Assembly (NCBI RefSeq): GCF_006345805.1
Contig: NC_043004.1
Span: forward strand, 73,532,001 to 73,596,000
Direction: 5' to 3'
DNA from: Octopus sinensis
Lineage: Eukaryota
Length of the DNA: 64,000 bases
Part shown: positions 1 to 64,000 of the stretch, in pieces
Layout of the letters: each line of letters begins with the position of its first letter
How positions within the stretch are numbered: position 1 is the stretch's first letter
Translations under genes and position numbers: made by a program
Notes under the pieces: model-generated
The model's database searches: none
Seen by the model: the letters and a program-made list of their open reading frames with translations, nothing else
What the model was told of the DNA's origin: nothing

Positions 1-221
1 TCAAAGCAAAGATTTACACGGTCATTCATAATATGTTCCGGCTGATTCGAACGTGTATAGGCTAATCGCTGTTTTATCTTGTCAACGGAGAATAACATTT
101 TAGATAAATATGTCTTTATAACACGTTCCATTCAGGAAACTTTTCACAGTGGGGTTGAAGGTTCCTCTTACCAATCGTCAATATGAGGGTTAGTGAATCG
201 AGACTTCGAAGTCGCTATCAA

Positions 222-452
222 CCTATTTCTTTACTACCCACAAGGGGCTAAACACAGAGAGGACAAACAAGGACAGACAAATGGATTAAGTTGATTATAT
301 CGACCCCAGTGCGTAACTGGTACTTATTTAATCGACCCCGAAAGGATGAAAGGCAAAGTCGACCTCGGCGGAATTTGAACTCAGAAGGTAGCGGCAGACG
401 AAATACTGCTAAACATTTCGCCCGGCGTGCTAACGTTTCTGCCAGCTCACCG
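222..452 (-). mobile_element. tRNA-derived SINE, family A
   Basis: Minus strand: head GGTGAGCTGGCAGAAACGTTAGC, B-box-like GAGTTCAAATTCC, central GCCTTTCATCCTTTCGGGGTCGAT..AAGTACCAG domain (resembles a conserved SINE central domain, from recall); many copies in the window. Confidence 0.85.
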
Positions 453-582
453 TCTGGATTCGGTATCAACCACTTCACTGTAAAAATGAGCACACACACA
501 CAGATATGTGCAAACGCACGAAACACTCGGATCTTGAGTTACTTTGCTTCTTCTGCCAAATATTGATAAATATGTGTGTCTG

Positions 583-646
<64 letters not shown>

Positions 647-1239
647 TGTATGTATGTATGTATGTATGTATGCATGTATGTATGAATATATATATATATA
701 TATAAGAAAATTAAGAGAATGGAGATATAGCGTTTAATAAAAAAAATTGTTATCAGCAAAAGTCAAACATATTCCCTTACAGCAATTTCAATTAAGCCTA
801 AAGATTAAATAGCAATTATCAAATCATTATATCAGAGGGGTAGAAAAAATATGTACCGTTAGGTTATTATGTACTGTGTTTTCGAAGCATCTCAGCAGAC
901 TCCACCCTCTGATGAGATTTTGCCTAATATAATGATTAAATAATTGCTATTTCATCTTTATGCTAAATTGAAACAGCTGTAAGAGAATATGTTGGATTTT
1001 TGCAGATAAGAAATTTTTATTAAATACTATATCTCTATTTTCTTATTTTCAAATGAATTATTATAAACCATAATTCATATATAGACCTATTATTTTATGA
1101 ATATTATTATTATTCACAACAAATATTAGGTTATGAACCAGTAATTCTTTGGATATTACTATCCCTTAATGAGACTAATTTAGCCTCTAATTGAATTTAT
1201 ATATATATATATTGTTTATTTTGATTATATATATATATT

Positions 1240-1440
1240 ACGGAGATGTACTCGCATAGCAAGTAATTTGATCTGAGATCGTGTGCTGAAACGAAAACAA
1301 TTGCAGCGTGGAAGGTGTTTATAAGCCATTTAAGAAACACACAAAAGCCGTTCGATTCACTTCAACATTTAAGTTTAAATTTGTCAAAATATTTTCGTCG
1401 CTAAAATCCGCGACCTGTTCACTGACAAAGTCCGTGCTGA
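1240..1440 (-). mobile_element. Short non-coding Penelope-like/retrozyme-like element carrying an HHR
   Basis: Flanked by (TA)n and (GA)n; contains the HHR fold at 1380-1429. Confidence 0.55.
1380..1429 (-). ncRNA. Minimal type I hammerhead ribozyme, G3-C8 core variant
   Basis: Minus strand UUUGUCA-GUGAACA-G-GUCGC(GGAUUUUA)GCGAC-GAA-AAUAUU-U-UGACAAA: 7-bp stem I, 5-bp stem II, palindromic stem III. Confidence 0.7.
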
Positions 1441-1782
1441 GAGGGAGAGAGAGAGAGATAAATAGATATATAGATATACAAATATAATTATGCATACATA
1501 AAAAAACATAGATGCACGTATTTTTATTATTCTTTTATTGTCATTCATTGGACTGCAGTCATGCTGGAACAATAACGTGAAGGGTTTAGATGACCATGTC
1601 TACACTAGTACTTATTTTATTCAGGAATTTACTTTATCGAACTTTATTTACAGGCTTGCTATGTTACAAGACATAAAGTAGCATATATTAGACAACACTG
1701 AAACAGAAAAGCAAATACGTACATACACACAGACACTAACACACACACATACACACACATGACACATGAAGGATTTCTTCTC

Positions 1783-2390
1783 ATAGGCGTAGGAGTGGCT
1801 GTGTGGTAAATAGCTTGCTTACAAACCACATGGTTCCGGGTTCAGTCCCACAGCGTGGCATCTTGATCAAGTGTCTACTACTATAGCTTCGGGCCAACCA
1901 AAGCCTTGTGTGTGGATTTGGTAGACGGAAACTGAAAGAAGCCCGTCGTACATATATTTCTTTACTACCCACAAGGGGCTAAACATAGAGGGGACAAACA
2001 AGGACAGACAAAGGGATTAAGTCGTTTACATCGACCCAGTGTGAAACTGGTACTTTATTTATCGACCCCGAGAGGATGAAAGGCAAAGTCGACCTCGGCG
2101 GAATTTGAACTCAGAACGTAACGACATACGAAATACCGCTAAGCATCTCGCCCGGCGTGCTAACGTTTCTGCCAGCTTGCCGCCTTTATATGTATGTGTG
2201 TGCGTATGTTTGTGTTTCTGTGTTTGTCCCCCCAACATCGCTTGACAACCGATGCTGGTGTGTTTACGTCCCTGTAACTTAGCGGTTTGGTAAAAGATAC
2301 CGATAGAATAGGTCCTGGGGTCGATTTGCTCGACTAAAGGCGGTGCTCCATCATGGCCACAGTCAAATGACTGAAACAAGTAAAAGAGAG
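1783..2390 (+). mobile_element. tRNA-derived SINE, family B (CORE-like, internal microsatellite), interrupted by a family A copy
   Basis: Head GGCGTAGGAGTGGCTGTGTGGT..GGTTCAGTCCC at 1783-1950; tail ..CAAATGACTGAAACAAGTAAAAGAG resumes at ~2187. Confidence 0.85.
1953..2186 (-). mobile_element. SINE family A nested in the internal microsatellite of a family B SINE
   Basis: Full-length match to the copy at 222-452. Confidence 0.85.
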
Positions 2391-2771
2391 AAATTTCTGC
2401 TTGTCCTATTATGCTTTTCAGGTCTTCGTCTTACATGGATATAGAAAATACTTTCCCAACATTTGCAGTGGAAACGAACGCAGAAACACTTGGTGGTGAA
2501 GTTTCTAGAAAAGAGTGTATGTACGTATGTATGTATATATACATGTGCGTGTGCGTGCGTGCATGTGTGTGTGCGTGTGTGGTCGGGTGTACTTGTGGGC
2601 AAAGAGTGAGTGTATATATAAATATTCATGTAGTGTAGGCTGCAAGGAAATAATGCCTTAATTATCAAGGGTGAATTGATTCACCCTGGTTTGATAATTA
2701 CGGATAATTTCAAAGGTATCGCAGCTTTTTGACAATCCTACTAGACTACATTACCATATATGTTTCTCCTT

Positions 2772-2802
<31 letters not shown>

Positions 2803-2847
2803 TATTATTATTATTATTATTATTACTATTATTATTATTATTATTAC

Positions 2848-2898
<51 letters not shown>

Positions 2899-2913
2899 TA
2901 CTACTACTATTAC

Positions 2914-3012
<99 letters not shown>
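2772..3012. repeat. (ATT)n microsatellite
   Basis: About 80 ATT/ACT triplets. Confidence 0.98.
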
Positions 3013-3017
3013 CATTT

Positions 3018-3214
3018 AAGCAGCGAGTTGGCAGAGTCGCTTAGCACGCTGGACGAAATTCTTAGCCGTATTTCGTCCGTAGCAACGTTATGACTTCAAA
3101 TTCCATCGAGGTCAACTTTGACTTTCATCTTTTGGGGGTCGATTAAATAAGTACCAGTTATGCATTGGAGTCAATGTAATCGATTTAGTCCCACCCCAAG
3201 CTGCCCTTGTGGTA
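3018..3214 (+). mobile_element. SINE family A, diverged
   Basis: GCAGCGAGTTGGCAGAGTCGCTTAGCACGC..TTTCATCTTTTGGGGGTCGATTAAATAAGTACCAG. Confidence 0.75.
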
Positions 3215-3508
3215 AATATTTCGATACCCCGTCTGTCTTTTATAAGTTCAAAATATAAATTGAAATTAAATTCAAAGATAGGAAACGCTGAATCATGACA
3301 TCGTTTTACTCGGAAACTGATGACGTTTTACTTGAAAACTGATGACGACGTTTTACTTGGAAAGACCGAAGACTGATGACGTCGTTTTACTTGGAAAGAA
3401 ATGCAGTTATTCCAGTTTAATATTGAATGTTTCAGTGTTTCCTATCTTTGAATTTAACTTCATTTTATATTTTGAACTTGTAAAAGACAGACGGAGTATC
3501 GAAATATT
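3215..3508. mobile_element. MITE/foldback-like element with ~80-bp inverted arms and an internal ~23-bp minisatellite
   Basis: AATATTTCGATACCCCGTCTGTCTTTTATAAGTTCAAAATATAAA.. (3215-3292) mirrored by ..TTTTATATTTTGAACTTGTAAAAGACAGACGGAGTATCGAAATATT (3430-3508); four TGATGAC(GTC)GTTTTACTTGGAAA-like units inside. Confidence 0.7.
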
Positions 3509-3564
3509 GTTCATTCGTTTCATTTCCACTCTAGTATACAGAGTTAATTTCTATTTATTACACA

Positions 3565-3638
3565 CTAGCAGAGATACCCGGCGTTGCCCGGTTACATTCA
3601 ATTGAAGAATTAGACTTTTCTGTTATTTATATATGGAT

Positions 3639-3674
<36 letters not shown>

Positions 3675-4130
3675 GTATATTAATAAAAATACATGAAAGT
3701 ACATGAAGTTTGTTAAAAAAAAGGGAGGATCATGTATATACCTCCTGGCTGTTGAGATTATAACACCTCGTTGTTAACAATGTTCCTTGTTTTTCCTTGT
3801 GGAGCATATACAAAAAGGTTTCTTTTGGTTCCTACTCTTGAGCAGCCAACATACAGTTGCCTATGCGAGAAGCAGGGCTCTTCCAAGAGAACACCAGCTA
3901 CAGAGAGGGTTTGACCCTGAGATTTGTTAATGGACATGGCAAAGCTGACACGAAAGGGGAATTGCAGTCTTCTGAATGTAAATGGAATTTCTGCTCCTGA
4001 TGGAGTAAGAGGAAATCTTGGAATAAAGACGTCATCACCTTTTCCACATCCAGAAAGAATGATCGCCTCGATAACGTGTGGCATCTTTTTCTTTATCACC
4101 AGTCGTGTTCCATTGCAAAGTCTTAGCTGT
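3565..4130 (-). mobile_element. Helitron 3' fragment (PIF1-type helicase C-terminus plus 3' end)
   Basis: LCNGTRL..RRLQFPFRVSFAMSINKSQGQTL..FSHRQLYVGCSRV motifs in ORF 3758-4399; terminal hairpin CCGGGCAACGCCGGG followed by CTAG|T at 3565-3568. Confidence 0.92.
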
Positions 4131-4274
4131 TCCAGGGAGGTAAGTAGTTCTGGATTTGGTGCAATTAGAGTAGATATAGATCTGTAATGGGAATGGTGTA
4201 TGGTATATATAGGGGTTAGCGGAATAATTGAAAGGTTAGTAGTGTTCTGTATTATGTTATGTGTTCTATTGAGT

Positions 4275-4945
4275 TGTGGAAGATCTCTTCTTTTCAATGA
4301 TTCTAATGTCTGGCCATTTGGTAATTGGATGCTTTCGCTGTTGACTACCTGTTCCCTTCTTATGACTAATATTGCACACTCATCTATGTTAAATTCCATG
4401 CCTGTATCTTTGCTGAAGATACAGTCAACATTAAGGGATCTATCTCTTTTTCATTCTTACTGAAAAAGCTTCAGATCATCCATGTAAAGTAAATAGTTAA
4501 ATTTTTCCTTACTGTTTCTGAACTGATACCCTGCCTTTGCTTTCATTAATACTAAATTGAGGTGGATCAAACATGAGACAATTTTCTCTTTTGATATTAA
4601 CTTTCCCTAAGAGTGTGTCATCTGAGTAGAGATCTTCATGCTAAAGCTAATTAATTCTCTTCTGCTGTCTACTATACTGAATTTATCCAAACTTTCTATT
4701 ATCCATGAGTGTGGGATCACGTCATAGGTTTTCTTATAATCTATCCACGCTATTGTCAGGGTTTTTTCTAGCTTTTACTTCATTTAGAACTGCTTTGTCT
4801 GTGTATAATAGATCATGCGTTTCTCTAGCCTTCTTCCTGCAACTTTTTTGTTCTTCTGGCAGTAAATTCTTGTTGTCAGGGTAATCGTAAATGTTTTCTG
4901 AAAGCATTCCTGTTAACAACTTCCAAACTATGTGATTAGTCAATA
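4275..4945 (-). pseudogene. Non-LTR reverse transcriptase fragment, R4/Dong-like, frameshifted
   Basis: WKLLTGMLSENIY..LLPEEQKSCRKKARETHDLLYTDK, PHSWII, NYLLYMDDLKLF, GMEFNIDECAILVI. Confidence 0.85.
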
Positions 4946-5114
4946 GATCACGTTGAAGCTTTTTTTTTTTTATCGAACATATCAGCCCCAGTATTTATTA
5001 GCCTGGGACTTACTCTATCGGAGTCTTTTGTCCAACCGCAGATTTCCGAGACATAAACAACTCAACACCGGTGACAAGCAGTGGGGTTACATATATACAC
5101 TAAGATTCCCACCC

Positions 5115-5192
<78 letters not shown>

Positions 5193-6029
5193 CTCTGGTA
5201 GAAGACGCACAATGTGTAGTAGCATAATGCGATTGAACTCTCAATCATGAAGTTACGAAGAGTTTTCTTACCTACATGGTTATTACAGATTATAAGGTTA
5301 AATTCCTGACTTACCCGATAATGGAAAGGGAAGGTCGAAGAAATAATGTCTTAATCGGAAATGTAATTGAAAAGCAGTATTTGAAAAGCTTAACAGCAAA
5401 AGGTTTGAAAAACCGTGTTTTAGTACTCGGGACTAATTTATGTATATAAGAATCTGTCGGTGTGCATAAGTGCAAAAAATGAAATAAAATAAAATACAAT
5501 AAAATGAAATGAATCTTTATTTGTACAAATGCACTGTTATGTAAATTATATTGCATCTGCTTGTTCTTTAGCTAAATTTTATTCTATTTTATTCAGCAAG
5601 CGTTCAAATTTTCATGTGGAAGAAATTTTGCCTACGGCCAAGGGAATTTCCACCCACTACACTCGAGATACTTGAGAAGAATTCGAGATTAATGAGAAAT
5701 TATGTTCAGCAGGAGAGACGTGTTCCTCAGTTCAGTAACACTGCCGAAAATAAAGAGGCTAGCCACTATTTTGTTACCTCGTGTCTAGAAGCTTTTAGAA
5801 TTTCAATATTAGACTTTAAGCGAAAGGAAATGGGACGTTATAACACAAATGTATTTTCTAAGAGTATTGAAACGAATCAGTTACAGCGTGATGGTTCCAA
5901 TTGGAAATGGTAACAAGATCATTTACTCGGTTTGTCAGAACTTCAAATGTTTCACAACAAATTCATCTGCTACACTTATTGTTAAAAACTAACAGAAAGT
6001 AAAATATCGTTATATTTGGGGACTCACTC

Positions 6030-6131
6030 TTTACTCTTTACTCTTTTACTTGTTTCAGTCAAGCGATGTTGGGGGCGGACAAACACACAAACACACACAC
6101 ACACATACACATATATATATATATATACACA

Positions 6132-6201
<70 letters not shown>

Positions 6202-6368
6202 CGATGGGCTTCTTTCAGTTTCCGTCTACCAAATCCACTCACAAGGCTTTGGTCGGCCCGAGGCTATAGTAGAAGATACTTTCCCAAGGTGCCACGCAGT
6301 GGGACTGAACCCGGAACCGTGTAGTTGGTAAGCAAGCTACTTCCCACGCAGCCACTCCTGCGCCTAGG
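6030..6368 (-). mobile_element. SINE family B with internal deletion
   Basis: Reverse match to family B head and tail around (CA)n/(TA)n. Confidence 0.85.
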
Positions 6369-6449
6369 ACGGTCATTATTTTATTTATTTATTTATTTAT
6401 TTTTGCCAATAAACACTCGCACTGTTTATTTGATCTTCACTTTAACTCG

Positions 6450-6695
6450 GTCAGCTGGTAGAATCGTTAGCACACTGGACGAAATGCTTGGCGGTATTTC
6501 GTCTGCCACTACGTTCTGAGTTCAAATTCCGCCGAGGTCGACTTTGCCTTTCATCCTTTCGGGGTCGATTAAATAAGTACAAGTTGCGCACTGGGGTCGA
6601 TGTAATCGACTTTATCTGTCTGTCTGTCCTTGTTTGTTCTCTCTGTGTTTAGCCCCTTGTGGGTAGTAAAGAAATAGGTATTTTGCCCGTCGCTA
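6450..6695 (+). mobile_element. SINE family A
   Basis: Near-full-length plus-strand copy ending ..GTAAAGAAATAGGT. Confidence 0.85.
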
Positions 6696-7079
6696 TTTGT
6701 CTTTTATCTAATTAGTAAAATGATTTCTTTTAATTTAAAATCGTAATATTTGCTTTGTGTTAGAATATAACAAATTCGGTTGAGTTCATCCCGGTGTTTT
6801 GTAGGTTCCCTGCTTGCGAGACTTCCTCCGCAAAACGTTGTTCCAGTGTGATTTGAAATCAAGGCGGTGAGTTAGCAAAATTTGGATCTACGGAAAGCTT
6901 TTGGTTCGGCTAATATCGATAGAAGCCCATAAATGTGAAACTGTGGCCTTTACGAGGTCCGAAAGGTTTTATAACTGCAAAAAGATAGCTTCTTTCCTCT
7001 GAGAACTGAAATTACTCCCCAGATTCCCAGATAAAGTTTATATTCAAATACATGCTCTATAAATAATTGTCAAAGTTTT

Positions 7080-7995
7080 AGCATAAGGCCGAAAATTTTT
7101 GTTGCGGATAGGGAGTTAGTCGGTTACACCGATCTCAGTTTTTGACTGGGACTTTATTTTATCGGCACTGAGAGGACGAAAATGGCTACCCTGGAGGACG
7201 AAAGGCAAAGTTCACCTGTCAAGGTTTGAATTCATAACGTAAAAAGCCGGAAGAAGTGCCGCTGATGATTTTGCCCGCTCACCTCCTTACACTCTATAAA
7301 CAATCGTTTCTACTATAGGCAAAATGCCTGGAATTTGTAGGGAGCGAGTAACTCGATTACATCGACTCCAGTATTTGACTGGTACTTGATTTATATACTC
7401 CGAAAGGATGAAAGGCAAAGTCAACCTCTGCAAGATTTGAACTCAGAACGTAACTGCAGACGAAATACCTATTTCTTTATTACCCACAAGGGGCTAAACA
7501 CAGAGGGGACAAACAAGGACAGACATAGGTATTAAGTCGATTACATCGACCCCAGTGCGTAACTGGTACTTAATTTATCGACCCCGAAAGGATGAGAGGC
7601 AAAGTTGACCTCGGCGGAATTTGAACTCACAACGTAACGCAGACGAAATACCGCTAAGCATTTCGCCCGATGTGCTAACGTTTCTGCCAGCTCGCCGCAG
7701 ACGAAATACCGTTAAGCATTTCGCCAGGTGTGTTAACAATTCTGCCAGCCCGCCGCTTTGCTTACACTCTATAGATAATAATAATGGATCCAAATTTTGC
7801 CACCAGGGTAGCCATTTTGAGGAGGAGGCGTGTCAATTATATCGACCCCAATGTTCGACTGGTACTTATTTTATTGACGCCGAAAATATGAAAGACAATG
7901 TCGATCTCGGTTGAACTCAGAAGACAGACCCGGGCGAAACACCGCTAAGCATTTCGCCCGGCGTTCTAACGATTCTCACAGCTCACCGCCTTACT
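7080..7995 (-). mobile_element. Head-to-tail cluster of family A SINE copies and fragments
   Basis: Four recurrences of the AAAGGCAAAGT.GACCT-like segment, all minus strand, of differing divergence. Confidence 0.8.
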
Positions 7996-8019
7996 TACAC
8001 TCTATAAATAATTATTGTT

Positions 8020-8125
8020 GTTTGTTCCTTCACGAGCCACGCCTGGCACATAAGGGCCGGTTTCCCGGTTTTCTTGGCGTATAGGTTCCCCACCTGGACA
8101 GGACGCCGGTCCGTCGCAGGTGAGC
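8020..8125 (-). mobile_element. 3' fragment of a V-domain-like SINE (related to 18175-18425)
   Basis: CCCACCTGGACAGGACGCCGGTCCGTCGCAGG shared with the 18243-18273 segment. Confidence 0.6.
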
Positions 8126-9116
8126 TGTTCATCTTGATATGACATCACCATGTCGCACACATACGGTCGTGATGCATGTGCCTAGTGTACACTTATCAGA
8201 CGGGTAGTCATGATGGGTATATTGGCACTGCTCTCTCACTCAATAATAATAATAATAATAATATGATCCCTGCTTTACCATCCATGCAAGAAGTGCTAAA
8301 GTTTGTCTTAATTGGGTTGTTATGCCTATTGAAAAGAGTCGCTGTGAATTTTCTTTCCTTTTTCCTCTTTATTATTTTTTTTTTGTATTCTCTTTATTCA
8401 TTTTTTTCTTTTTTTCCTTATTTCCTTTTTCTCTGTGTCTTTCCTCCCCACTCTCTTTCTATCACATGACTTTGTAAATGAACAACCCGGTGTCTTTATG
8501 TTTATGGCCTACCAATGTATTCAGTGAGTTTCTTCGCCTTACGTGTCGGGAAGACACTCGGCAAGAAATAGAAGCAAAATTGAAAGAAGATAAACATACT
8601 AGTAATAACAAACTTTAAGCCAGTCCAACTCCACAAATCTCCTACTTGATTCTAACCCTTAAAACACATTCTATAGGCATTTGTTTGTTTATTTTTGCTC
8701 CCTTATCATACCTCCTTAGTCGTAAAGGATTGTTTATTAGAGTAAAGTGCCTCATTTAATAGTAAGGCCTAAATAAACATTATCTGTTAACTTATATTAC
8801 TTTATTGCAGTGTCCGCTTCCCCTCGCCCTGTTGACGGAGTCTAGCCACGTGTGCTAGGCTTACTTTTGTAATGATATGAAGCTAGGTCCATCACCTAAA
8901 CACCTGCTTGAACTTGATAAGTGTGACATAATGTCTGCATAGTAGCCTGTTAAACCGAAGACCTTCTTATAGGTGCAGGCATAGCTGTGTGGTTAAGAAG
9001 CTCATTTTGCAGCCACGCGACGGGACTTTGGCAAAGTGATTTCTACTGTAGACAAGAAAAAAAAACGAATGTTTCTAATATGAATTTAATTGAAGGAAAC
9101 TGTGTGGAAAGCTGCC

Positions 9117-9184
<68 letters not shown>

Positions 9185-9559
9185 CTTGAGCAAGTGTCTT
9201 CTATCGCCGGTTCATTCCCACTGCGTGGCACCTTAGGCAAGTGTCTTCTAATATAGCCTCGGGCCGACTAAAGGTGGAGCTCCAGCATGGCCACAGTCAA
9301 ATGACTGAAACAAGTAAAAGAGTAAAGAGTAATACATATATAGTTATAAAATCTCAAAAAGAGATCGGAGTAGTAGTATTTATACTAAGGAGTATATAGT
9401 CAATCGCCACGTCAGAGTGGCTGTTCCATGTTACTCCTAGTTTAACCCTAGGCAGATCTTTCGCCAGCTGGTTATCGGTGCAACGCTGCACCCTTTATAT
9501 ATAATATATATTGCTAGCAGGAGGAGCGAACCTCTACCATCCTCTAGCAGACAAAAGGA

Positions 9560-9608
9560 TCGCAAAACTGATTCAGTTTGGAGCTGCTTGGCTCATCCTC
9601 AGTCGCGA
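9560..9608 (-). ncRNA. Type I hammerhead ribozyme motif, probably inactivated (G12C)
   Basis: Minus strand UCGCGA-CUGAGGA-U-GAGC(CAAGCA)GCUC-CAA-ACUGAAUCAGU-U-UUGCGA, inside a (TA)n-flanked element at ~9510-9637. Confidence 0.65.
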
Positions 9609-11249
9609 GTACCTGGCCCCTAGAGCGATAGCCAGAGTATATATATTTGGATTTGTGTGTTTGTGTATAACTTTGTGTTTGTCACTCACCACTGCTTAAG
9701 AACTGATTATGGCGGCGGGTTGGTGGAATCGCTACCGCATGCTTGGCGGAATTTCTCCCAACTTTACGATCTGAATTCAAATTCCGCCGCGGTCGAGCCC
9801 CTCCCCCCCCCCCCCCGAATTATCTGGCTTTGTGCCAAACTTTGAAACCGATAATATTATTAATGATTACCGAACTATAATATAAGTGCTAACTAACAGT
9901 GTAAGAGCGAAATATTTGGCAATTGATAAACGCAACGACAGAAAGCTTAATTCATGACACATTAACATCTTTACCATTAGTGGGTCACTGTCGTACACTG
10001 ACGTCACAAAAGTTGGTGTCATCCAGTGCAGTAACTCATGGTGTTATCTTCCATAGACTTCCAACCGTGCCAGATCATACAAAATCCGTAGTAAAGTTTC
10101 TTTTTTTGTTCTAGTATTACTCGTAATTGTTGTGTATCACTGAATGAGAAGGAAATAGCATTGACATAAACATGTTGCAAAATTTAAAATTGCATATTTA
10201 AATTACGATATAATACGCACGGTCTGGATGTTTTTAGGCTGTGCATAATTTCCTGTGGTTAAAATAAATATTCATTAAAGAAAATAATAACAAAAAAAAA
10301 AAAACTAATAGAATTCATAGTAAAATAATTTAAGAACCACTATATTAATGTTGATTTTTAACGTTTAAATTTGTTGTTTTGTGAGGTAAATTAATGTCAC
10401 GAGGGCGTTGGTGTTACATACTATCGCGAAGGTCATGGAAGGAAAGATATGGGATGCTGGTAATTGAGTCGGGTTCTGTTCTGGCTGTGTATGAATGATA
10501 CGTGAGCAATTTTAGAGGAACTTTATTCACTGCACAAAATATTTTCTGTGCCAGTCTTTAACAAGGATTACACACTGGGAGGACAATTCTGTAGTTATTA
10601 CAAAATAGTTGGTTAACTGGTTTCTGTTAATACGCTGTCACGACAGGAGAAAATATCACACTGGATTCATAACTGCAAATCTGTAAATGCCGTCTACTCG
10701 GCTGATAAAGAAGCCACGAGAACGACTGTTAAATGTTACAAAATGAGAATGTGGTTTGCGTGGCGGCGATTCTCCACACTCGGAAATTTGGCACCCAAAG
10801 CATACCTATTAATAAGCCTCGTTAGACGTTCTAGAAGATTCTAGAAAGTTGCATCACGTGATGTCTCGATACTGATTGGTCAGTTTAATCAGCCGATCAC
10901 ATGAAATGGCTGTTACTAAGCCGTGAGTTTTATTTGATAATTTGTCGATTTAGTTTCGAATCTACTACAAATGCATTAGGATTACATTTTATGTTTGGCA
11001 CAATCTTTAGAGCATCAGAGAAATTACTTTATGCCATTCCGCCGTCGCTTTATATTCTGAGTTCAATGCAGTACTATCAATGGATTTAACATGGGCCCAA
11101 ATCTTGATAACCTTAGTAATCGGATTGACGTTTGTATATCCAATGCCATGAGAATGGCGGTACGGTCCGGTCAGTTATTATGCCGGACGGTTGTTCGAGA
11201 GAGTAATCCTTCAAATCGTGTCACCAGCATTTATTATGTTGCATCTAAG

Positions 11250-11363
11250 ACAAAGAAGAAGAAGGAGGAGGAGGAGGAGGAGGAGGAGGAGGAGAAGAAG
11301 AAGAAGAAGAAGAAGAAGAAGAAGAAGAAGAAGAAGAAGAAGAAGAAGAAGAAGAAGAAGAAG
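11250..11363. repeat. (GAG)n(AAG)n microsatellite
   Basis: Pure purine triplet tract. Confidence 0.97.
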
Positions 11364-11906
11364 ACTCTTCACTTGCTTAACTGTAAATATTTACTTTGGG
11401 ATGTGCCAAAGAGCAGTCCTGTAAGTGGTTGCCCGATATGCAAGAAATAGCAGCGGAAATGCACTCAGAAAATTTCATAATGTCTTAAAAGGCGGGACTG
11501 GAGACATTAGATAATATATTTTTGGAATCATTACATCTAAAATGACGGCATAGTCATGCATGGAATGTCTGTAATCACAGAGCTCCGCAATGATCACTGA
11601 CCCGAGGGTAATTAACAAAAAACAACTACATTACTGATTATGAATAAATAAGGCTTACTGCCACCTACACCATATTTCTTCAAAGCGTACAACACTAATG
11701 CTGAGTGGATAACATATTTTTCTTTGCATCAAACTTGCTGACATTCTCCATTAGAGAAAAAAAGATGAAAAATGACATAAAATCAAAGACAGAAACGATT
11801 TCTACAAATGTGTTGCTTCACAGAATACTCTTAATGACTCTTGTATCGTTATATATCTTAAAAAAGGTGAAGCTTTTCAAGTGGTTTCAAGTCGTCTGTT
11901 GAAGAT

Positions 11907-11926
11907 TGCCATCTGGCGGCCATTTT
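11907..11926. promoter_or_regulatory. Candidate overlapping CTCF-like and YY1-like motif
   Basis: TGCCATCTGGCGGCCATTTT (reverse TGGCCGCCAGATGGCA resembles the CTCF consensus; GGCCATTTT resembles YY1) in apparently unique DNA. Confidence 0.3.
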
Positions 11927-12696
11927 GTCAACAACATTTAATAGCTGTTTCTATTTTCCCCGAAAACTCTCGACCAAATATAGGTTAACAGTTTCAAAAC
12001 TTTACTCAAATAGACATCTCCTAACAGACGGGATTTAGTTACCGATAGACATTCCGAATTCTAAAATTACTTTCAAGAAATCCATTTGCACTCCATGCCT
12101 GAAACTAATCCCTCATCGGGTTGCATAGGGTGTGAGGAGTGAATACTTGTGAAGCTGTCGTGTTGCAAAACAAAAAAAATAAATAATAAATAAAACTGAA
12201 GAAAACAAAAGGAAAACGAAAAAGAAAAAGAAAAAATATTCATGTCTGATCAGAAGAAAACCAGTTATTGCTGGGAGGTTTTCAATCAACAATGAGTTAA
12301 TGACTTAAAAATTAAATACAGTAATGGGGTTAATGGGTAAATATAAGGTTAACCTAAAAGACGCTAATGGAATCCTGGCTGAGATATCGTCGTCGGCAGT
12401 TTGTTGTTGAATAGAAAAGAGAAATTTCAAGAAATTAGAATAAATTTTAAGACAGACATTGAATGCGTTGAAAATGTTTAAATAAAAGACATGGATGGTT
12501 GGTAATAGAGAAAATAAGAGAAAAACTGGAATACATAAATCACATGTTCGTATATATATGCTTGTATGTATGTGTGTGTTGTGTGTGCTGTGTGTGTGTG
12601 TGTGTATGTGTGTTGAATGGTATGAGTGTGTTGTGTTTGTATGCGTTGCATGTGTTGTGTGTTGTGTGTATGTATATATACTTATATGTATATATG

Positions 12697-12734
<38 letters not shown>

Positions 12735-12772
12735 CGTTTGAATCTATGTATACATACATATATGTACATATA

Positions 12773-12814
<42 letters not shown>

Positions 12815-12857
12815 TATACACTCGCACATACATACACACATACACATACATACATGC

Positions 12858-12889
<32 letters not shown>

Positions 12890-13011
12890 TTACATACATA
12901 CACACACACGCACATTCACACACACGCGCATACGCACGAATTCAGTTTTAGTTATCAATATATATCCGCAACGTGTTGAACACTCCTCTTTTATTCGTTC
13001 TACGTACGCGT

Positions 13012-13618
13012 GTATACATACATACATGCATACATGCATACATGCATACATACATACATGCATACATACATACATACATACATACATACATACATGCATA
13101 CATATATACACACACACACAAACATACATACATACATACATACATGCATACATACATACATAAATACATGCATGCATACATACATACATACATACATACA
13201 TGCATGCATACATACATACATACACACACATACATACATACATACATACATACATACATGCATGCATGCATGCATGCATACATACATACACACATACATA
13301 CATACATACATACATACATACATACATACATGCATGCATGCATGCATACATACATACATACATGCATGCATACATACATACATACATACACACACAAACA
13401 CATACATACACACACACATACATACATACATACATACATGCATACATACATACATACATACATGCATGCATGCATACATACATACATACATACATACATG
13501 CATGCATACATACATACATACATACACACACAAACACATACATGCACACACACACATACATACATACATACACATACATACATACATACATACATACATA
13601 CATACATACATACATACA
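13012..13618. repeat. (TACA)n/(TGCA)n compound tetranucleotide array
   Basis: About 600 bp of CATA/CATG units. Confidence 0.98.
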
Positions 13619-14134
13619 CGCATATTGGATTTACTTGTATGTAAGTCGTTCTCAATTTGCAGTATACTTTGCATAGAAAAATAGGTACAAAGTTTTTGCA
13701 TTCGAAAAATCTTCATAGAAGATAGCACAAGGCCAGGAAGACTTACAGATTTCATTTTATTTCTATTGTTATTCATGGAATTACATAATGAAATGTGCCA
13801 TGAGGTTCAACACATACACTTTTTGTCGTTAATATTTTTTAGTCTATATCTAAGTGGAACATGGTTGAATATGAAATCAGAACATTTTTAGTTCTAATAT
13901 TTCGACCAATCCACTACTTATTCGTTCATATCGTCGAATGTCAGGACAAATACTGCGAGGTATCCTATCCCACATTCTAACGGTGTGTTTACGTCCCCGT
14001 AACTAAGTGGTCCGGCAAAAGACACCGATAGAATAAGTACTAGGCTTGCAAAGAATTGGTACTGGGATCGATGCGTTCGACTAAAGGCGGTGCTCTAGCA
14101 TGGCCGCAGTCAAATGACTAAAACAAATAAAAGA

Positions 14135-14165
<31 letters not shown>

Positions 14166-14466
14166 GTGAGGGACCCCTAGCTATTGCCTCAGCATCCTTC
14201 CAGCAGATGGATACTGATGTAAAACCCTTGGTTACAAGTGATTACTGGTCACCTCATTTGGGCTTCTCAATAGGTACTAAACGCAGACACACATAGAGTG
14301 GTACTTGTGTTGTACAAGCGTTTACCACTGTAATCCAATGATGGACAGACGACTCATTATGGTGACTTCACTTCTCATCCCATCTACTGAAAGTCCTTTG
14401 GCAGTTAACGAGTGTCGATATGTGTTGACCTAACCAGTTGGAAACACGCAGTAATTTACAACATTC

Positions 14467-14700
14467 TTATTTCTTTATTGCCCATAAGGGATTAAACATA
14501 GAGGGGACAAACAAGGACAGACAAACATATTAAGTCGATTACATCGACCCCAGTGCGTAACTGGTACTTATTTAATCGACCCCGAAAGGATGGAAGGCAA
14601 AGTCGACCTCGGCGGAATTTGAACTCAGAACGTAGCGGCAGACGAAATACCGCTTAGCATTTCGCCCGACGTGCTAACGTTTCTGCCAGCTCGCCGCCTT
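14467..14700 (-). mobile_element. SINE family A, full length
   Basis: High similarity to 222-452 and 1953-2186. Confidence 0.88.
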
Positions 14701-15074
14701 ACAACTTAAAGCTTTCTGCTGTCCCCTATGTTTCGAGCCATGAAAAATCTGCAACGCGACTGAATAGTCAACTGAAAGATTAGAAATGCCAATGACACCG
14801 ATGAAGCACATCGAACTAGTAGTCATCTGTGAAGATGGAGCAATCGCCATAAATATATACATGCACGCATGTATGAATGTAGGTATTAAGTAATTGAACA
14901 GTAGGAATTAAGCTCTCAGTTAGCCATAAAATGCAGTCAGCTTCGATTTTCGATTATATCTCTATCGCTATGTCGTTATGCTCTTAGTTACAGCTTTGGT
15001 TTAGATAAGTGGTTCCCAACAGGGGCCATATGAGCCTTGGGGGTCCATATAAGAGTTTGTTGTTAAAATTTGAA

Positions 15075-15485
15075 CAGGAGTGGCTGTGTGGTAAGTAGCT
15101 TGCTTACCAACCACATGGTTCCGGGTTCAGTCCCACTGCGTGGCACCTTGGGCAAGTGTCTTCTACTATAGCCTCGGGCTGACCAAAGCCTTGTGGGTGG
15201 ATTTGGTGGACGGAAACTGAAAGAAGCCTGTCGTATATACATATGTGTGTGTGTGCGCGCGCGTGTGTGTGAGTGTGTGTCTGTGTGTGCGTGTATCTGT
15301 GTTCGTCCCTTACCATCGCTTGACAACCGATGTTAGTGCGTTTACGTCCCCGTAATTTAGCGATTCGGCAAAAGAGACCGATAAAGTTAGTACTAGGCTT
15401 ACAAAGAATAAGTCCTGGGGTCGATTTGCTCGACTAAAGGCGGTGCTCCAGCTACAGTCACATGACTGAAACAAGTAAAAGAGTA
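15075..15485 (+). mobile_element. SINE family B, full length
   Basis: tRNA-like head, CACCTTGGGCAAGTGTC, internal (TG)n, tail GACTGAAACAAGTAAAAGAG. Confidence 0.9.
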
Positions 15486-15920
15486 ATTGTGAAAATATAA
15501 TAAAGTTTTCTTAACCATCGAATGGTTAGTGGGGTCCAGTAAAATAAAATATGAATCAAAGTGATCCATAGATAAAAAATAGTTGAGAACTGCTGATTTA
15601 CATAAATTCTTCCCTGTGGATCAGCCATTCTGTCATAAGCAACAATCCTTGAAAATTCGGTACTTATTGCCGACCTCCTAATATGAACCGACGTGCATAT
15701 AATCAAGAGCATTTTTTAAATACTCTATGAAACATAATCATATTACGCATCTGAACTCAATACTTAATGAACTGATAGATTAATGATAGATCCTGCAGCT
15801 AGCTGTTTTATTAGTGCAAAGTATATTTTGTAATATGATTTAATCTCATTTGATCTGCCTTTAAAGATCTGCTACCGTAGAAATGATTCTTGATAATATA
15901 ATGCAAATACACTTTAGCTT

Positions 15921-16230
15921 GTGGAGGCGCAATGGCCCAGTGGTTAGGGTAGCAGACTCGCGGTCGAAGGATCACGGTCTCGATTCCCAGACCGGGCACT
16001 GAGTGTTTATTGAGCGAAAACACCTAAAGCTCCACGAGGCTCCGGCAGAGGGTGGTGGTGAACCCTGCTATACTCTTTCGCCATAACTTTCTCTCACTCT
16101 TTCTTCCTGTTTCTGTTGTACCTGTATTTCAAAGAGACCAGCCTTGTCACACTCTGTGTCACGCAAAATCTTCTCGAAGACCATGTTACGAGTACACGTG
16201 TCTGTGGAGTGCTCAGCCACTTGCACGTTA
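15921..16230 (+). mobile_element. tRNA-derived SINE, family C
   Basis: GGAGGCGCAATGGCCCAGTGGTTAGGG (A-box-like) ..GGTCTCGATTCCC (B-box-like). Confidence 0.7.
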
Positions 16231-16721
16231 ATAAGCATTTTGCCCGCCGTGCTAACGTTTCTGCCAGCTCGCCGCCTTTTCTTCACACTTTCTGTCAACC
16301 AGATTCACTTACAACGCATTGGTCGGTCCGGAGATAAAGTAGAGGACGCTTGCCCGAGTGCCACACGGTGGGACTGAACACGAAACCACATGGTTCGAAG
16401 CGAACTTCTAAACCACAGCCATTCCTGCGCCTGTATCCAACACAGGGGCGTTTCAATCAGCCGCATTATTGATTCCATCGCAAGGAGAACAAAGTTTTAA
16501 GAAGAAAAGTGAAAATGCGATAAATTTTGTCGGAATCTAAAATAGTTAGAAATGGAGAATTCGTGAAGCGAAATTGGGATTTGAGATTAGCAGGAGGAGA
16601 GTAAGGGGAGAGGGTGATGAGGAGATCTATGTAAATGTGAAGATGGAAATTGAAGGAGATAAGAACAAGGGAAATGAGTAAGGAGGAAGGCGAAGATGGT
16701 CGCAGAGGTGGCAGAAGACAA

Positions 16722-17012
16722 GGAAGAAGAAGAAGAAGAAGAAGAAGAAGAAGAAGAAGAAGAAGAAGAAAAAGAAGAAGAAGAAGAAGAAGAAGAAAAA
16801 AAAAAAGAAGAAGAAGAAGAAGAAGAAGAAAATGAAGAAATGAAGAAGAAGACGACGAAGAAGAAGAAAAAGAAGAAAAGAAGAAGAAGACAAGAAGAAA
16901 ATGAAGAAATGAAGAAGACGACGAAGAAGAAAAAGAAGAAAAGAAGAAGAAGAAGAAGAAGAAGAAGAAGAAGAAGAAGAAGAAGAAGAAGAAGAAAAAA
17001 AGAAGAAGAAAC
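16722..17012. repeat. (GAA)n tract with an internal ~69-bp duplication
   Basis: GAAAATGAAGAAATGAAGAAGACGACGAAG-type segment occurs twice. Confidence 0.95.
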
Positions 17013-17522
17013 TTAAGAAAATGACGACGATGATGATGATGAAAAGAAAGCTCGAAAGAAATAAATAAACGCGCCATTGTGAAAATAATAATCTGATGAA
17101 AATAAAGAGTTGGTGAAAGAGATGTAAAAAGTTTTATTTTTAAATGACAGGATGAGTGAAGAAAGAAGTTATGTGTGTGTGTGTGTTGTGTGTGTGTGGT
17201 GTGTGTGTGTGTGAGTGTGTGTGATATGATGGCGCGGAAGGGGGACGTGAGGGATAATATTTGCAAGTAATTATAGAGCAATAAGTTTAGGGCTTAGTCT
17301 TGCTATTTGGAAACTGATGATATCAATAGTGTTAGTGGTTTGTCTTAAAACACTTAAGAGGAGAGAGAGAGAGTGAGAGAGAGAGAGAGAGTGAGAGAGA
17401 GAGAGAGAGAGTAGGGGGAGAAGATGAAATAAAGTAGAAAATGGTGATGGCGGGCGAAGTGGGAATGAAAGATAAAGAAGCGGAGCGAGAGAAAGACTAG
17501 AAACGATGGGGGAGATAGAAAT

Positions 17523-17553
<31 letters not shown>

Positions 17554-18174
17554 AGGGAAGGAAAGAAGGAAGAAAGGAAGGAAGGAAGGAAGGAAGGGGG
17601 GAGAAAGAAAAGAACAGAGGGTACAGCTTGTTTCTTCTCATATTTGAAGAAAAAAGCGAAACGGGAATGAAGACCAACGAATGACAGATATATTAATCAC
17701 AAGATTAACAAAACAAATAAATAAATAAAAGACAAAGAAAAAAAGAAAGGTAGAAGAAAAGAAAGAAAGAAAGACAGAAAGTAATAGTAAATAAAAAATA
17801 AAAGATGAAAAAAGAAAAAAAAACGCACTGAGTGAATGAATGAATTTGACAACAAAAATATTCGCGAGTTCGTGCCACACACTAAGACCATTGAAAACGT
17901 AAATCTGTTTCATGTAAGACTAATTATAGTAACATGTTTACATTTTTAAACAAAGCGAAAACGTGCTGAAATGAAGAGTACTTCTATCAGAGTGAGTGAG
18001 AGGGAGAGAGGGAGAGAGAGAGAGAGAGAGAAGGATGGAGATAGAGAGGGGGTGAGGAAACCATGAAAGCAACAAAAAAAAGAAAGTACAAATCGTGAGC
18101 ATCCGGTGGAACTTGAACTCATGCAATTTCATTCTGTTTAGTGCTCTCAATAGGATGAACCTTCTTCCAGTATT

Positions 18175-18425
18175 AAATGTTCCTTCTCGAGCCATGCCAG
18201 GCTCATAAGGACTGGTTTTCCGGTTTTAGTGGCGTAGAAATTCCCACCTGGACGGGACGCCGGTCCATCGCAGGATCAACTCATTTTTGCCACCTGAGTG
18301 GACTGGATCAACGTGAAATGAAGTGTTTTGCTCAAGAACACAACGCATCACCCGGTCCAGGAGTCGAAACCACAACCTTACTATCATTAGTTCAACACCC
18401 TAACCACTAAGCCACGCGCCTCCAC
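18175..18425 (-). mobile_element. tRNA-derived SINE with V-domain-like centre (family D)
   Basis: Minus strand GTGGAGGCGCGTGGCTTAGTGGTTAGGG..GGTTTCGACTCC..CCTGCGATGGACCGGCGTCCCGTCCAGG. Confidence 0.75.
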
Positions 18426-19019
18426 TCTTCCAGTATTAGTGTCTTTATAATTCGGAACCGCATCGAAATTTGAGGGTTTTCTTTTTTGTCTTTTTATCCT
18501 AGAACAAGCAGAATTCGCGCGCTGTTGCTTGTGTGTGCTTTGGTCCGCCGAAGATTCGGTTACATCACGAAACGTCTTCCATATTATACTAGTCTGACAG
18601 CGGTGACTTTACAACCAGTTCATTGAGTTATAACAAAGCTGTAACTGGGTCACTTGACATTTTTTATGGTCGACTATTCATTATCCTTTTTATCTTCTTT
18701 TGTTTGTTTCAGTCACTGGACTGCAGTTATGCTGGGTCATCGCCTTCAAGGGCTCTTTTAGTCGAACTTAAACACCCCTAAACACAATTTACACAATCAT
18801 AGACACGCACTCACACACAATAAAACACGCACGCACAAAACGGGCTTCCACACAGTTTTCATCTCTCAAATTCACTCACATTAGTCGGCGTGGGGCTACA
18901 ACAGAAGACACTTGCTCAAGATGCCGCACAATGAGACTGAACTCAAGATTACATAGGTACAAAGCGAAATTATCAATCACGCAGAATTATCATTAATATT
19001 ATTACAAAACTTTTGTTAC

Positions 19020-19276
19020 TTTACTCCTTACTCTTTTACTCTTTTACTTGTTTCAGTCATTTGACTGTGGCCATGCTGGAGCACCACTTTTAGTCGAGCA
19101 AATCGACCCCAGGACTTATTCTTTGTAAGCCTAGTACTTATTCTATCGGTCTATTTTTCTTAACCGCTAAGTTACGGGGGCATAAACACACCAGCATTGG
19201 TTGTCAAGCGATGTTGGGGGGACAAACACAGACACACAGACACAGACACACACACAGACACACACACACACACACA

Positions 19277-19353
<77 letters not shown>

Positions 19354-19515
19354 TACGACGGGCTTCTTTCAGTTTCCGTTTACGAAATCTACTCACAAGG
19401 CTTTGGTCGGCCCGAGGCTATAGTAGAAGACACTTGCCCAAGGTGCCACGGAATGGGACTGAACCCGGAACCATGTTGTTTGTAAGCAAGCTACTTACTA
19501 CACAGCCACTCCTGC
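19020..19515 (-). mobile_element. SINE family B, full length
   Basis: Reverse match to 15075-15485 with repeated GAGTAAAA tail. Confidence 0.9.
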
Positions 19516-20579
19516 TTTCTTGAATGTTTTTGGTGTTTAGTTTAGATTTCGGCTAACGATTAAGCCGGCCCATAACCAAAGGTATTCTTGGTAGCAGTGG
19601 CAGAATCACTAGCGTGTCGGACACGCTGCTTGGCAGCATTTCTTCCTGCTTCATGATCTAGGTTTAAATTCTGCCGAAGTCGATTTTACCTATCAAGGTC
19701 GATAAAGTAAATACTGGTTGAACACTGGGGTCGATGTAATCGATTTACCTCACCACTAAAATTGCTGGCCTTGTGCTAAAATTTGGAAACGTTACTTTCA
19801 TTATTTATCTCTTGTAGGACGGATCCGGTTGTCGACCGTCTTCATCGTAAAGATCGCCCTGTAGCCCTCCTTTGATTGAAATAATTAGATTTTTCCTCTT
19901 CCTTGTGGCTATAGCGAAGAGGTCGTGTGATGGATGAGACTGGAGGGACACCAGACAAACATGCTTAGCAGCATTTCGTCCGTCTTCAAGTTGGTTTTGT
20001 CTTTCATCCTTTCAGAGTTGATAAATTAAGTACCAGTCAATGTAATCAGGTCAATGTAAGGTCAATGTAATCAGATAGCCTTCTCCCCTAAATGTCAGGC
20101 CTTGTACCTATTATAGAAAAGGTTAATATTATTATTTGACCCTGTGTGGTTAAAAATCTTGCTTTGCAACCATATGGTTCTGATTTCGATCCTGCTGCAC
20201 AGCATCTAAGCAGGTATTAATGAATGGCTGATAAGTGGGATTTGGTAGACGGAAAGTGAGCGGAAGTACGTCCGATAGTCCGCGAACTGATCACCAGAGA
20301 AAGCCAGCCGCGCGCTGCTTCTCTAACCTACAAAAACATCCACCTGAAATTAGATATAATTTCACGGTGTTTCAAGATTGAATCTAAAATTTCATTATCC
20401 AATGTATCATTTCGCTTTGAAAGACATTCGGATACGATTTGAAGGCAATTTGGTTGATATTTCTAGCAGACCGAACGATCGCCTAGAGAATCTGGTGTTG
20501 GTACGATGTAGGTTATCAATCAGCTCTACTGTCTCAGGTACATGAACAGTATTCCAATGTTGGCCATGCTACAGATTTA

Positions 20580-20646
<67 letters not shown>

Positions 20647-22446
20647 CCGCTAAAACGTAGCAAATATACGTTAGGCCAAAATTGCTATTTCAGCAAAGAA
20701 AATGTATATACGAAATACGCAGTTGTGTAATACTGGGTCTCGTCATAACTGTAGAAAACTACAGTTAGTTTACATTGCCTAACACATGTAGTTTGTTTTT
20801 GGCAGGTCTTATCATGCAACATTATATATACAAACAATCTTGAAATCTAAATTTCTGTTATGAAATACCTGTCTTCCTTTCTACTCCGGTGTTTAATTTT
20901 AAAATTCTCAGATTTAATCACTCTAACTCACAAGCAATAACAAACACCGTGTACATATGTGTGGTGTTGTATGTATGCGTGCATATATGTATATGTACAC
21001 AATTTCACACACACATACATACACAACCCTACACACGCATGTCCATCACTCGCACTTGCACTCATACACACATACATAAACACAAACGTGCTGATAAATG
21101 TATTTTCACACAGAAACTCAAAGACAAACACAGATTTCCAGTCATAGACATACAGACGTCCGCCAGGTTTTCTAAATAAATACACACCGGAGATGTTAAG
21201 CATGGCCGAATTGCCAAAATATTAGATTTTTAACATTAGCTCAAACTGCTTCATAATAGTAGCTTAAAGAGAAGAAATACAATGCGTGCTCTGTTTCAGG
21301 GGATTACACCACTGGTGGTTTGTTGTTTACGTTGTTATTGAGGTAAACAGTTTAACAGATTAGAGTTGAAATATTCAGGTGTGACCCTCTTGAGATCCTG
21401 CTCTTTTATTTTTCTTTCCTTTGTGGTTTTGTTTTTAATGAAATGCAGCGTAGTGTAAAATAGGAACAAGAATTGTTGCTGTTGTATGTGTGTATGCTTG
21501 AAATGTATGTGCGTGTATGTATGCATGTATGTATTCATGTTTGTATGTATGTATATATGTGTGTGCGTATGCATGAATGTATGTATGCATGTATATTTGT
21601 TCCCAAAGAACCAGTTTACAGAATTAGATGCAAAAGAGTTCGCATGTGTTACATAAGAGTCTTCTTTTCCTAGAGAGAGAGAGAGATCTAAACAAAAATC
21701 TAACGGTCTCTCACTCCCAGCTGTTGGATGCCTGTTGACTCTACTCAGTTCGTCCGCCCTTTGACAGGTTTTGATGTTCATTCTGCCGGCTGTCCAACGA
21801 AAACCAATCTCCTTCGCAAGGAAACTTAATAGTGTTGCCGGTTCCGTCGCCGACAACCCGACCATATGTAATATACGAAGCCTGGTTGTAGCCGAAAAAG
21901 GCGAACATTCAATGAAAAATTCCCCGATGGAATGAAGGCATGTCTCAGCGTGGGTGGCAAGCTTTCTTAACACCTGCTGCAAGAGGCACCTATGGTTACT
22001 ACATCTGTACAAAAAACGTGTTGGTTTTTAAAACAACTGAACAGTTACATCCGTTCAGCTCGTTTAAGAAAACAGGCGATGACATGGCACGACATCGAAC
22101 TGCAGCCATCATATTCACTTTTCTTTTCTTTTTAGAAGTTTGGTACTTATTCTATCGGCCTCATTTTCTTCCGGGGACGTGAACAAACCAACACTGGTTG
22201 TCACGTGCTACTGTGGAACAAAAGAATTACAGACACACACATAAGTGTATATATATACATACGATAAACTTCTTTTTAGTTTCCGCCTATCAAATCTACT
22301 CACAAGGCTTTTAGCCCGCAAACCCCGTGTATTTGCGTGCGTGAGTACACACAGACTCAGACAGACAGACAGAGACACACGCGCGCGCGCATATATGCAT
22401 ATGTATGTATACATTTGTGTCCCGCAGGCAATACGAGGCACGTACA

Positions 22447-22660
22447 AGGCAGCGACACGGCAGAATCGTTAGCACGCCGGGGAAAATGCTTGGTGGCATA
22501 TCGTCCATTTTTACTTTCTGATTTCAAATTCCACCGAGGCCGACTTTGCCTATCATCCTTTCGAGGTCGATAAAAAAAGTACTAGTTGCACACTGAGGTC
22601 GATGTAATCGCCATACATCCTTCGCAAATTTGCTTGCCTTGTGCTGAAATAAGAAGCCAA
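22447..22660 (+). mobile_element. SINE family A, diverged
   Basis: GGCAGAATCGTTAGCACGCCGG..GACTTTGCCTATCATCCTTTCGAGGTCGAT. Confidence 0.75.
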
Positions 22661-23379
22661 TATGAGGCACATACTTGGATAAAACGATAATTATTGAAAA
22701 CCATCAACAATTGCGACAGAAAAGCAGAATACTTCTTTTAGAAACCATAGCACCGAGTGCAGTAGCCCAGCCCAAATGAAAATGCAAAAGAAATATAAAA
22801 ACACAGATCTTAACGGAACATCCAATTGCGGAATACTCCAGATGAAGGACGCATATTTTATAAACAGACGAAACCCAGTTTGAACCTCATGGGATCATTG
22901 GTCCCGTTGAAATGCACATTTAATCCTCTCTTAAAAGTCAATGCTCCCGCATGTTCGATTCGCAGCTTCGCGATTTGAACTCAAGTCCGATAGGTTGACT
23001 GCTAAGAAATACGGAGAGAACAAGCAACAGAACTTACAACACCAACAATATTTTCAGTCGATAGTTATTTTGTTATGTTATTGGTTACTTATCCAATTGT
23101 TTGGTTATACATTCATCCGTTTGCTGGTTATTGTCTTCAGTCTATCGACATATTTGTCGCTCGGTTCCGCATAATTGCATCGACCTGCTACTTAGAGAGA
23201 CACAGAGAGTATGCGAGATCGAAAGATTTAACATAAATAAACTGATATATAAGAAACAACAGATAGATAGCCATAGATACATACATACATAATACATACA
23301 CACACACATATATATATAGGATGAGAAAGAGAGAGAAAGATATGTCGAGAGACAAATTAATATATATATATATATATAC

Positions 23380-23422
<43 letters not shown>

Positions 23423-23524
23423 ATATATATATATCCAAACATGAACAAAGAGGAAAACACAACAACGCGAGGACGTGGAACAAGTATAGTGTTATTGGAC
23501 ACTCAGGAAAGGAAAGAAAGGAGG

Positions 23525-23559
23525 ATTTCACGTTTCGAGCGGAGCTCTTCGTCAGAAAT
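23525..23559 (-). ncRNA. Minimal type I HHR motif with non-cleavable GUG site
   Basis: Minus strand AUUU-CUGACGA-A-GAGC(UCC)GCUC-GAA-ACGU-G-AAAU, inside a short element (~23435-23610) between (TA)n and (GATA)n. Confidence 0.6.
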
Positions 23560-23617
23560 ACAGAAAAAAGGAAAAGTCCAAGGAAGGGAAGACGGAGAAA
23601 GAAAAAGATTGATAGAT

Positions 23618-23710
<93 letters not shown>

Positions 23711-24139
23711 TGAAGTCGATCTTTTCTAATTCATCTGCCTATCTATTGTTATTCCTCGTATTCGTCTTCGCTTCCGATGCTGAGAAAGAGGTGATGTAAC
23801 GTGTTAACAGACAGAGTTTTAAGTTAAACAGTTGTCTTTAACAGGAGTAAACAAATGCATCTCCGAAAAAGTAAGATGAGACAACAAAAGTCAAGCTTAG
23901 AGTCTCTTCATTTACATCTCCTGTCTTGCTTTGTTCTCGCTGTTCTTAAGCAGTCGGTGATGGTTTCAACGTAAACCTGTCTGTCTGTCTGTCAAAATCT
24001 ACTCGTTTTTATGACGAGGTCAATGAGGTTTTAAACAAAACGAAACAGAAATCAGAATCTAAGAGAACCAAAGAGAAACAGAACCGAAGAAAAAAAGACG
24101 AGACTAATTATGTTATTTATTGAACGGTGGTCGTGTATA

Positions 24140-24183
24140 GCTGTTGTTGTGGTTATTGTTGTTGTTGGTAGTGGTGGTGGTGG

Positions 24184-24214
<31 letters not shown>

Positions 24215-24900
24215 GCTGGTGGTGGTGGTGGTGGTGATTGCGGTAGGGATGATGGTTTTGGTGGTCATAGTATGTTGTTGTTGGTGGTGGTGGTGGGAGT
24301 TATTTTTGTGTTGGTGTTGCGGTGGTGGTGGTGGTGGTGGTGGTAATGGAGGTAGTTGTATTGATGTTTTGTTTTTTGTTGCTGTTCTTCGTGGTGGTGG
24401 TGGTGGTAGTATCAATGGAGTTGGTGATGATGATAATGGTGATGAATGATGTGCACGTGGTACTGACAGTAGTATGGTTGTAGTTGTGGTGGTAGAATTA
24501 ATGTTGTTGGTAGTGTTGGTGTTGGTGGTAGTAGATATATTAGTGGTATTGGTGGTGATGATAATGGTGTTGAATGATGCGCTAGTTGTACCGAAAGTAG
24601 TGTGGTGGTGGTGGTGGTGGTGATGGCAGGGGCTATGGTGATCTTGGTGGTGGTGTTGTGGTATTAAGAGGTGGTATTGGGGATAATGAGCAATGGCGGT
24701 AAATGGGATGCTGATGATACTGATAGCATTATGATGGTGATGGTGGTGGTAGCGGTGGTCGACGTTGTGGTTGTAGTAGTGGTTGTGGTGGTGGTCGTCG
24801 TCGTCGTCGTGGTGGTCGTGGTCGTCGTGGTCGTGGTCGTGGTGGTGGTGGTGGTGGCGGTGTGCCGTGGTGGTGGACATCGTGGTCATGAACGTGGTGA
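24140..24900. repeat. (GGT/GTT/GTC)n degenerate trinucleotide region
   Basis: Low-complexity triplet repeats; source of the poly-V/G/H/T ORFs. Confidence 0.9.
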
Positions 24901-25344
24901 AGAGGCGTTAGTGGGTGGTGTTATTGTTGAGAAGAGAGCAATGTAAATAGGTTGGAGGCCTGTTTAGATAGACTACGATGTGACATGCGTTTAAAGGTAC
25001 AAAAGAGAGTTGTTCGAGATTGTAACCAGTACATCTTCATCAACGGGTTATAGACAGCTGTATAATGTCATTGAGTTGGGAGCAACAAGAGCAAAAGCAT
25101 GCTGATATAGAAGAAAGAAAGGGTGAGAGGCAAGGGATAGGGGAGAGAGAAAATTGAATAGAGAGGAAAGCGAGAGAGAGAGAGAGAGAGAGAGGTGTGT
25201 GAAAGGGAGAGAGAAGAAACTGAGGAAAACAAAGATGTTGCAATGAAAGAAAAGGGGGAATGATTAAGAGAAAAAAACTACACGACAGTACTAAGACGAA
25301 CTCATTCAGTTTTGTTGATTTATAAAGGACCCAAAGTTACTCCT

Positions 25345-26040
25345 ATGTATATACATACATACATACATACATGCATGCATGTATGTATGTATGTATGTAT
25401 GTATGTATGTATGTATGTATGTATGTATGCACGTATGTATGTTTGTATGTATGTATGTATGTATGTATGTATGTATGTATGTATGTATGCATGTATGTAT
25501 GTTTGTATGTATGTATGTATGTATGTATGTATGTATGTATGCATGTATGTATGCATGTATGTATGTTTGTATGTATGTATGTATGTATGTATGTATGTAT
25601 GTTTGTATGTATGTATGTTTGTATGTATGTATGTATGCATGCATGTATGTATGTATGTATGTATGTACGTATGTATGCATGCATGTATGTTTGTATGTAT
25701 GTATGTATGTATGTATGTATGTATGTATGTATGCATGTATGTATGTTTGTATGTATGTATGTATGTATGTATGTATGCATGTATGTATGCATGTATGTAT
25801 GTTTGTATGTATGTATGTATGTATGTTTGTATGTATGTATGTTTGTATGTATGTATGTTTGTATGTATGTATGTTTGTATGTATGTATGTATGTATGCAT
25901 GCATGTATGTATGTATGTATGTATGTATGCATGCATGTATGTATGTATGTATGCATGCATGTATGTATGTATGTATGTATGTATGTATGTATGTGTGTAT
26001 GTTTTTATGTATGTATGTATGTATGTATGTATGTGTGTAT
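25345..26040. repeat. (TATG)n compound tetranucleotide array
   Basis: About 700 bp of GTAT/GCAT/GTTT units. Confidence 0.98.
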
Positions 26041-26054
26041 ATGTTCGTGTATTC

Positions 26055-26495
26055 TTTTATACTTTTATTCTTTTACTTGTTTCAGTCATTTGACATGCCG
26101 GAGAATCGCCTTTAGTTGAACAAATCGACCCCAGGAATATTCTTTGTAAGCTTGGTACTTATTCTATTGGTCTTTTTCGCCGAACCGCTAAGTTACGGGG
26201 ACATAAACACACCAGCATTGGTTGTCAAGCAATGTTGGGGGAGCTAACACAGACACACAAACATATACACACATATACATACGCACACATGCATACACAC
26301 ACACACAAACACACACACACATATACATGTATAATATATATGTATATATACGACGTGCTTCTTTCAGTTTCCGTCTACCAAATCCACTCACAAGGCTTTG
26401 GTCACCTCGAGGCTATAGCAGAAGACACTTGCCCAAGGTACCACGCGGTGAGACTGAACCCGGAACCATATGGTTGGTAAGCAAGCTACTTACCA
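26055..26495 (-). mobile_element. SINE family B
   Basis: Reverse match to family B, 5' end slightly truncated. Confidence 0.88.
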
Positions 26496-27034
26496 TATAT
26501 ATATATATATATATAAATTAGAGAAAAAACACTATTATATAATTCAAACAATGATAGATATAAACCAAATAATGAAGAAAAAATTAATTCGTCCAATTAG
26601 AAATAAGTTGGGTCTGTGACCATTGCCTTTGGGAAATGTATAAACGGAATATGTATACGCATGTGTTTGTATGTATATTTACGTACACCCATACATATAT
26701 GTGCGCGCACGCACACACACACACACACACACATACATACACATGCGTAAATACACCTCAGAACAAATGCAATCCATCCAATGCAATTTTGTACAATTTT
26801 CACTTTCTCATTTGAAAGCTTTCGTGAAACTATGGCAATAGATACTTGTACAGATACACGGGGTATCGAACCCGACGTCTGTAATTCCAAAGCGGACTTT
26901 TTAACTACACCTCCATACTTTGTGAAATATAAGTTTTGCAATAAATTGATGAGTTCAAACCATAAAAGTGGAGTGATTGGTTAAAAAGCCAAACTGGCTA
27001 TATTTAATTTCTGTTTTCGTTCTAACCTCACCAA

Positions 27035-27435
27035 TGGCCAAGATTACGATCACGAGTGCAAGCGGCTGAAATGGGGTTCGAGAAGTATCTCTGGAGTAAG
27101 GTTGATTTACAAGGCGGGTAGCTCAGCTATGAAGGAGTCTCTCCAGTTTGAGCCGCTACTCCCGAATTCAGAGATCACGGCTCTGGTGCTACGGACATGT
27201 GATTAGAATGTTGCAGACAAAGATCGCAAGGCGGATTCTTCAAGCTAAGTCAATCAGCGGGAGGCCTATGAGTAGACCAAGAATAAGATGTCTTGAAGAT
27301 GTTCATAGTCTTAATTGGTTAAGATTAGCAAAAGTGTAATGATGGCTGCTTCGGATAGGATCCTATGGCGGAAGTGCCTGAGGACTCTAACCCCGCGACA
27401 CTCCCAGGAATAGTGAGATCAGACAGTGGATGGGT
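27035..27435 (+). pseudogene. RTE-clade LINE 3' fragment
   Basis: RSRVQAAEMGF..IQRSRLWCYGHVIRM..RRILQAK..GRPMSRPRIRCLEDV, with frameshifts. Confidence 0.8.
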
Positions 27436-28417
27436 GAATTGATAAGCTCACGTTACGAAGCTTAAAGTGACTCGTAAACTCAGCGAGTAAAATCGCCTTA
27501 TAATGATTGTTTCTTTAATTACTAATTTAGCGCTAATTTTAAATAAAAGTTTGATAGAAACAATAGCTTCAGAGTTTTGACAGCTGTCGAAACGAATTTT
27601 AACAAACGGGAGATTTCTTTATTCATGTCAACGTTAATACCTTCTCCTTCTCTGCGAATTTCTCACACGCGTCTCTTCTCCTCCCATTGTATTTAGTCTG
27701 TTTTGCACTAAACGATCGCACAAGCTTCACCTCAGGTTTTGCAACACTTCGGAATCCCCTCCCCACACACACGCTTTTCGTAGAGGCATAGAACTACATA
27801 CAATATGTTTAGGCTGAATATCGAACACATCAATGTCACCAGTCTTGGCGGCTCTGCAAAAATAACCAAGATTTCCCCTCCTCCTTCAGTTACATCTCTT
27901 CCTACTCCACTGCCTCCTTCAGTTCTATCTCCTCTTCCTAACACTCTTCACTACCACTTTTCTATCTTATAAATATGATCAGTGTATTGTAAAATAAAAT
28001 TATGGATCTCTAGTTTCGGCGATGACCGTTCAGTTATTTCGTTCAACTAAACTTCATGCTTATGGAATTTACGTGTTTGAATAAGCGTATCAGTGGTTGT
28101 GTATTCCATTGGTATGTGTTCACTTAATGTAATTCTCGAGCAGAATCAACGTGCCATAGAAAAATACGACTCTGAACTGAAGTTTACGGTCGAAATGACC
28201 AGTGCGACTACTTGTTTTAACGAAGTAATCACACATTCACATTTCGTCACCAGTGTTGACACTTTTCGGAAATAACTGCGTGGCTAGGAAGGTCACTTTA
28301 CAACCACGTGCTTTCGAGTTCGAACCTGCCGCTGGCTATTGGGCCAAGTGTCTCCTGCTATAGCATGGACTGACCAAAGAGTGAATTTTGTTGGCGGAAA
28401 AGCTGTGGAAGCTTGTC

Positions 28418-28477
<60 letters not shown>

Positions 28478-28813
28478 TAGTAATAATGATAATAATAATA
28501 ATAATAATAAATTGAGGGAATATTATTCCTAACTTACAGGGAAAAATTCAATTTAGAAATACTAAATCAAATTTCACAAAATATAATATATATATAAAAA
28601 TTAGAAAAAACAACCTTTTATCGATTCAAAATGAACAATTAAATTACACCATCTAGAAAATTACTTATAATAGAAATATTAAGAATAAAATAACAATAGT
28701 ATACCGATGATTAAGTAAATTGCAAAATAATAATAAAAACGTATATATTTGGTAGAATAACGACACGTGCGCATGCGTGTGCGTCATTGTGTGTGTGCAT
28801 ACACATATGTATG

Positions 28814-28847
<34 letters not shown>

Positions 28848-29092
28848 TGTATGTATGTATGTGTGTGTGTGTGTGTGTGTGTGCATGTGTGTGTGCATGT
28901 GTGTGTGTGCATGTGTGTGTGTGCATGTGTGTGTGTGCATGTGTGCGTTTATTAATGCTGAAAAGGTTAAGAATTATGCTGAATGTCTCTTTGGAAACCT
29001 AGAGAATTTTATTCCGAGAGATCAACAGTTTGCCAGATAGAGGGGAAGATGTTTTCAGTAATGAGTGGAAGTATTATCTTGACGAAATATAT

Positions 29093-29485
29093 CAGGCGCA
29101 GGGGTGGCTGTGTGGTAAGTAGCTTGCTTACCAACCACATGGTTCCGGGGTCAGTCCCACTGCGTGGCACCTTGGGCAAGTGTCTTCTACTATAGCCTCG
29201 GGCTGACCAAAGCCTTGTGAGTGGATTCGGTAGACGGAAACTGAAAGAAGCCCGTCGTATATATGTATATGTATGTGTATGTGCGTCTGTGTTTGTCCCC
29301 CCAACATCGCTTGACAACCGATGTTGGTGTGTTACGTCCCCGTAACTTAGCGGTTTGACAAAAGAGACCAATAGAATAAGTACTAAGCATACAAAGAATA
29401 ACTCCTGTGGTCGATTTGCTCGGCTAAAGGCGGTGCTCCAGTATGGCCAGAGTCAAATGACTGAAACAAGTAAAAAGAATAAAGA
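29093..29485 (+). mobile_element. SINE family B, full length
   Basis: Match to 15075-15485. Confidence 0.9.
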
Positions 29486-29554
29486 GTTAGGGCCAAACAA
29501 GCCTTTGTCTTTTTCTTTCCAAACTAATGCGGGAGCGCGCGCTCACACTGACAG

Positions 29555-29595
<41 letters not shown>

Positions 29596-30854
29596 ACACA
29601 TACACAACACACACACGCATAAACATATGCATATATATATATAAACATACATAGTTTACTTTTTTGGCTCATTTTGAATATGACTATGCTTTTCATACGC
29701 AAGACATGTCGATATGCGCACACATGCGCATGTAAACATACACGTTCAGGCTCACACATACACAGGCACATACACGTACATACACACAAGCACTTATACA
29801 CACACATGCATACATACATACATGCATATATATATAATACATACATGTCTATGCATGTGTGTATACGTTTGTATGTCTATATGGGTATGCACTCAGATTT
29901 ACGCCTGCATTATTTTGCAGTCGTCTCGGTACAAAATAATAATAGTTTTCAAAACGAGTTATTTTAAAGTACATAATTCACTGAATATAAAAATCTTGGA
30001 TGCCCACACCATACCCACATCCCCCATATACATACAAAGAGAGAAAGAGAGAGAGAAGTAGAGAGAGAGGATAGATAGCTTTACGTGCGTATATGTACAT
30101 ACATTTATATACACGCATACACACACATATACACACACACTCATGAACATATATACATACAATTACATGCATACATGTATGTATACTTATAAGGGTTTAG
30201 CCAATCAGCTGTAGGTCCTGCGATATTTGTAAGCTTTTCCCGAAGCCTTCAAAATATTTACTGAAAGTCATTAATAAATGAAAACACGACGCCATTTTGT
30301 TCGTATATTTTTTTGCAATATCTTTTACATATTTATATTATTTTTATACTTTGTTGCTTTTCTTTTGTTCTTTGTTTGATAATTCAACGCTTTCATGTTT
30401 TGTTGCTATTGTTTCTATTGATGTTGTTGTTTTTGTTGTTGCTGCTTTTGTTTCGTCTTTCTGCTGTGGTTATGGCTGAAGTTGCTAATATGGAGTTGCT
30501 ACAGCAACACCAATTGTCATTGTCGCTTTGTGTTGTTGTTCTTGTTGCTAATGTAGTTATCCTTGTTGTTAATGTTGTTGTTGCCATTGTTTTTGTAGTT
30601 ATTGTTGAAGAGTGACGATTGCCGCTGTCAATATAGTTATTGCGACTGCTACTGCTGCTGCTGCCCCTCATGTTGTTGTTGTACGTGCTATTGTTACTGT
30701 TGCTATTCGCACTGTCGGTCGTCATTATTGTTGGTAGCGCTGCAGTTGCGATATCTACTGCTGTTATTGTCAGTATTTCTTTATTAGTGCTTAACTGTTT
30801 ATATTGTTGATGCTGTTGAGTTGCTAACGTTGCAGTTGCTGTTTTAATGTTGCT

Positions 30855-31173
30855 AGGCGTAGGAGTGGCTGTGTGGTAAGTAGCTTGCTTACCAACTACA
30901 TGGTTCCGGGTTCAGTCACACAGTGTCTTCTACTATAGTCTCGAGCCGACCAAAGCCTTGTGGGTGGATTTGGTAGACGGAAACTGAAAGAAGCCCGTCG
31001 TAAATATGCGTATGCATGTGTGTATATGTTTGACAACCGATGCTGGTGTTCGGCAAAAGACACCGATAGAATAAGTACTAGGCTTACAAAGAATAAGTCC
31101 TGGGGTCGATGTGATCGACTAAATGCGGCGCCCCAGCATGGTCACAGTCAAATGACTGAAACAAGTAAAAGAG
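30855..31173 (+). mobile_element. SINE family B with internal deletions
   Basis: Head and tail intact, middle shortened. Confidence 0.85.
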
Positions 31174-31654
31174 TAGCTGTACCAGTTATTATTGATATCG
31201 CTGGTACTAATGCTTTAATCATTATTATTGTAGCTATTTTTGTGGTCATCGTCATATATAAACGAAGGCTTTCCAATCACAATAGTGATATGGCGTGTAA
31301 GTATTAGGTCTTAAAAAAAGCACTTTGCATAGGCAAAGTCGAAGGATGCCCGCGTAAACATGACAGACGTTCTACTATTGGACCAAAGCAGTACTCCGAA
31401 CACCTATATCCAATTTAGAAACTTTATCTTTAGTAGCAAGAATTGTATATTATCGACGCAATAAGAATTTAGAAACTTCGAAAGAACATGAAATAACTTT
31501 GTTTTGGAAGGATGAAACTTAAAGCAGATAAACCTCTCCCATAGCAACCTTCGACTTTTCTTTCTAAATAGTATTATTCTTTTTAACTCAATATTTACCA
31601 GCTGCTATTAATAGTTTTATTTGCTTCGAGTTCCACAATTCTCAAAAACGACTA

Positions 31655-31659
31655 TCAAT

Positions 31660-31740
<81 letters not shown>

Positions 31741-31776
31741 CTATCCCCTATATCTATCTATCTATCTATCTATCTG

Positions 31777-31858
<82 letters not shown>
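31655..31858. repeat. (TATC)n microsatellite
   Basis: Near-pure tetranucleotide tract. Confidence 0.97.
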
Positions 31859-32415
31859 AATCTCCTCTCTATATATATATATACATATTGGCGATATTGT
31901 TTGCGGAGTGATAATATACCAAAACGGGAAGCTGGAAAATTTTTTGTTTCAATTATGTATCCATCATTACCCATGTTTCATTTGCTAACAGGAATTACAA
32001 TATTGCACATGTAGGTTAAACATGTGACAAATCTATTGAAAAACATATTAAAATTCTTCAGACAGAGAATCACATAATATATAGATAGGTATGTATATTT
32101 CTGTGTGGGTGTGTATATGTATTGTGCTTACACAAACACATATACATGCATACCTTCACGTGTCCATAATAACGATAACGATAACGAGATGTTACCTAAA
32201 TATTACGTCTTAAACAAAAACCCAAACCACAAAGTTTTCAGGCCATTTTACTGGTTGCCGTGGTTTAAGTACATCAATCAAAGACGATGTTAAACTCCTC
32301 ATGCAACGACCGAGGATTCCACGGCATGCGCAATGGTATCTGAGTATGTGTGTGTGTGTGTGTGTATGCGTAATATATCTATAATAATATATATATATAT
32401 ATTAATATATATATA

Positions 32416-32462
<47 letters not shown>

Positions 32463-32465
32463 TAT

Positions 32466-32498
<33 letters not shown>

Positions 32499-32768
32499 GT
32501 GAGATGCTTTCAGTGCTATGTAGGCTTTTTCTGAGATTCGTCCGAATGAGGAATGTGTAACATATATATTTATAAATGTCTCTAGTCTAGTTGGCCTTTA
32601 TCACACACACACACACACACACATATACATAGACAGATATACATACGTATTTACATATACACATATACTTCCAGGTATATCTCTGCGAACACACATTATT
32701 TCTGTCTCTCTCCATCTCCCTGTTTCTCTCTCTCTCTGCCTCGGTCTGTCTCTGTCTCTCTGTTTGCT

Positions 32769-32852
<84 letters not shown>

Positions 32853-32989
32853 ACACACACACACATACACGCACACACATAAACATGCATACATCCCTAC
32901 TGATCTACTTCTATTTGCACTCCGCCAGATTCACTAGTACCCGTGGAATGTTATACGCTGTGCTTGTGCACACTAACCACAAGAACAAG

Positions 32990-33020
<31 letters not shown>

Positions 33021-33232
33021 GCAGCAGCAGCAGCAGCAAAGTATATATGTAAGAGCGGAATGCATGTGGGTGGGGGCAGTTCACACCCCAGGACTGATAA
33101 CCTATCAAGATGAAAGGGTTGAGCGGCAAAGAAGGAAGCTGTGAGATATGTTCTTTAATAAAGTGTCCGAGTAACTGAATTAATCACGATGTGTATATGT
33201 GTGTGCATTGTATGTATGTCTGTTTGTGTATG

Positions 33233-33300
<68 letters not shown>

Positions 33301-33507
33301 ATTTGTGTATATGTGTATATATGTATATGTGTATATATGTATATGTATATATATATATAGTATATATGTGTATACATATATATATGTTATGTGTATATAT
33401 GTATATGTTATATATATGTATATGTGTATATATGTATGTTATATATATGTATATGTGTATATATGTATTTGTATATATATATGTATATATGTGTATATAT
33501 GTATATG

Positions 33508-33546
<39 letters not shown>

Positions 33547-33837
33547 GTTTATATATATATACATGTGTTTGTGTATTGGTGGGTGGATGGCTAGGAAGGG
33601 GTGCATGCTAAAAGAGGGAAAAAAGTTGCGAGCGGTATTGACGTTTGTTTTGTTGTTGGCGGTGGTGTTTCTGTTATTGTCGACGGTAGAGTCATTGTTG
33701 GTGTCTGTGTGGATGTTGTTCTTGCTGCTGGTGTTCGGCAGAATCGTTACCTCGCCGGGCAAAAAGTGCTTAGTGGCATTTCATCCGTCTTATGTTCTGA
33801 GCTCAAATTCAGTCGAGGCCGACTTTGCATTTCATCC

Positions 33838-33937
33838 NNNNNNNNNNNNNNNNNNNNNNNNNNNNNNNNNNNNNNNNNNNNNNNNNNNNNNNNNNNNNNN
33901 NNNNNNNNNNNNNNNNNNNNNNNNNNNNNNNNNNNNN
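33838..33937. other. Assembly gap (100 N)
   Basis: Run of 100 N interrupting a family A SINE; contiguity across it is unproven. Confidence 1.
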
Positions 33938-34105
33938 GTTGCCTCTGAGAAGGTATCGCCGTGACAGCTTTCTCTGTCATAGTCAATGCGACGATCACAC
34001 GCTACACACCTTCCCTCCAAGTACTGCTGTAAACAGCTGAAATGGGATAGAACGTTAATACTTTGTGCGCCTGCACAACAGAGTTGAAGGTCAATCTTTG
34101 CACAG
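33938..34105 (-). mobile_element. Probable mariner 5' region remnant
   Basis: Minus strand ..GTGTGATCGTCGCATTGACTATGACAGAGAAAG..GGCGATACCTTCTCAGAG resembles a transposase start; recognised from recall only. Confidence 0.4.
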
Positions 34106-34383
34106 CAGCTTTACTCTGCGTGCTTTAGCTTCGTTACTATGGCAACAGTCCGGATACTTATTGATCAGACTTTTTCTTTCGTACACTCATAGGGATGAAT
34201 CCATCGTTTGCCACACGCAATTGACTGATAAGACTTAATACCGGTCTTATCAGTTAAGACTTGAACGCCAATCTTATCGCTTGCTTCGCTATTGATACGT
34301 TATGATAAGTCGTTCACATGTACAGTAAATATATGAACAGTTAAGTATACAAAATGTATGTGTGCCTGTGTATGTATGAGTGC

Positions 34384-34418
<35 letters not shown>

Positions 34419-35155
34419 AGTGTATATATATATATATACACATATCCGTATCTATATCTATGTCATTCTCTCATACTTATATACGTGTGTGTACACACAC
34501 ATATACACACACGTATACACACACACGTACACAAACACACACACACACACACAAGCACATACATGCGCCTTGTTTTCGTCTGTTGAAATTCGTCTGAGAG
34601 TCTGGTGAATTCTAATCGAAGGAAATAGTCTTGACTTGTAAGAATCATCATTTATGTGAGTGTGTGTGTGTGTGTGTGTGCGTGTGTGTGTATCTGCGTG
34701 TGTGTGTGTGTGTCTGTGTCTGCGTGTGTGTGTGTCTGTGTGTGTGTGTGTCTGTGTGTGTCTGCGTGTGTGTGTCTGTGTCTGTGTGTGTGTGTGTCTG
34801 TGTGTGTCTGTGTGTGTAATTAGGAGATGCTGTCTTTCAAAGAAGTTAAATCAAAAATACGATTATGTTCGGCTTTGCAATTTTATGTAGTTTTATGAAG
34901 GACTTGTATTTTCTTAGAAGCTCTTTGACACTGGTTTCGATCAATAACATTCCTAAATCTTTTAACTTGATATTTCAACATTTTCACAATTTAACTGATA
35001 CAAGTAATGACTGATATAAGTGAAAGAATAAAAGAATACACATACACTCACACACACATACACATGTATATTTTGTTTTTGGTATGGGTTTGCAAAATTC
35101 TTTATGTGAGTTCGTGCGTTGATATACATTTTGTTGTACCTGAGGAGAGGCATTG

Positions 35156-35240
35156 TCGTTTAGTTCCTTATTATCTAACACACTTTGTCAAATAATATGG
35201 CAGTAACAGCGAATGACTCCTTAGACACAACAATGTATGC

Positions 35241-35271
<31 letters not shown>

Positions 35272-35369
35272 GTCACCATGATAGATCGTTAGTTCCTTAT
35301 TATTTAACACACTTTGTCAAATAATATGGCAGTAAAAGCGAATGACTCCTTAGACACAACAATGTATGC

Positions 35370-35415
<46 letters not shown>

Positions 35416-35562
35416 ACCATGATAGATCGTTAGTTCCTTATTATTTAACACACTTTGTCAAATAATATGGCAGTAAAAGAGAATGACTCCCTAGACACAA
35501 CAATGTATGCATGTATATATATATATATTTATATATATATAGTCACCATGATAGATCGTTAG
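35156..35562 (+). repeat. Triple tandem duplication (~130-140 bp) spanning an element insertion junction
   Basis: Units start at 35156, 35286 and 35427: TCGTTAGTTCCTTATT..GTATGCATG(TA)nGTCACCATGATAGA. Confidence 0.92.
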
Positions 35563-35602
35563 CCACTACACACATTTTTTCTCTCCTTGTTTTTTCTGTG
35601 TC

Positions 35603-35639
35603 CCTTTCTGTAGAAGAGCGTAGGCTCGAAACGTAAAGG
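35603..35639 (+). ncRNA. Minimal HHR-like motif with CUGUAGA (A6U) core
   Basis: CCUUU-CUGUAGA-A-GAGC(GUAG)GCUC-GAA-ACGU-A-AAGG in a (TA)n-tailed element at ~35541-35728; relatives at 45907-46027 (+) and 53370-53600 (-). Confidence 0.5.
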
Positions 35640-36170
35640 ACTTTTTCTATTCCTGAGCGTTATACTAATACATCTGTTTGTTTTGTACACCACCTGTCTT
35701 CGTCTTTTGTTTTTTCGTAAACTCTCCCTATATATATATATATATATATATACATACATACACATACAGGGAGACAATTTTTATATTCAACATAATTGTG
35801 TGTTAGAATACAAAATACTAGGTTATTTACTTTGGGAAGACCCCTCAGAGGGGCTCGGGTTGTATAAAAGTATCTATAATACTTCCGGTGTTATTAATTA
35901 TGTTTTAATAAGCCCTCTGGTTATTTGCGACGTCACCGCTTGAATAGCTACTGAAATTCTTTACATTCTTGATTGGGAGACTCGGCTTTTCTGTCTGCTA
36001 CGATGGAGCCCAGGCAGGGCGAAATCATGTGACCTGGCTGTTTCAGTGACCGTAGTAGATGGCTGCCGTCTGTCAACGATATACGTACAAGTGCTTTTAT
36101 GCACCGCTAGTCCATATCAGAAATACTCTCACGGTAAATAATGCGGTATTCAATGTTCTAACACTATGCC

Positions 36171-36216
<46 letters not shown>

Positions 36217-36237
36217 GTGTGTGTGTGTATGTAGTTG

Positions 36238-36276
<39 letters not shown>

Positions 36277-36973
36277 TGTGTGTGTGTGTGCGTGTCTGTG
36301 GTGCGTGTGTCTGTTTGAGTGTACGCGCATATTTCTCTTGGGGTGAAAGAAAGTGCTTATGTTAAATCATGTGCAATTAATGAATTGCAGTGTCACTCCC
36401 TCCTCTCCTCCCTCCTCTTTTCACTTCACTGTATCCCAGTCATTTTTTCTCGCCCCTTCTTAATTCTTCTGTCCCTCTTCCTCTACCTCTCTCTCTCTTC
36501 TCTTCCCACGTGACCGGTGTTCCGCCAAGACTGACCTTTCTTTGTTGGTTCGGCCGCCGTCCGTGCAACATCTATATTCCTACCTGTGTCTGTGAAATCA
36601 TGTATCCCTCCCGTAAGGCTTTATTTCCACACACGCCAGCCTAATTTAATTCGTCCTTAGTCGAAAGATACCTGTTGTTATGTCCTGGTATTTGAATTCG
36701 TGTAACATTCTCCGGTTTTTTCCGTCCTTGTTTTTGTATACATTCTTCCAAGGAATCTAGTGCTCTTAGCTTAGTTTTTCCTTGGGGCTAGCCAGATTGG
36801 AAGAATCTCGAGTATAACCAGCCGAAATTGCAAAGATAATATGGAACTCGACTAAGGAAAGTAAACTCCGAATGCCCCGTCCTTGTTTTCTTTATATCGT
36901 CTATCTGGATGCTTTGTTGTCCCATTTTGGTATCACCTAACTGTCTGGATGTTTTGCGTTCTTTCGTATTTTG

Positions 36974-37050
<77 letters not shown>

Positions 37051-37129
37051 TTTATCGAGAGTTTCATAACTTTATTGACAATAGACGAGTGTTTTGTTAA
37101 ATGATGAACTTGGGAAAAAGAGAACTATG

Positions 37130-37236
37130 TCAACATCATTAACACCTCCACCACAATAATCATCATTATTATCATCAGCACCACTGCCACCACCACCACC
37201 AACGCCGCCACCATCACCACCATCATAATCATCATT

Positions 37237-37295
<59 letters not shown>

Positions 37296-37755
37296 GCCAA
37301 CTGCCATCACAAATGTAATCCTGTACTACTGCCGTCAGCATCACTATCACCATCATCACTACTGAAACTAACGTAACAACAAACACAGTCAACATCATCA
37401 TCACCATCACAATTATCACCTCAAGTACCAACACCACCACCACTACCAACACCACCACCAGCAGTACCACCACCACCACCAACATGATCACCAACAGCAG
37501 TACCACCACCATCATCATTACCACCACCTCCACCATCATCACCATCACCACCACCACCACCATCATCAACACAACCGTCACCACCACAACCACAACCACC
37601 ACTCTCATCACCACCACTACCATCACCACCATCACCAACATCACCAACACCACCATCATCACCACCACCACCAACACCACCAAAACCACAACCACCACCA
37701 CCTACTATCACCCCCATCTTTACTACTACACTACTACTACTACTACTACTACAAC
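37130..37755. repeat. (CAT/CAC/TAC)n trinucleotide region
   Basis: Low-complexity triplets. Confidence 0.92.
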
Positions 37756-38133
37756 CAGTGACTTGTTTAAAAAATCTAACAAGGAAATCATAGCTGAATT
37801 AGTGTAACATAAATATTGTTCTGGAAATAATTGCACCTGGAGAATCCCAGCTAGAAAAATATTTTTTGAAGCAAAACAACGTGTCCGTGCGTGTGTGTGT
37901 GTGTGTGTGTATGCACGTATGTGTGTCTGTGTGTATGTGCGTGTGCGTATGCGTATGTATGTGTTCATGTGTGTGCGTATGTGTATGCGTTCATGCATGT
38001 GCGTATGTGTGACTGTGTGATTATATATATGTACTATATATTTGTGTATATATCTGGTGTATGTATGGCGTATATATAAAAATATATATATATATATATA
38101 TATACATATAATATATATATATACATATATATA

Positions 38134-38165
<32 letters not shown>

Positions 38166-38274
38166 GTGTGTGTATATATATGCACATATATTTGTATTTA
38201 TATATGTATATATATATATATATATATAAATATATTATATACTACACACATATATATTATATTTATATATATAT

Positions 38275-38308
<34 letters not shown>

Positions 38309-38501
38309 TATATATATATAATATATAATATATATATATATATATAATATATACTATATATATATATCAATATATTATAAGTATAGATATAATATATATA
38401 TCATATACATATATATATACATATACCATATATACATATACATATATTATGTATATACATTATATATGTGTAATTATACATACACACACACACACACACG
38501 C

Positions 38502-38534
<33 letters not shown>

Positions 38535-39116
38535 ATATATTATATATATATATATACAGATATATAATTATATATATATATATATATTATATATTATATA
38601 TATATATACACACCTATATATATATATAGGGTTTCGAAAATGATGGGAATACTGCCTGATTTGGATGGCAATGAAACAAAAGTAAATGAGTAGAACGCAA
38701 ACAACAACCAAACAAATGTAGAAAAGAAAAAAAAAATCCCCTTCGCAAGGAGAGTGAACTCACGACCTGGTACGAAAGCAACAGCATCAGCATCAACAAC
38801 AAGCCTTAGTAGTGAATACAATAACAACAGTAATAAATAATATACACACACACACATGTATATATATATATATATATACATATGAGTGTGCGTGTGTGTG
38901 CGTGTATGTATACTTACATATGTATACATACACACATTCACACACACACAGACACACGCGCACACACACACAGACACACATACACACAGCTTAAATGTCT
39001 TAATAATGTGTATTCCTTAATTTTTTGAAACGTTATTGAGAACTAATCTATATTTATTACTGCTTAAATACGTGTTTGTCTTCCGGTCCGTCTATCAGTC
39101 AACTTTTCTCTCTTTC

Positions 39117-39169
<53 letters not shown>

Positions 39170-39294
39170 ATCTCCCTCCCTCAGTCTCCCTCTGTGTGTG
39201 TATGGGTGAGTGTCAGCGTACGTGTGTGTATAAATATATGTGTATGACCTCTCCACTAATCGACCGACCGACTAACTGATAAACTAATCGACCT

Positions 39295-39343
<49 letters not shown>

Positions 39344-40050
39344 TGCATACATGCATGTATGTGCGAATGCATATCTATATCTATATTTATAAGTGTGTAT
39401 ATGTGTATGTGTGTGCGTGCATGTGTTTTCGATACACGCATACACTCACACACACACGCACACACACGCACATATATATACATGTGAACAGACATACATA
39501 CACACGTACACACGTACACAAACACGAGTCACGTTCAAAACTTGAATGCTTAGCGAAGGGTTCATATTAGTTAGTGATTCTGGTATCAGGATTATTATGC
39601 ACGTCATGAATTCTTTGCCATTCTTCAACAATTCGTTTTCGGGGTAAACGAATTGGTAGAGGAATTGTTTAGTGTCACTATGGCCCGGGAAGGGGGTTCT
39701 GAGGCCTACAGGTGTACAAATTAGACGTGTTCTATATACTGACCAGGTTTAGAAATAGTTCTTTAATCCGAAGTTTTGCGGTTTATGCTATTTTGATAGA
39801 TCATGTGTTTAACCACATTTAATTCATTAACTTTCTTTTAATTAATTTAGAAAGAAAAAGAAAAGGAATAATTTAGTAAACTACTTAGTCCTTTTGGGGT
39901 CTATAAAATAAGTACAACCTGCCCACTGGAGTCGATGGAATAGACTTGATCCCACCACCACTAAAATTGTCGGCCTTGTGCCAGAATTTGAAACCAATAT
40001 TTAACAAATCGTCACGTGCAAGGTGAACAGCGAGATTCAAGACGATTCCT

Positions 40051-40503
40051 TACATATTTATTCTTAGTAGATTCCGGCAAATTCGAACGGGAACATGCTA
40101 ATCGCTGTTGTCTTCATCACAGAAGAACGACTTCTCCTTTACGATTAGTGCGTGTTCATATCACACTCGATTCATTAACGCAAGAGATTCTAGGACACCA
40201 GAGTTTCGGCATGTTTGCACTACGGATCAATGGATCGAACAAGAGCCGATGGTCTTGTTTATAATTTCAGTGAACAGTTTCGTCGTTGATTTCCACTGAT
40301 ATCTATCAACCGGTTAATAAATCGACATATTCCCGGTGACGAAAGACATGTTGAAACACGTGTCTGAGAATCCCTTGCACTAATGAATCAAGTATCTTAT
40401 AAACACATATTCGTAGTAAAGCAGAAGTCGTTCTTCTGTGACGAACACGACAGGGATTAGCGTATTCACATTTGAATCTGCCGGAATGTATTAATAGATA
40501 TGC
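40051..40503. mobile_element. Old inverted-repeat element (diverged arms of about 95-180 bp)
   Basis: TTCCGGCAAATTCGAA..CACAGAAGAACGACTTCT (left) versus AGAAGTCGTTCTTCTGTG..TTTGAATCTGCCGGAA (right); degenerate HHR-like GTGACGA..GAAACACGTGTC at ~40335-40362. Confidence 0.6.
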
Positions 40504-42049
40504 AAGTCATCATGTTAATATTTAAATGCAATCTTGAGTTGGTGAGGTGGCAGAACCGTTAACATGCCGGGGAAAGTGCTTAGCGGCATTTCATGTCTTT
40601 ACGCTCTGTGTTCAAATTCATTAAATAAGTACCAGCTGAACACTGGATTTGATGTAATTGGCTTAACCCTTCCTTCGAAACCATTGCTCTTGTGCCAATT
40701 TGAAACCAACATTTATATACCATTCTAAATGTAGATCTTGGTAAACTGTGCTCTTACAGTAAACCTTGCAATACTTTAACAGAAAGGTTAACTCCCCTTC
40801 CTCCCCATACTGCTTGTCTTAATACACTTAATGACATTATAAGCTGATGTGTGTGTGTGTGTGTGTGTAACCGTGTGAGCAAATTTTTAATCGTGCTGCT
40901 AATTACACTATAAAATGGTTTTAAAATAGGATACATTATATACAAAATAATACTAACATAACATAGTTATGTTAAATGTTCGTTTTAATACTGCTACACT
41001 CTTCTTAAGTTTTTATATAAATATTCCCACACCCTGACAATAAATATTACAAGATTTTCAAAAAAGAAAAAGAAACAGAGTGAAGATTAGTTACATTTGT
41101 ACCAAAGACTTTGCTACTTCCGCAGAATAATATAAGCAGAAGCAATTTTACTAGCTTCAACTTGTAAAATGTTATCTCTTTATGAAATTGTAAATAATTC
41201 ACCAATCCTTCTCTCAATGGCGTATCTCTTTCAAAACACATTACGTATTTACAGAAAAGGTCTCCACTACTGTGAGTTAGTCTCATTGAAAATCATTTAA
41301 AGGAACAGATTTATCGTTTATAGAGACGCAGGTATAGCTTTGTGGTTAAGAAGCTCGCCTTGCAATCACGTGGTTTTGATTTCGGTTCCACTGCGCAGAA
41401 CCTTGGCCCAGTATCTTCTATTATCGTCCTGAGCCGATCAGTGCCTTGTGAGTGAATTTGATAAACGGAAACTGTGAGCAAGCCCGTCGGATATACGTGT
41501 GTGAATTGTTGTTTTTGTGTTTGTCCCCCACCACTCACCACTCGATAACCGGTGTTGGTTTGTTGACACCCTGTAACCTAGCGATTCGGCAAAAGGGCAC
41601 GAAATTGGGGTAGATTCGTTCAACTAAGCCTTTGTTTGTAAGTATTCGTCTTGTTTGCTATGACTCTCTCACTTTTTTTTTGAGGTCTCAATAAAAGTTT
41701 GTCCATGTTTAAATCTAAAACTAAAAACCGATTAAAATTGAAATAAGATAATTTATGTAAATTATGAATAAATCAAAAATTAAAAACTTCTAGGACTACA
41801 AGACAATTTACTTACAGACAATCCCGGTTTGAATATAGAAATTTAATATATCCTTTTCTACTCTAGGCACAAGGCCCGAAATGTTTTTGAGGAGGAGAGG
41901 TACAGTCGATTAGATTGACTCCAGTACTCAACTGGTACTTAATTTATCGACCCCGAAAAGACTTCGGCGGAATTTCAACGGCGGCAGTTGTTAACATCGG
42001 GTCTAATACGAAAGACGTGTCGCGTGTCGCATCTTCTGCTATATTTTTT

Positions 42050-44150
42050 ATTTGTGATCTAAGCAAAATAAAGGAGCATCAATTTCTTTGGAGACCAAGA
42101 TCAGTATTTTAGATCGTCTTCGTAAGGACGAAAATGCAGCGGCCTTGGGTAGAGCTTTCTGCCTGAACAAAGCTACGATAAGAACGTTCAAAAGGAAGGA
42201 TGCTGCCATTAGAAGATCTCTAGCTTCTGGAACAAAATTATCTGCCAAATCGTCGTCATATGCAAGAGACATGATTCAAGAAAAAAAAAATGGAGAAAAC
42301 TTTAATAATAAGGATAGAAGAAAACGATCAAAAAAGGATGCCAGTAGATAGTAAAACCATAAAACAGACGAATGTGCATTCATCTGTCGAGTGATAAAAA
42401 GAAGATTGGATTTGCTGCGAGTACGAGATGGCTTAGAAAACTCCTCGAAAGATACGCACTGCATAATATAAAAATGAGAGGCGAAATTACATGGGCAGAT
42501 TAAACTGCTGCTGAAGAATTTCTTCCAAAATTAGCCAAAATGATTGTAGAAGGCGGTTACATTTCAGACCAAGTTTTCAACACAAATGAAACTGGTCTCT
42601 TTTGGAAAAAAATGCCAAACAGAACGTATATAACAAAATCAGAGAAAAGTGCCAGTGGTTTTAAGGCAGCTAAAGACCGTGTAACTTTCTTGTTACGTAG
42701 CAACGTTTCAGGAAATTGTTTTATTTTTTTAACCGAATTAATCGATCAGTTCGTCTGCGTACAATGAAAGGCGTAGACATAAGTAAATTACCAGTTCTTT
42801 GGAGAATCAATGAAAAAAATCATGGATGACAGCAGAAATATTTACTGAGTGGTGTAACAACTGCTTCATTTCTGAAGTAAGAAGATAAATGGAAGATAAA
42901 GGTCTTGAGTTTAAAGTCCTTTTACTTATAGACAATGCACTCGTTCATCCAGATTTGGAACGCCCGAATGTAAAAGTCGTATTCTTGCCCCCTAATATAA
43001 CATAGCTGATTCAAACGCTTAATCACGGGGTATCATTTCAACCTTCAAATCGTATTATATCCAGTGAGCATTTGAATATATTATAGATGAACTAGTAAAA
43101 GATGGTATACTTTCAATCATTCAAGCATGGAAAGAATTTATTATAATTAATTGTGTTAAAAATGCTGCCCTAGTTTTATCCAAAGTAAAGCCATCCACCC
43201 TAAATGCCTGCTGGAGATCACTTTGGCCAGAATGTGTAGAGCCTAAAACTCTCGAATATAATATGCTGAGACCCCCTTTGGTTATGGTTGACCGTGAGAT
43301 TGCACCTAGAAAGTTACCCTCCCAGACACAAAACCGGGCAAGGTTGTTTATGGAAGACTAGCAATCACTCATGAATACCGACCTCCCCTCTCCACGCCAC
43401 CAGTGTTATCCAAGGGAAAGGCAAAGGGGCCGATACAGCTTGACACCTGTGACGTTGTAACTCATTTCTACTGCTGAGTGAACTGGAGCAACACGAAATA
43501 AAGTGTCTTGCTCAAGAACAGAATACGCAGCCCGGTTCGAGATTCAAAGTCACAACCTCACGATCGTAAGCTCGACGCTCTAACCACTGAGCCATGCGCC
43601 TTCACCGAATCTAATATAAATATGAACAAATTACTTTCTGATATCATCACTTTGTCACATCAGATTGGCAGAGAAGGTCTTTCAAGAATTAACAATTGAC
43701 GAAGCTCCTACTGAAGAACAAATTATAGAGAGTATTTCAGAAACTGTATATGATTCCACGGGTGTTTATAGTAGTGATGATGAAGAAGTTGTTCCACTAT
43801 CTGCGAGTACAATTCTAGAAGGCCTCCAAAGAGCCAGTGAGCTTGGAAACCATTTTCTTACAAATGACAACAATGTTGAACGAGCTGTACAATTCCAAAG
43901 TGATTTGAAAATGATTATGGCACGTTATGAAGAATCATATACAGAACTAACAAAAACAAAATCACAGCATCTGATAACCGAATTCGTATTCAAAACCAGT
44001 GAAACAAAAGAAACACTAGATTCTAATTTTATTTCAAGATACACATGAAGATATATCGCCTTTAAATATTTCCAGTGACCAGAGTGATTTTGCGTCACCG
44101 AAAAACCAACAGAAAGCGGGCACGTTTACTGCCTAGTAGTGACACTGAAT
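42050..44150 (+). pseudogene. pogo/Tigger (CENP-B/TIGD-like) DDE transposase, decayed
   Basis: HTH segment ETKISILDRLRK..LNKATIRTF; VFNTNETGLFWKKMPNRTYI..GFKAAKDRVT; KVLLLIDNALVHP..VFLPPNIT; multiple stops and frameshifts. Confidence 0.9.
43265..43605 (-). mobile_element. tRNA-derived SINE inserted into the pogo transposase, with 12-bp TSD
   Basis: Minus head GTGAAGGCGCATGGCTCAGTGGTTAGAGCG; TSD CGAATATAATAT (43253-43264) / CGAATCTAATAT (43606-43617), 1 mismatch. Confidence 0.8.
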
Positions 44151-44768
44151 GACTGAATGATTGCGTTATATATATATAAGAAACGAAAAATAATAATAAT
44201 AATAAAGCAGAATGCTAAACTGAAATCAAATTTCAATATAAATGGGTGTAAGAAAGATTAAAAAAGGAAATCAAACCGGCTTTGATCGCAAGGCAAATTT
44301 TCAAGATGAGGAAGGGGGAAAAAATTTATAATGTTTTTTCAAAAAAATAATAAAAATATACAAAAATTAATAAATAAGTATACCAATACATCATAATGTC
44401 TTTAAGCTTTTAAAGTTCAATATTATTCCATGGAAAAACTTTTTTGGCGGATTAGGATGTATGTATTATAGTGTAGTGTTTTGTTCGAGAAGGTTGGATG
44501 TTTATGTGTCAAAACAGGAAATGGGGTAGGAGTTATCCAGTTCCTGTGAATAAAGGGAAACAATTCTGTGGATTTTATACTCTTTAATTAGAATGCTGAA
44601 TTTTTTGCCAACCAAGATGCTTATATCTATTTTTTGTTAAACAGTTTGCTAGAAAAAGGATTTCAGTTTAGCATTCTGCCTTATTATTATTTTTTTCCTT
44701 TCCCATCATTTCCCCACGTGCGGTTAACACAACCCCACCATTTACTGACTTACATATATATATATATA

Positions 44769-45355
44769 AAATTGAATAAGGGTAGAAATTTATATTAATC
44801 AATTAAAACCAGTGGCTTAGCATATTAAAAAAATCCGAAGATTAAAATATTTTTTACATACAAAATTTAAAGGACTGACCACTAAAAGTGGACGGTCAAT
44901 ATGCTAGATATAGACGTCAAAATCGCTATTTTCCACGAAGAATGTGTTCTCAAGAAAAAACTCAGCACAAAACCAAAGCGTAAAAAATAAGCAAGACAAA
45001 TGAAAAAATGAAGGCATTTGAAAGATAAACATAAATATAATTTGTTGAACTCTATGCATACGGGACTCCAGCCAAGCGTTATGTATCTAGTTCTGGAAAT
45101 TATGTTTGTATACGACAGACTATGCTGATGAGCTTCCAGATTTTCGCGTATGCATATACGTGAATATTAACAAGTGAAACTGATCGGTACATAGGTAATC
45201 GTTTTTATTTCGTATATTTTCATTTGTCTTGCTTATTTTTAATGCTTTGGTTTTGTGCTGAGTTTTTTCTTGAGAACACATTCTTCGTAGAAAATAGCGA
45301 TTTTGACGTCTATATCTAGCATATTGACCGTCCACTTTTAGTGGTCAGTCCTTTA

Positions 45356-45361
<6 letters not shown>
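44769..45361 (+). mobile_element. Penelope-like non-autonomous element with inverted 145-bp arms and an internal HHR
   Basis: Arms 44862-45006 and 45217-45361 (about 3 mismatches by eye); both outer ends abut (TA)n. Confidence 0.75.
45120..45194 (+). ncRNA. Type I hammerhead ribozyme, intact core
   Basis: CUAUG-CUGAUGA-GCUU(long loop with UUCGCGUAU/AUACGUGAA hairpin)AAGU-GAA-ACUGAUCGGU-A-CAUAG; predicted cleavage after GUA at 45189. Confidence 0.8.
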
Positions 45362-45404
<43 letters not shown>

Positions 45405-45450
45405 TGTATGTATGCATGTATGTATGTATGTATGTATGTATGTATGTATG

Positions 45451-45486
<36 letters not shown>

Positions 45487-45521
45487 CTCAATCTATCCTA
45501 TCTTCTATCTATCTATCTGTC

Positions 45522-45554
<33 letters not shown>

Positions 45555-45556
45555 AT

Positions 45557-45605
<49 letters not shown>

Positions 45606-45842
45606 TATAATATATATATATATGTATATGTATGTATATATATGTGTGTGTCATTAATAAAAAATTCAATTTATTTGTATACGAAAATTAACATTTTTTC
45701 ATTAGATATATTTAGATGAAATATATCCCTAATTTTCATATGTACACTATATTTATTTTGCACTGTAGTCCCTGGAATGTCTCTCTTGTGCAAAAAGAGA
45801 ATTGAGTTTATATATGTATAAAAAATGGCTACGAACATATAT

Positions 45843-45909
<67 letters not shown>

Positions 45910-46043
45910 GAGCGTGGGCTCGAAATATTAAAGACTTTTTCACTTCCCGAGCGTTAAACTAATACATCTGTTTGTTGTCTACACACCTGTCTTCGTCTTT
46001 TGTTTTTTTTTGTGAATTCTCGCCCCCCTATATATATATATGT

Positions 46044-46089
<46 letters not shown>

Positions 46090-46120
46090 TATACATACAA
46101 TATAATATATATATATAATA

Positions 46121-46153
<33 letters not shown>

Positions 46154-46436
46154 CATACATATATACGTATATATGTAAAATATATAGAAACCAATGAAAA
46201 TTTGTATCTATATTTATAGTTAATGTCTTCATCATTCTTTTTTTCGGAACGAGATTTCTATCTTCGGATAAAGAGAATATTTCTTTTGTCATAGAAGACC
46301 CGGCTAAGTTGTCTTCTATGGGAAATGCATGTAAGCCCCTACCTACACACACACACGCGCGCTGCTTTGCTCCTGCTTTGCTTCATGTGTCTAGTCAAAC
46401 ATGAGGAACTAAAAAACTGTGCATCGGTATGTATCT

Positions 46437-46513
<77 letters not shown>

Positions 46514-46996
46514 TGTGTGTGGTGTGTGTGTTTGAGTGTGTGTATGTATATCCATTTTATGTGTATGTATGTATATATGTTTGTGTCAACAAAGCATAGA
46601 TGGGTTTCTTATTACCGAATGTTTTTCTTTATATCCGAATTTAGAAATTAAATATAAATACAAACACAAGTCTGTTTGCGACAACGTCTGTGTGTGTGTG
46701 TGTGTTGTATGTATATGAACACACACACACAAACACACACACACACACAGAGACGAATGTATATATACATTCATATATATATATCATATACATATACACA
46801 TTTATATTTACATATACATATATGTATAATATATATATATTCATGCATACACACGCACGCTCACACACGCGCACACGCATACCATATCTGTCTGTGTATA
46901 TATGTGTAGATATGTATGTCTGTGTGTTTGTACATGCCTCTGCGTATGTCAGCGTACATGGGGATTTGAGTATGTGTCGTGTGTGTGTGGATGTTG

Positions 46997-47037
<41 letters not shown>

Positions 47038-47086
47038 GTGTGTGTGAGTGTGTGTGTTGTGTGTGTGTATGAGAGAGAGAGAGTGT

Positions 47087-47148
<62 letters not shown>

Positions 47149-47599
47149 GTCTGGAAAAAATTCGGTGCTTGTTTACCGCATTTTTTCATCGTATCAATTT
47201 TAGATTCACTGAGATCTCTTAAACCCGTTAGGATGACCTTCTGCCATAGTTGTTGTTTGTTTTGTTGTTCTCGTCGTTTTTGTTGTTGTTCATATAGCAG
47301 ATTGTGCTGCTGCTTCTGCCGTTGTTAGTATTTAGCCTAAGGTCAAATATAGAACTGTAATCTGTGAATATTCCAGTCATGACCACTTCCTTTTCTTTTC
47401 TAGTATTTTATATCCAAAACCACTGAATTTGTGCTTCGGTTTTCTCCGATGTAGCAGCATTTTGGCTTACATTATTCAAAGCGAACTTTTCTTAAGACTA
47501 TACGGTTTTGAGTTGAGGGAAATATAGTAGTTATTTCTTGCAGGCCGAGCTCTCTCGTGCTTGAGTAAATTATTCACTTGATATTTTTAAAAAATTTAT

Positions 47600-49640
47600 A
47601 GGCGTAGGAGTGGCTGTGTGGTAAGTAGCTTGCTTGAAAATTGTGTTGTTCCTGTCAAGGAGTACCTAGAAGAGAATTGGAATTATTTTTTAACTGTTTT
47701 ACAATTGTTTTAAATTTTGGCCTGCAGTACCAAGTGGCCTTTGCTGTGTTTTGAACTGTTGCTCTCTCTTCTTCTGTCTTTAATTTTAAAAAAAACTTTA
47801 TTGAACTGTTAATTTTTTTCTCTCTCCTTCCTTTTGTTTGGACTTTTTCCTCTTCCTTCTTTTTCTTTGATTATTTTATATTTTAACAACTGTATTTTTG
47901 GATTCTTTTAAAAAAAACATGGCAAATAACAATGAAAAGTTGGTGGAGTGGGAAATTACACCACCCAATAAATGGTTAAAAGAATTTGAAAGTAAGACGG
48001 TGATTTTGAGGACCTACTCTAGGACCCTCGACGCCATTGCCGTTTTCAGAAAGGATATAATCGAAAGAGAGCTGGCAGAATTTAAGCCAGCGATTAAGTT
48101 TATCACTCGTGGGATCAAATACGCAACCGTGTGGTTGCTGTTTGACTCACTAGAAGTGGCCTGTGAATTTGCAAGTCAGCCCCTGGAGTGTAATGAAATT
48201 TTGTTTCTTCCCACTTATTGTGGGAAGAGTTTGACGAAGGCTTGTGTTTGCGACTTGCCAATAGAAGTTGAGCCCCAGTGGATAGGAGATACTATCCGCC
48301 GGGGTCTGGGTGGTAGTAGCACCAAGCTCCTCAGCGTAAATATTCTGCCTGCGGCTGACTGGGAGAGGTCAAAAGCTGTTTTGACCATATGAACCCAGTC
48401 AGCCGAAAGTCTGGTATTTCCAGACATTTTGAGAATGGCCGGTGATTCTTGAGGGATGCCCCCACCAAGTGTCATCGTTGCTTGAAACCTGGCCATATAA
48501 AAAAGAACTGTTCTTAAGGGCAAAGCAAAATCCCGGAGCGGTTGACGGAGACCTCTGTAGAGGAGGGAATGAAGGCGGCCGAAGAGACGGAGGTCTCATC
48601 AAAGAAGAGCCACAAAAGGAAGGAGGAGAGCAATAATGGGTGCTCACCAAAGGATTCTGGGAATGAGGGAGGGGAGGCAAATCTCCAGGTCACGGAGAAA
48701 CAGCACCCTCCCCCAGTCGAGAAGAAGAAAAAAGAAGAAGAGGAGGAGAAACGGGACATTGCCGGCAGTCGGAAACATGACGCCGGAATGTTACGGAGCC
48801 TCGTCGGTTGTGCCACCGGAGCGGGGGAGACACCATTAGCAGGAGTTGTGCCGCCAGCGGTAGAATTAACCAACCCGGACCCGATGGACCAGAAACTGTT
48901 GGTCTTCTTATATAGAGGCGGAGAGGTGGGAAAGATAGTGAAAGAACACTACGAGGGAATACCTTTGGTCTTCACACAGGACCCCGAATGGCCTCCGCAG
49001 ATAGCTGTGGAGGTCATAACGTTGCGCCTGTTTATGATGCTGGGCGGACTAAAAGAAGAATATCGCTCGTGGCCGGGTAACGCCAACTCGGACCCCGCCG
49101 TGATTTTAAACGAAGCATTGGTTATGGCGGAGTACACGGACACAAGCGATTATGAGGTGAAAAATTGACAAGAGGTTGAAAAGCCTCAGTGTTATAAAGT
49201 GTAAGAGGCCCAGCGCCTCATTTGTAAATGGACTAGTGCTGATTGTATATTGAATATTTTTGTAAGTTAATATTGGTAATGGACTATTAAGTCCAAAAAC
49301 TGTAAAAACTGTTGTGAGAGGTTCAATACATCGCTTTGTTTATTCTGTTTTAAAAAAAATAACAATGTTTTAGAGAAGAAAATCGGCGGGCGTTTTTGCT
49401 TTCTCTCATCAATATCATACTTATTTCATCATTCACCTCATCAATGTACATGTCCAACCCGCAGCTACGCTTTGTAATGCCTCTATGGCAAATTTTTATG
49501 AAGTAAAGTAGCTTGCTTACGAACTACATGGTCCCACTGCGTGGCACCTTGGCCAAATGTCTTCTACTATAGCCTCAGGCCAACCAAAGCCTTGTGAGTG
49601 GATTTGGTAGACGGAAACTGAAAGAAGCCCGTCGTATATA
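47600..49640 (+). mobile_element. SINE family B head split by a 1.87-kb insertion
   Basis: Head 47600-47635 resumes at 49506 as AAGTAGCTTGCTTACGAACTACATGG..GAAGCCCGTCG. Confidence 0.88.
47636..49505 (+). mobile_element. ORF1-only (HAL1-like / Tx1-L1 gag-like) non-autonomous retroelement, ORF disrupted
   Basis: Perfect 13-bp TSD AAGTAGCTTGCTT (47623-47635, 49506-49518); ORF from ATG 47919 with stops and frameshifts; CCHC knuckle CHRCLKPGHIKKNC at 48470-48511; charged tail to 49168; no EN or RT. Confidence 0.75.
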
Positions 49641-49794
49641 TGTATATATATATATTATATTAAATTAGAGATAAAACCACTATTAGGCAAATCAAACAGT
49701 GAAAAACATAAGCCAATACATAAAATTAATTTTAAAATATAAAAGTTAAATTTTAAAAATTATTTAAATAATTTAAACTTATAAATTTTAAATA

Positions 49795-50049
49795 TATATA
49801 TATATACAAATATATATATATATGTATGTATATTTTTATATTTATATATTATTTTATTTATTTATTATTTTATTTATTATTTATTTTATTTATTTATTTA
49901 TTTTTATATAAATATCAAAAGTATTAAAGTTTAATACTTTTGATATTTATATAAAAAAAAATAAATAAATAAATAAAATACATAAATTAATTAATTAATA
50001 AAAAAATATATAATATAAAAATATACATACATATATATATATATATATG

Positions 50050-50065
<16 letters not shown>
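49795..50065. repeat. AT-rich palindrome centred at 49929
   Basis: TTTTTATATAAATATCAAAAGTATTAAA-G-TTTAATACTTTTGATATTTATATAAAAA perfect core, imperfect arms beyond. Confidence 0.85.
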
Positions 50066-50145
<80 letters not shown>

Positions 50146-50172
50146 CATTATAATATATATACTATATATATA

Positions 50173-50220
<48 letters not shown>

Positions 50221-50224
<4 letters not shown>

Positions 50225-50380
50225 TACGACGGGCTTCTTTCAGTTTCCGTCTACCCATATCAACCACAAGGCTTTGGTCGGCCCGAAACTATAGTAGAAG
50301 ACACTTGCCCAAGGTGTCACGCAGTGTGACTGAACCCAGAACCATGTGTTTGGTAAGCAAGCTACTTACCACACAGCCAC
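50221..50380 (-). mobile_element. SINE family B 5' half
   Basis: Reverse match to family B head. Confidence 0.85.
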
Positions 50381-50480
50381 ATATATAAATATTGATACCT
50401 TGATACATAAGTTGATAGATAGATAGATGCAGGTTTATATATATACTTATGCATATGTATGCGCATATACGGATGACCTA

Positions 50481-50583
<103 letters not shown>

Positions 50584-50747
50584 ACCACGTGTGTGTCTAT
50601 ATATTTGTGTGCGTAAGTATATCTATTTCTCTCTTCGTCTATATCTTCATATAAAATATATATAGACATTTGTAAGATATGTAAGTATATGTCTTTGAAA
50701 AACTGAGCGAGCCAGCGAAAGAGAGAGGGGAGACAAAGAAGGACGGA

Positions 50748-50786
<39 letters not shown>

Positions 50787-51490
50787 GAAGAAAGAAAGAA
50801 AGAAGGGAAGAAAGGAAGAAGGAAAGGAAGAAAGAAAGCGAAATGGGGAAAAAGAAAAGAAAAGACAAATACTGTATACATAAATCAAAGACATATTTAA
50901 GATTTCTGAGTTCGAATTACAGTGACATCAATTTTATTAGGTACGGATCGGTGTCAGATTGTATATAGAAAAAACATTAAGTAAACAAAACAAATCTTTC
51001 ACTGTTTTTCCCATTGTTGTAGTAATAGTTGTTCTTGTGGTTGTTGTCGTTGTTGTTATTATTATTATTATTATTATATTATTGTTGTTCTTGTTGCTAT
51101 TTATTACTGCTATTACCAGTCGTGATGGTCTTGTTTTGCTTATGGTGTTTACTCTGGGCTAAGAGTCTATGTGCGTGTGTGTTTGTCTTTGTGTGTGTGT
51201 GAGGAGTATTTGGTAAGAAATAATGTAAAAACCATATTGTTACTATTGTTGATATTTTGTTTGAATATTTAAAAATACGACTTAAATATGTGAGTATGTG
51301 TGTGTATACATGTCAGCATGTGTGTGTGCACGTATCCATATGCATACATACATACATACATACATACATACATACATACTTACATACTTACTTACATACT
51401 TACATACATACATACATACATATATTATATAATATATATATATAATATACATATATATATATATATATATAATATACATATATTTATATA

Positions 51491-51890
51491 TAGGAGTGGC
51501 TGTGTGGTAAGTAGCTTCTTTACCAACCACATGGTTCCGGGTTCAGTCCCACTGCGTGGCATGTTGGGCAAGTGTCTTCTACTATAGCCTCGGGCCGACC
51601 AAAGCCTTGTGAGTGGATTTGGTAGACGGAAACTGAAAGAAGCCCGTCGTATATATGTATATATATATATGTGTGTGTATGTTTGTGTGTCTGTGTTTGT
51701 CCCCCTAGCATTGCTTGACAACCGATGCTAGTGTGTTTATGTCCCCGTTACTTAGCGGTTCGGCAAAAGAGACCGATAGAATAAGTACTGGGCTTACAAA
51801 GAATAAGTCCTGGGGTTGATTTGTTGGACTGAAGGCAGTGCTCCAGCATGGCCGCAGTCAAATGACTGAAACAAGTAAAAGAGTAAAGAT
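51491..51890 (+). mobile_element. SINE family B, full length
   Basis: Match to 15075-15485. Confidence 0.9.
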
Positions 51891-52034
51891 ATATATATAT
51901 ATATATATATATACAGAGTGAGAGAGGGGGGAGGAAAAGAAAGAACAATAGTTATTAAAAGTGTTTCGCTGTACCGTGTAACGTGACGTAAAGCGGTAAA
52001 GCGAGTAAGCAAAATTAAAAGTATCAAGAAACAA

Positions 52035-52333
52035 CGGTCCATTCAACCATCCGTCTTCACCCATTTAAGAGGGTCGTATGGGTAGAACTCTCAGAGGCAA
52101 CTGGCGTTACTCTTTCTGCCTACATTCCTCAGTATGACCAACTGAGACAAAGGATATTATCGAACCATCTCTTAGCCTGCTGCTAGGTCTTCTGCTGGTT
52201 GGGTCGGATTCGAGAATCGATCTTGCGACTCTTTCCTGCGATATTCTAAGCACATGTCCGTAAAACTGGAGTCATGATATCTCAATGCAGAGAAGTAGCG
52301 ACTCGAGCTGGAGAAATTCTTAGGTGGCCGCCC
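52035..52333 (-). pseudogene. RTE-clade LINE 3' fragment
   Basis: Minus-strand frame [42 protein letters not shown], homologous to 27035-27435. Confidence 0.7.
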
Positions 52334-52378
52334 TCAGATGACTGAAAAAAAGAAAAGAATAAAAGAATTATACATACA

Positions 52379-52424
<46 letters not shown>

Positions 52425-52494
52425 TATGCATACATACATAAATACATACATCCATACATACATACATACATACATACATACATACATACATACA

Positions 52495-52526
<32 letters not shown>

Positions 52527-52527
<1 letters not shown>

Positions 52528-53048
52528 GGTGGGATTGCGAAGGAGTAATTCACTTTGAATTGTTTTCACCAATCAATGCTCAAGTCTACTGTCAGCAATT
52601 AGAGCGTTTGAACCAAGGTTTGAAGTAAAAAAGACCTGCTTTAGTGAATCGAAAAGGAGTGATGTTTCATCAGGACAATGCGCGACCCCACACTGCAAAG
52701 ATCACATCACAGACGATCGAAGAGCTTGACTGGGGAAAAATTCCTCATCCAACTTATTTTCCCGACCTTGCTCCTTCAGACTACCATTTGTTTCGTAGTT
52801 TATAGAATCATTTGGGTAACATAACTTTTGCAAGCCAGGAGGAGGTCAAAACTGACATTTCTCAGTTCTTCGCTTTGAAACCAAAAGAGTTTTACATTGA
52901 TGGGATTAAAAACTTGTAAATAGATGGAAGGAAGTCATAGATAAGCAGGGAAAGTACATTGATGATTAAATTTCAATTAGATATAACATTTGATCACTTG
53001 TTTTTTTTATTCAAAAATTCGGACAGAACTTATGGGACGACCTGCTAT
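52527..53048 (+). pseudogene. mariner transposase C-terminal half with putative 3' TIR
   Basis: [50 protein letters not shown]; end ..AACTTATGGGACGACCTGCTA. Confidence 0.9.
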
Positions 53049-53369
53049 ATTAATATATGCAATCATACACACACGTACACACACACACAACCAAACACAC
53101 ATACACACACGTACACACACGTACACACACACACACACATACATATATTTATGTATGTATGCATGTATGCATATATATATATTAATATATGCAATCATAT
53201 ATATGTGTATGTATATACATACACATATATATATTATGTAATCATATATATATATATATATATATTAAAACATGTATATATATATGTATAGATATGTATT
53301 AATATATGCAATCATATATATGCGTGTATGTATATACACATACACATATATATGTATGTATGTATATAA

Positions 53370-53600
53370 CGGGAAGCTTTATGAAAATAGACAAAAGACG
53401 AAGGCAGGTGGAAAACAAACGAACAATCGTATTAGTATGGCGCTCAGGAATATAAATAAAACAAGTCTTTAAACGTTTCGAGCCTACGCTCTCAACAGAA
53501 AGATACACAGAGAGAAAAAAACACAGAAAGAAGGAGAGAAAAAAAATGCGTGCAGTAGCTAACGAATCAACATGGCGATCTGATTTCGGCCAGAGGTCAA
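53370..53600 (-). mobile_element. (TA)n-anchored element of the 35541-35728 family, with CUGUUGA HHR-like core
   Basis: Minus strand CTTTCTGTTGAGAGCGTAGGCTCGAAACGTTTAAAG at ~53466-53501. Confidence 0.55.
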
Positions 53601-53733
53601 AGATCAAACATGAGACGCGAAAGCGAAATAAGGGGAGATAATAGGGTTGATAATATGGTTGAAGGACCAGCTAATAGTGCGTAGGAGGGGTCTGGACGTG
53701 TGTATGTATAGGGTTGGTGTATGTATTAGTATG

Positions 53734-53764
<31 letters not shown>

Positions 53765-55326
53765 AATGTGCATGCATACGCATGTGTTTTTGCATTTGTT
53801 TGTATGTATGTATGTATGTATGCATCCATGAATGCATGTAAGTATTGCAATATATATATCGACATAATTTATGCATTTGTGGTCGTGGCTTTGATTGATT
53901 ATTCCTCTTTCTCGCTCCTGCACGCGCACGCACGGATGCGCGCGCGCGCACAATCACTCGCACCTTTCCGTGTATGTGTAGGTACGTGCGCACGTAAAGT
54001 AGATTTGTATAGGAATTCTTCCAAAGTGTTAGTAATGTAATACCTGATCCTGATGAGTCGTTAGTTTTTTTGTTTGTGTGTGTGTGTGTGTATGTGTGTG
54101 TTTGTGAGTGTGTGTGAGTGTGTGTGTGAATGTGAGTGTATGAGTGTGTGTGTATGTGTGTGTGAGTGTGCATGCATGTGTGTATGTGCGTGTGTGTATT
54201 AGTGTGTGTGTGTTTGCGTGAGTGTGTATATGTGCATGTGCATGTGTGAGTATGTATGTATGTGTGTGTGTGTGTATGTCTGTGTGTGTGTGTGTGTTTG
54301 CGTGAGTGTGTGTGAGCGCTGCAAACAGTGCGGGGGTTTCCGTTAATAAATTGTATCTTAGCTTCGTATATATAACTTTCAATCATCCAATTTTTCGCTT
54401 AGAATGTCGAAGTTCCTATCTTAATGACTATTTTGATATCTTTATGACATATCCTATTATATTTGTTGAACAGATGATACAGAATAGCAAGAATATTGGT
54501 AAAGAATATATATTTTTTTAAGCATTCGAAAGTAGGTCCTAATTCCACGGGGGCTCACATTTTTAATCTTCCTCGTAAGAATGAATGTCTTTTGACATGA
54601 ACAATTTTCATTTTGTTGAAATAGAGAGACATATATTTGCTGTCCAATCTTAGGTTCCTGGGTTAACAAACAATAAATTTTATTTATAGATACTGAAATA
54701 AAACACATGTATTTGATGGTCGCGTGTTGTAAACTCAGACGTTACTTCAGGCTGTCTGCACCCCTTTCCTACACCTTGGCCTCTGCTGATACTTCTATTT
54801 CCCTTTGTCCAAAGTTGTGCTTCCCCAAAGGAAACCATTGAAATAATAAACTGAAAGCTGGTAGAAAACCGTTATAACCAACGCGTAGTTAGGAATAGTT
54901 CTCTTTGGTTTTGGTTGGTAATCACCTAAATATCCTGCCTTATTAATAATAGTAAAAAGCATCGGTTAATGATGAGTCGCAATATCGCTCTTGTGAAGCG
55001 GGGATACACTTATTTTCATCAGTTGCTTTTGATAAGATAAACTTGCTCCAGAGTTCAAATACCTCAGGGAATAAAACTTGGCTTAGTACTAGATCAGTGG
55101 TGTTTAATTCATCACTTACTACATCAGGTCTTATGACAGACCTTGGTTATGTTGTAACGTAGGAGAGTAAGCTCTTGAGAAGTATCGCGAGGGCCGCCTT
55201 GTCAAAGTAAATAAGTGCTCGCCAAATTGAATACGCACACACACCCACATACATGCAAACATATACATACACATACATATACGTAAATGTAGGTATTCCT
55301 GTATTCATATATATGTGTGTGTATGC

Positions 55327-55358
<32 letters not shown>

Positions 55359-56124
55359 ATATGTATATATATATGTAATATATGTATATGTATATATATA
55401 TTATATATGTATATTTATATATATATATGTATACATATATACATATACATATATATATAATGTATCAATATATTATATAATATATATATATATATATATA
55501 TATGCATATATACATATGCATTATACATACATATATGTACATACCTACATATATATGTACATATACATGCATATATGGGCACAGGACATTAAAAAAACGT
55601 AGACAAAATGAGAAACGAGAACATAAAAAACAAAAACATAGAAAACGAACTCTTTTCCAACAACGAAAGAAGCAAACAGAGAAACGAGCAGACAACATAA
55701 AGAACCTGCCATACATCAGTTTTATCCACTCCACACGAGAGGAGGATGAAAAGTTCCTGGTTTTAAAGGTGTCGCGAAAGACCTAGTTTGGGGACCATAC
55801 TCAATATGATGTCTTCTGTGACAAGAATTTCAGCTACTCACTGAAATATGTGATGAAAGTCCCTTACCGCTGATCCTTCCATATCATATTCTACTTCCAC
55901 ACTGTAAGGAGATTTCTTTTTTTACCATGCATTGATTGGAGTTCTGGTCTTCGATACTTTTCACGAGACTGTTATATTGGCTATTGCATACTTGAGGCTG
56001 TAGTTCCTTGTCCTTATATGACTTCATTAAGGCTGCCCTCTTCTATCAGCATGTGATAAATTTACCTTGAGCCATTGGCCGCATCGAGGAGGTAATACTG
56101 CTTAGCAAGAACATGTACTTTTAA

Positions 56125-56570
56125 TAGATTCAAATTTTAGTACAAGGCCAGCAATTTTAGGAGAGAGTGGGAAAGTCGATTACATCATGCTCAGAGGTAT
56201 TTATTTTATCGATCCCGAAAGGATGAAAGGGGAAGTCAACTCCGGTGGCATTTGAATTCGGAACATCTAGTTGGAAGAAATGCTGCTCAGCAATTTTTGC
56301 GGTGCAGTAACGATTCTGCCAGCTCGCCACCTTAGCACGTATGTATATTGGTTTCAAATTTTTGGCACAAGGATAGCAATTTCAGGAGAGGTGGTAAGTC
56401 GATTACATCGATCTCAGTACTCAACTGGTGCTTATTTTAACAACCCCGAAAGGATGAGGGGTAAAGTCGACTTTGGCAGAACTTGAACTCAGAACGTAAA
56501 GACGGACGAAATGCCGCCAAGCCTTTTACCCGGCAGATTAACTATTCTAGCAGCTCGCCGTCTTAGCATA
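56125..56570 (-). mobile_element. Two tandem diverged family A SINEs
   Basis: Two CCCGAAAGGATGA..CAGCTCGCC units. Confidence 0.75.
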
Positions 56571-57461
56571 GATTTATATTAAAATTATCACTGACAAGAT
56601 GGAGACCACCTGAATGAGCAGTCGCGGTGTCCAAAATTGGTAGCGCTTTCATCTCATCTACAGGAAGCTCGAGAACTCTTCTTGATATTTATGCGGTGCA
56701 AGTATAAAATGTGAGGAGATATGCATATTCGACCAAGATTTTTAGGAATAGTTATAAAGTTATAATAAAATGTAATTGGTGAAATATTTCTTTCAAAACC
56801 GGCGGATATGCTAACATTTTCACCACCATAAAACTTAAATGGTGCTTACCGTCCTCATTCGAGCAACACAACGTCATAAAAAGTTCCTTGTTTCATTCAA
56901 GACCAAGTGTAAAGACTTTGTTCTTTAGAAAGACTTGGCTATTTTCGGATAGCGGTGACCATTACAAACCAGTTTCAACCTCATTATCGATTTAGCTCTC
57001 CTTCACACTTGATTTAGCCTTTCTTCCAATGGTTCGATTTTCTCGATTAGTGCGGAACCTGCTTCATTAGGAGTAAATTTTATTACTCGGAATAATTAAA
57101 TGGAATCCACTGGTCCATTCATTACTGTTAAAATATTCAACATGGAATATTCCAAATTTCTTTGTTCCTGCTTTGTTCTATGAAATTTCAACCGTTTTCA
57201 GCATTGACAATTCGTGAAAGGCTGAAAATAATATTTGGGGACATCGTTAACTTTACCTTCTGATGCAGATCAAAGATGATAAGATTTGAATTCCTGTTTT
57301 ATGTGAGTCCAAGCAATTATGCACATCTTATTCATTCAACTATTGTTCTCTATAAAGTTATTGGATGCTGAAAATTATTTTATATTGAGCACTCTTAGTT
57401 GTTCTTCTGCGTTTAAATGAATATACACACACATGTGTGAGTGTGTGCATGTGTGTGTACT

Positions 57462-57496
<35 letters not shown>

Positions 57497-58199
57497 GTGT
57501 GTGTGCGTGCGCGCGCGAGTGTGTGCTTAATAAAAATTTAACTCAACTGATGGTGCGGGCGTGTCCAGCACCCACGGAACTTCCCATACACACATGCTCC
57601 AATGTTTATATGCGTATAAAATAGCACAAACGGGACACTGAGGATATAAGACATACAACTGGACAGCGTGAAGGATTATGACAAGTAGACAAAAATTCAG
57701 AAACTGGTAGACAAAATGCAAACACTCTCACACACACACACACACACACATCTATATATATCAGTACATAGACAATGTGCGTTTTGTGGCTATAATGGTA
57801 ATTGACTCTTGTGTATAGCCTTATAGGTGTTACTCTGCACCCTCAGTTACTATAAGTAACAATTGAAGTTTCCCTTCTTGGTTTTGTATTGCCTCCAGCT
57901 GCCTTCGTTATTTTATTACCATTTTGCTGAGTCATCCATTGATTCAGACGGTAAATACTATAGACTGACAGGAAGGATTGAGCTTAACCCTTGGCTTTAA
58001 TTCACAGCGGAACTAGCTTCATAGTACAATGACCTCGCTCGCTGTGGAGCGGTTATCTCCCCTACCAATACATAGACAATAAGGGTCTTTGACTCTTGTT
58101 TTTAGCAATGTAGGCGCTATTCTACACCCTCGGTCACTATTAGTCACAATTGAATTTTTTCCTTTTTGTTTTTTATATTGCGTCTTACCAATTCGTTGT

Positions 58200-58260
<61 letters not shown>

Positions 58261-58536
58261 TATATATAAAAATTTAGCAATAAGGACAACTACTTAATAA
58301 GAAAACTTAACAAGAAATTGTCAGGTAGATAGCGTAAAAACCTCATAAGAGAAAAATTTCGAAAATAATTATTTCTTATTGAACATATTAATTTATATAT
58401 AGAGGGCATTATACATACATGCCAGGAGGCATTCTACATACACGCCAAACGCTAAGAGGGACAATCAGTCTTTCTACCAAAAATATTACTAATCCTACCG
58501 AATGCAATTTTTCAAAGAAAGACATTTAAAATATAT

Positions 58537-58584
58537 AGACCTGTATCACAGTGATTTCATACTTACGTAATCATCAGCAGGCCT
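58537..58584 (-). ncRNA. Minimal type I hammerhead ribozyme (unit 1 of the array)
   Basis: AGGCCUG-CUGAUGA-U-UAC(GUAA)GUA-U-GAA-AUCACUGUGAU-A-CAGGUCU. Confidence 0.75.
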
Positions 58585-60443
58585 GAATATCTATAAATAA
58601 ACAACGACCCTGCTTCGCTTAAGTCGATCAGCTAACTGATCAACATCAACGAAGCACAGGGTGAATTTATATATACATTCCGGATGAATGGCAAACTTTT
58701 ACGAATTGCATTTCGGGAGAGGAAAAGTTTTTTCGGAATAAAAATTTAGCAATTAAGGACAACTACTTAATAAGGAAAACTTAACAAGAAATTGTCAGTA
58801 GATAGCGTAAAAACCTCATAAGAGAAAAAATTTGAAAATAATTATTTCTTATTGAACATATAATTTTATATATAGAGGGCATTATACATACATGCCAGGA
58901 GGCATTCTACATACACGCCATACGCTAAGAGGGACAATCAGTCATTTCTACCAAAAATATTACTATCCTACCGAATGCAATTTTTCAAAGAAAGACATTT
59001 AAAAGATATATAGACCTGTATCACAGTGATTTCATACTTACGTAATCATCAGCAGCCTGAATATACTATAAATAAACAACGACCCTGCTTCGCTTAAGTC
59101 GATCAGCTACTGATCAACATCAACGAAGCACATGGGTGAATTTTATATACTATAGCCGGATGAATGGCAAACTTTTACGAATTGCATTTCGGGAGAGGAA
59201 AAGTTTTTTCGGAATAAAAATTTAGCAATTAAGGACAACTACTTAATAAGGAAAACTTAACAAGAAATTGTCAGGTAGATAGCGTAAAAACCTCATAAGA
59301 GAAAAAATTTCGAAAATAATTATTTCTTATTGAACATATTAATTTATATATAGAGGGCCTTATACATACATGCCAGGAGGCATTCTACATACACGCCATA
59401 CGCTAAGAGGGACAATCATCATTCTACCCAAATCTAAATACCAAATCTACTACCGAATGCAATTTTTCAAAGAAAGACATTTAAAAATATATAGACCTGT
59501 ATCACAGTGATTTCATACTTACGTAATCATCAGCAGGCCTGAATTACTATAAATAAACAACGACCCTGCTTCGCTTAAGTCGATCAGCTAACTGATCAAC
59601 ATCAACGAAGCACATGGGTGAATTTATATATACTATATCCGGATGAATGGCAAACTTTTACGAATTGCATTTCGGGAGAGGAAAGTTTTTTCGGAATAAA
59701 AATTTAGCAATTAAGGACAACTACTTAATAAGGAAAACTTAACAAGAAATTTCAGGTAGATAGCGTAAAAACCTCATAAGAGAACAATTTCGAAAATAAT
59801 TATTCTTATTGAACATATTAATTTATATATAGAGGGCATTATACATACATGCCAGAGGCATTCTACATACACGCATACGCTAAGAGGGACAATCAGTCAT
59901 TTCTACCAAAAATATTACTAATCCTACCGAATGCAATTTTTCAAAGAAAGACATTAAAAATATATAGACCTGTATCACAGTGATTTCATACTTACGTAAT
60001 CATCAGCAGGCCTGAATATACTAAAATAAACCGACCCTGCTTCGCTTAAGTCGATCAGCTAACTGATCAACATCAACGAAGCACATGGGTGAATTTATAT
60101 ATACTATATCCGGATGAATGGCAAACTTTTACGAATTGCATTTCGGGAGAGGAAAAGTTTTTTCGGAATAAAAATTTAGCAATTAAGGACAACTACTTAA
60201 TAAGGAAAACTTAACAAGAAATTGTCAGGTAGATAGCGTAAAAACCTCATAAGAGAAAAAATTTCGAAAATAATTATTTCTTATTGAACATATTAATTTA
60301 TATATAGAGGGCATTATACATACATGCCAGGAGGCATTCTACATACACGCCATACGCTAAGAGGGACAATCAGTCATTTCTACCAAAAATATTACTAATC
60401 CTACCGAATGCAATTTTTCAAAGAAAGACATTTAAAAATATAT

Positions 60444-60491
60444 AGACCTGTATCACAGTGATTTCATACTTACGTAATCATCAGCAGGCCT
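60444..60491 (-). ncRNA. Minimal type I hammerhead ribozyme (unit 5, representative; one per unit)
   Basis: Same sequence as unit 1; predicted cleavage after AUA, between plus coordinates 60451 and 60450. Confidence 0.75.
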
Positions 60492-63400
60492 GAATATACT
60501 ATAAATAAACAACGACCCTGCTTCGCTTAAGTCGATCAGCTAACTGATCAACATCAACGAAGCACATGGGTGAATTTATATATACTATATCCGGATGAAT
60601 GGCAAACTTTTACGAATTGCATTTCGGGAGAGGAAAAGTTTTTTCGGAATAAAAATTTAGCAATTAAGGACAACTACTTAATAAGGAAAACTTAACAAGA
60701 AATTGTCAGGTAGATAGCGTAAAACCTCATAAGAGAAACATTTCGAAAATAATTATTTCTTATTGAACATATTAATTTATATATAGAGGGCATTATACAT
60801 ACATGCCAGGAGGCATTCTACATACACGCCAAACGCTAAGAGGGACAATCAGTCATTTCTACCAAAATATTACTAATCCTACCGAATGCAATTTTTCAAA
60901 GAAAGACATTTAAAATATATAGACCTGTATCACAGTGATTTCATACTTACGTAATCATCAGCAGGCCTGAATACTATAAATAAACAACGACCCTGCTTCG
61001 CTTAAGTCGATCATCTAACTGATCAACATCACGAAGCACATGGGTGAATTTATATATACTATATCCGGATGAATGGCAAACTTTTACGAATTGCATTTCG
61101 GGAGAGGAAAAGTTTTTTCGGAATAAAAATTTAGCAATTAAGGACAACTACTTAATAAGGAAAACTTAACAAGAAATTGTCAGGTAGATAGCGCAAAACC
61201 TCATAAGAGAAAAATTTCGAAAATAATTATTTCTTATTGAACATATTAATTTATATATAGAGGGCATTATACATACATGCCAGGAGGCATTCTACATACA
61301 CGCCATACGCTAAGAGGGACAATCAGTCATTTCTACCAAAAATATTACTAATCCTACCGAATGCAATTTTTCAAAGAAAGACATTTAAAAATATATAGAC
61401 CTGTATCACAGTGATTTCATACTTACGTAATCATCAGCAGGCCTGAATATACTATAAATAAACAACGACCCTGCTTCGCTTAAGTCGATCAGCTAACTGA
61501 TCAACATCAACGAAGCACAGGGTGAATTTATATATACTATATCCGGATGAATGGCAAACTTTTACGAATGCATTTCGGGAGAGGAAAAGTTTTTTCGGAT
61601 AAAATTTAGCAATTAGGACAACTACTTAATAAGGAAAACTTAACAAGAAATTGTCAGGTAGATAGCGTAAAAACCTCATAAGAGAAAAAATTTCGAAAAT
61701 AATTATTTCTTATTGAACATATTAATTTAATATAGAGGGCATTATACATACATGCCAGGAGGCATTCTACATACACGCCATACGCTAAGAGGGACAATCA
61801 GTCATTTCTACCAAAATACTAATCCTACCGAATGCAATTTTTCAAAGAAAGACATTTAAAAATATATAGACCTGTATCACAGTGATTTCATACTTACGTA
61901 ATCATCAGCAGGCCTGAATATACTATAAATAACAACGACCCTGCTTCGCTTAAGTCGATCAGCTAACTGATCAACATCAACGAAGCACATGGGTGAATTT
62001 ATATATACTATATCCGGATGATGGCAAACTTTTACGAATTGCATTTCGGGAGAGGAAAAGTTTTTTCGGAATAAAAATTTAGCAATTAAGGACAACTACT
62101 TAATAAGGAAAACTTAACAAGAATTGTCAGGTAGATAGCGTAAAAACCTCATAAGAGAAACAATTTCGAAAATAATTATTTCTTATTGAACATATTAATT
62201 TATATATATAGAGGGCATTATACATACATGCCAGGAGGCATTCTACATACACGCCATACGCTAAGAGGGACAATCAGTCATTTCTACCAAAAATATTACT
62301 AATCCTACCGAATGCAATTTTTCAAAGAAAGACATTTAAAAATATATAGACCTGTATCACAGTGATTTCATACTTACGTAATCATCAGCAGCCTGAATAT
62401 ACTATAAATAAACAACGACCCTGCTTCGCTTAAGTCGATCAGCTAACTGATCAACATCAACGAAGCACATGGGTGAATTTATATATACTATATCCGGATG
62501 AATGGCAAACTTTTACGAATTGCATTTCGGGAGAGGAAAAGTTTTTTCGGAATAAAAATTTAGCAATTAAGGACAACTACTTAATAAGAAAACTTAACAA
62601 GAAATGTCAGGTAGATAGCGTAAAAACCTCATAAGAGAAAAAATTTCGAAAATAATTATTTCTTATTGAACATATTAATTTATATATAGAGGGCATTATA
62701 CATACATGCCAGGAGGCATTCTACATACACGCCATACGCTAAGAGGGACAATCAGTCATTTCTACCAAAAATTACTAATCCTACCGAATGCAATTTTTCA
62801 AAGAAAGACATTTAAAAATATATAGACCTGTATCACAGTGATTTCATACTACGTAATCATCAGCAGGCCTGAATATACTATAAATAAACAACGACCCTGC
62901 TTCGCTTAAGTCGATCAGCTAACTGATCAACATCAACGAAGCACATGGTGAATTTATATATACTATCCGGATGAATGGCAAACTTTTACGAATTGCATTT
63001 CGGGAGAGGAAAAGTTTTTTCGGAATAAAAATTTAGCAATTAAGGACAACTACTTAATAAGGAAAACTTAACAAGAAATTGTCAGGTAGATAGCGTAAAA
63101 ACCTCATAAGAGAAAAAATTTCGAAAATAATATTTCTTATTGAACATATTAATTTATATATAGAGGGCATTATACATACATGCCAGGAGGCATTCTACAT
63201 ACACGCCATACGCTAAGAGGGACAATCAGTCATTTCTACCAAACAAAAATATTACTAATCCTACCGAATGCAATTTTTCAAAGAAAGACATTTAAAATAT
63301 ATAGACCTGTATCACAGTGATTTCATACTTACGTAATCATCAGCAGGCCTGAATATACTATAAATAAACAACGACCCTGCTTCGCTTAAGTCGATCAGCT

Positions 63401-64000
63401 AACTGATCAACATCAACGAAGCACATGGGTGAATTTATATATACTATATCCGGATGAATGGCAAACTTTTACGAATTGCATTTCGGGAGAGGAAAAGTTT
63501 TTTCGGAATAAAAATTTAGCAATTAAGGACAACTACTTATAAGGAAAACTTAACAAGAAATTGTCAGGTAGATAGCGTAATAACCTCATAAGAGAAAAAA
63601 TTTCGAAAATAATTATTTCTTATTGAACACTATTATTTATATATAGAGGGCATTATACATACATGCCAGGAGGCATTCTACATACACGCCATACGCTAAG
63701 AGGGACAATCAGTCATTTCTACCAAAAAATATACTAATCCTACCGAATGCAATTTTCAAAGAAAGACATTTAAAAATATATAGACCTGTATCACAGTGAT
63801 TTCATACTTACGTAATCATCAGCAGGCCTGAATATACTATAAATAAACAACGACCCTGCTTCGCTTAAGTCGATCAGCTAACTGATCAACATCAACGAAG
63901 CACATGGGTGAATTTATATATACTATATCCGGATGAATGGCAAACTTTTACGAATTGCATTTCGGGAGAGGAAAAGTTTTTTCGGAATAAAAATTAGCAA

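What the first reader, a model, noticed from the sequence alone, without database searches (positions are those of the whole stretch)
1240..64000. High density of sequence-unrelated HHR families in (TA)n-anchored mini-elements
Seen in 64 kb: HHR folds at 1380 (-), 9560 (-), 23525 (-), 35603 (+) with relatives at 45907 and 53466, 45120 (+) and the terminal array, plus degenerate ones near 35992-36040 and 40335-40362. The six clear ones share type I topology and a palindromic stem III (AAUAUU, ACUGAAUCAGU, ACGU, ACUGAUCGGU, AUCACUGUGAU); several have an extra base after A9; most sit beside (TA)n. Inference: the genome hosts a large radiation of non-autonomous Penelope-derived ribozyme elements that target TA microsatellites and are probably annotated as unknown repeats.
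Basis: partly seen in the sequence, partly recalled or inferred. Interest (0 to 1): 0.72.

Follow-up and report, generated by a model that had tools for sequence, protein, structure and literature searches.

The report
Penelope-linked hammerhead ribozyme repeat families
This stretch of an animal genome holds ten insertions from eight repeat families that carry a hammerhead self-cutting-RNA fold; some are the cut-off ends of protein-coding Penelope-type jumping genes and others are protein-free repeats, whose back-to-back arrays in TA runs likely record one RNA, possibly a circle, being copied from both sides of a DNA cut.

Summary
The hammerhead folds are real, but only three sites have an intact core (1422, 45125, terminal array). 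The window is typical of this genome, not a hotspot: 10 intact cores in 600 kb of systematic samples against 2.3 in shuffles.

The eight families are a mixture. Two (1422; 35608 and relatives) are 5'-truncated ends of autonomous Penelope-like elements (PLEs), traced to reverse-transcriptase or GIY-YIG reading frames. Two (45125; the 481-bp array) are protein-free tandem units, i.e. retrozymes; two more probably are.

The array is one 9-kb insertion with two head-to-head arms in a TA run. In 15 of 15 such insertions one arm ends at a long and the other at a short fixed site 113 nt apart. Both arms share insertion-specific variants (0 of 10,000 permutations). This fits twin-primed copying of one template, likely a circle, by a PLE enzyme.

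Hammerheads in PLE ends, inverted arms with a tail, and retrozymes as PLE passengers are published. I did not find the strict end-pairing or shared haplotype in print, but this scan has reported the two-site arms on other DNA of this genome. Cleavage and circles are untested.

The parts
1239..1438 (-). Family A: short pLTR copy of an autonomous PLE. Hammerhead 1380-1429 (G3-C8 core, extra G after A9, 3-bp palindromic stem III, U17). ORF start codon at 1329. Tail about 1239-1297. 3' end abuts TA 1226-1238.
   Evidence: 831 first-look candidates, top hits 100%; 1042-aa frame in L171; L183 reads from this ATG into the frame
9336..9637 (-). Family E: older element, probably a tandem unit of about 330-380 bp. 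Hammerhead 9560-9608 with a private G12->C change in this copy. Only a short TA run at the 3' end.
   Evidence: 222 candidates; direct repeats at 331-382 nt in 7 of 20 loci; inverted arms in 6 of 20
23435..23604 (-). Family F: 5'-truncated element related to family D. Minimal hammerhead 23525-23559 with a private G at position 17. 3' end abuts TA.
   Evidence: (3198 candidates). No coding partner traced.
35542..35728 (+). Family D copy 1: 3' end of an autonomous Neptune-type PLE. Minimal hammerhead 35604-35641 with family-wide U at position 6. 3' end abuts TA.
   Evidence: 2357 candidates; GIY-YIG frame upstream in L302, L315, L319
35955..36173 (+). Family G: old decayed copy, hammerhead remnant 35992-36046. 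Relatives have intact cores and a 5-bp palindromic stem III. 3' end abuts TA.
   Evidence: (271 candidates)
40078..40480 (.). Family H: old two-armed (inverted) insertion, hammerhead remnant about 40330-40372 on +. Not TA-flanked.
   Evidence: (123 candidates)
44769..45360 (.). Family B: two-armed insertion of a non-coding unit of about 537 bp. Left arm 44769-45009 (-) has the long end (tail about 90 nt); right arm 45005-45360 (+) has the short end. Intact hammerhead 45120-45194 with a 44-nt stem II region. TA at both ends.
   Evidence: (3067 candidates)
45907..46028 (+). Family D copy 2, 5'-truncated inside the hammerhead core, TA on both sides
53369..53578 (-). Family D copy 3, diverged (74%), U6 core, stem I broken, imperfect TA at the 3' end
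58270..64000 (-). Family C: long-end arm of one two-armed insertion of a 481-bp non-coding unit. 12 intact hammerheads lie in the window. The insertion continues to G000:C8:73599322 (15.5 units on -, then 3.4 units on + ending at the short site).
   Evidence: (883 candidates, 95-98% raw identity)
58208..58269 (.). (TA)n target tract at the long 3' end of the array

Best explanation
The window holds ten insertions from eight hammerhead-bearing repeat families: truncated ends of autonomous Penelope-like elements (A, D, probably F) and protein-free tandem units (B, C, probably E, G) that are likely copied into TA runs by a Penelope-like reverse transcriptase-endonuclease. Shown: the coding partners of A and D; fixed 3' ends at TA; head-to-head arms with one long and one short end in A, B and C; one haplotype per insertion in C. 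Inferred: a PLE protein dimer cuts both strands of a TA run, and each free 3' end primes reverse transcription at one of two internal start sites on the same kind of RNA. The two cDNAs are then joined at short microhomologies or palindromes, which gives the inverted arms and the one-sided tail. Also inferred (about even odds): for the tandem units the template is a monomer circle made by hammerhead cleavage, copied round and round, so both arms become arrays of one haplotype. The palindromic stem III predicts dimer-type cleavage between neighbouring units (untested).
For: Family A: upstream sequence leads to a 1042-aa frame with a YVDD reverse-transcriptase motif, a CX3CxxC linker and a GIY-YIG/CCHH-type end. 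Homologues carry RT or GIY-YIG labels. The pLTR contains the ORF start and the tail lies inside the ORF, as in PAc and Pen2a. Family D: shared upstream sequence of over 1.4 kb reaches a GIY-YIG frame with a CX4CxxC linker. Family C: 15 of 20 fetched insertions are two-armed and 15 of 15 pair a long end (~474) with a short end (~361). All 35 outer 3' ends abut TA. The long arm is the longer one in 7 and the shorter in 8. Junctions show 1-4 nt overlap (9), 14-15 nt overlap at palindromes (2) or 2-8 extra nt (4). The same pairing holds in A (12 of 12 distinct loci) and B (11 of 12). Neither end is at the cleavage site (unit position ~202), so arms must cross it. Substitution distance among 190 units: same arm 0.0037, opposite arms 0.0025, different insertions 0.0095; 0 of 10,000 arm permutations reach the observed value. 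The C unit folds as a circle far better than shuffles (z -7.6) and has no ATG frame over 29 aa. In vitro, a PLE cuts and extends both strands and starts at two internal sites that bound the tail.
Against: No cleavage, circle or strand-specific RNA was shown. No autonomous partner sharing sequence with B, C, E, G or H was found among 14 coding loci from two families. 2 of 20 C insertions (L025, L026) are mosaics of haplotypes in blocks, which a single monomer circle does not explain. A homogeneous multimeric transcript predicts the same shared haplotype, and PAc used uncleaved RNA in vitro. One B insertion (L044) has two short ends. D and F are one-armed with one 3' end in the 25 and 20 top loci examined, so the two-site pattern is not general. 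Pfam finds no RT or GIY-YIG domain in the family A frame itself. Minimum-energy folds give the full hammerhead for none of the 8 window sequences as monomers, though stems I and II form in most. The 20 C insertions were picked from multi-unit top hits, so the two-armed share is biased. The assembly has many single-base indels.
Confidence: 0.7

Rival explanations
1. Same PLE enzyme and same two start sites, but the template is a long uncleaved multimeric read-through transcript of an existing array. The hammerheads are passengers and no circle is involved.
For: PAc hammerhead mutants insert normally and uncleaved RNA is the main template in vitro. Block mosaics in L025 and L026. The very abundant family D spreads with a U6 core (9 of 17 random hits), and changes at position 6 lower activity (A6C). 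Only 1 of 9 Xenopus retrozymes cleaved in vitro.
Against: Many insertions are each fixed for a different variant set in every unit of both arms (window, L013, L015, L016, L020, L027-L030). That needs frequent single-unit bottlenecks. The non-coding families keep canonical cores and 5-bp stem III, while coding-family ends carry short stems and odd cores.
Confidence: 0.3
2. Insertions begin as short PLE-type ends and become arrays afterwards by unequal crossover, with gene conversion homogenising the arms (the model in the 2026 preprint).
For: Proposed for Xenopus retrozymes. Arms longer than one unit could expand this way. A few variants are shared by non-adjacent units in the window array.
Against: Very young insertions already have up to about 16 units, while older families B, E and G show at most 2-3 in fetched loci (different families, so weak). 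Opposite arms are as alike as same-arm units. Arms must cross the cleavage site at insertion to exceed one unit.
Confidence: 0.1
3. The inverted arm arises by fold-back self-priming, in which the first cDNA or an antisense RNA is copied back on itself, rather than by two target-primed events.
For: Proposed for rotifer Penelopes with palindromic junctions. 2 of 15 C junctions sit on 14-15 nt palindromes, the window's one on hammerhead stem III.
Against: Junction positions on the two arms are unrelated in most insertions, and either arm can be the longer (7 against 8), which simple fold-back copying does not allow.
Confidence: 0.1
4. The folds are chance descriptor matches in low-complexity DNA, and the arrays are assembly or polishing artefacts.
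For: Relaxed hits are only about twice the shuffle rate (8 against 3.7; 78 against 42.5). Array copy numbers may be wrong.
Against: Each named site belongs to a dispersed family with fixed ends. Insertion-private variants are the opposite of what genome-wide polishing would give. A contig of another organism shows the same inverted layout (X2).
Confidence: 0.03

Closest known systems
Minimal type I hammerheads in metazoan PLE pseudo-LTRs (Cervera and de la Pena 2014, PMC4209133; parts 1-2 of 4 read)
   Same: Type I topology, palindromic stem III, extra base between 9 and 10.1, many variable families per genome, mostly solo truncated copies, pairs on opposite strands, a covarying 3-8 pair.
   Different: The covariation reported there is U3-A8; family A has G3-C8 and family D has U6. 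No cephalopod is named in the parts read.
Metazoan non-LTR retrozymes (Cervera and de la Pena 2020, PMC7229834, passages and Discussion read; Li, Clavereau, Pollet 2026, 10.64898/2026.07.22.740005, parts 1-3 of 5 read)
   Same: Non-coding tandem units with one type I hammerhead each, low GC, proposed PLE mobilisation and circle templates. A U.U pair at the base of stem II occurs in axolotl HHR_Amex2.
   Different: Units here (481, 537 bp) are above the 170-400 nt of the 2020 paper but inside the preprint's 51-972 bp. Head-to-head arms, fixed long/short ends, TA targets and one haplotype per insertion are not described in what I read. Circles were shown there, not here.
PAc Poseidon of Anolis and Penelopes of Adineta (Frangieh 2024, PMC11167929, main text read; Arkhipova 2013, PMC3846280, passages read)
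   Same: pLTR overlapping the ORF start, optional tail between two internal start sites, inverted 5'-truncated arm, AT-rich targets, cutting and extension of both strands.
   Different: Tails there are 30-40 nt; here about 58 (A), 90 (B) and 113 (C). Here the tail signature also marks non-coding units and pairs strictly long with short.
Neptune/Nematis-type EN+ PLEs (Craig 2021, PMC8557442, passages read)
   Same: C-terminal GIY-YIG with CCHH and a CX2-5CxxC linker, hypothesised to drive microsatellite targeting.
   Different: Clade not tested on a tree; the family A frame is not recognised by Pfam.

Membership tests
Type I hammerhead ribozyme | Conserved core with stems I-III in type I order | tested here: met
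   Intact at 1422 (G3-C8), 45125 and 12 array copies; family-typical cores intact for E, F and G
Type I hammerhead ribozyme | A at position 6 (family D: 35608, 45907, 53466) | tested here: not met
   U6 in every family D core read, e.g. 22 of one spelling and 12; so D is a hammerhead-like variant, activity doubtful
Type I hammerhead ribozyme | Self-cleavage after position 17 | not testable with these tools
   Needs transcription assay; laid runs were contigs only
EN+ Penelope-like element (families A, D) | Single ORF with RT and C-terminal GIY-YIG endonuclease | tested here: met
   A: 1042-aa frame with RT and GIY-YIG-type motifs read by eye; homologues labelled RT or GIY-YIG; Pfam blank on the frame itself. 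D: only the endonuclease end was reached (E 0.00075, below the curated cut-off)
EN+ Penelope-like element (families A, D) | pLTR with hammerhead, overlapping the ORF start | tested here: met
   A. For D the overlap with an ORF start was not examined
EN+ Penelope-like element (families A, D) | Inverted 5'-truncated arm and one-sided tail | tested here: inconclusive
   Met for A (12 of 12 distinct two-armed loci among 30); not seen for D (0 of 25)
Neptune clade | CX2-5CxxC linker plus CCHH | tested here: met
   Motifs read in L171, L175 and L319; shared with Nematis and Naiad
Neptune clade | Placement in an RT phylogeny | not tested
Non-LTR retrozyme (families B, C) | Non-coding tandem unit with one type I hammerhead per unit, dispersed | tested here: met
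   longest ATG frame 29 aa (C) and 67 aa (B)
Non-LTR retrozyme (families B, C) | Expressed as linear and circular monomer RNA | not testable with these tools
   No run on record as RNA; a tandem joint cannot be told from a circle joint in contigs
Non-LTR retrozyme (families E, G) | Tandem unit without ORF | tested here: inconclusive
   Partial tandem spacing in 7 of 20 (E) and 2 of 15 (G) loci; full units not rebuilt

The most novel reading that the evidence does not exclude
Each two-armed array is the single-event product of a Penelope-type enzyme dimer whose two reverse transcriptases start at two different fixed sites on one hammerhead-made RNA circle and roll around it from both ends of a cut TA run. 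The genome thus preserves hundreds of read-outs of the unexplained PLE tandem/inverted mechanism. Ribozyme activity would be needed only by the protein-free circles, which would explain their canonical cores and long stem III next to the variant cores (G3-C8, U6) of coding families.
Probability: 0.4. Interest if true: 0.75.

Novelty: new variant of a known kind. Interest (0 to 1): 0.5.

Why it matters
How Penelope-like elements make their tandem and inverted insertions, what their hammerheads do, and whether animal retrozymes are copied from RNA circles by PLE enzymes are open questions in the papers read. This genome offers young non-coding templates with two mapped start sites, one haplotype per insertion, and long open PLE frames, so the mechanism can be tested directly. 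The headline as first written (many hammerhead families beside TA) is expected for a PLE-rich animal genome.

Tried and rejected
Rfam scan at E<=5: the 150 best of 395 rows were microsatellite matches to miRNA models, with no hammerhead among those listed. The repeat finder was swamped by simple repeats.

Window as a hotspot: rejected. By hand, 3 intact-core insertions against 1.07 expected gives Poisson P about 0.09. Proximity to TA on either side as a test: rejected as too weak.

A MITE-like reading of 44769-45360 (terminal inverted repeats): rejected, because arm lengths vary between copies and one arm carries a tail.

Partner search: a second coding family (L175, 53% identical) has its own pLTR and no similarity to B or C. 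An intron reading of the sequence just upstream of the family A hammerhead was considered and left untested.

Expression: no RNA holder listed. Contigs of four runs guessed to be RNA cover the unit but cannot show transcription, strand or circles.

PDB sequence search of the A frame: nothing. The Atlas search gave no result. One search used the wrong flank of L064 and returned an unrelated SINE; it was redone.

In one search one site label was off by one (the window's private variant is at 125); the distances use all sites. 23 of 213 pieces were dropped there as short or mis-extended.

Literature: six searches found no paper on octopus hammerhead families or on strict long/short pairing. Subscription papers are not searched. 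Supplements (e.g. the PLE file of PMC8557442, preprint tables) were not looked at and may list these families. Lunse et al. 2017 on dimer-cleaving PLE hammerheads is recalled only.
Full report
Setting. The window is G000:C8:73532001-73596000 in a 2.72-Gb animal assembly. It is very rich in microsatellites. The best named homologue of one of its elements is an Octopus protein, so an octopod is inferred.

Observation. I wrote a type I hammerhead descriptor allowing any Watson-Crick 3-8 pair, one extra base after A9 and a 0-1 nt loop III. With no core deviation it finds 1422(-), 45125(+) and 12 copies in the terminal array. Outside the array, 418 block-wise dinucleotide shuffles give 3.7 relaxed hits against 8 observed (13 of 418 reach 8), and 0.02 against 2 for intact cores scoring 15 or more (0 of 418). 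Sixty 10-kb stretches taken at round coordinates (599.8 kb) give 10 intact cores against 2.3 +/- 1.7 in 39 shuffle sets (maximum 7), and 78 relaxed hits against 42.5. That is 1.07 and 8.3 per 64 kb, so the window is ordinary for this genome. A rough extrapolation by hand gives some tens of thousands of intact motifs. Only 1 of those 10 belongs to a window family, which supports many families.

TA association. A third of the window is within 200 nt of (TA)5, so nearness alone means little. The link is polar: 10 of 17 family hits in the random sample have (TA)4 at the 3' end, 1 of 17 at the 5' end, background 0.043. Among fetched loci, TA follows the 3' end in 34 of 50 for family D and 12 of 20 for F, and at all 35 outer ends of 20 family C insertions.

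Coding families. Family A (1239-1438) has near-identical copies. In 7 of 25 loci it extends upstream, and in 5 of these a GIY-YIG frame is reached. A search with that frame found long open copies, one of 1042 aa with a YVDD motif, a CX3CxxC linker and a CCHH-type endonuclease. Pfam does not recognise it, but 86 homologues include RT- and GIY-YIG-labelled proteins. The ATG at 1329 reads into that frame in L183, so the window copy is the pLTR with the first 30 codons, the layout of PAc and Pen2a. Its G3-C8 core is family-wide; the same double swap partly rescues PAc cleavage. Family D (35608, 45907, 53466) extends more than 1.4 kb upstream to a GIY-YIG frame with a CX4CxxC linker. Its U6 core is family-wide, and a change at that position lowered activity in a natural variant (A6C). 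Family F is related to D (z 6.2) and has an intact core in most copies; no coding partner was traced. D and F were one-armed in the loci examined.

Non-coding families. The array is a 481-bp unit dispersed over many contigs. I fetched 20 multi-unit insertions from the top hits. Fifteen consist of two arms pointing outward, joined at their 5' ends. In all 15, one arm ends near unit position 474 and the other near 361; independent choice would give this about 3 times in 100,000. The predicted cleavage site is at about 202, so neither end is made by the ribozyme. Either arm may be the longer (7 against 8), and junction points are mostly unrelated between arms. The window's own insertion has 15.5 plus 3.4 units, and its junction lies on the stem III palindrome. 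Family B (44769-45360) is the same design with a 537-bp unit and a tail of about 90 nt; 11 of 12 two-armed insertions pair long with short. Family A does so in 12 of 12 distinct loci, where the query fixed one long end in most cases. E and G show partial tandem spacing and inverted arms, and H is two-armed in the window.

Template. Across 190 near-full C units, substitution distance is 0.0037 within an arm, 0.0025 between opposite arms of one insertion and 0.0095 between insertions. No permutation of 13 arm pairs in 10,000 matched the observed value. Several insertions carry variants fixed in every covered unit of both arms, the window's included; two (L025, L026) are block mosaics. So both arms normally come from one template haplotype. 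A monomer circle explains this most simply, and the unit folds stably as a circle (z -7.6). A homogeneous multimer transcript is not excluded.

Mechanism. Shown: family membership, coding partners of A and D, fixed ends, TA targets, end pairing, shared haplotype. Taken from published work on a related element: both target strands are cut and extended, and copying starts at two internal sites that bound the tail. Inferred: one start site per target strand, joining of the two cDNAs at microhomologies, and rolling-circle copying for B and C. A pattern on few families: pLTR-type ends (A, D, F) have 2-3 bp stems III and two of three have odd cores, while the tandem-unit families (B, C, E, G) have canonical cores and 5-bp stems. 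That would fit cleavage mattering mainly to the non-coding units.

Known and new. Minimal hammerheads in PLE ends, their abundance and variety, the extra base and the palindromes are published. So are retrozymes and the proposal of circle templates, their PLE origin, the inverted arm with optional tail and microsatellite bias. Six searches found no account of strict long/short pairing, one haplotype per insertion, or these cephalopod families; supplements were not seen. Earlier notes of this scan report the same kind of families and two-site arms elsewhere in this genome. I noted the end pairing before reading them, and they are not counted as evidence. One note reports many pairs with an end elsewhere in another family, a caution I did not test.

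Verdict. Observation partly confirmed, interpretation partly supported. This is a new variant of known kinds, whose value lies in the mechanistic record left by the arrays. Interest 0.5.

Noticed in passing
L175-L178, L180, L182, about 550 nt after the ORF end: A second long-ORF PLE family (1044 aa, 53% identical to family A's) has a hammerhead-like fold in its pLTR whose core seems to have C in place of A9 in all six copies printed.
   Followed up: no
window 35160-35541: Three copies of a 141-bp unit, each with its own TA run and the first 21 nt of the adjacent family D copy; looks like a local duplication or template jumps. A lone core half-motif lies at 35140.
   Followed up: no
window 3758-4450 (-): Frame whose end resembles a PIF1-type helicase of Helitrons (recalled resemblance; Pfam blank).
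   Followed up: partly
window about 42400-44050 (+): Broken frames resembling a Tigger/pogo transposase (recalled resemblance; Pfam blank on 43626-44045).
   Followed up: partly
window 47871-48392 and 48518-49168 (+): Two non-repetitive frames (173 and 216 aa) of unknown kind, possibly a retroelement ORF1; only a weak DUF2632 hit.
   Followed up: partly
L178 5628(-)/5820(+); L184 982/1977/7228; L175 7064; L177 7396: Further unrelated intact hammerhead families in fetched flanks, several with 45-65 nt stem II regions and inverted pairs.
   Followed up: no
L177 about 1160-2440 (-): A 427-aa asparagine-rich frame ending in a GIY-YIG-like stretch next to a hammerhead at 7396: likely a third PLE family.
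   Followed up: no
L025, L026: Single-armed family C arrays made of blocks of two haplotypes, suggesting template switching or a multimeric template.
   Followed up: partly
window 33838-33937: A 100-base run of N (assembly gap or withheld stretch).
   Followed up: no

What the first reader, a model, noticed from the sequence alone, without database searches (positions are those of the whole stretch)
44769..45361. Intact-core hammerhead sitting in the loop of a 145-bp near-perfect inverted repeat
Seen: HHR at 45120-45194 with stem I CUAUG/CAUAG, CUGAUGA, stem II GCUU/AAGU extended by a long hairpin, GAAA, quasi-palindromic stem III ACUGAUCGGU and a GUA site. It lies between arms 44862-45006 and 45217-45361, and both ends are in (TA)n. 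Established: Penelope-like insertions often have an inverted partial terminal repeat and carry HHRs. Its sequence is unrelated to the array unit, so it is a second family and the best candidate for an active ribozyme here. The arms would also form long dsRNA.
Basis: partly seen in the sequence, partly recalled or inferred. Interest (0 to 1): 0.75.

Follow-up and report, generated by a model that had tools for sequence, protein, structure and literature searches.

The report
Two-armed hammerhead retrozyme insertion
This is one worn copy of a non-coding repeat, found at roughly three thousand sites in this animal genome, that carries a hammerhead-ribozyme motif and sits in TA microsatellites as two back-to-back arms with two different fixed end points, a footprint likely left by Penelope-type retrotransposon enzymes; this particular copy is predicted to cut itself poorly.

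Summary
In detail: a type I hammerhead motif (45120-45194) lies between 145-bp arms with 3 mismatches, in (TA)n. It is one insertion of a 535-nt non-coding repeat (about 3,000 candidate sites). The two arms are 5'-truncated copies of one unit joined head to head; one ends at unit position ~535, the other at ~445. That one-long/one-short pairing holds in 67 of 78 double-ended insertions (2 short/short, 0 long/long, 9 unclear), matching the inverted copy and one-sided tail of Penelope-like elements. The hammerhead is in the loop only because one arm ran further. Core, palindromic stem III and a 42-51-nt stem II are kept with different letters in two sister families; one of them is young and forms arrays of up to ~17 units, a typical non-LTR retrozyme. 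'Best candidate for an active ribozyme' is not supported: this copy has a private stem II mismatch, a predicted misfold and no second hammerhead, whereas the array in the window has 12 in tandem. No protein-coding partner was found; cleavage, circles and expression are untested. The scan noted the same footprint on other DNA before. New member of a known kind.

The parts
44754..44768 (.). left (TA)n target microsatellite
   Evidence: sequence
44769..45009 (-). long arm: unit positions 295-535, inverted; its outer end is the family's long 3' end (~u535)
   Evidence: 93% to the reference unit L009:1416-1950
44769..44861 (-). 93-nt tail present on this arm only (between the two family end points)
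45005..45009 (.). head-to-head junction of the two arms; the two alignments overlap by 5 nt
45005..45361 (+). short arm: unit positions 86-442; its outer end is the family's short 3' end (~u440-450)
   Evidence: 94%
44862..45006 (.). left half of the 145-bp inverted repeat
45217..45361 (.). right half of the 145-bp inverted repeat
45120..45194 (+). type I hammerhead motif; predicted cut after 45189 (GUA)
45132..45175 (+). long stem II: 4-5 bp, a 3x3 internal loop (CAG/UAA), then a 12-bp hairpin; private G-to-C change at 45136
45179..45188 (+). palindromic stem III, predicted dimer interface
45110..45204 (+). distal extension of stem I (45110-15 with 45199-204) beyond a 4x4 internal loop
   Evidence: helix 1 (87% of cells paired)
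45326..45351 (+). hairpin just 5' of the short end point, also predicted in the sister families
45362..45401 (.). right (TA)n target microsatellite
   Evidence: sequence

Best explanation
The stretch is one truncated, head-to-head insertion of a 535-nt non-coding hammerhead repeat (a non-LTR retrozyme), likely pasted into (TA)n by a Penelope-type reverse transcriptase/endonuclease supplied in trans. Shown: the 535-nt circularly permuted unit, two fixed 3' end points about 90 nt apart, ragged 5' ends, TA flanks, the one-long/one-short pairing, conserved hammerhead helices, no ORF. Inferred from known systems: tandem source copies are transcribed; neighbouring hammerheads pair through palindromic stem III and cut out unit-length RNAs, which are likely ligated into circles; a Penelope protein dimer nicks both strands of the microsatellite and primes one cDNA at each fixed site; the cDNAs run through the cut site, sometimes for more than one lap, stop at variable places and are joined by short homology. 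The loop is simply the part copied by one arm only. This copy is a dead-end product whose ribozyme is predicted to be weak.
For: Unit and ends: (of 262 arms, 118 end at u434-466, 111 at u526-535 or a few letters beyond, 33 elsewhere; 118 of 132 regular ends abut TA-rich sequence). Pairing: 47 of 51 and 20 of 27 double-ended insertions are long+short; 2 short/short, 0 long/long, 9 unclear; p 4e-18 against 50:50 for the 69 clear ones. In 34 of 57 clean cases neither arm is contained in the other, the window copy among them, so two separate priming events are needed. Arms of one insertion differ by 6.1% against 11.9% between insertions, 66 of 70 comparisons below the median. 96 of 105 arms that reach the cut site read through it; 23 arms exceed one unit, longest 949 nt. 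Hammerhead: 44 copies, 91% of cells paired vs 24-49% in slid controls, 25 two-sided changes vs 9.4 shuffled; core intact in 33 of 41, palindrome complete in 36 of 41 with changing letters; sister families B (65% identical) and C (47%) keep stems I, II, the UAA-side internal loop and a palindromic stem III with different letters. Family C has the same 535-nt period, 99% identical copies, arrays up to ~17 units and the same end rule. Longest ORF from ATG on the ribozyme strand 35 aa. Circular folds are more stable than shuffles (z -1.9 to -5.9, 4 units). Literature: inverted copy, one-sided tail and microsatellite bias (PMC8557442); both-strand cleavage of AT-rich DNA, two internal RT start sites bracketing the tail, predicted dimer (PMC11167929); circles from tandem type I hammerheads (PMC7229834). 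GIY-YIG elements are abundant in this genome (5029 candidates).
Against: No protein-coding partner shares sequence with the unit in 50 endonuclease-bearing loci. No family-A array longer than 1.8 units among the 40 best candidates, so the source of its RNA is not identified. Read-through of the cut site fits an uncleaved linear template as well as a circle, and PMC11167929 found cleavage unnecessary for insertion in vitro. The tail is ~90 nt, not the 30-40 nt described. The 10.1-11.1 pair is U.U in 22 of 44 copies. Copies are related, so pair counts overstate independent events. A-C homology is clear for one A copy (score 95 vs shuffle maximum 56) but not for another (54 vs 55); it rests partly on B-C (125 vs 52).
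Confidence: 0.8

Rival explanations
1. The copies are 5'-truncated 3' ends (pseudo-LTRs) of an ordinary protein-coding Penelope-like element, not a separate non-coding element.
For: Same footprint as coding elements (PMC8557442); only 50 of several thousand endonuclease loci were inspected.
Against: Upstream of unit position 1 the sequence returns to position 535 in the long copies; among 75 single-orientation insertions only one pair shares its 5' flank, and that pair shares both flanks; sister family C forms ORF-less arrays.
Confidence: 0.08
2. Same element and enzyme, but the template is a linear, mostly uncleaved tandem transcript and the hammerhead is dispensable for insertion (no circle).
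For: 96 of 105 arms cross the cut site; family C has long arrays that could give such transcripts; PAc inserts without cleavage in vitro (PMC11167929); 8 of 9 Xenopus dimers did not cleave (10.64898/2026.07.22.740005).
Against: Helices and core are kept across families only 47-65% identical; family A has arms above one unit without long arrays in the best hits; circles are shown for comparable repeats (PMC7229834). This is a variant of the best explanation rather than a different identity.
Confidence: 0.3
3. The inverted repeat arose by fold-back of one cDNA on itself, or the element is a DNA transposon (MITE/foldback) with terminal inverted repeats.
For: 19 of 57 short arms are contained in the long arm and 11 of 57 pairs stop within 15 nt of each other.
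Against: 34 of 57, including this copy, are not nested; junctions vary from copy to copy; one end always carries an unpaired tail; 31 of 82 insertions have a single orientation; partial tandems occur.
Confidence: 0.04
4. This locus is a host-co-opted, active ribozyme inside a functional long dsRNA hairpin.
For: Core intact; arms 98% complementary and predicted to pair.
Against: Private stem II mismatch, predicted misfold, no partner motif; the layout is the family's routine by-product; no gene was recognised nearby.
Confidence: 0.04

Closest known systems
Metazoan non-LTR retrozymes (PMC7229834, parts 2-4 of 6 read; bioRxiv 10.64898/2026.07.22.740005, parts 1-3 of 5 read)
   Same: Few-hundred-nt non-coding unit, type I hammerhead with short palindromic stem III, low GC, head-to-tail partial tandems, dispersed monomers, co-existence with Penelope-like elements; U.U at the base of stem II as in axolotl HHR_Amex2.
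   Different: 535 nt (invertebrate units described at 170-450 nt; vertebrate consensus 51-972 nt); stem II spacer of 42-51 nt instead of a 4-8 bp stem; family A survives mostly as sub-unit fragments; inserted as two head-to-head arms in (TA)n, which the parts read do not describe; circles not tested here.
Insertion units of endonuclease-bearing Penelope-like elements (Penelope/Poseidon, Neptune, Nematis, Naiad; PMC8557442 and PMC8969392, passages read)
   Same: 5' truncation, partial tandems, inverted 5'-truncated copy, tail at one end only, microsatellite bias, hammerhead in the repeat.
   Different: No RT or GIY-YIG ORF; tail ~90 nt instead of 30-40; no coding partner identified.
Poseidon element PAc of Anolis in vitro (PMC11167929, parts 1-2 of 4 read)
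   Same: Two internal start sites downstream of the hammerhead bracket the tail; AT-rich targets; both strands extended; hairpins near the start sites.
   Different: There the start sites lie in the ORF; the paper does not report that the two strands use different start sites (it saw no difference between strands), whereas the genomic footprint here pairs one of each.
Minimal hammerheads of metazoan Penelope-like elements (PMC4209133, parts 1-2 of 4 read)
   Same: Short stem I, palindromic stem III, predicted dimer activity, weak as monomer.
   Different: Helix II there 6-8 bp; here 4-5 bp plus an internal loop plus a ~12-bp hairpin.

Membership tests
type I hammerhead ribozyme | CUGANGA, GAAA and NUH around three helices, open end in stem I | tested here: met
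   core intact here and in 33 of 41 copies
type I hammerhead ribozyme | helices kept by compensatory change | tested here: met
   44 related copies; families B and C with different stem letters
type I hammerhead ribozyme | match to a curated Rfam model | tested here: not met
   no hammerhead family reported; the 44-nt stem II spacer is the likely reason (inference); the 12 array motifs are also missed
type I hammerhead ribozyme | self-cleavage | not testable with these tools
   folding predicts a misfold for this copy; 5' ends near the cut are ambiguous
non-LTR retrozyme | short non-coding unit without ORF, LTR, PBS or PPT | tested here: met
   for unit and ORFs; PBS/PPT not searched separately
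non-LTR retrozyme | head-to-tail tandem units each with a hammerhead | tested here: inconclusive
   family A: partial tandems up to 1.8 units, some with two motifs; family C: arrays up to ~17 units; the window copy itself has one motif
non-LTR retrozyme | expressed as linear and circular RNA | not testable with these tools
   only contigs of runs not on record as RNA were offered
non-LTR retrozyme | large target-site duplications when present | tested here: inconclusive
   ends lie in (TA)n, duplication cannot be read
Penelope-like element insertion | 5' truncation, partial tandem, inverted copy, one-sided tail, microsatellite bias | tested here: met
autonomous Penelope-like element | RT plus GIY-YIG ORF within the element | tested here: not met
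   no homology to ends of 50 endonuclease loci

The most novel reading that the evidence does not exclude
Families A, B and C form an old clan of ~535-nt ribozyme circles with a long-stem-II hammerhead that standard descriptors miss; a Penelope RT/endonuclease dimer copies one circle from both nicked DNA strands, and its two subunits are obliged to start at two different fixed sites, which explains inverted pseudo-LTRs and one-sided tails in general. The young family C would let this be reconstituted.
Probability: 0.4. Interest if true: 0.62.

Novelty: new member of a known kind. Interest (0 to 1): 0.38.

Why it matters
That Penelope-type enzymes mobilise animal retrozymes is proposed from co-occurrence and sequence kinship, not shown, and how the inverted copy and one-sided tail arise is listed as open. 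A protein-free repeat that carries the whole Penelope footprint, with a near-strict one-long/one-short rule and a 99%-identical sister family, gives exact predictions (two start sites, cut site, circle size) for an in vitro test. The long stem II suggests that descriptor searches undercount such ribozymes. The single locus given is itself ordinary.

Tried and rejected
Rfam at gathering and at E<=10: no hammerhead. An apparent endonuclease C-terminal remnant on the inverted arm was dropped: it is on the strand opposite to the RNA and tblastn with a Neptune-type ORF found nothing in the unit. Partner search: 30 + 20 GIY-YIG loci gave no shared ends; the hits in L333 and L349 have two-arm layouts beside the coding element, and L349 is separated from it by microsatellite; only 150 of 5029 candidates were scored and Pfam favours Neptune-like domains, so other clades are barely sampled. 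In vivo cleavage footprint: 9 of 105 arms end at u267-271 (2.6 expected, nominal p 0.0015), but the window was chosen after seeing data, only 2 end exactly at the cut, 7 keep 2-4 nt upstream of it, and windows at u93-97 and u67-71 are as strong: not counted as support. Expression: no RNA holder listed; laying contigs shows family sequence in runs of three coded organisms but cannot show transcription, strand, editing or circles. Within-insertion similarity does not separate one template molecule from a contemporaneous subfamily (duplicated loci L261 and L284 count several times). Literature searches: octopus + hammerhead ribozyme, retrozyme + cephalopod, extended stem II (0 papers), Penelope twin priming, tail/inverted/non-autonomous found no description of this family or of a counted long/short rule; a recent octopus repeat paper has no 'ribozyme' or 'retrozyme' in its main text (PMC13282606, passages). 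Repeat libraries (Repbase, Dfam) and all supplements were not seen and may hold the family. Look-ups of earlier notes by sequence and by relatives were empty.

Full report
Observation. The arms 44862-45006 and 45217-45361 differ at 3 of 145 positions, and both ends touch (TA)n. A strict motif scan gives 1 match in the window against 0.015 per local shuffle (200 shuffles). Rfam reports no hammerhead.

What it belongs to. A search of the own genome (2.72 Gb) gave 3067 candidate sites, 40 scored. Mapping 30 of them on a natural copy (L009:1416-1950) defines a 535-nt unit that continues from position 535 back to position 1. The window copy is positions 535 to 295 inverted (44769-45009) followed by 86 to 442 forward (45005-45361). 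The genome looks octopus-like in size and microsatellite load; that is my inference, not a tool result.

Insertion footprint. To avoid picking by score I took two samples by exact motif, in contig order. Sample 1: the first 100 of 291 matches of a 26-mer, merged into 82 insertions. Sample 2: the first 100 of 343 matches of a 30-mer, of which 70 loci were new. Of 262 arms, 118 end at u434-466, 111 at u526-535 or a few letters beyond, 33 elsewhere; in sample 1, 118 of 132 regular ends abut TA-rich sequence. Double-ended insertions: 47 long+short, 1 short+short, 3 unclear of 51; 20, 1 and 6 of 27; none long+long. Single-orientation insertions split 16 short, 15 long, so both ends are equally available and the pairing is not chance (p 4e-18 for 67 of 69). 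In 34 of 57 clean cases neither arm is contained in the other, which excludes simple fold-back for them and for the window copy. The two arms of one insertion are closer to each other (6.1%) than to other insertions (11.9%), 66 of 70 comparisons (some loci duplicated); 2.3% for the window copy. The hammerhead lies in one arm only in 18 of 57, in both in 4, in none in 35: being in the loop is a by-product. 23 arms exceed one unit (longest 949 nt) and 96 of 105 arms that reach the cut site run through it; no array above 1.8 units was among the 40 best candidates.

The ribozyme. Of 52 hammerhead regions found, 8 truncated or interrupted ones were left out; on the 44 aligned 91.2% of cells pair against 24-49% in slid controls, with 25 two-sided changes against 9.4 shuffled (related copies inflate this). 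In 41 ungapped rows the core is intact in 33 and the stem III palindrome complete in 36, with changing letters. A loose end in laid contigs led to family B (467 exact matches; 65% identical), and a profile of A and B led to family C (47% identical to A). Both keep stem I and stem II with different letters, a 3x3 internal loop with UAA on its 3' side (UGA in one of three B copies), a 42- or 51-nt spacer and a palindromic stem III. Family C has the same 535-nt period, copies 99% alike, arrays of up to about 17 units, 749 exact motif matches and the same end rule in 7 of 8 double-ended insertions of a motif-picked set. A-C homology is clear for one A copy and borderline for another. Hairpins are predicted near both end points in all three families (11 sequences, 4 of 23 pairs with two-sided change).

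This copy. Position 45136 is C against G in 41 of 44 copies; the first pair of stem II is G.U; the best fold with a free core is 7.4 kcal/mol above the minimum, third largest of 41; in the whole-element fold stem II has pair probability 0.06-0.17 and stem III 0.0, because the core pairs with stem III. There is no second motif in the insertion. The 474-bp array at 58266-64000 has 12 intact motifs in tandem on the minus strand and is unrelated to this unit. The claim that this is the best candidate for an active ribozyme is therefore not supported.

Mechanism. Shown: unit, ends, pairing rule, conservation, lack of ORF. Inferred: dimer cleavage through the palindrome (PMC4209133, parts 1-2 read; PMC7229834, parts 2-4 read), ligation to circles, and double priming by a Penelope protein, which in vitro cleaves both strands of AT-rich DNA, starts at two internal sites that bracket the tail and is predicted to be a dimer (PMC11167929, parts 1-2 read). 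That paper saw no strand difference in start site and no need for cleavage, which leaves the linear-template rival open. Inverted copies, a tail often at one end only and microsatellite bias are described for Penelope-like elements (PMC8557442, passages; PMC8969392, passages); kinship of retrozymes with pseudo-LTRs is reported for Xenopus (10.64898/2026.07.22.740005, parts 1-3 read).

What failed. No coding partner in 50 endonuclease loci. The pile-up of 9 arm ends at u267-271 is ambiguous. Expression, editing and circles could not be tested. Supplements and repeat libraries were not seen.

Earlier notes. The pairing rule was counted before I looked at earlier notes, several of which report the same footprint for other families in this and other genomes; they are unchecked AI notes and are not used as evidence.

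Verdict. Real feature, new member of a known kind (non-LTR retrozyme with a Penelope insertion footprint), with a long stem II as a minor variant. Interest 0.38; the young family C is the better object for follow-up.

Noticed in passing
L349:5757-6860 (G000:C6) and G000:C1:95539573-95548586: Family C: very young 535-nt relative with a 51-nt stem II hammerhead, two-arm insertions and arrays up to ~17 units; strongly folded as a circle (-148 kcal/mol vs about -110 in 5 shuffles). Best target for tests.
   Followed up: partly
L301-L330: Family B: older sister family, ~65% identical, period about 540 nt in L318, same hammerhead layout with different stems, TA-flanked.
   Followed up: partly
window 58266-64000: 474-bp array, 12 units, each with a minus-strand type I hammerhead (U.U at the base of stem II, palindromic stem III); starts at a (TA)n tract; runs off the window.
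   Followed up: partly
unit positions 267-271 (L139, L195, L199, L209, L230, L261, L271, L286, L287): Nine arm 5' ends cluster at or 2-4 nt upstream of the predicted cut; could be stalling at stem III or run-off at the cut; unexplained.
   Followed up: partly
L349:5530-5625; L331 minus strand near 1086; L345:1877-1960: Other unrelated TA-flanked repeats also carry type I hammerhead motifs with 50-61-nt stem II spacers, so long stem II may be common in this genome.
   Followed up: no
L068, L083, L342, L349:4940-5040: Ends of long-ORF Neptune-like elements carry a degenerate hammerhead-like motif (UUGAUAA...GAAA CAUG UA) about 70 nt before a (TA)n flank.
   Followed up: no
L130:1916-2300: A family A insertion sits next to a two-arm insertion of a distant relative of the window's array family: stacking in one microsatellite.
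   Followed up: no
L218 and L278; L261; L284: Insertions duplicated with their flanks (two chromosomes, or in tandem).
   Followed up: partly
window 3758-4450 (-), 43626-44048 (+), 47871-49168 (+): ORF fragments that from memory resemble a Helitron helicase end, a pogo/Tigger transposase end and a LINE ORF1; Pfam gave no confident match, so the labels are recalled, not tested.
   Followed up: partly
window 35160-35562: Short tandem of a 129-141-nt unit with internal (TA)n.
   Followed up: no
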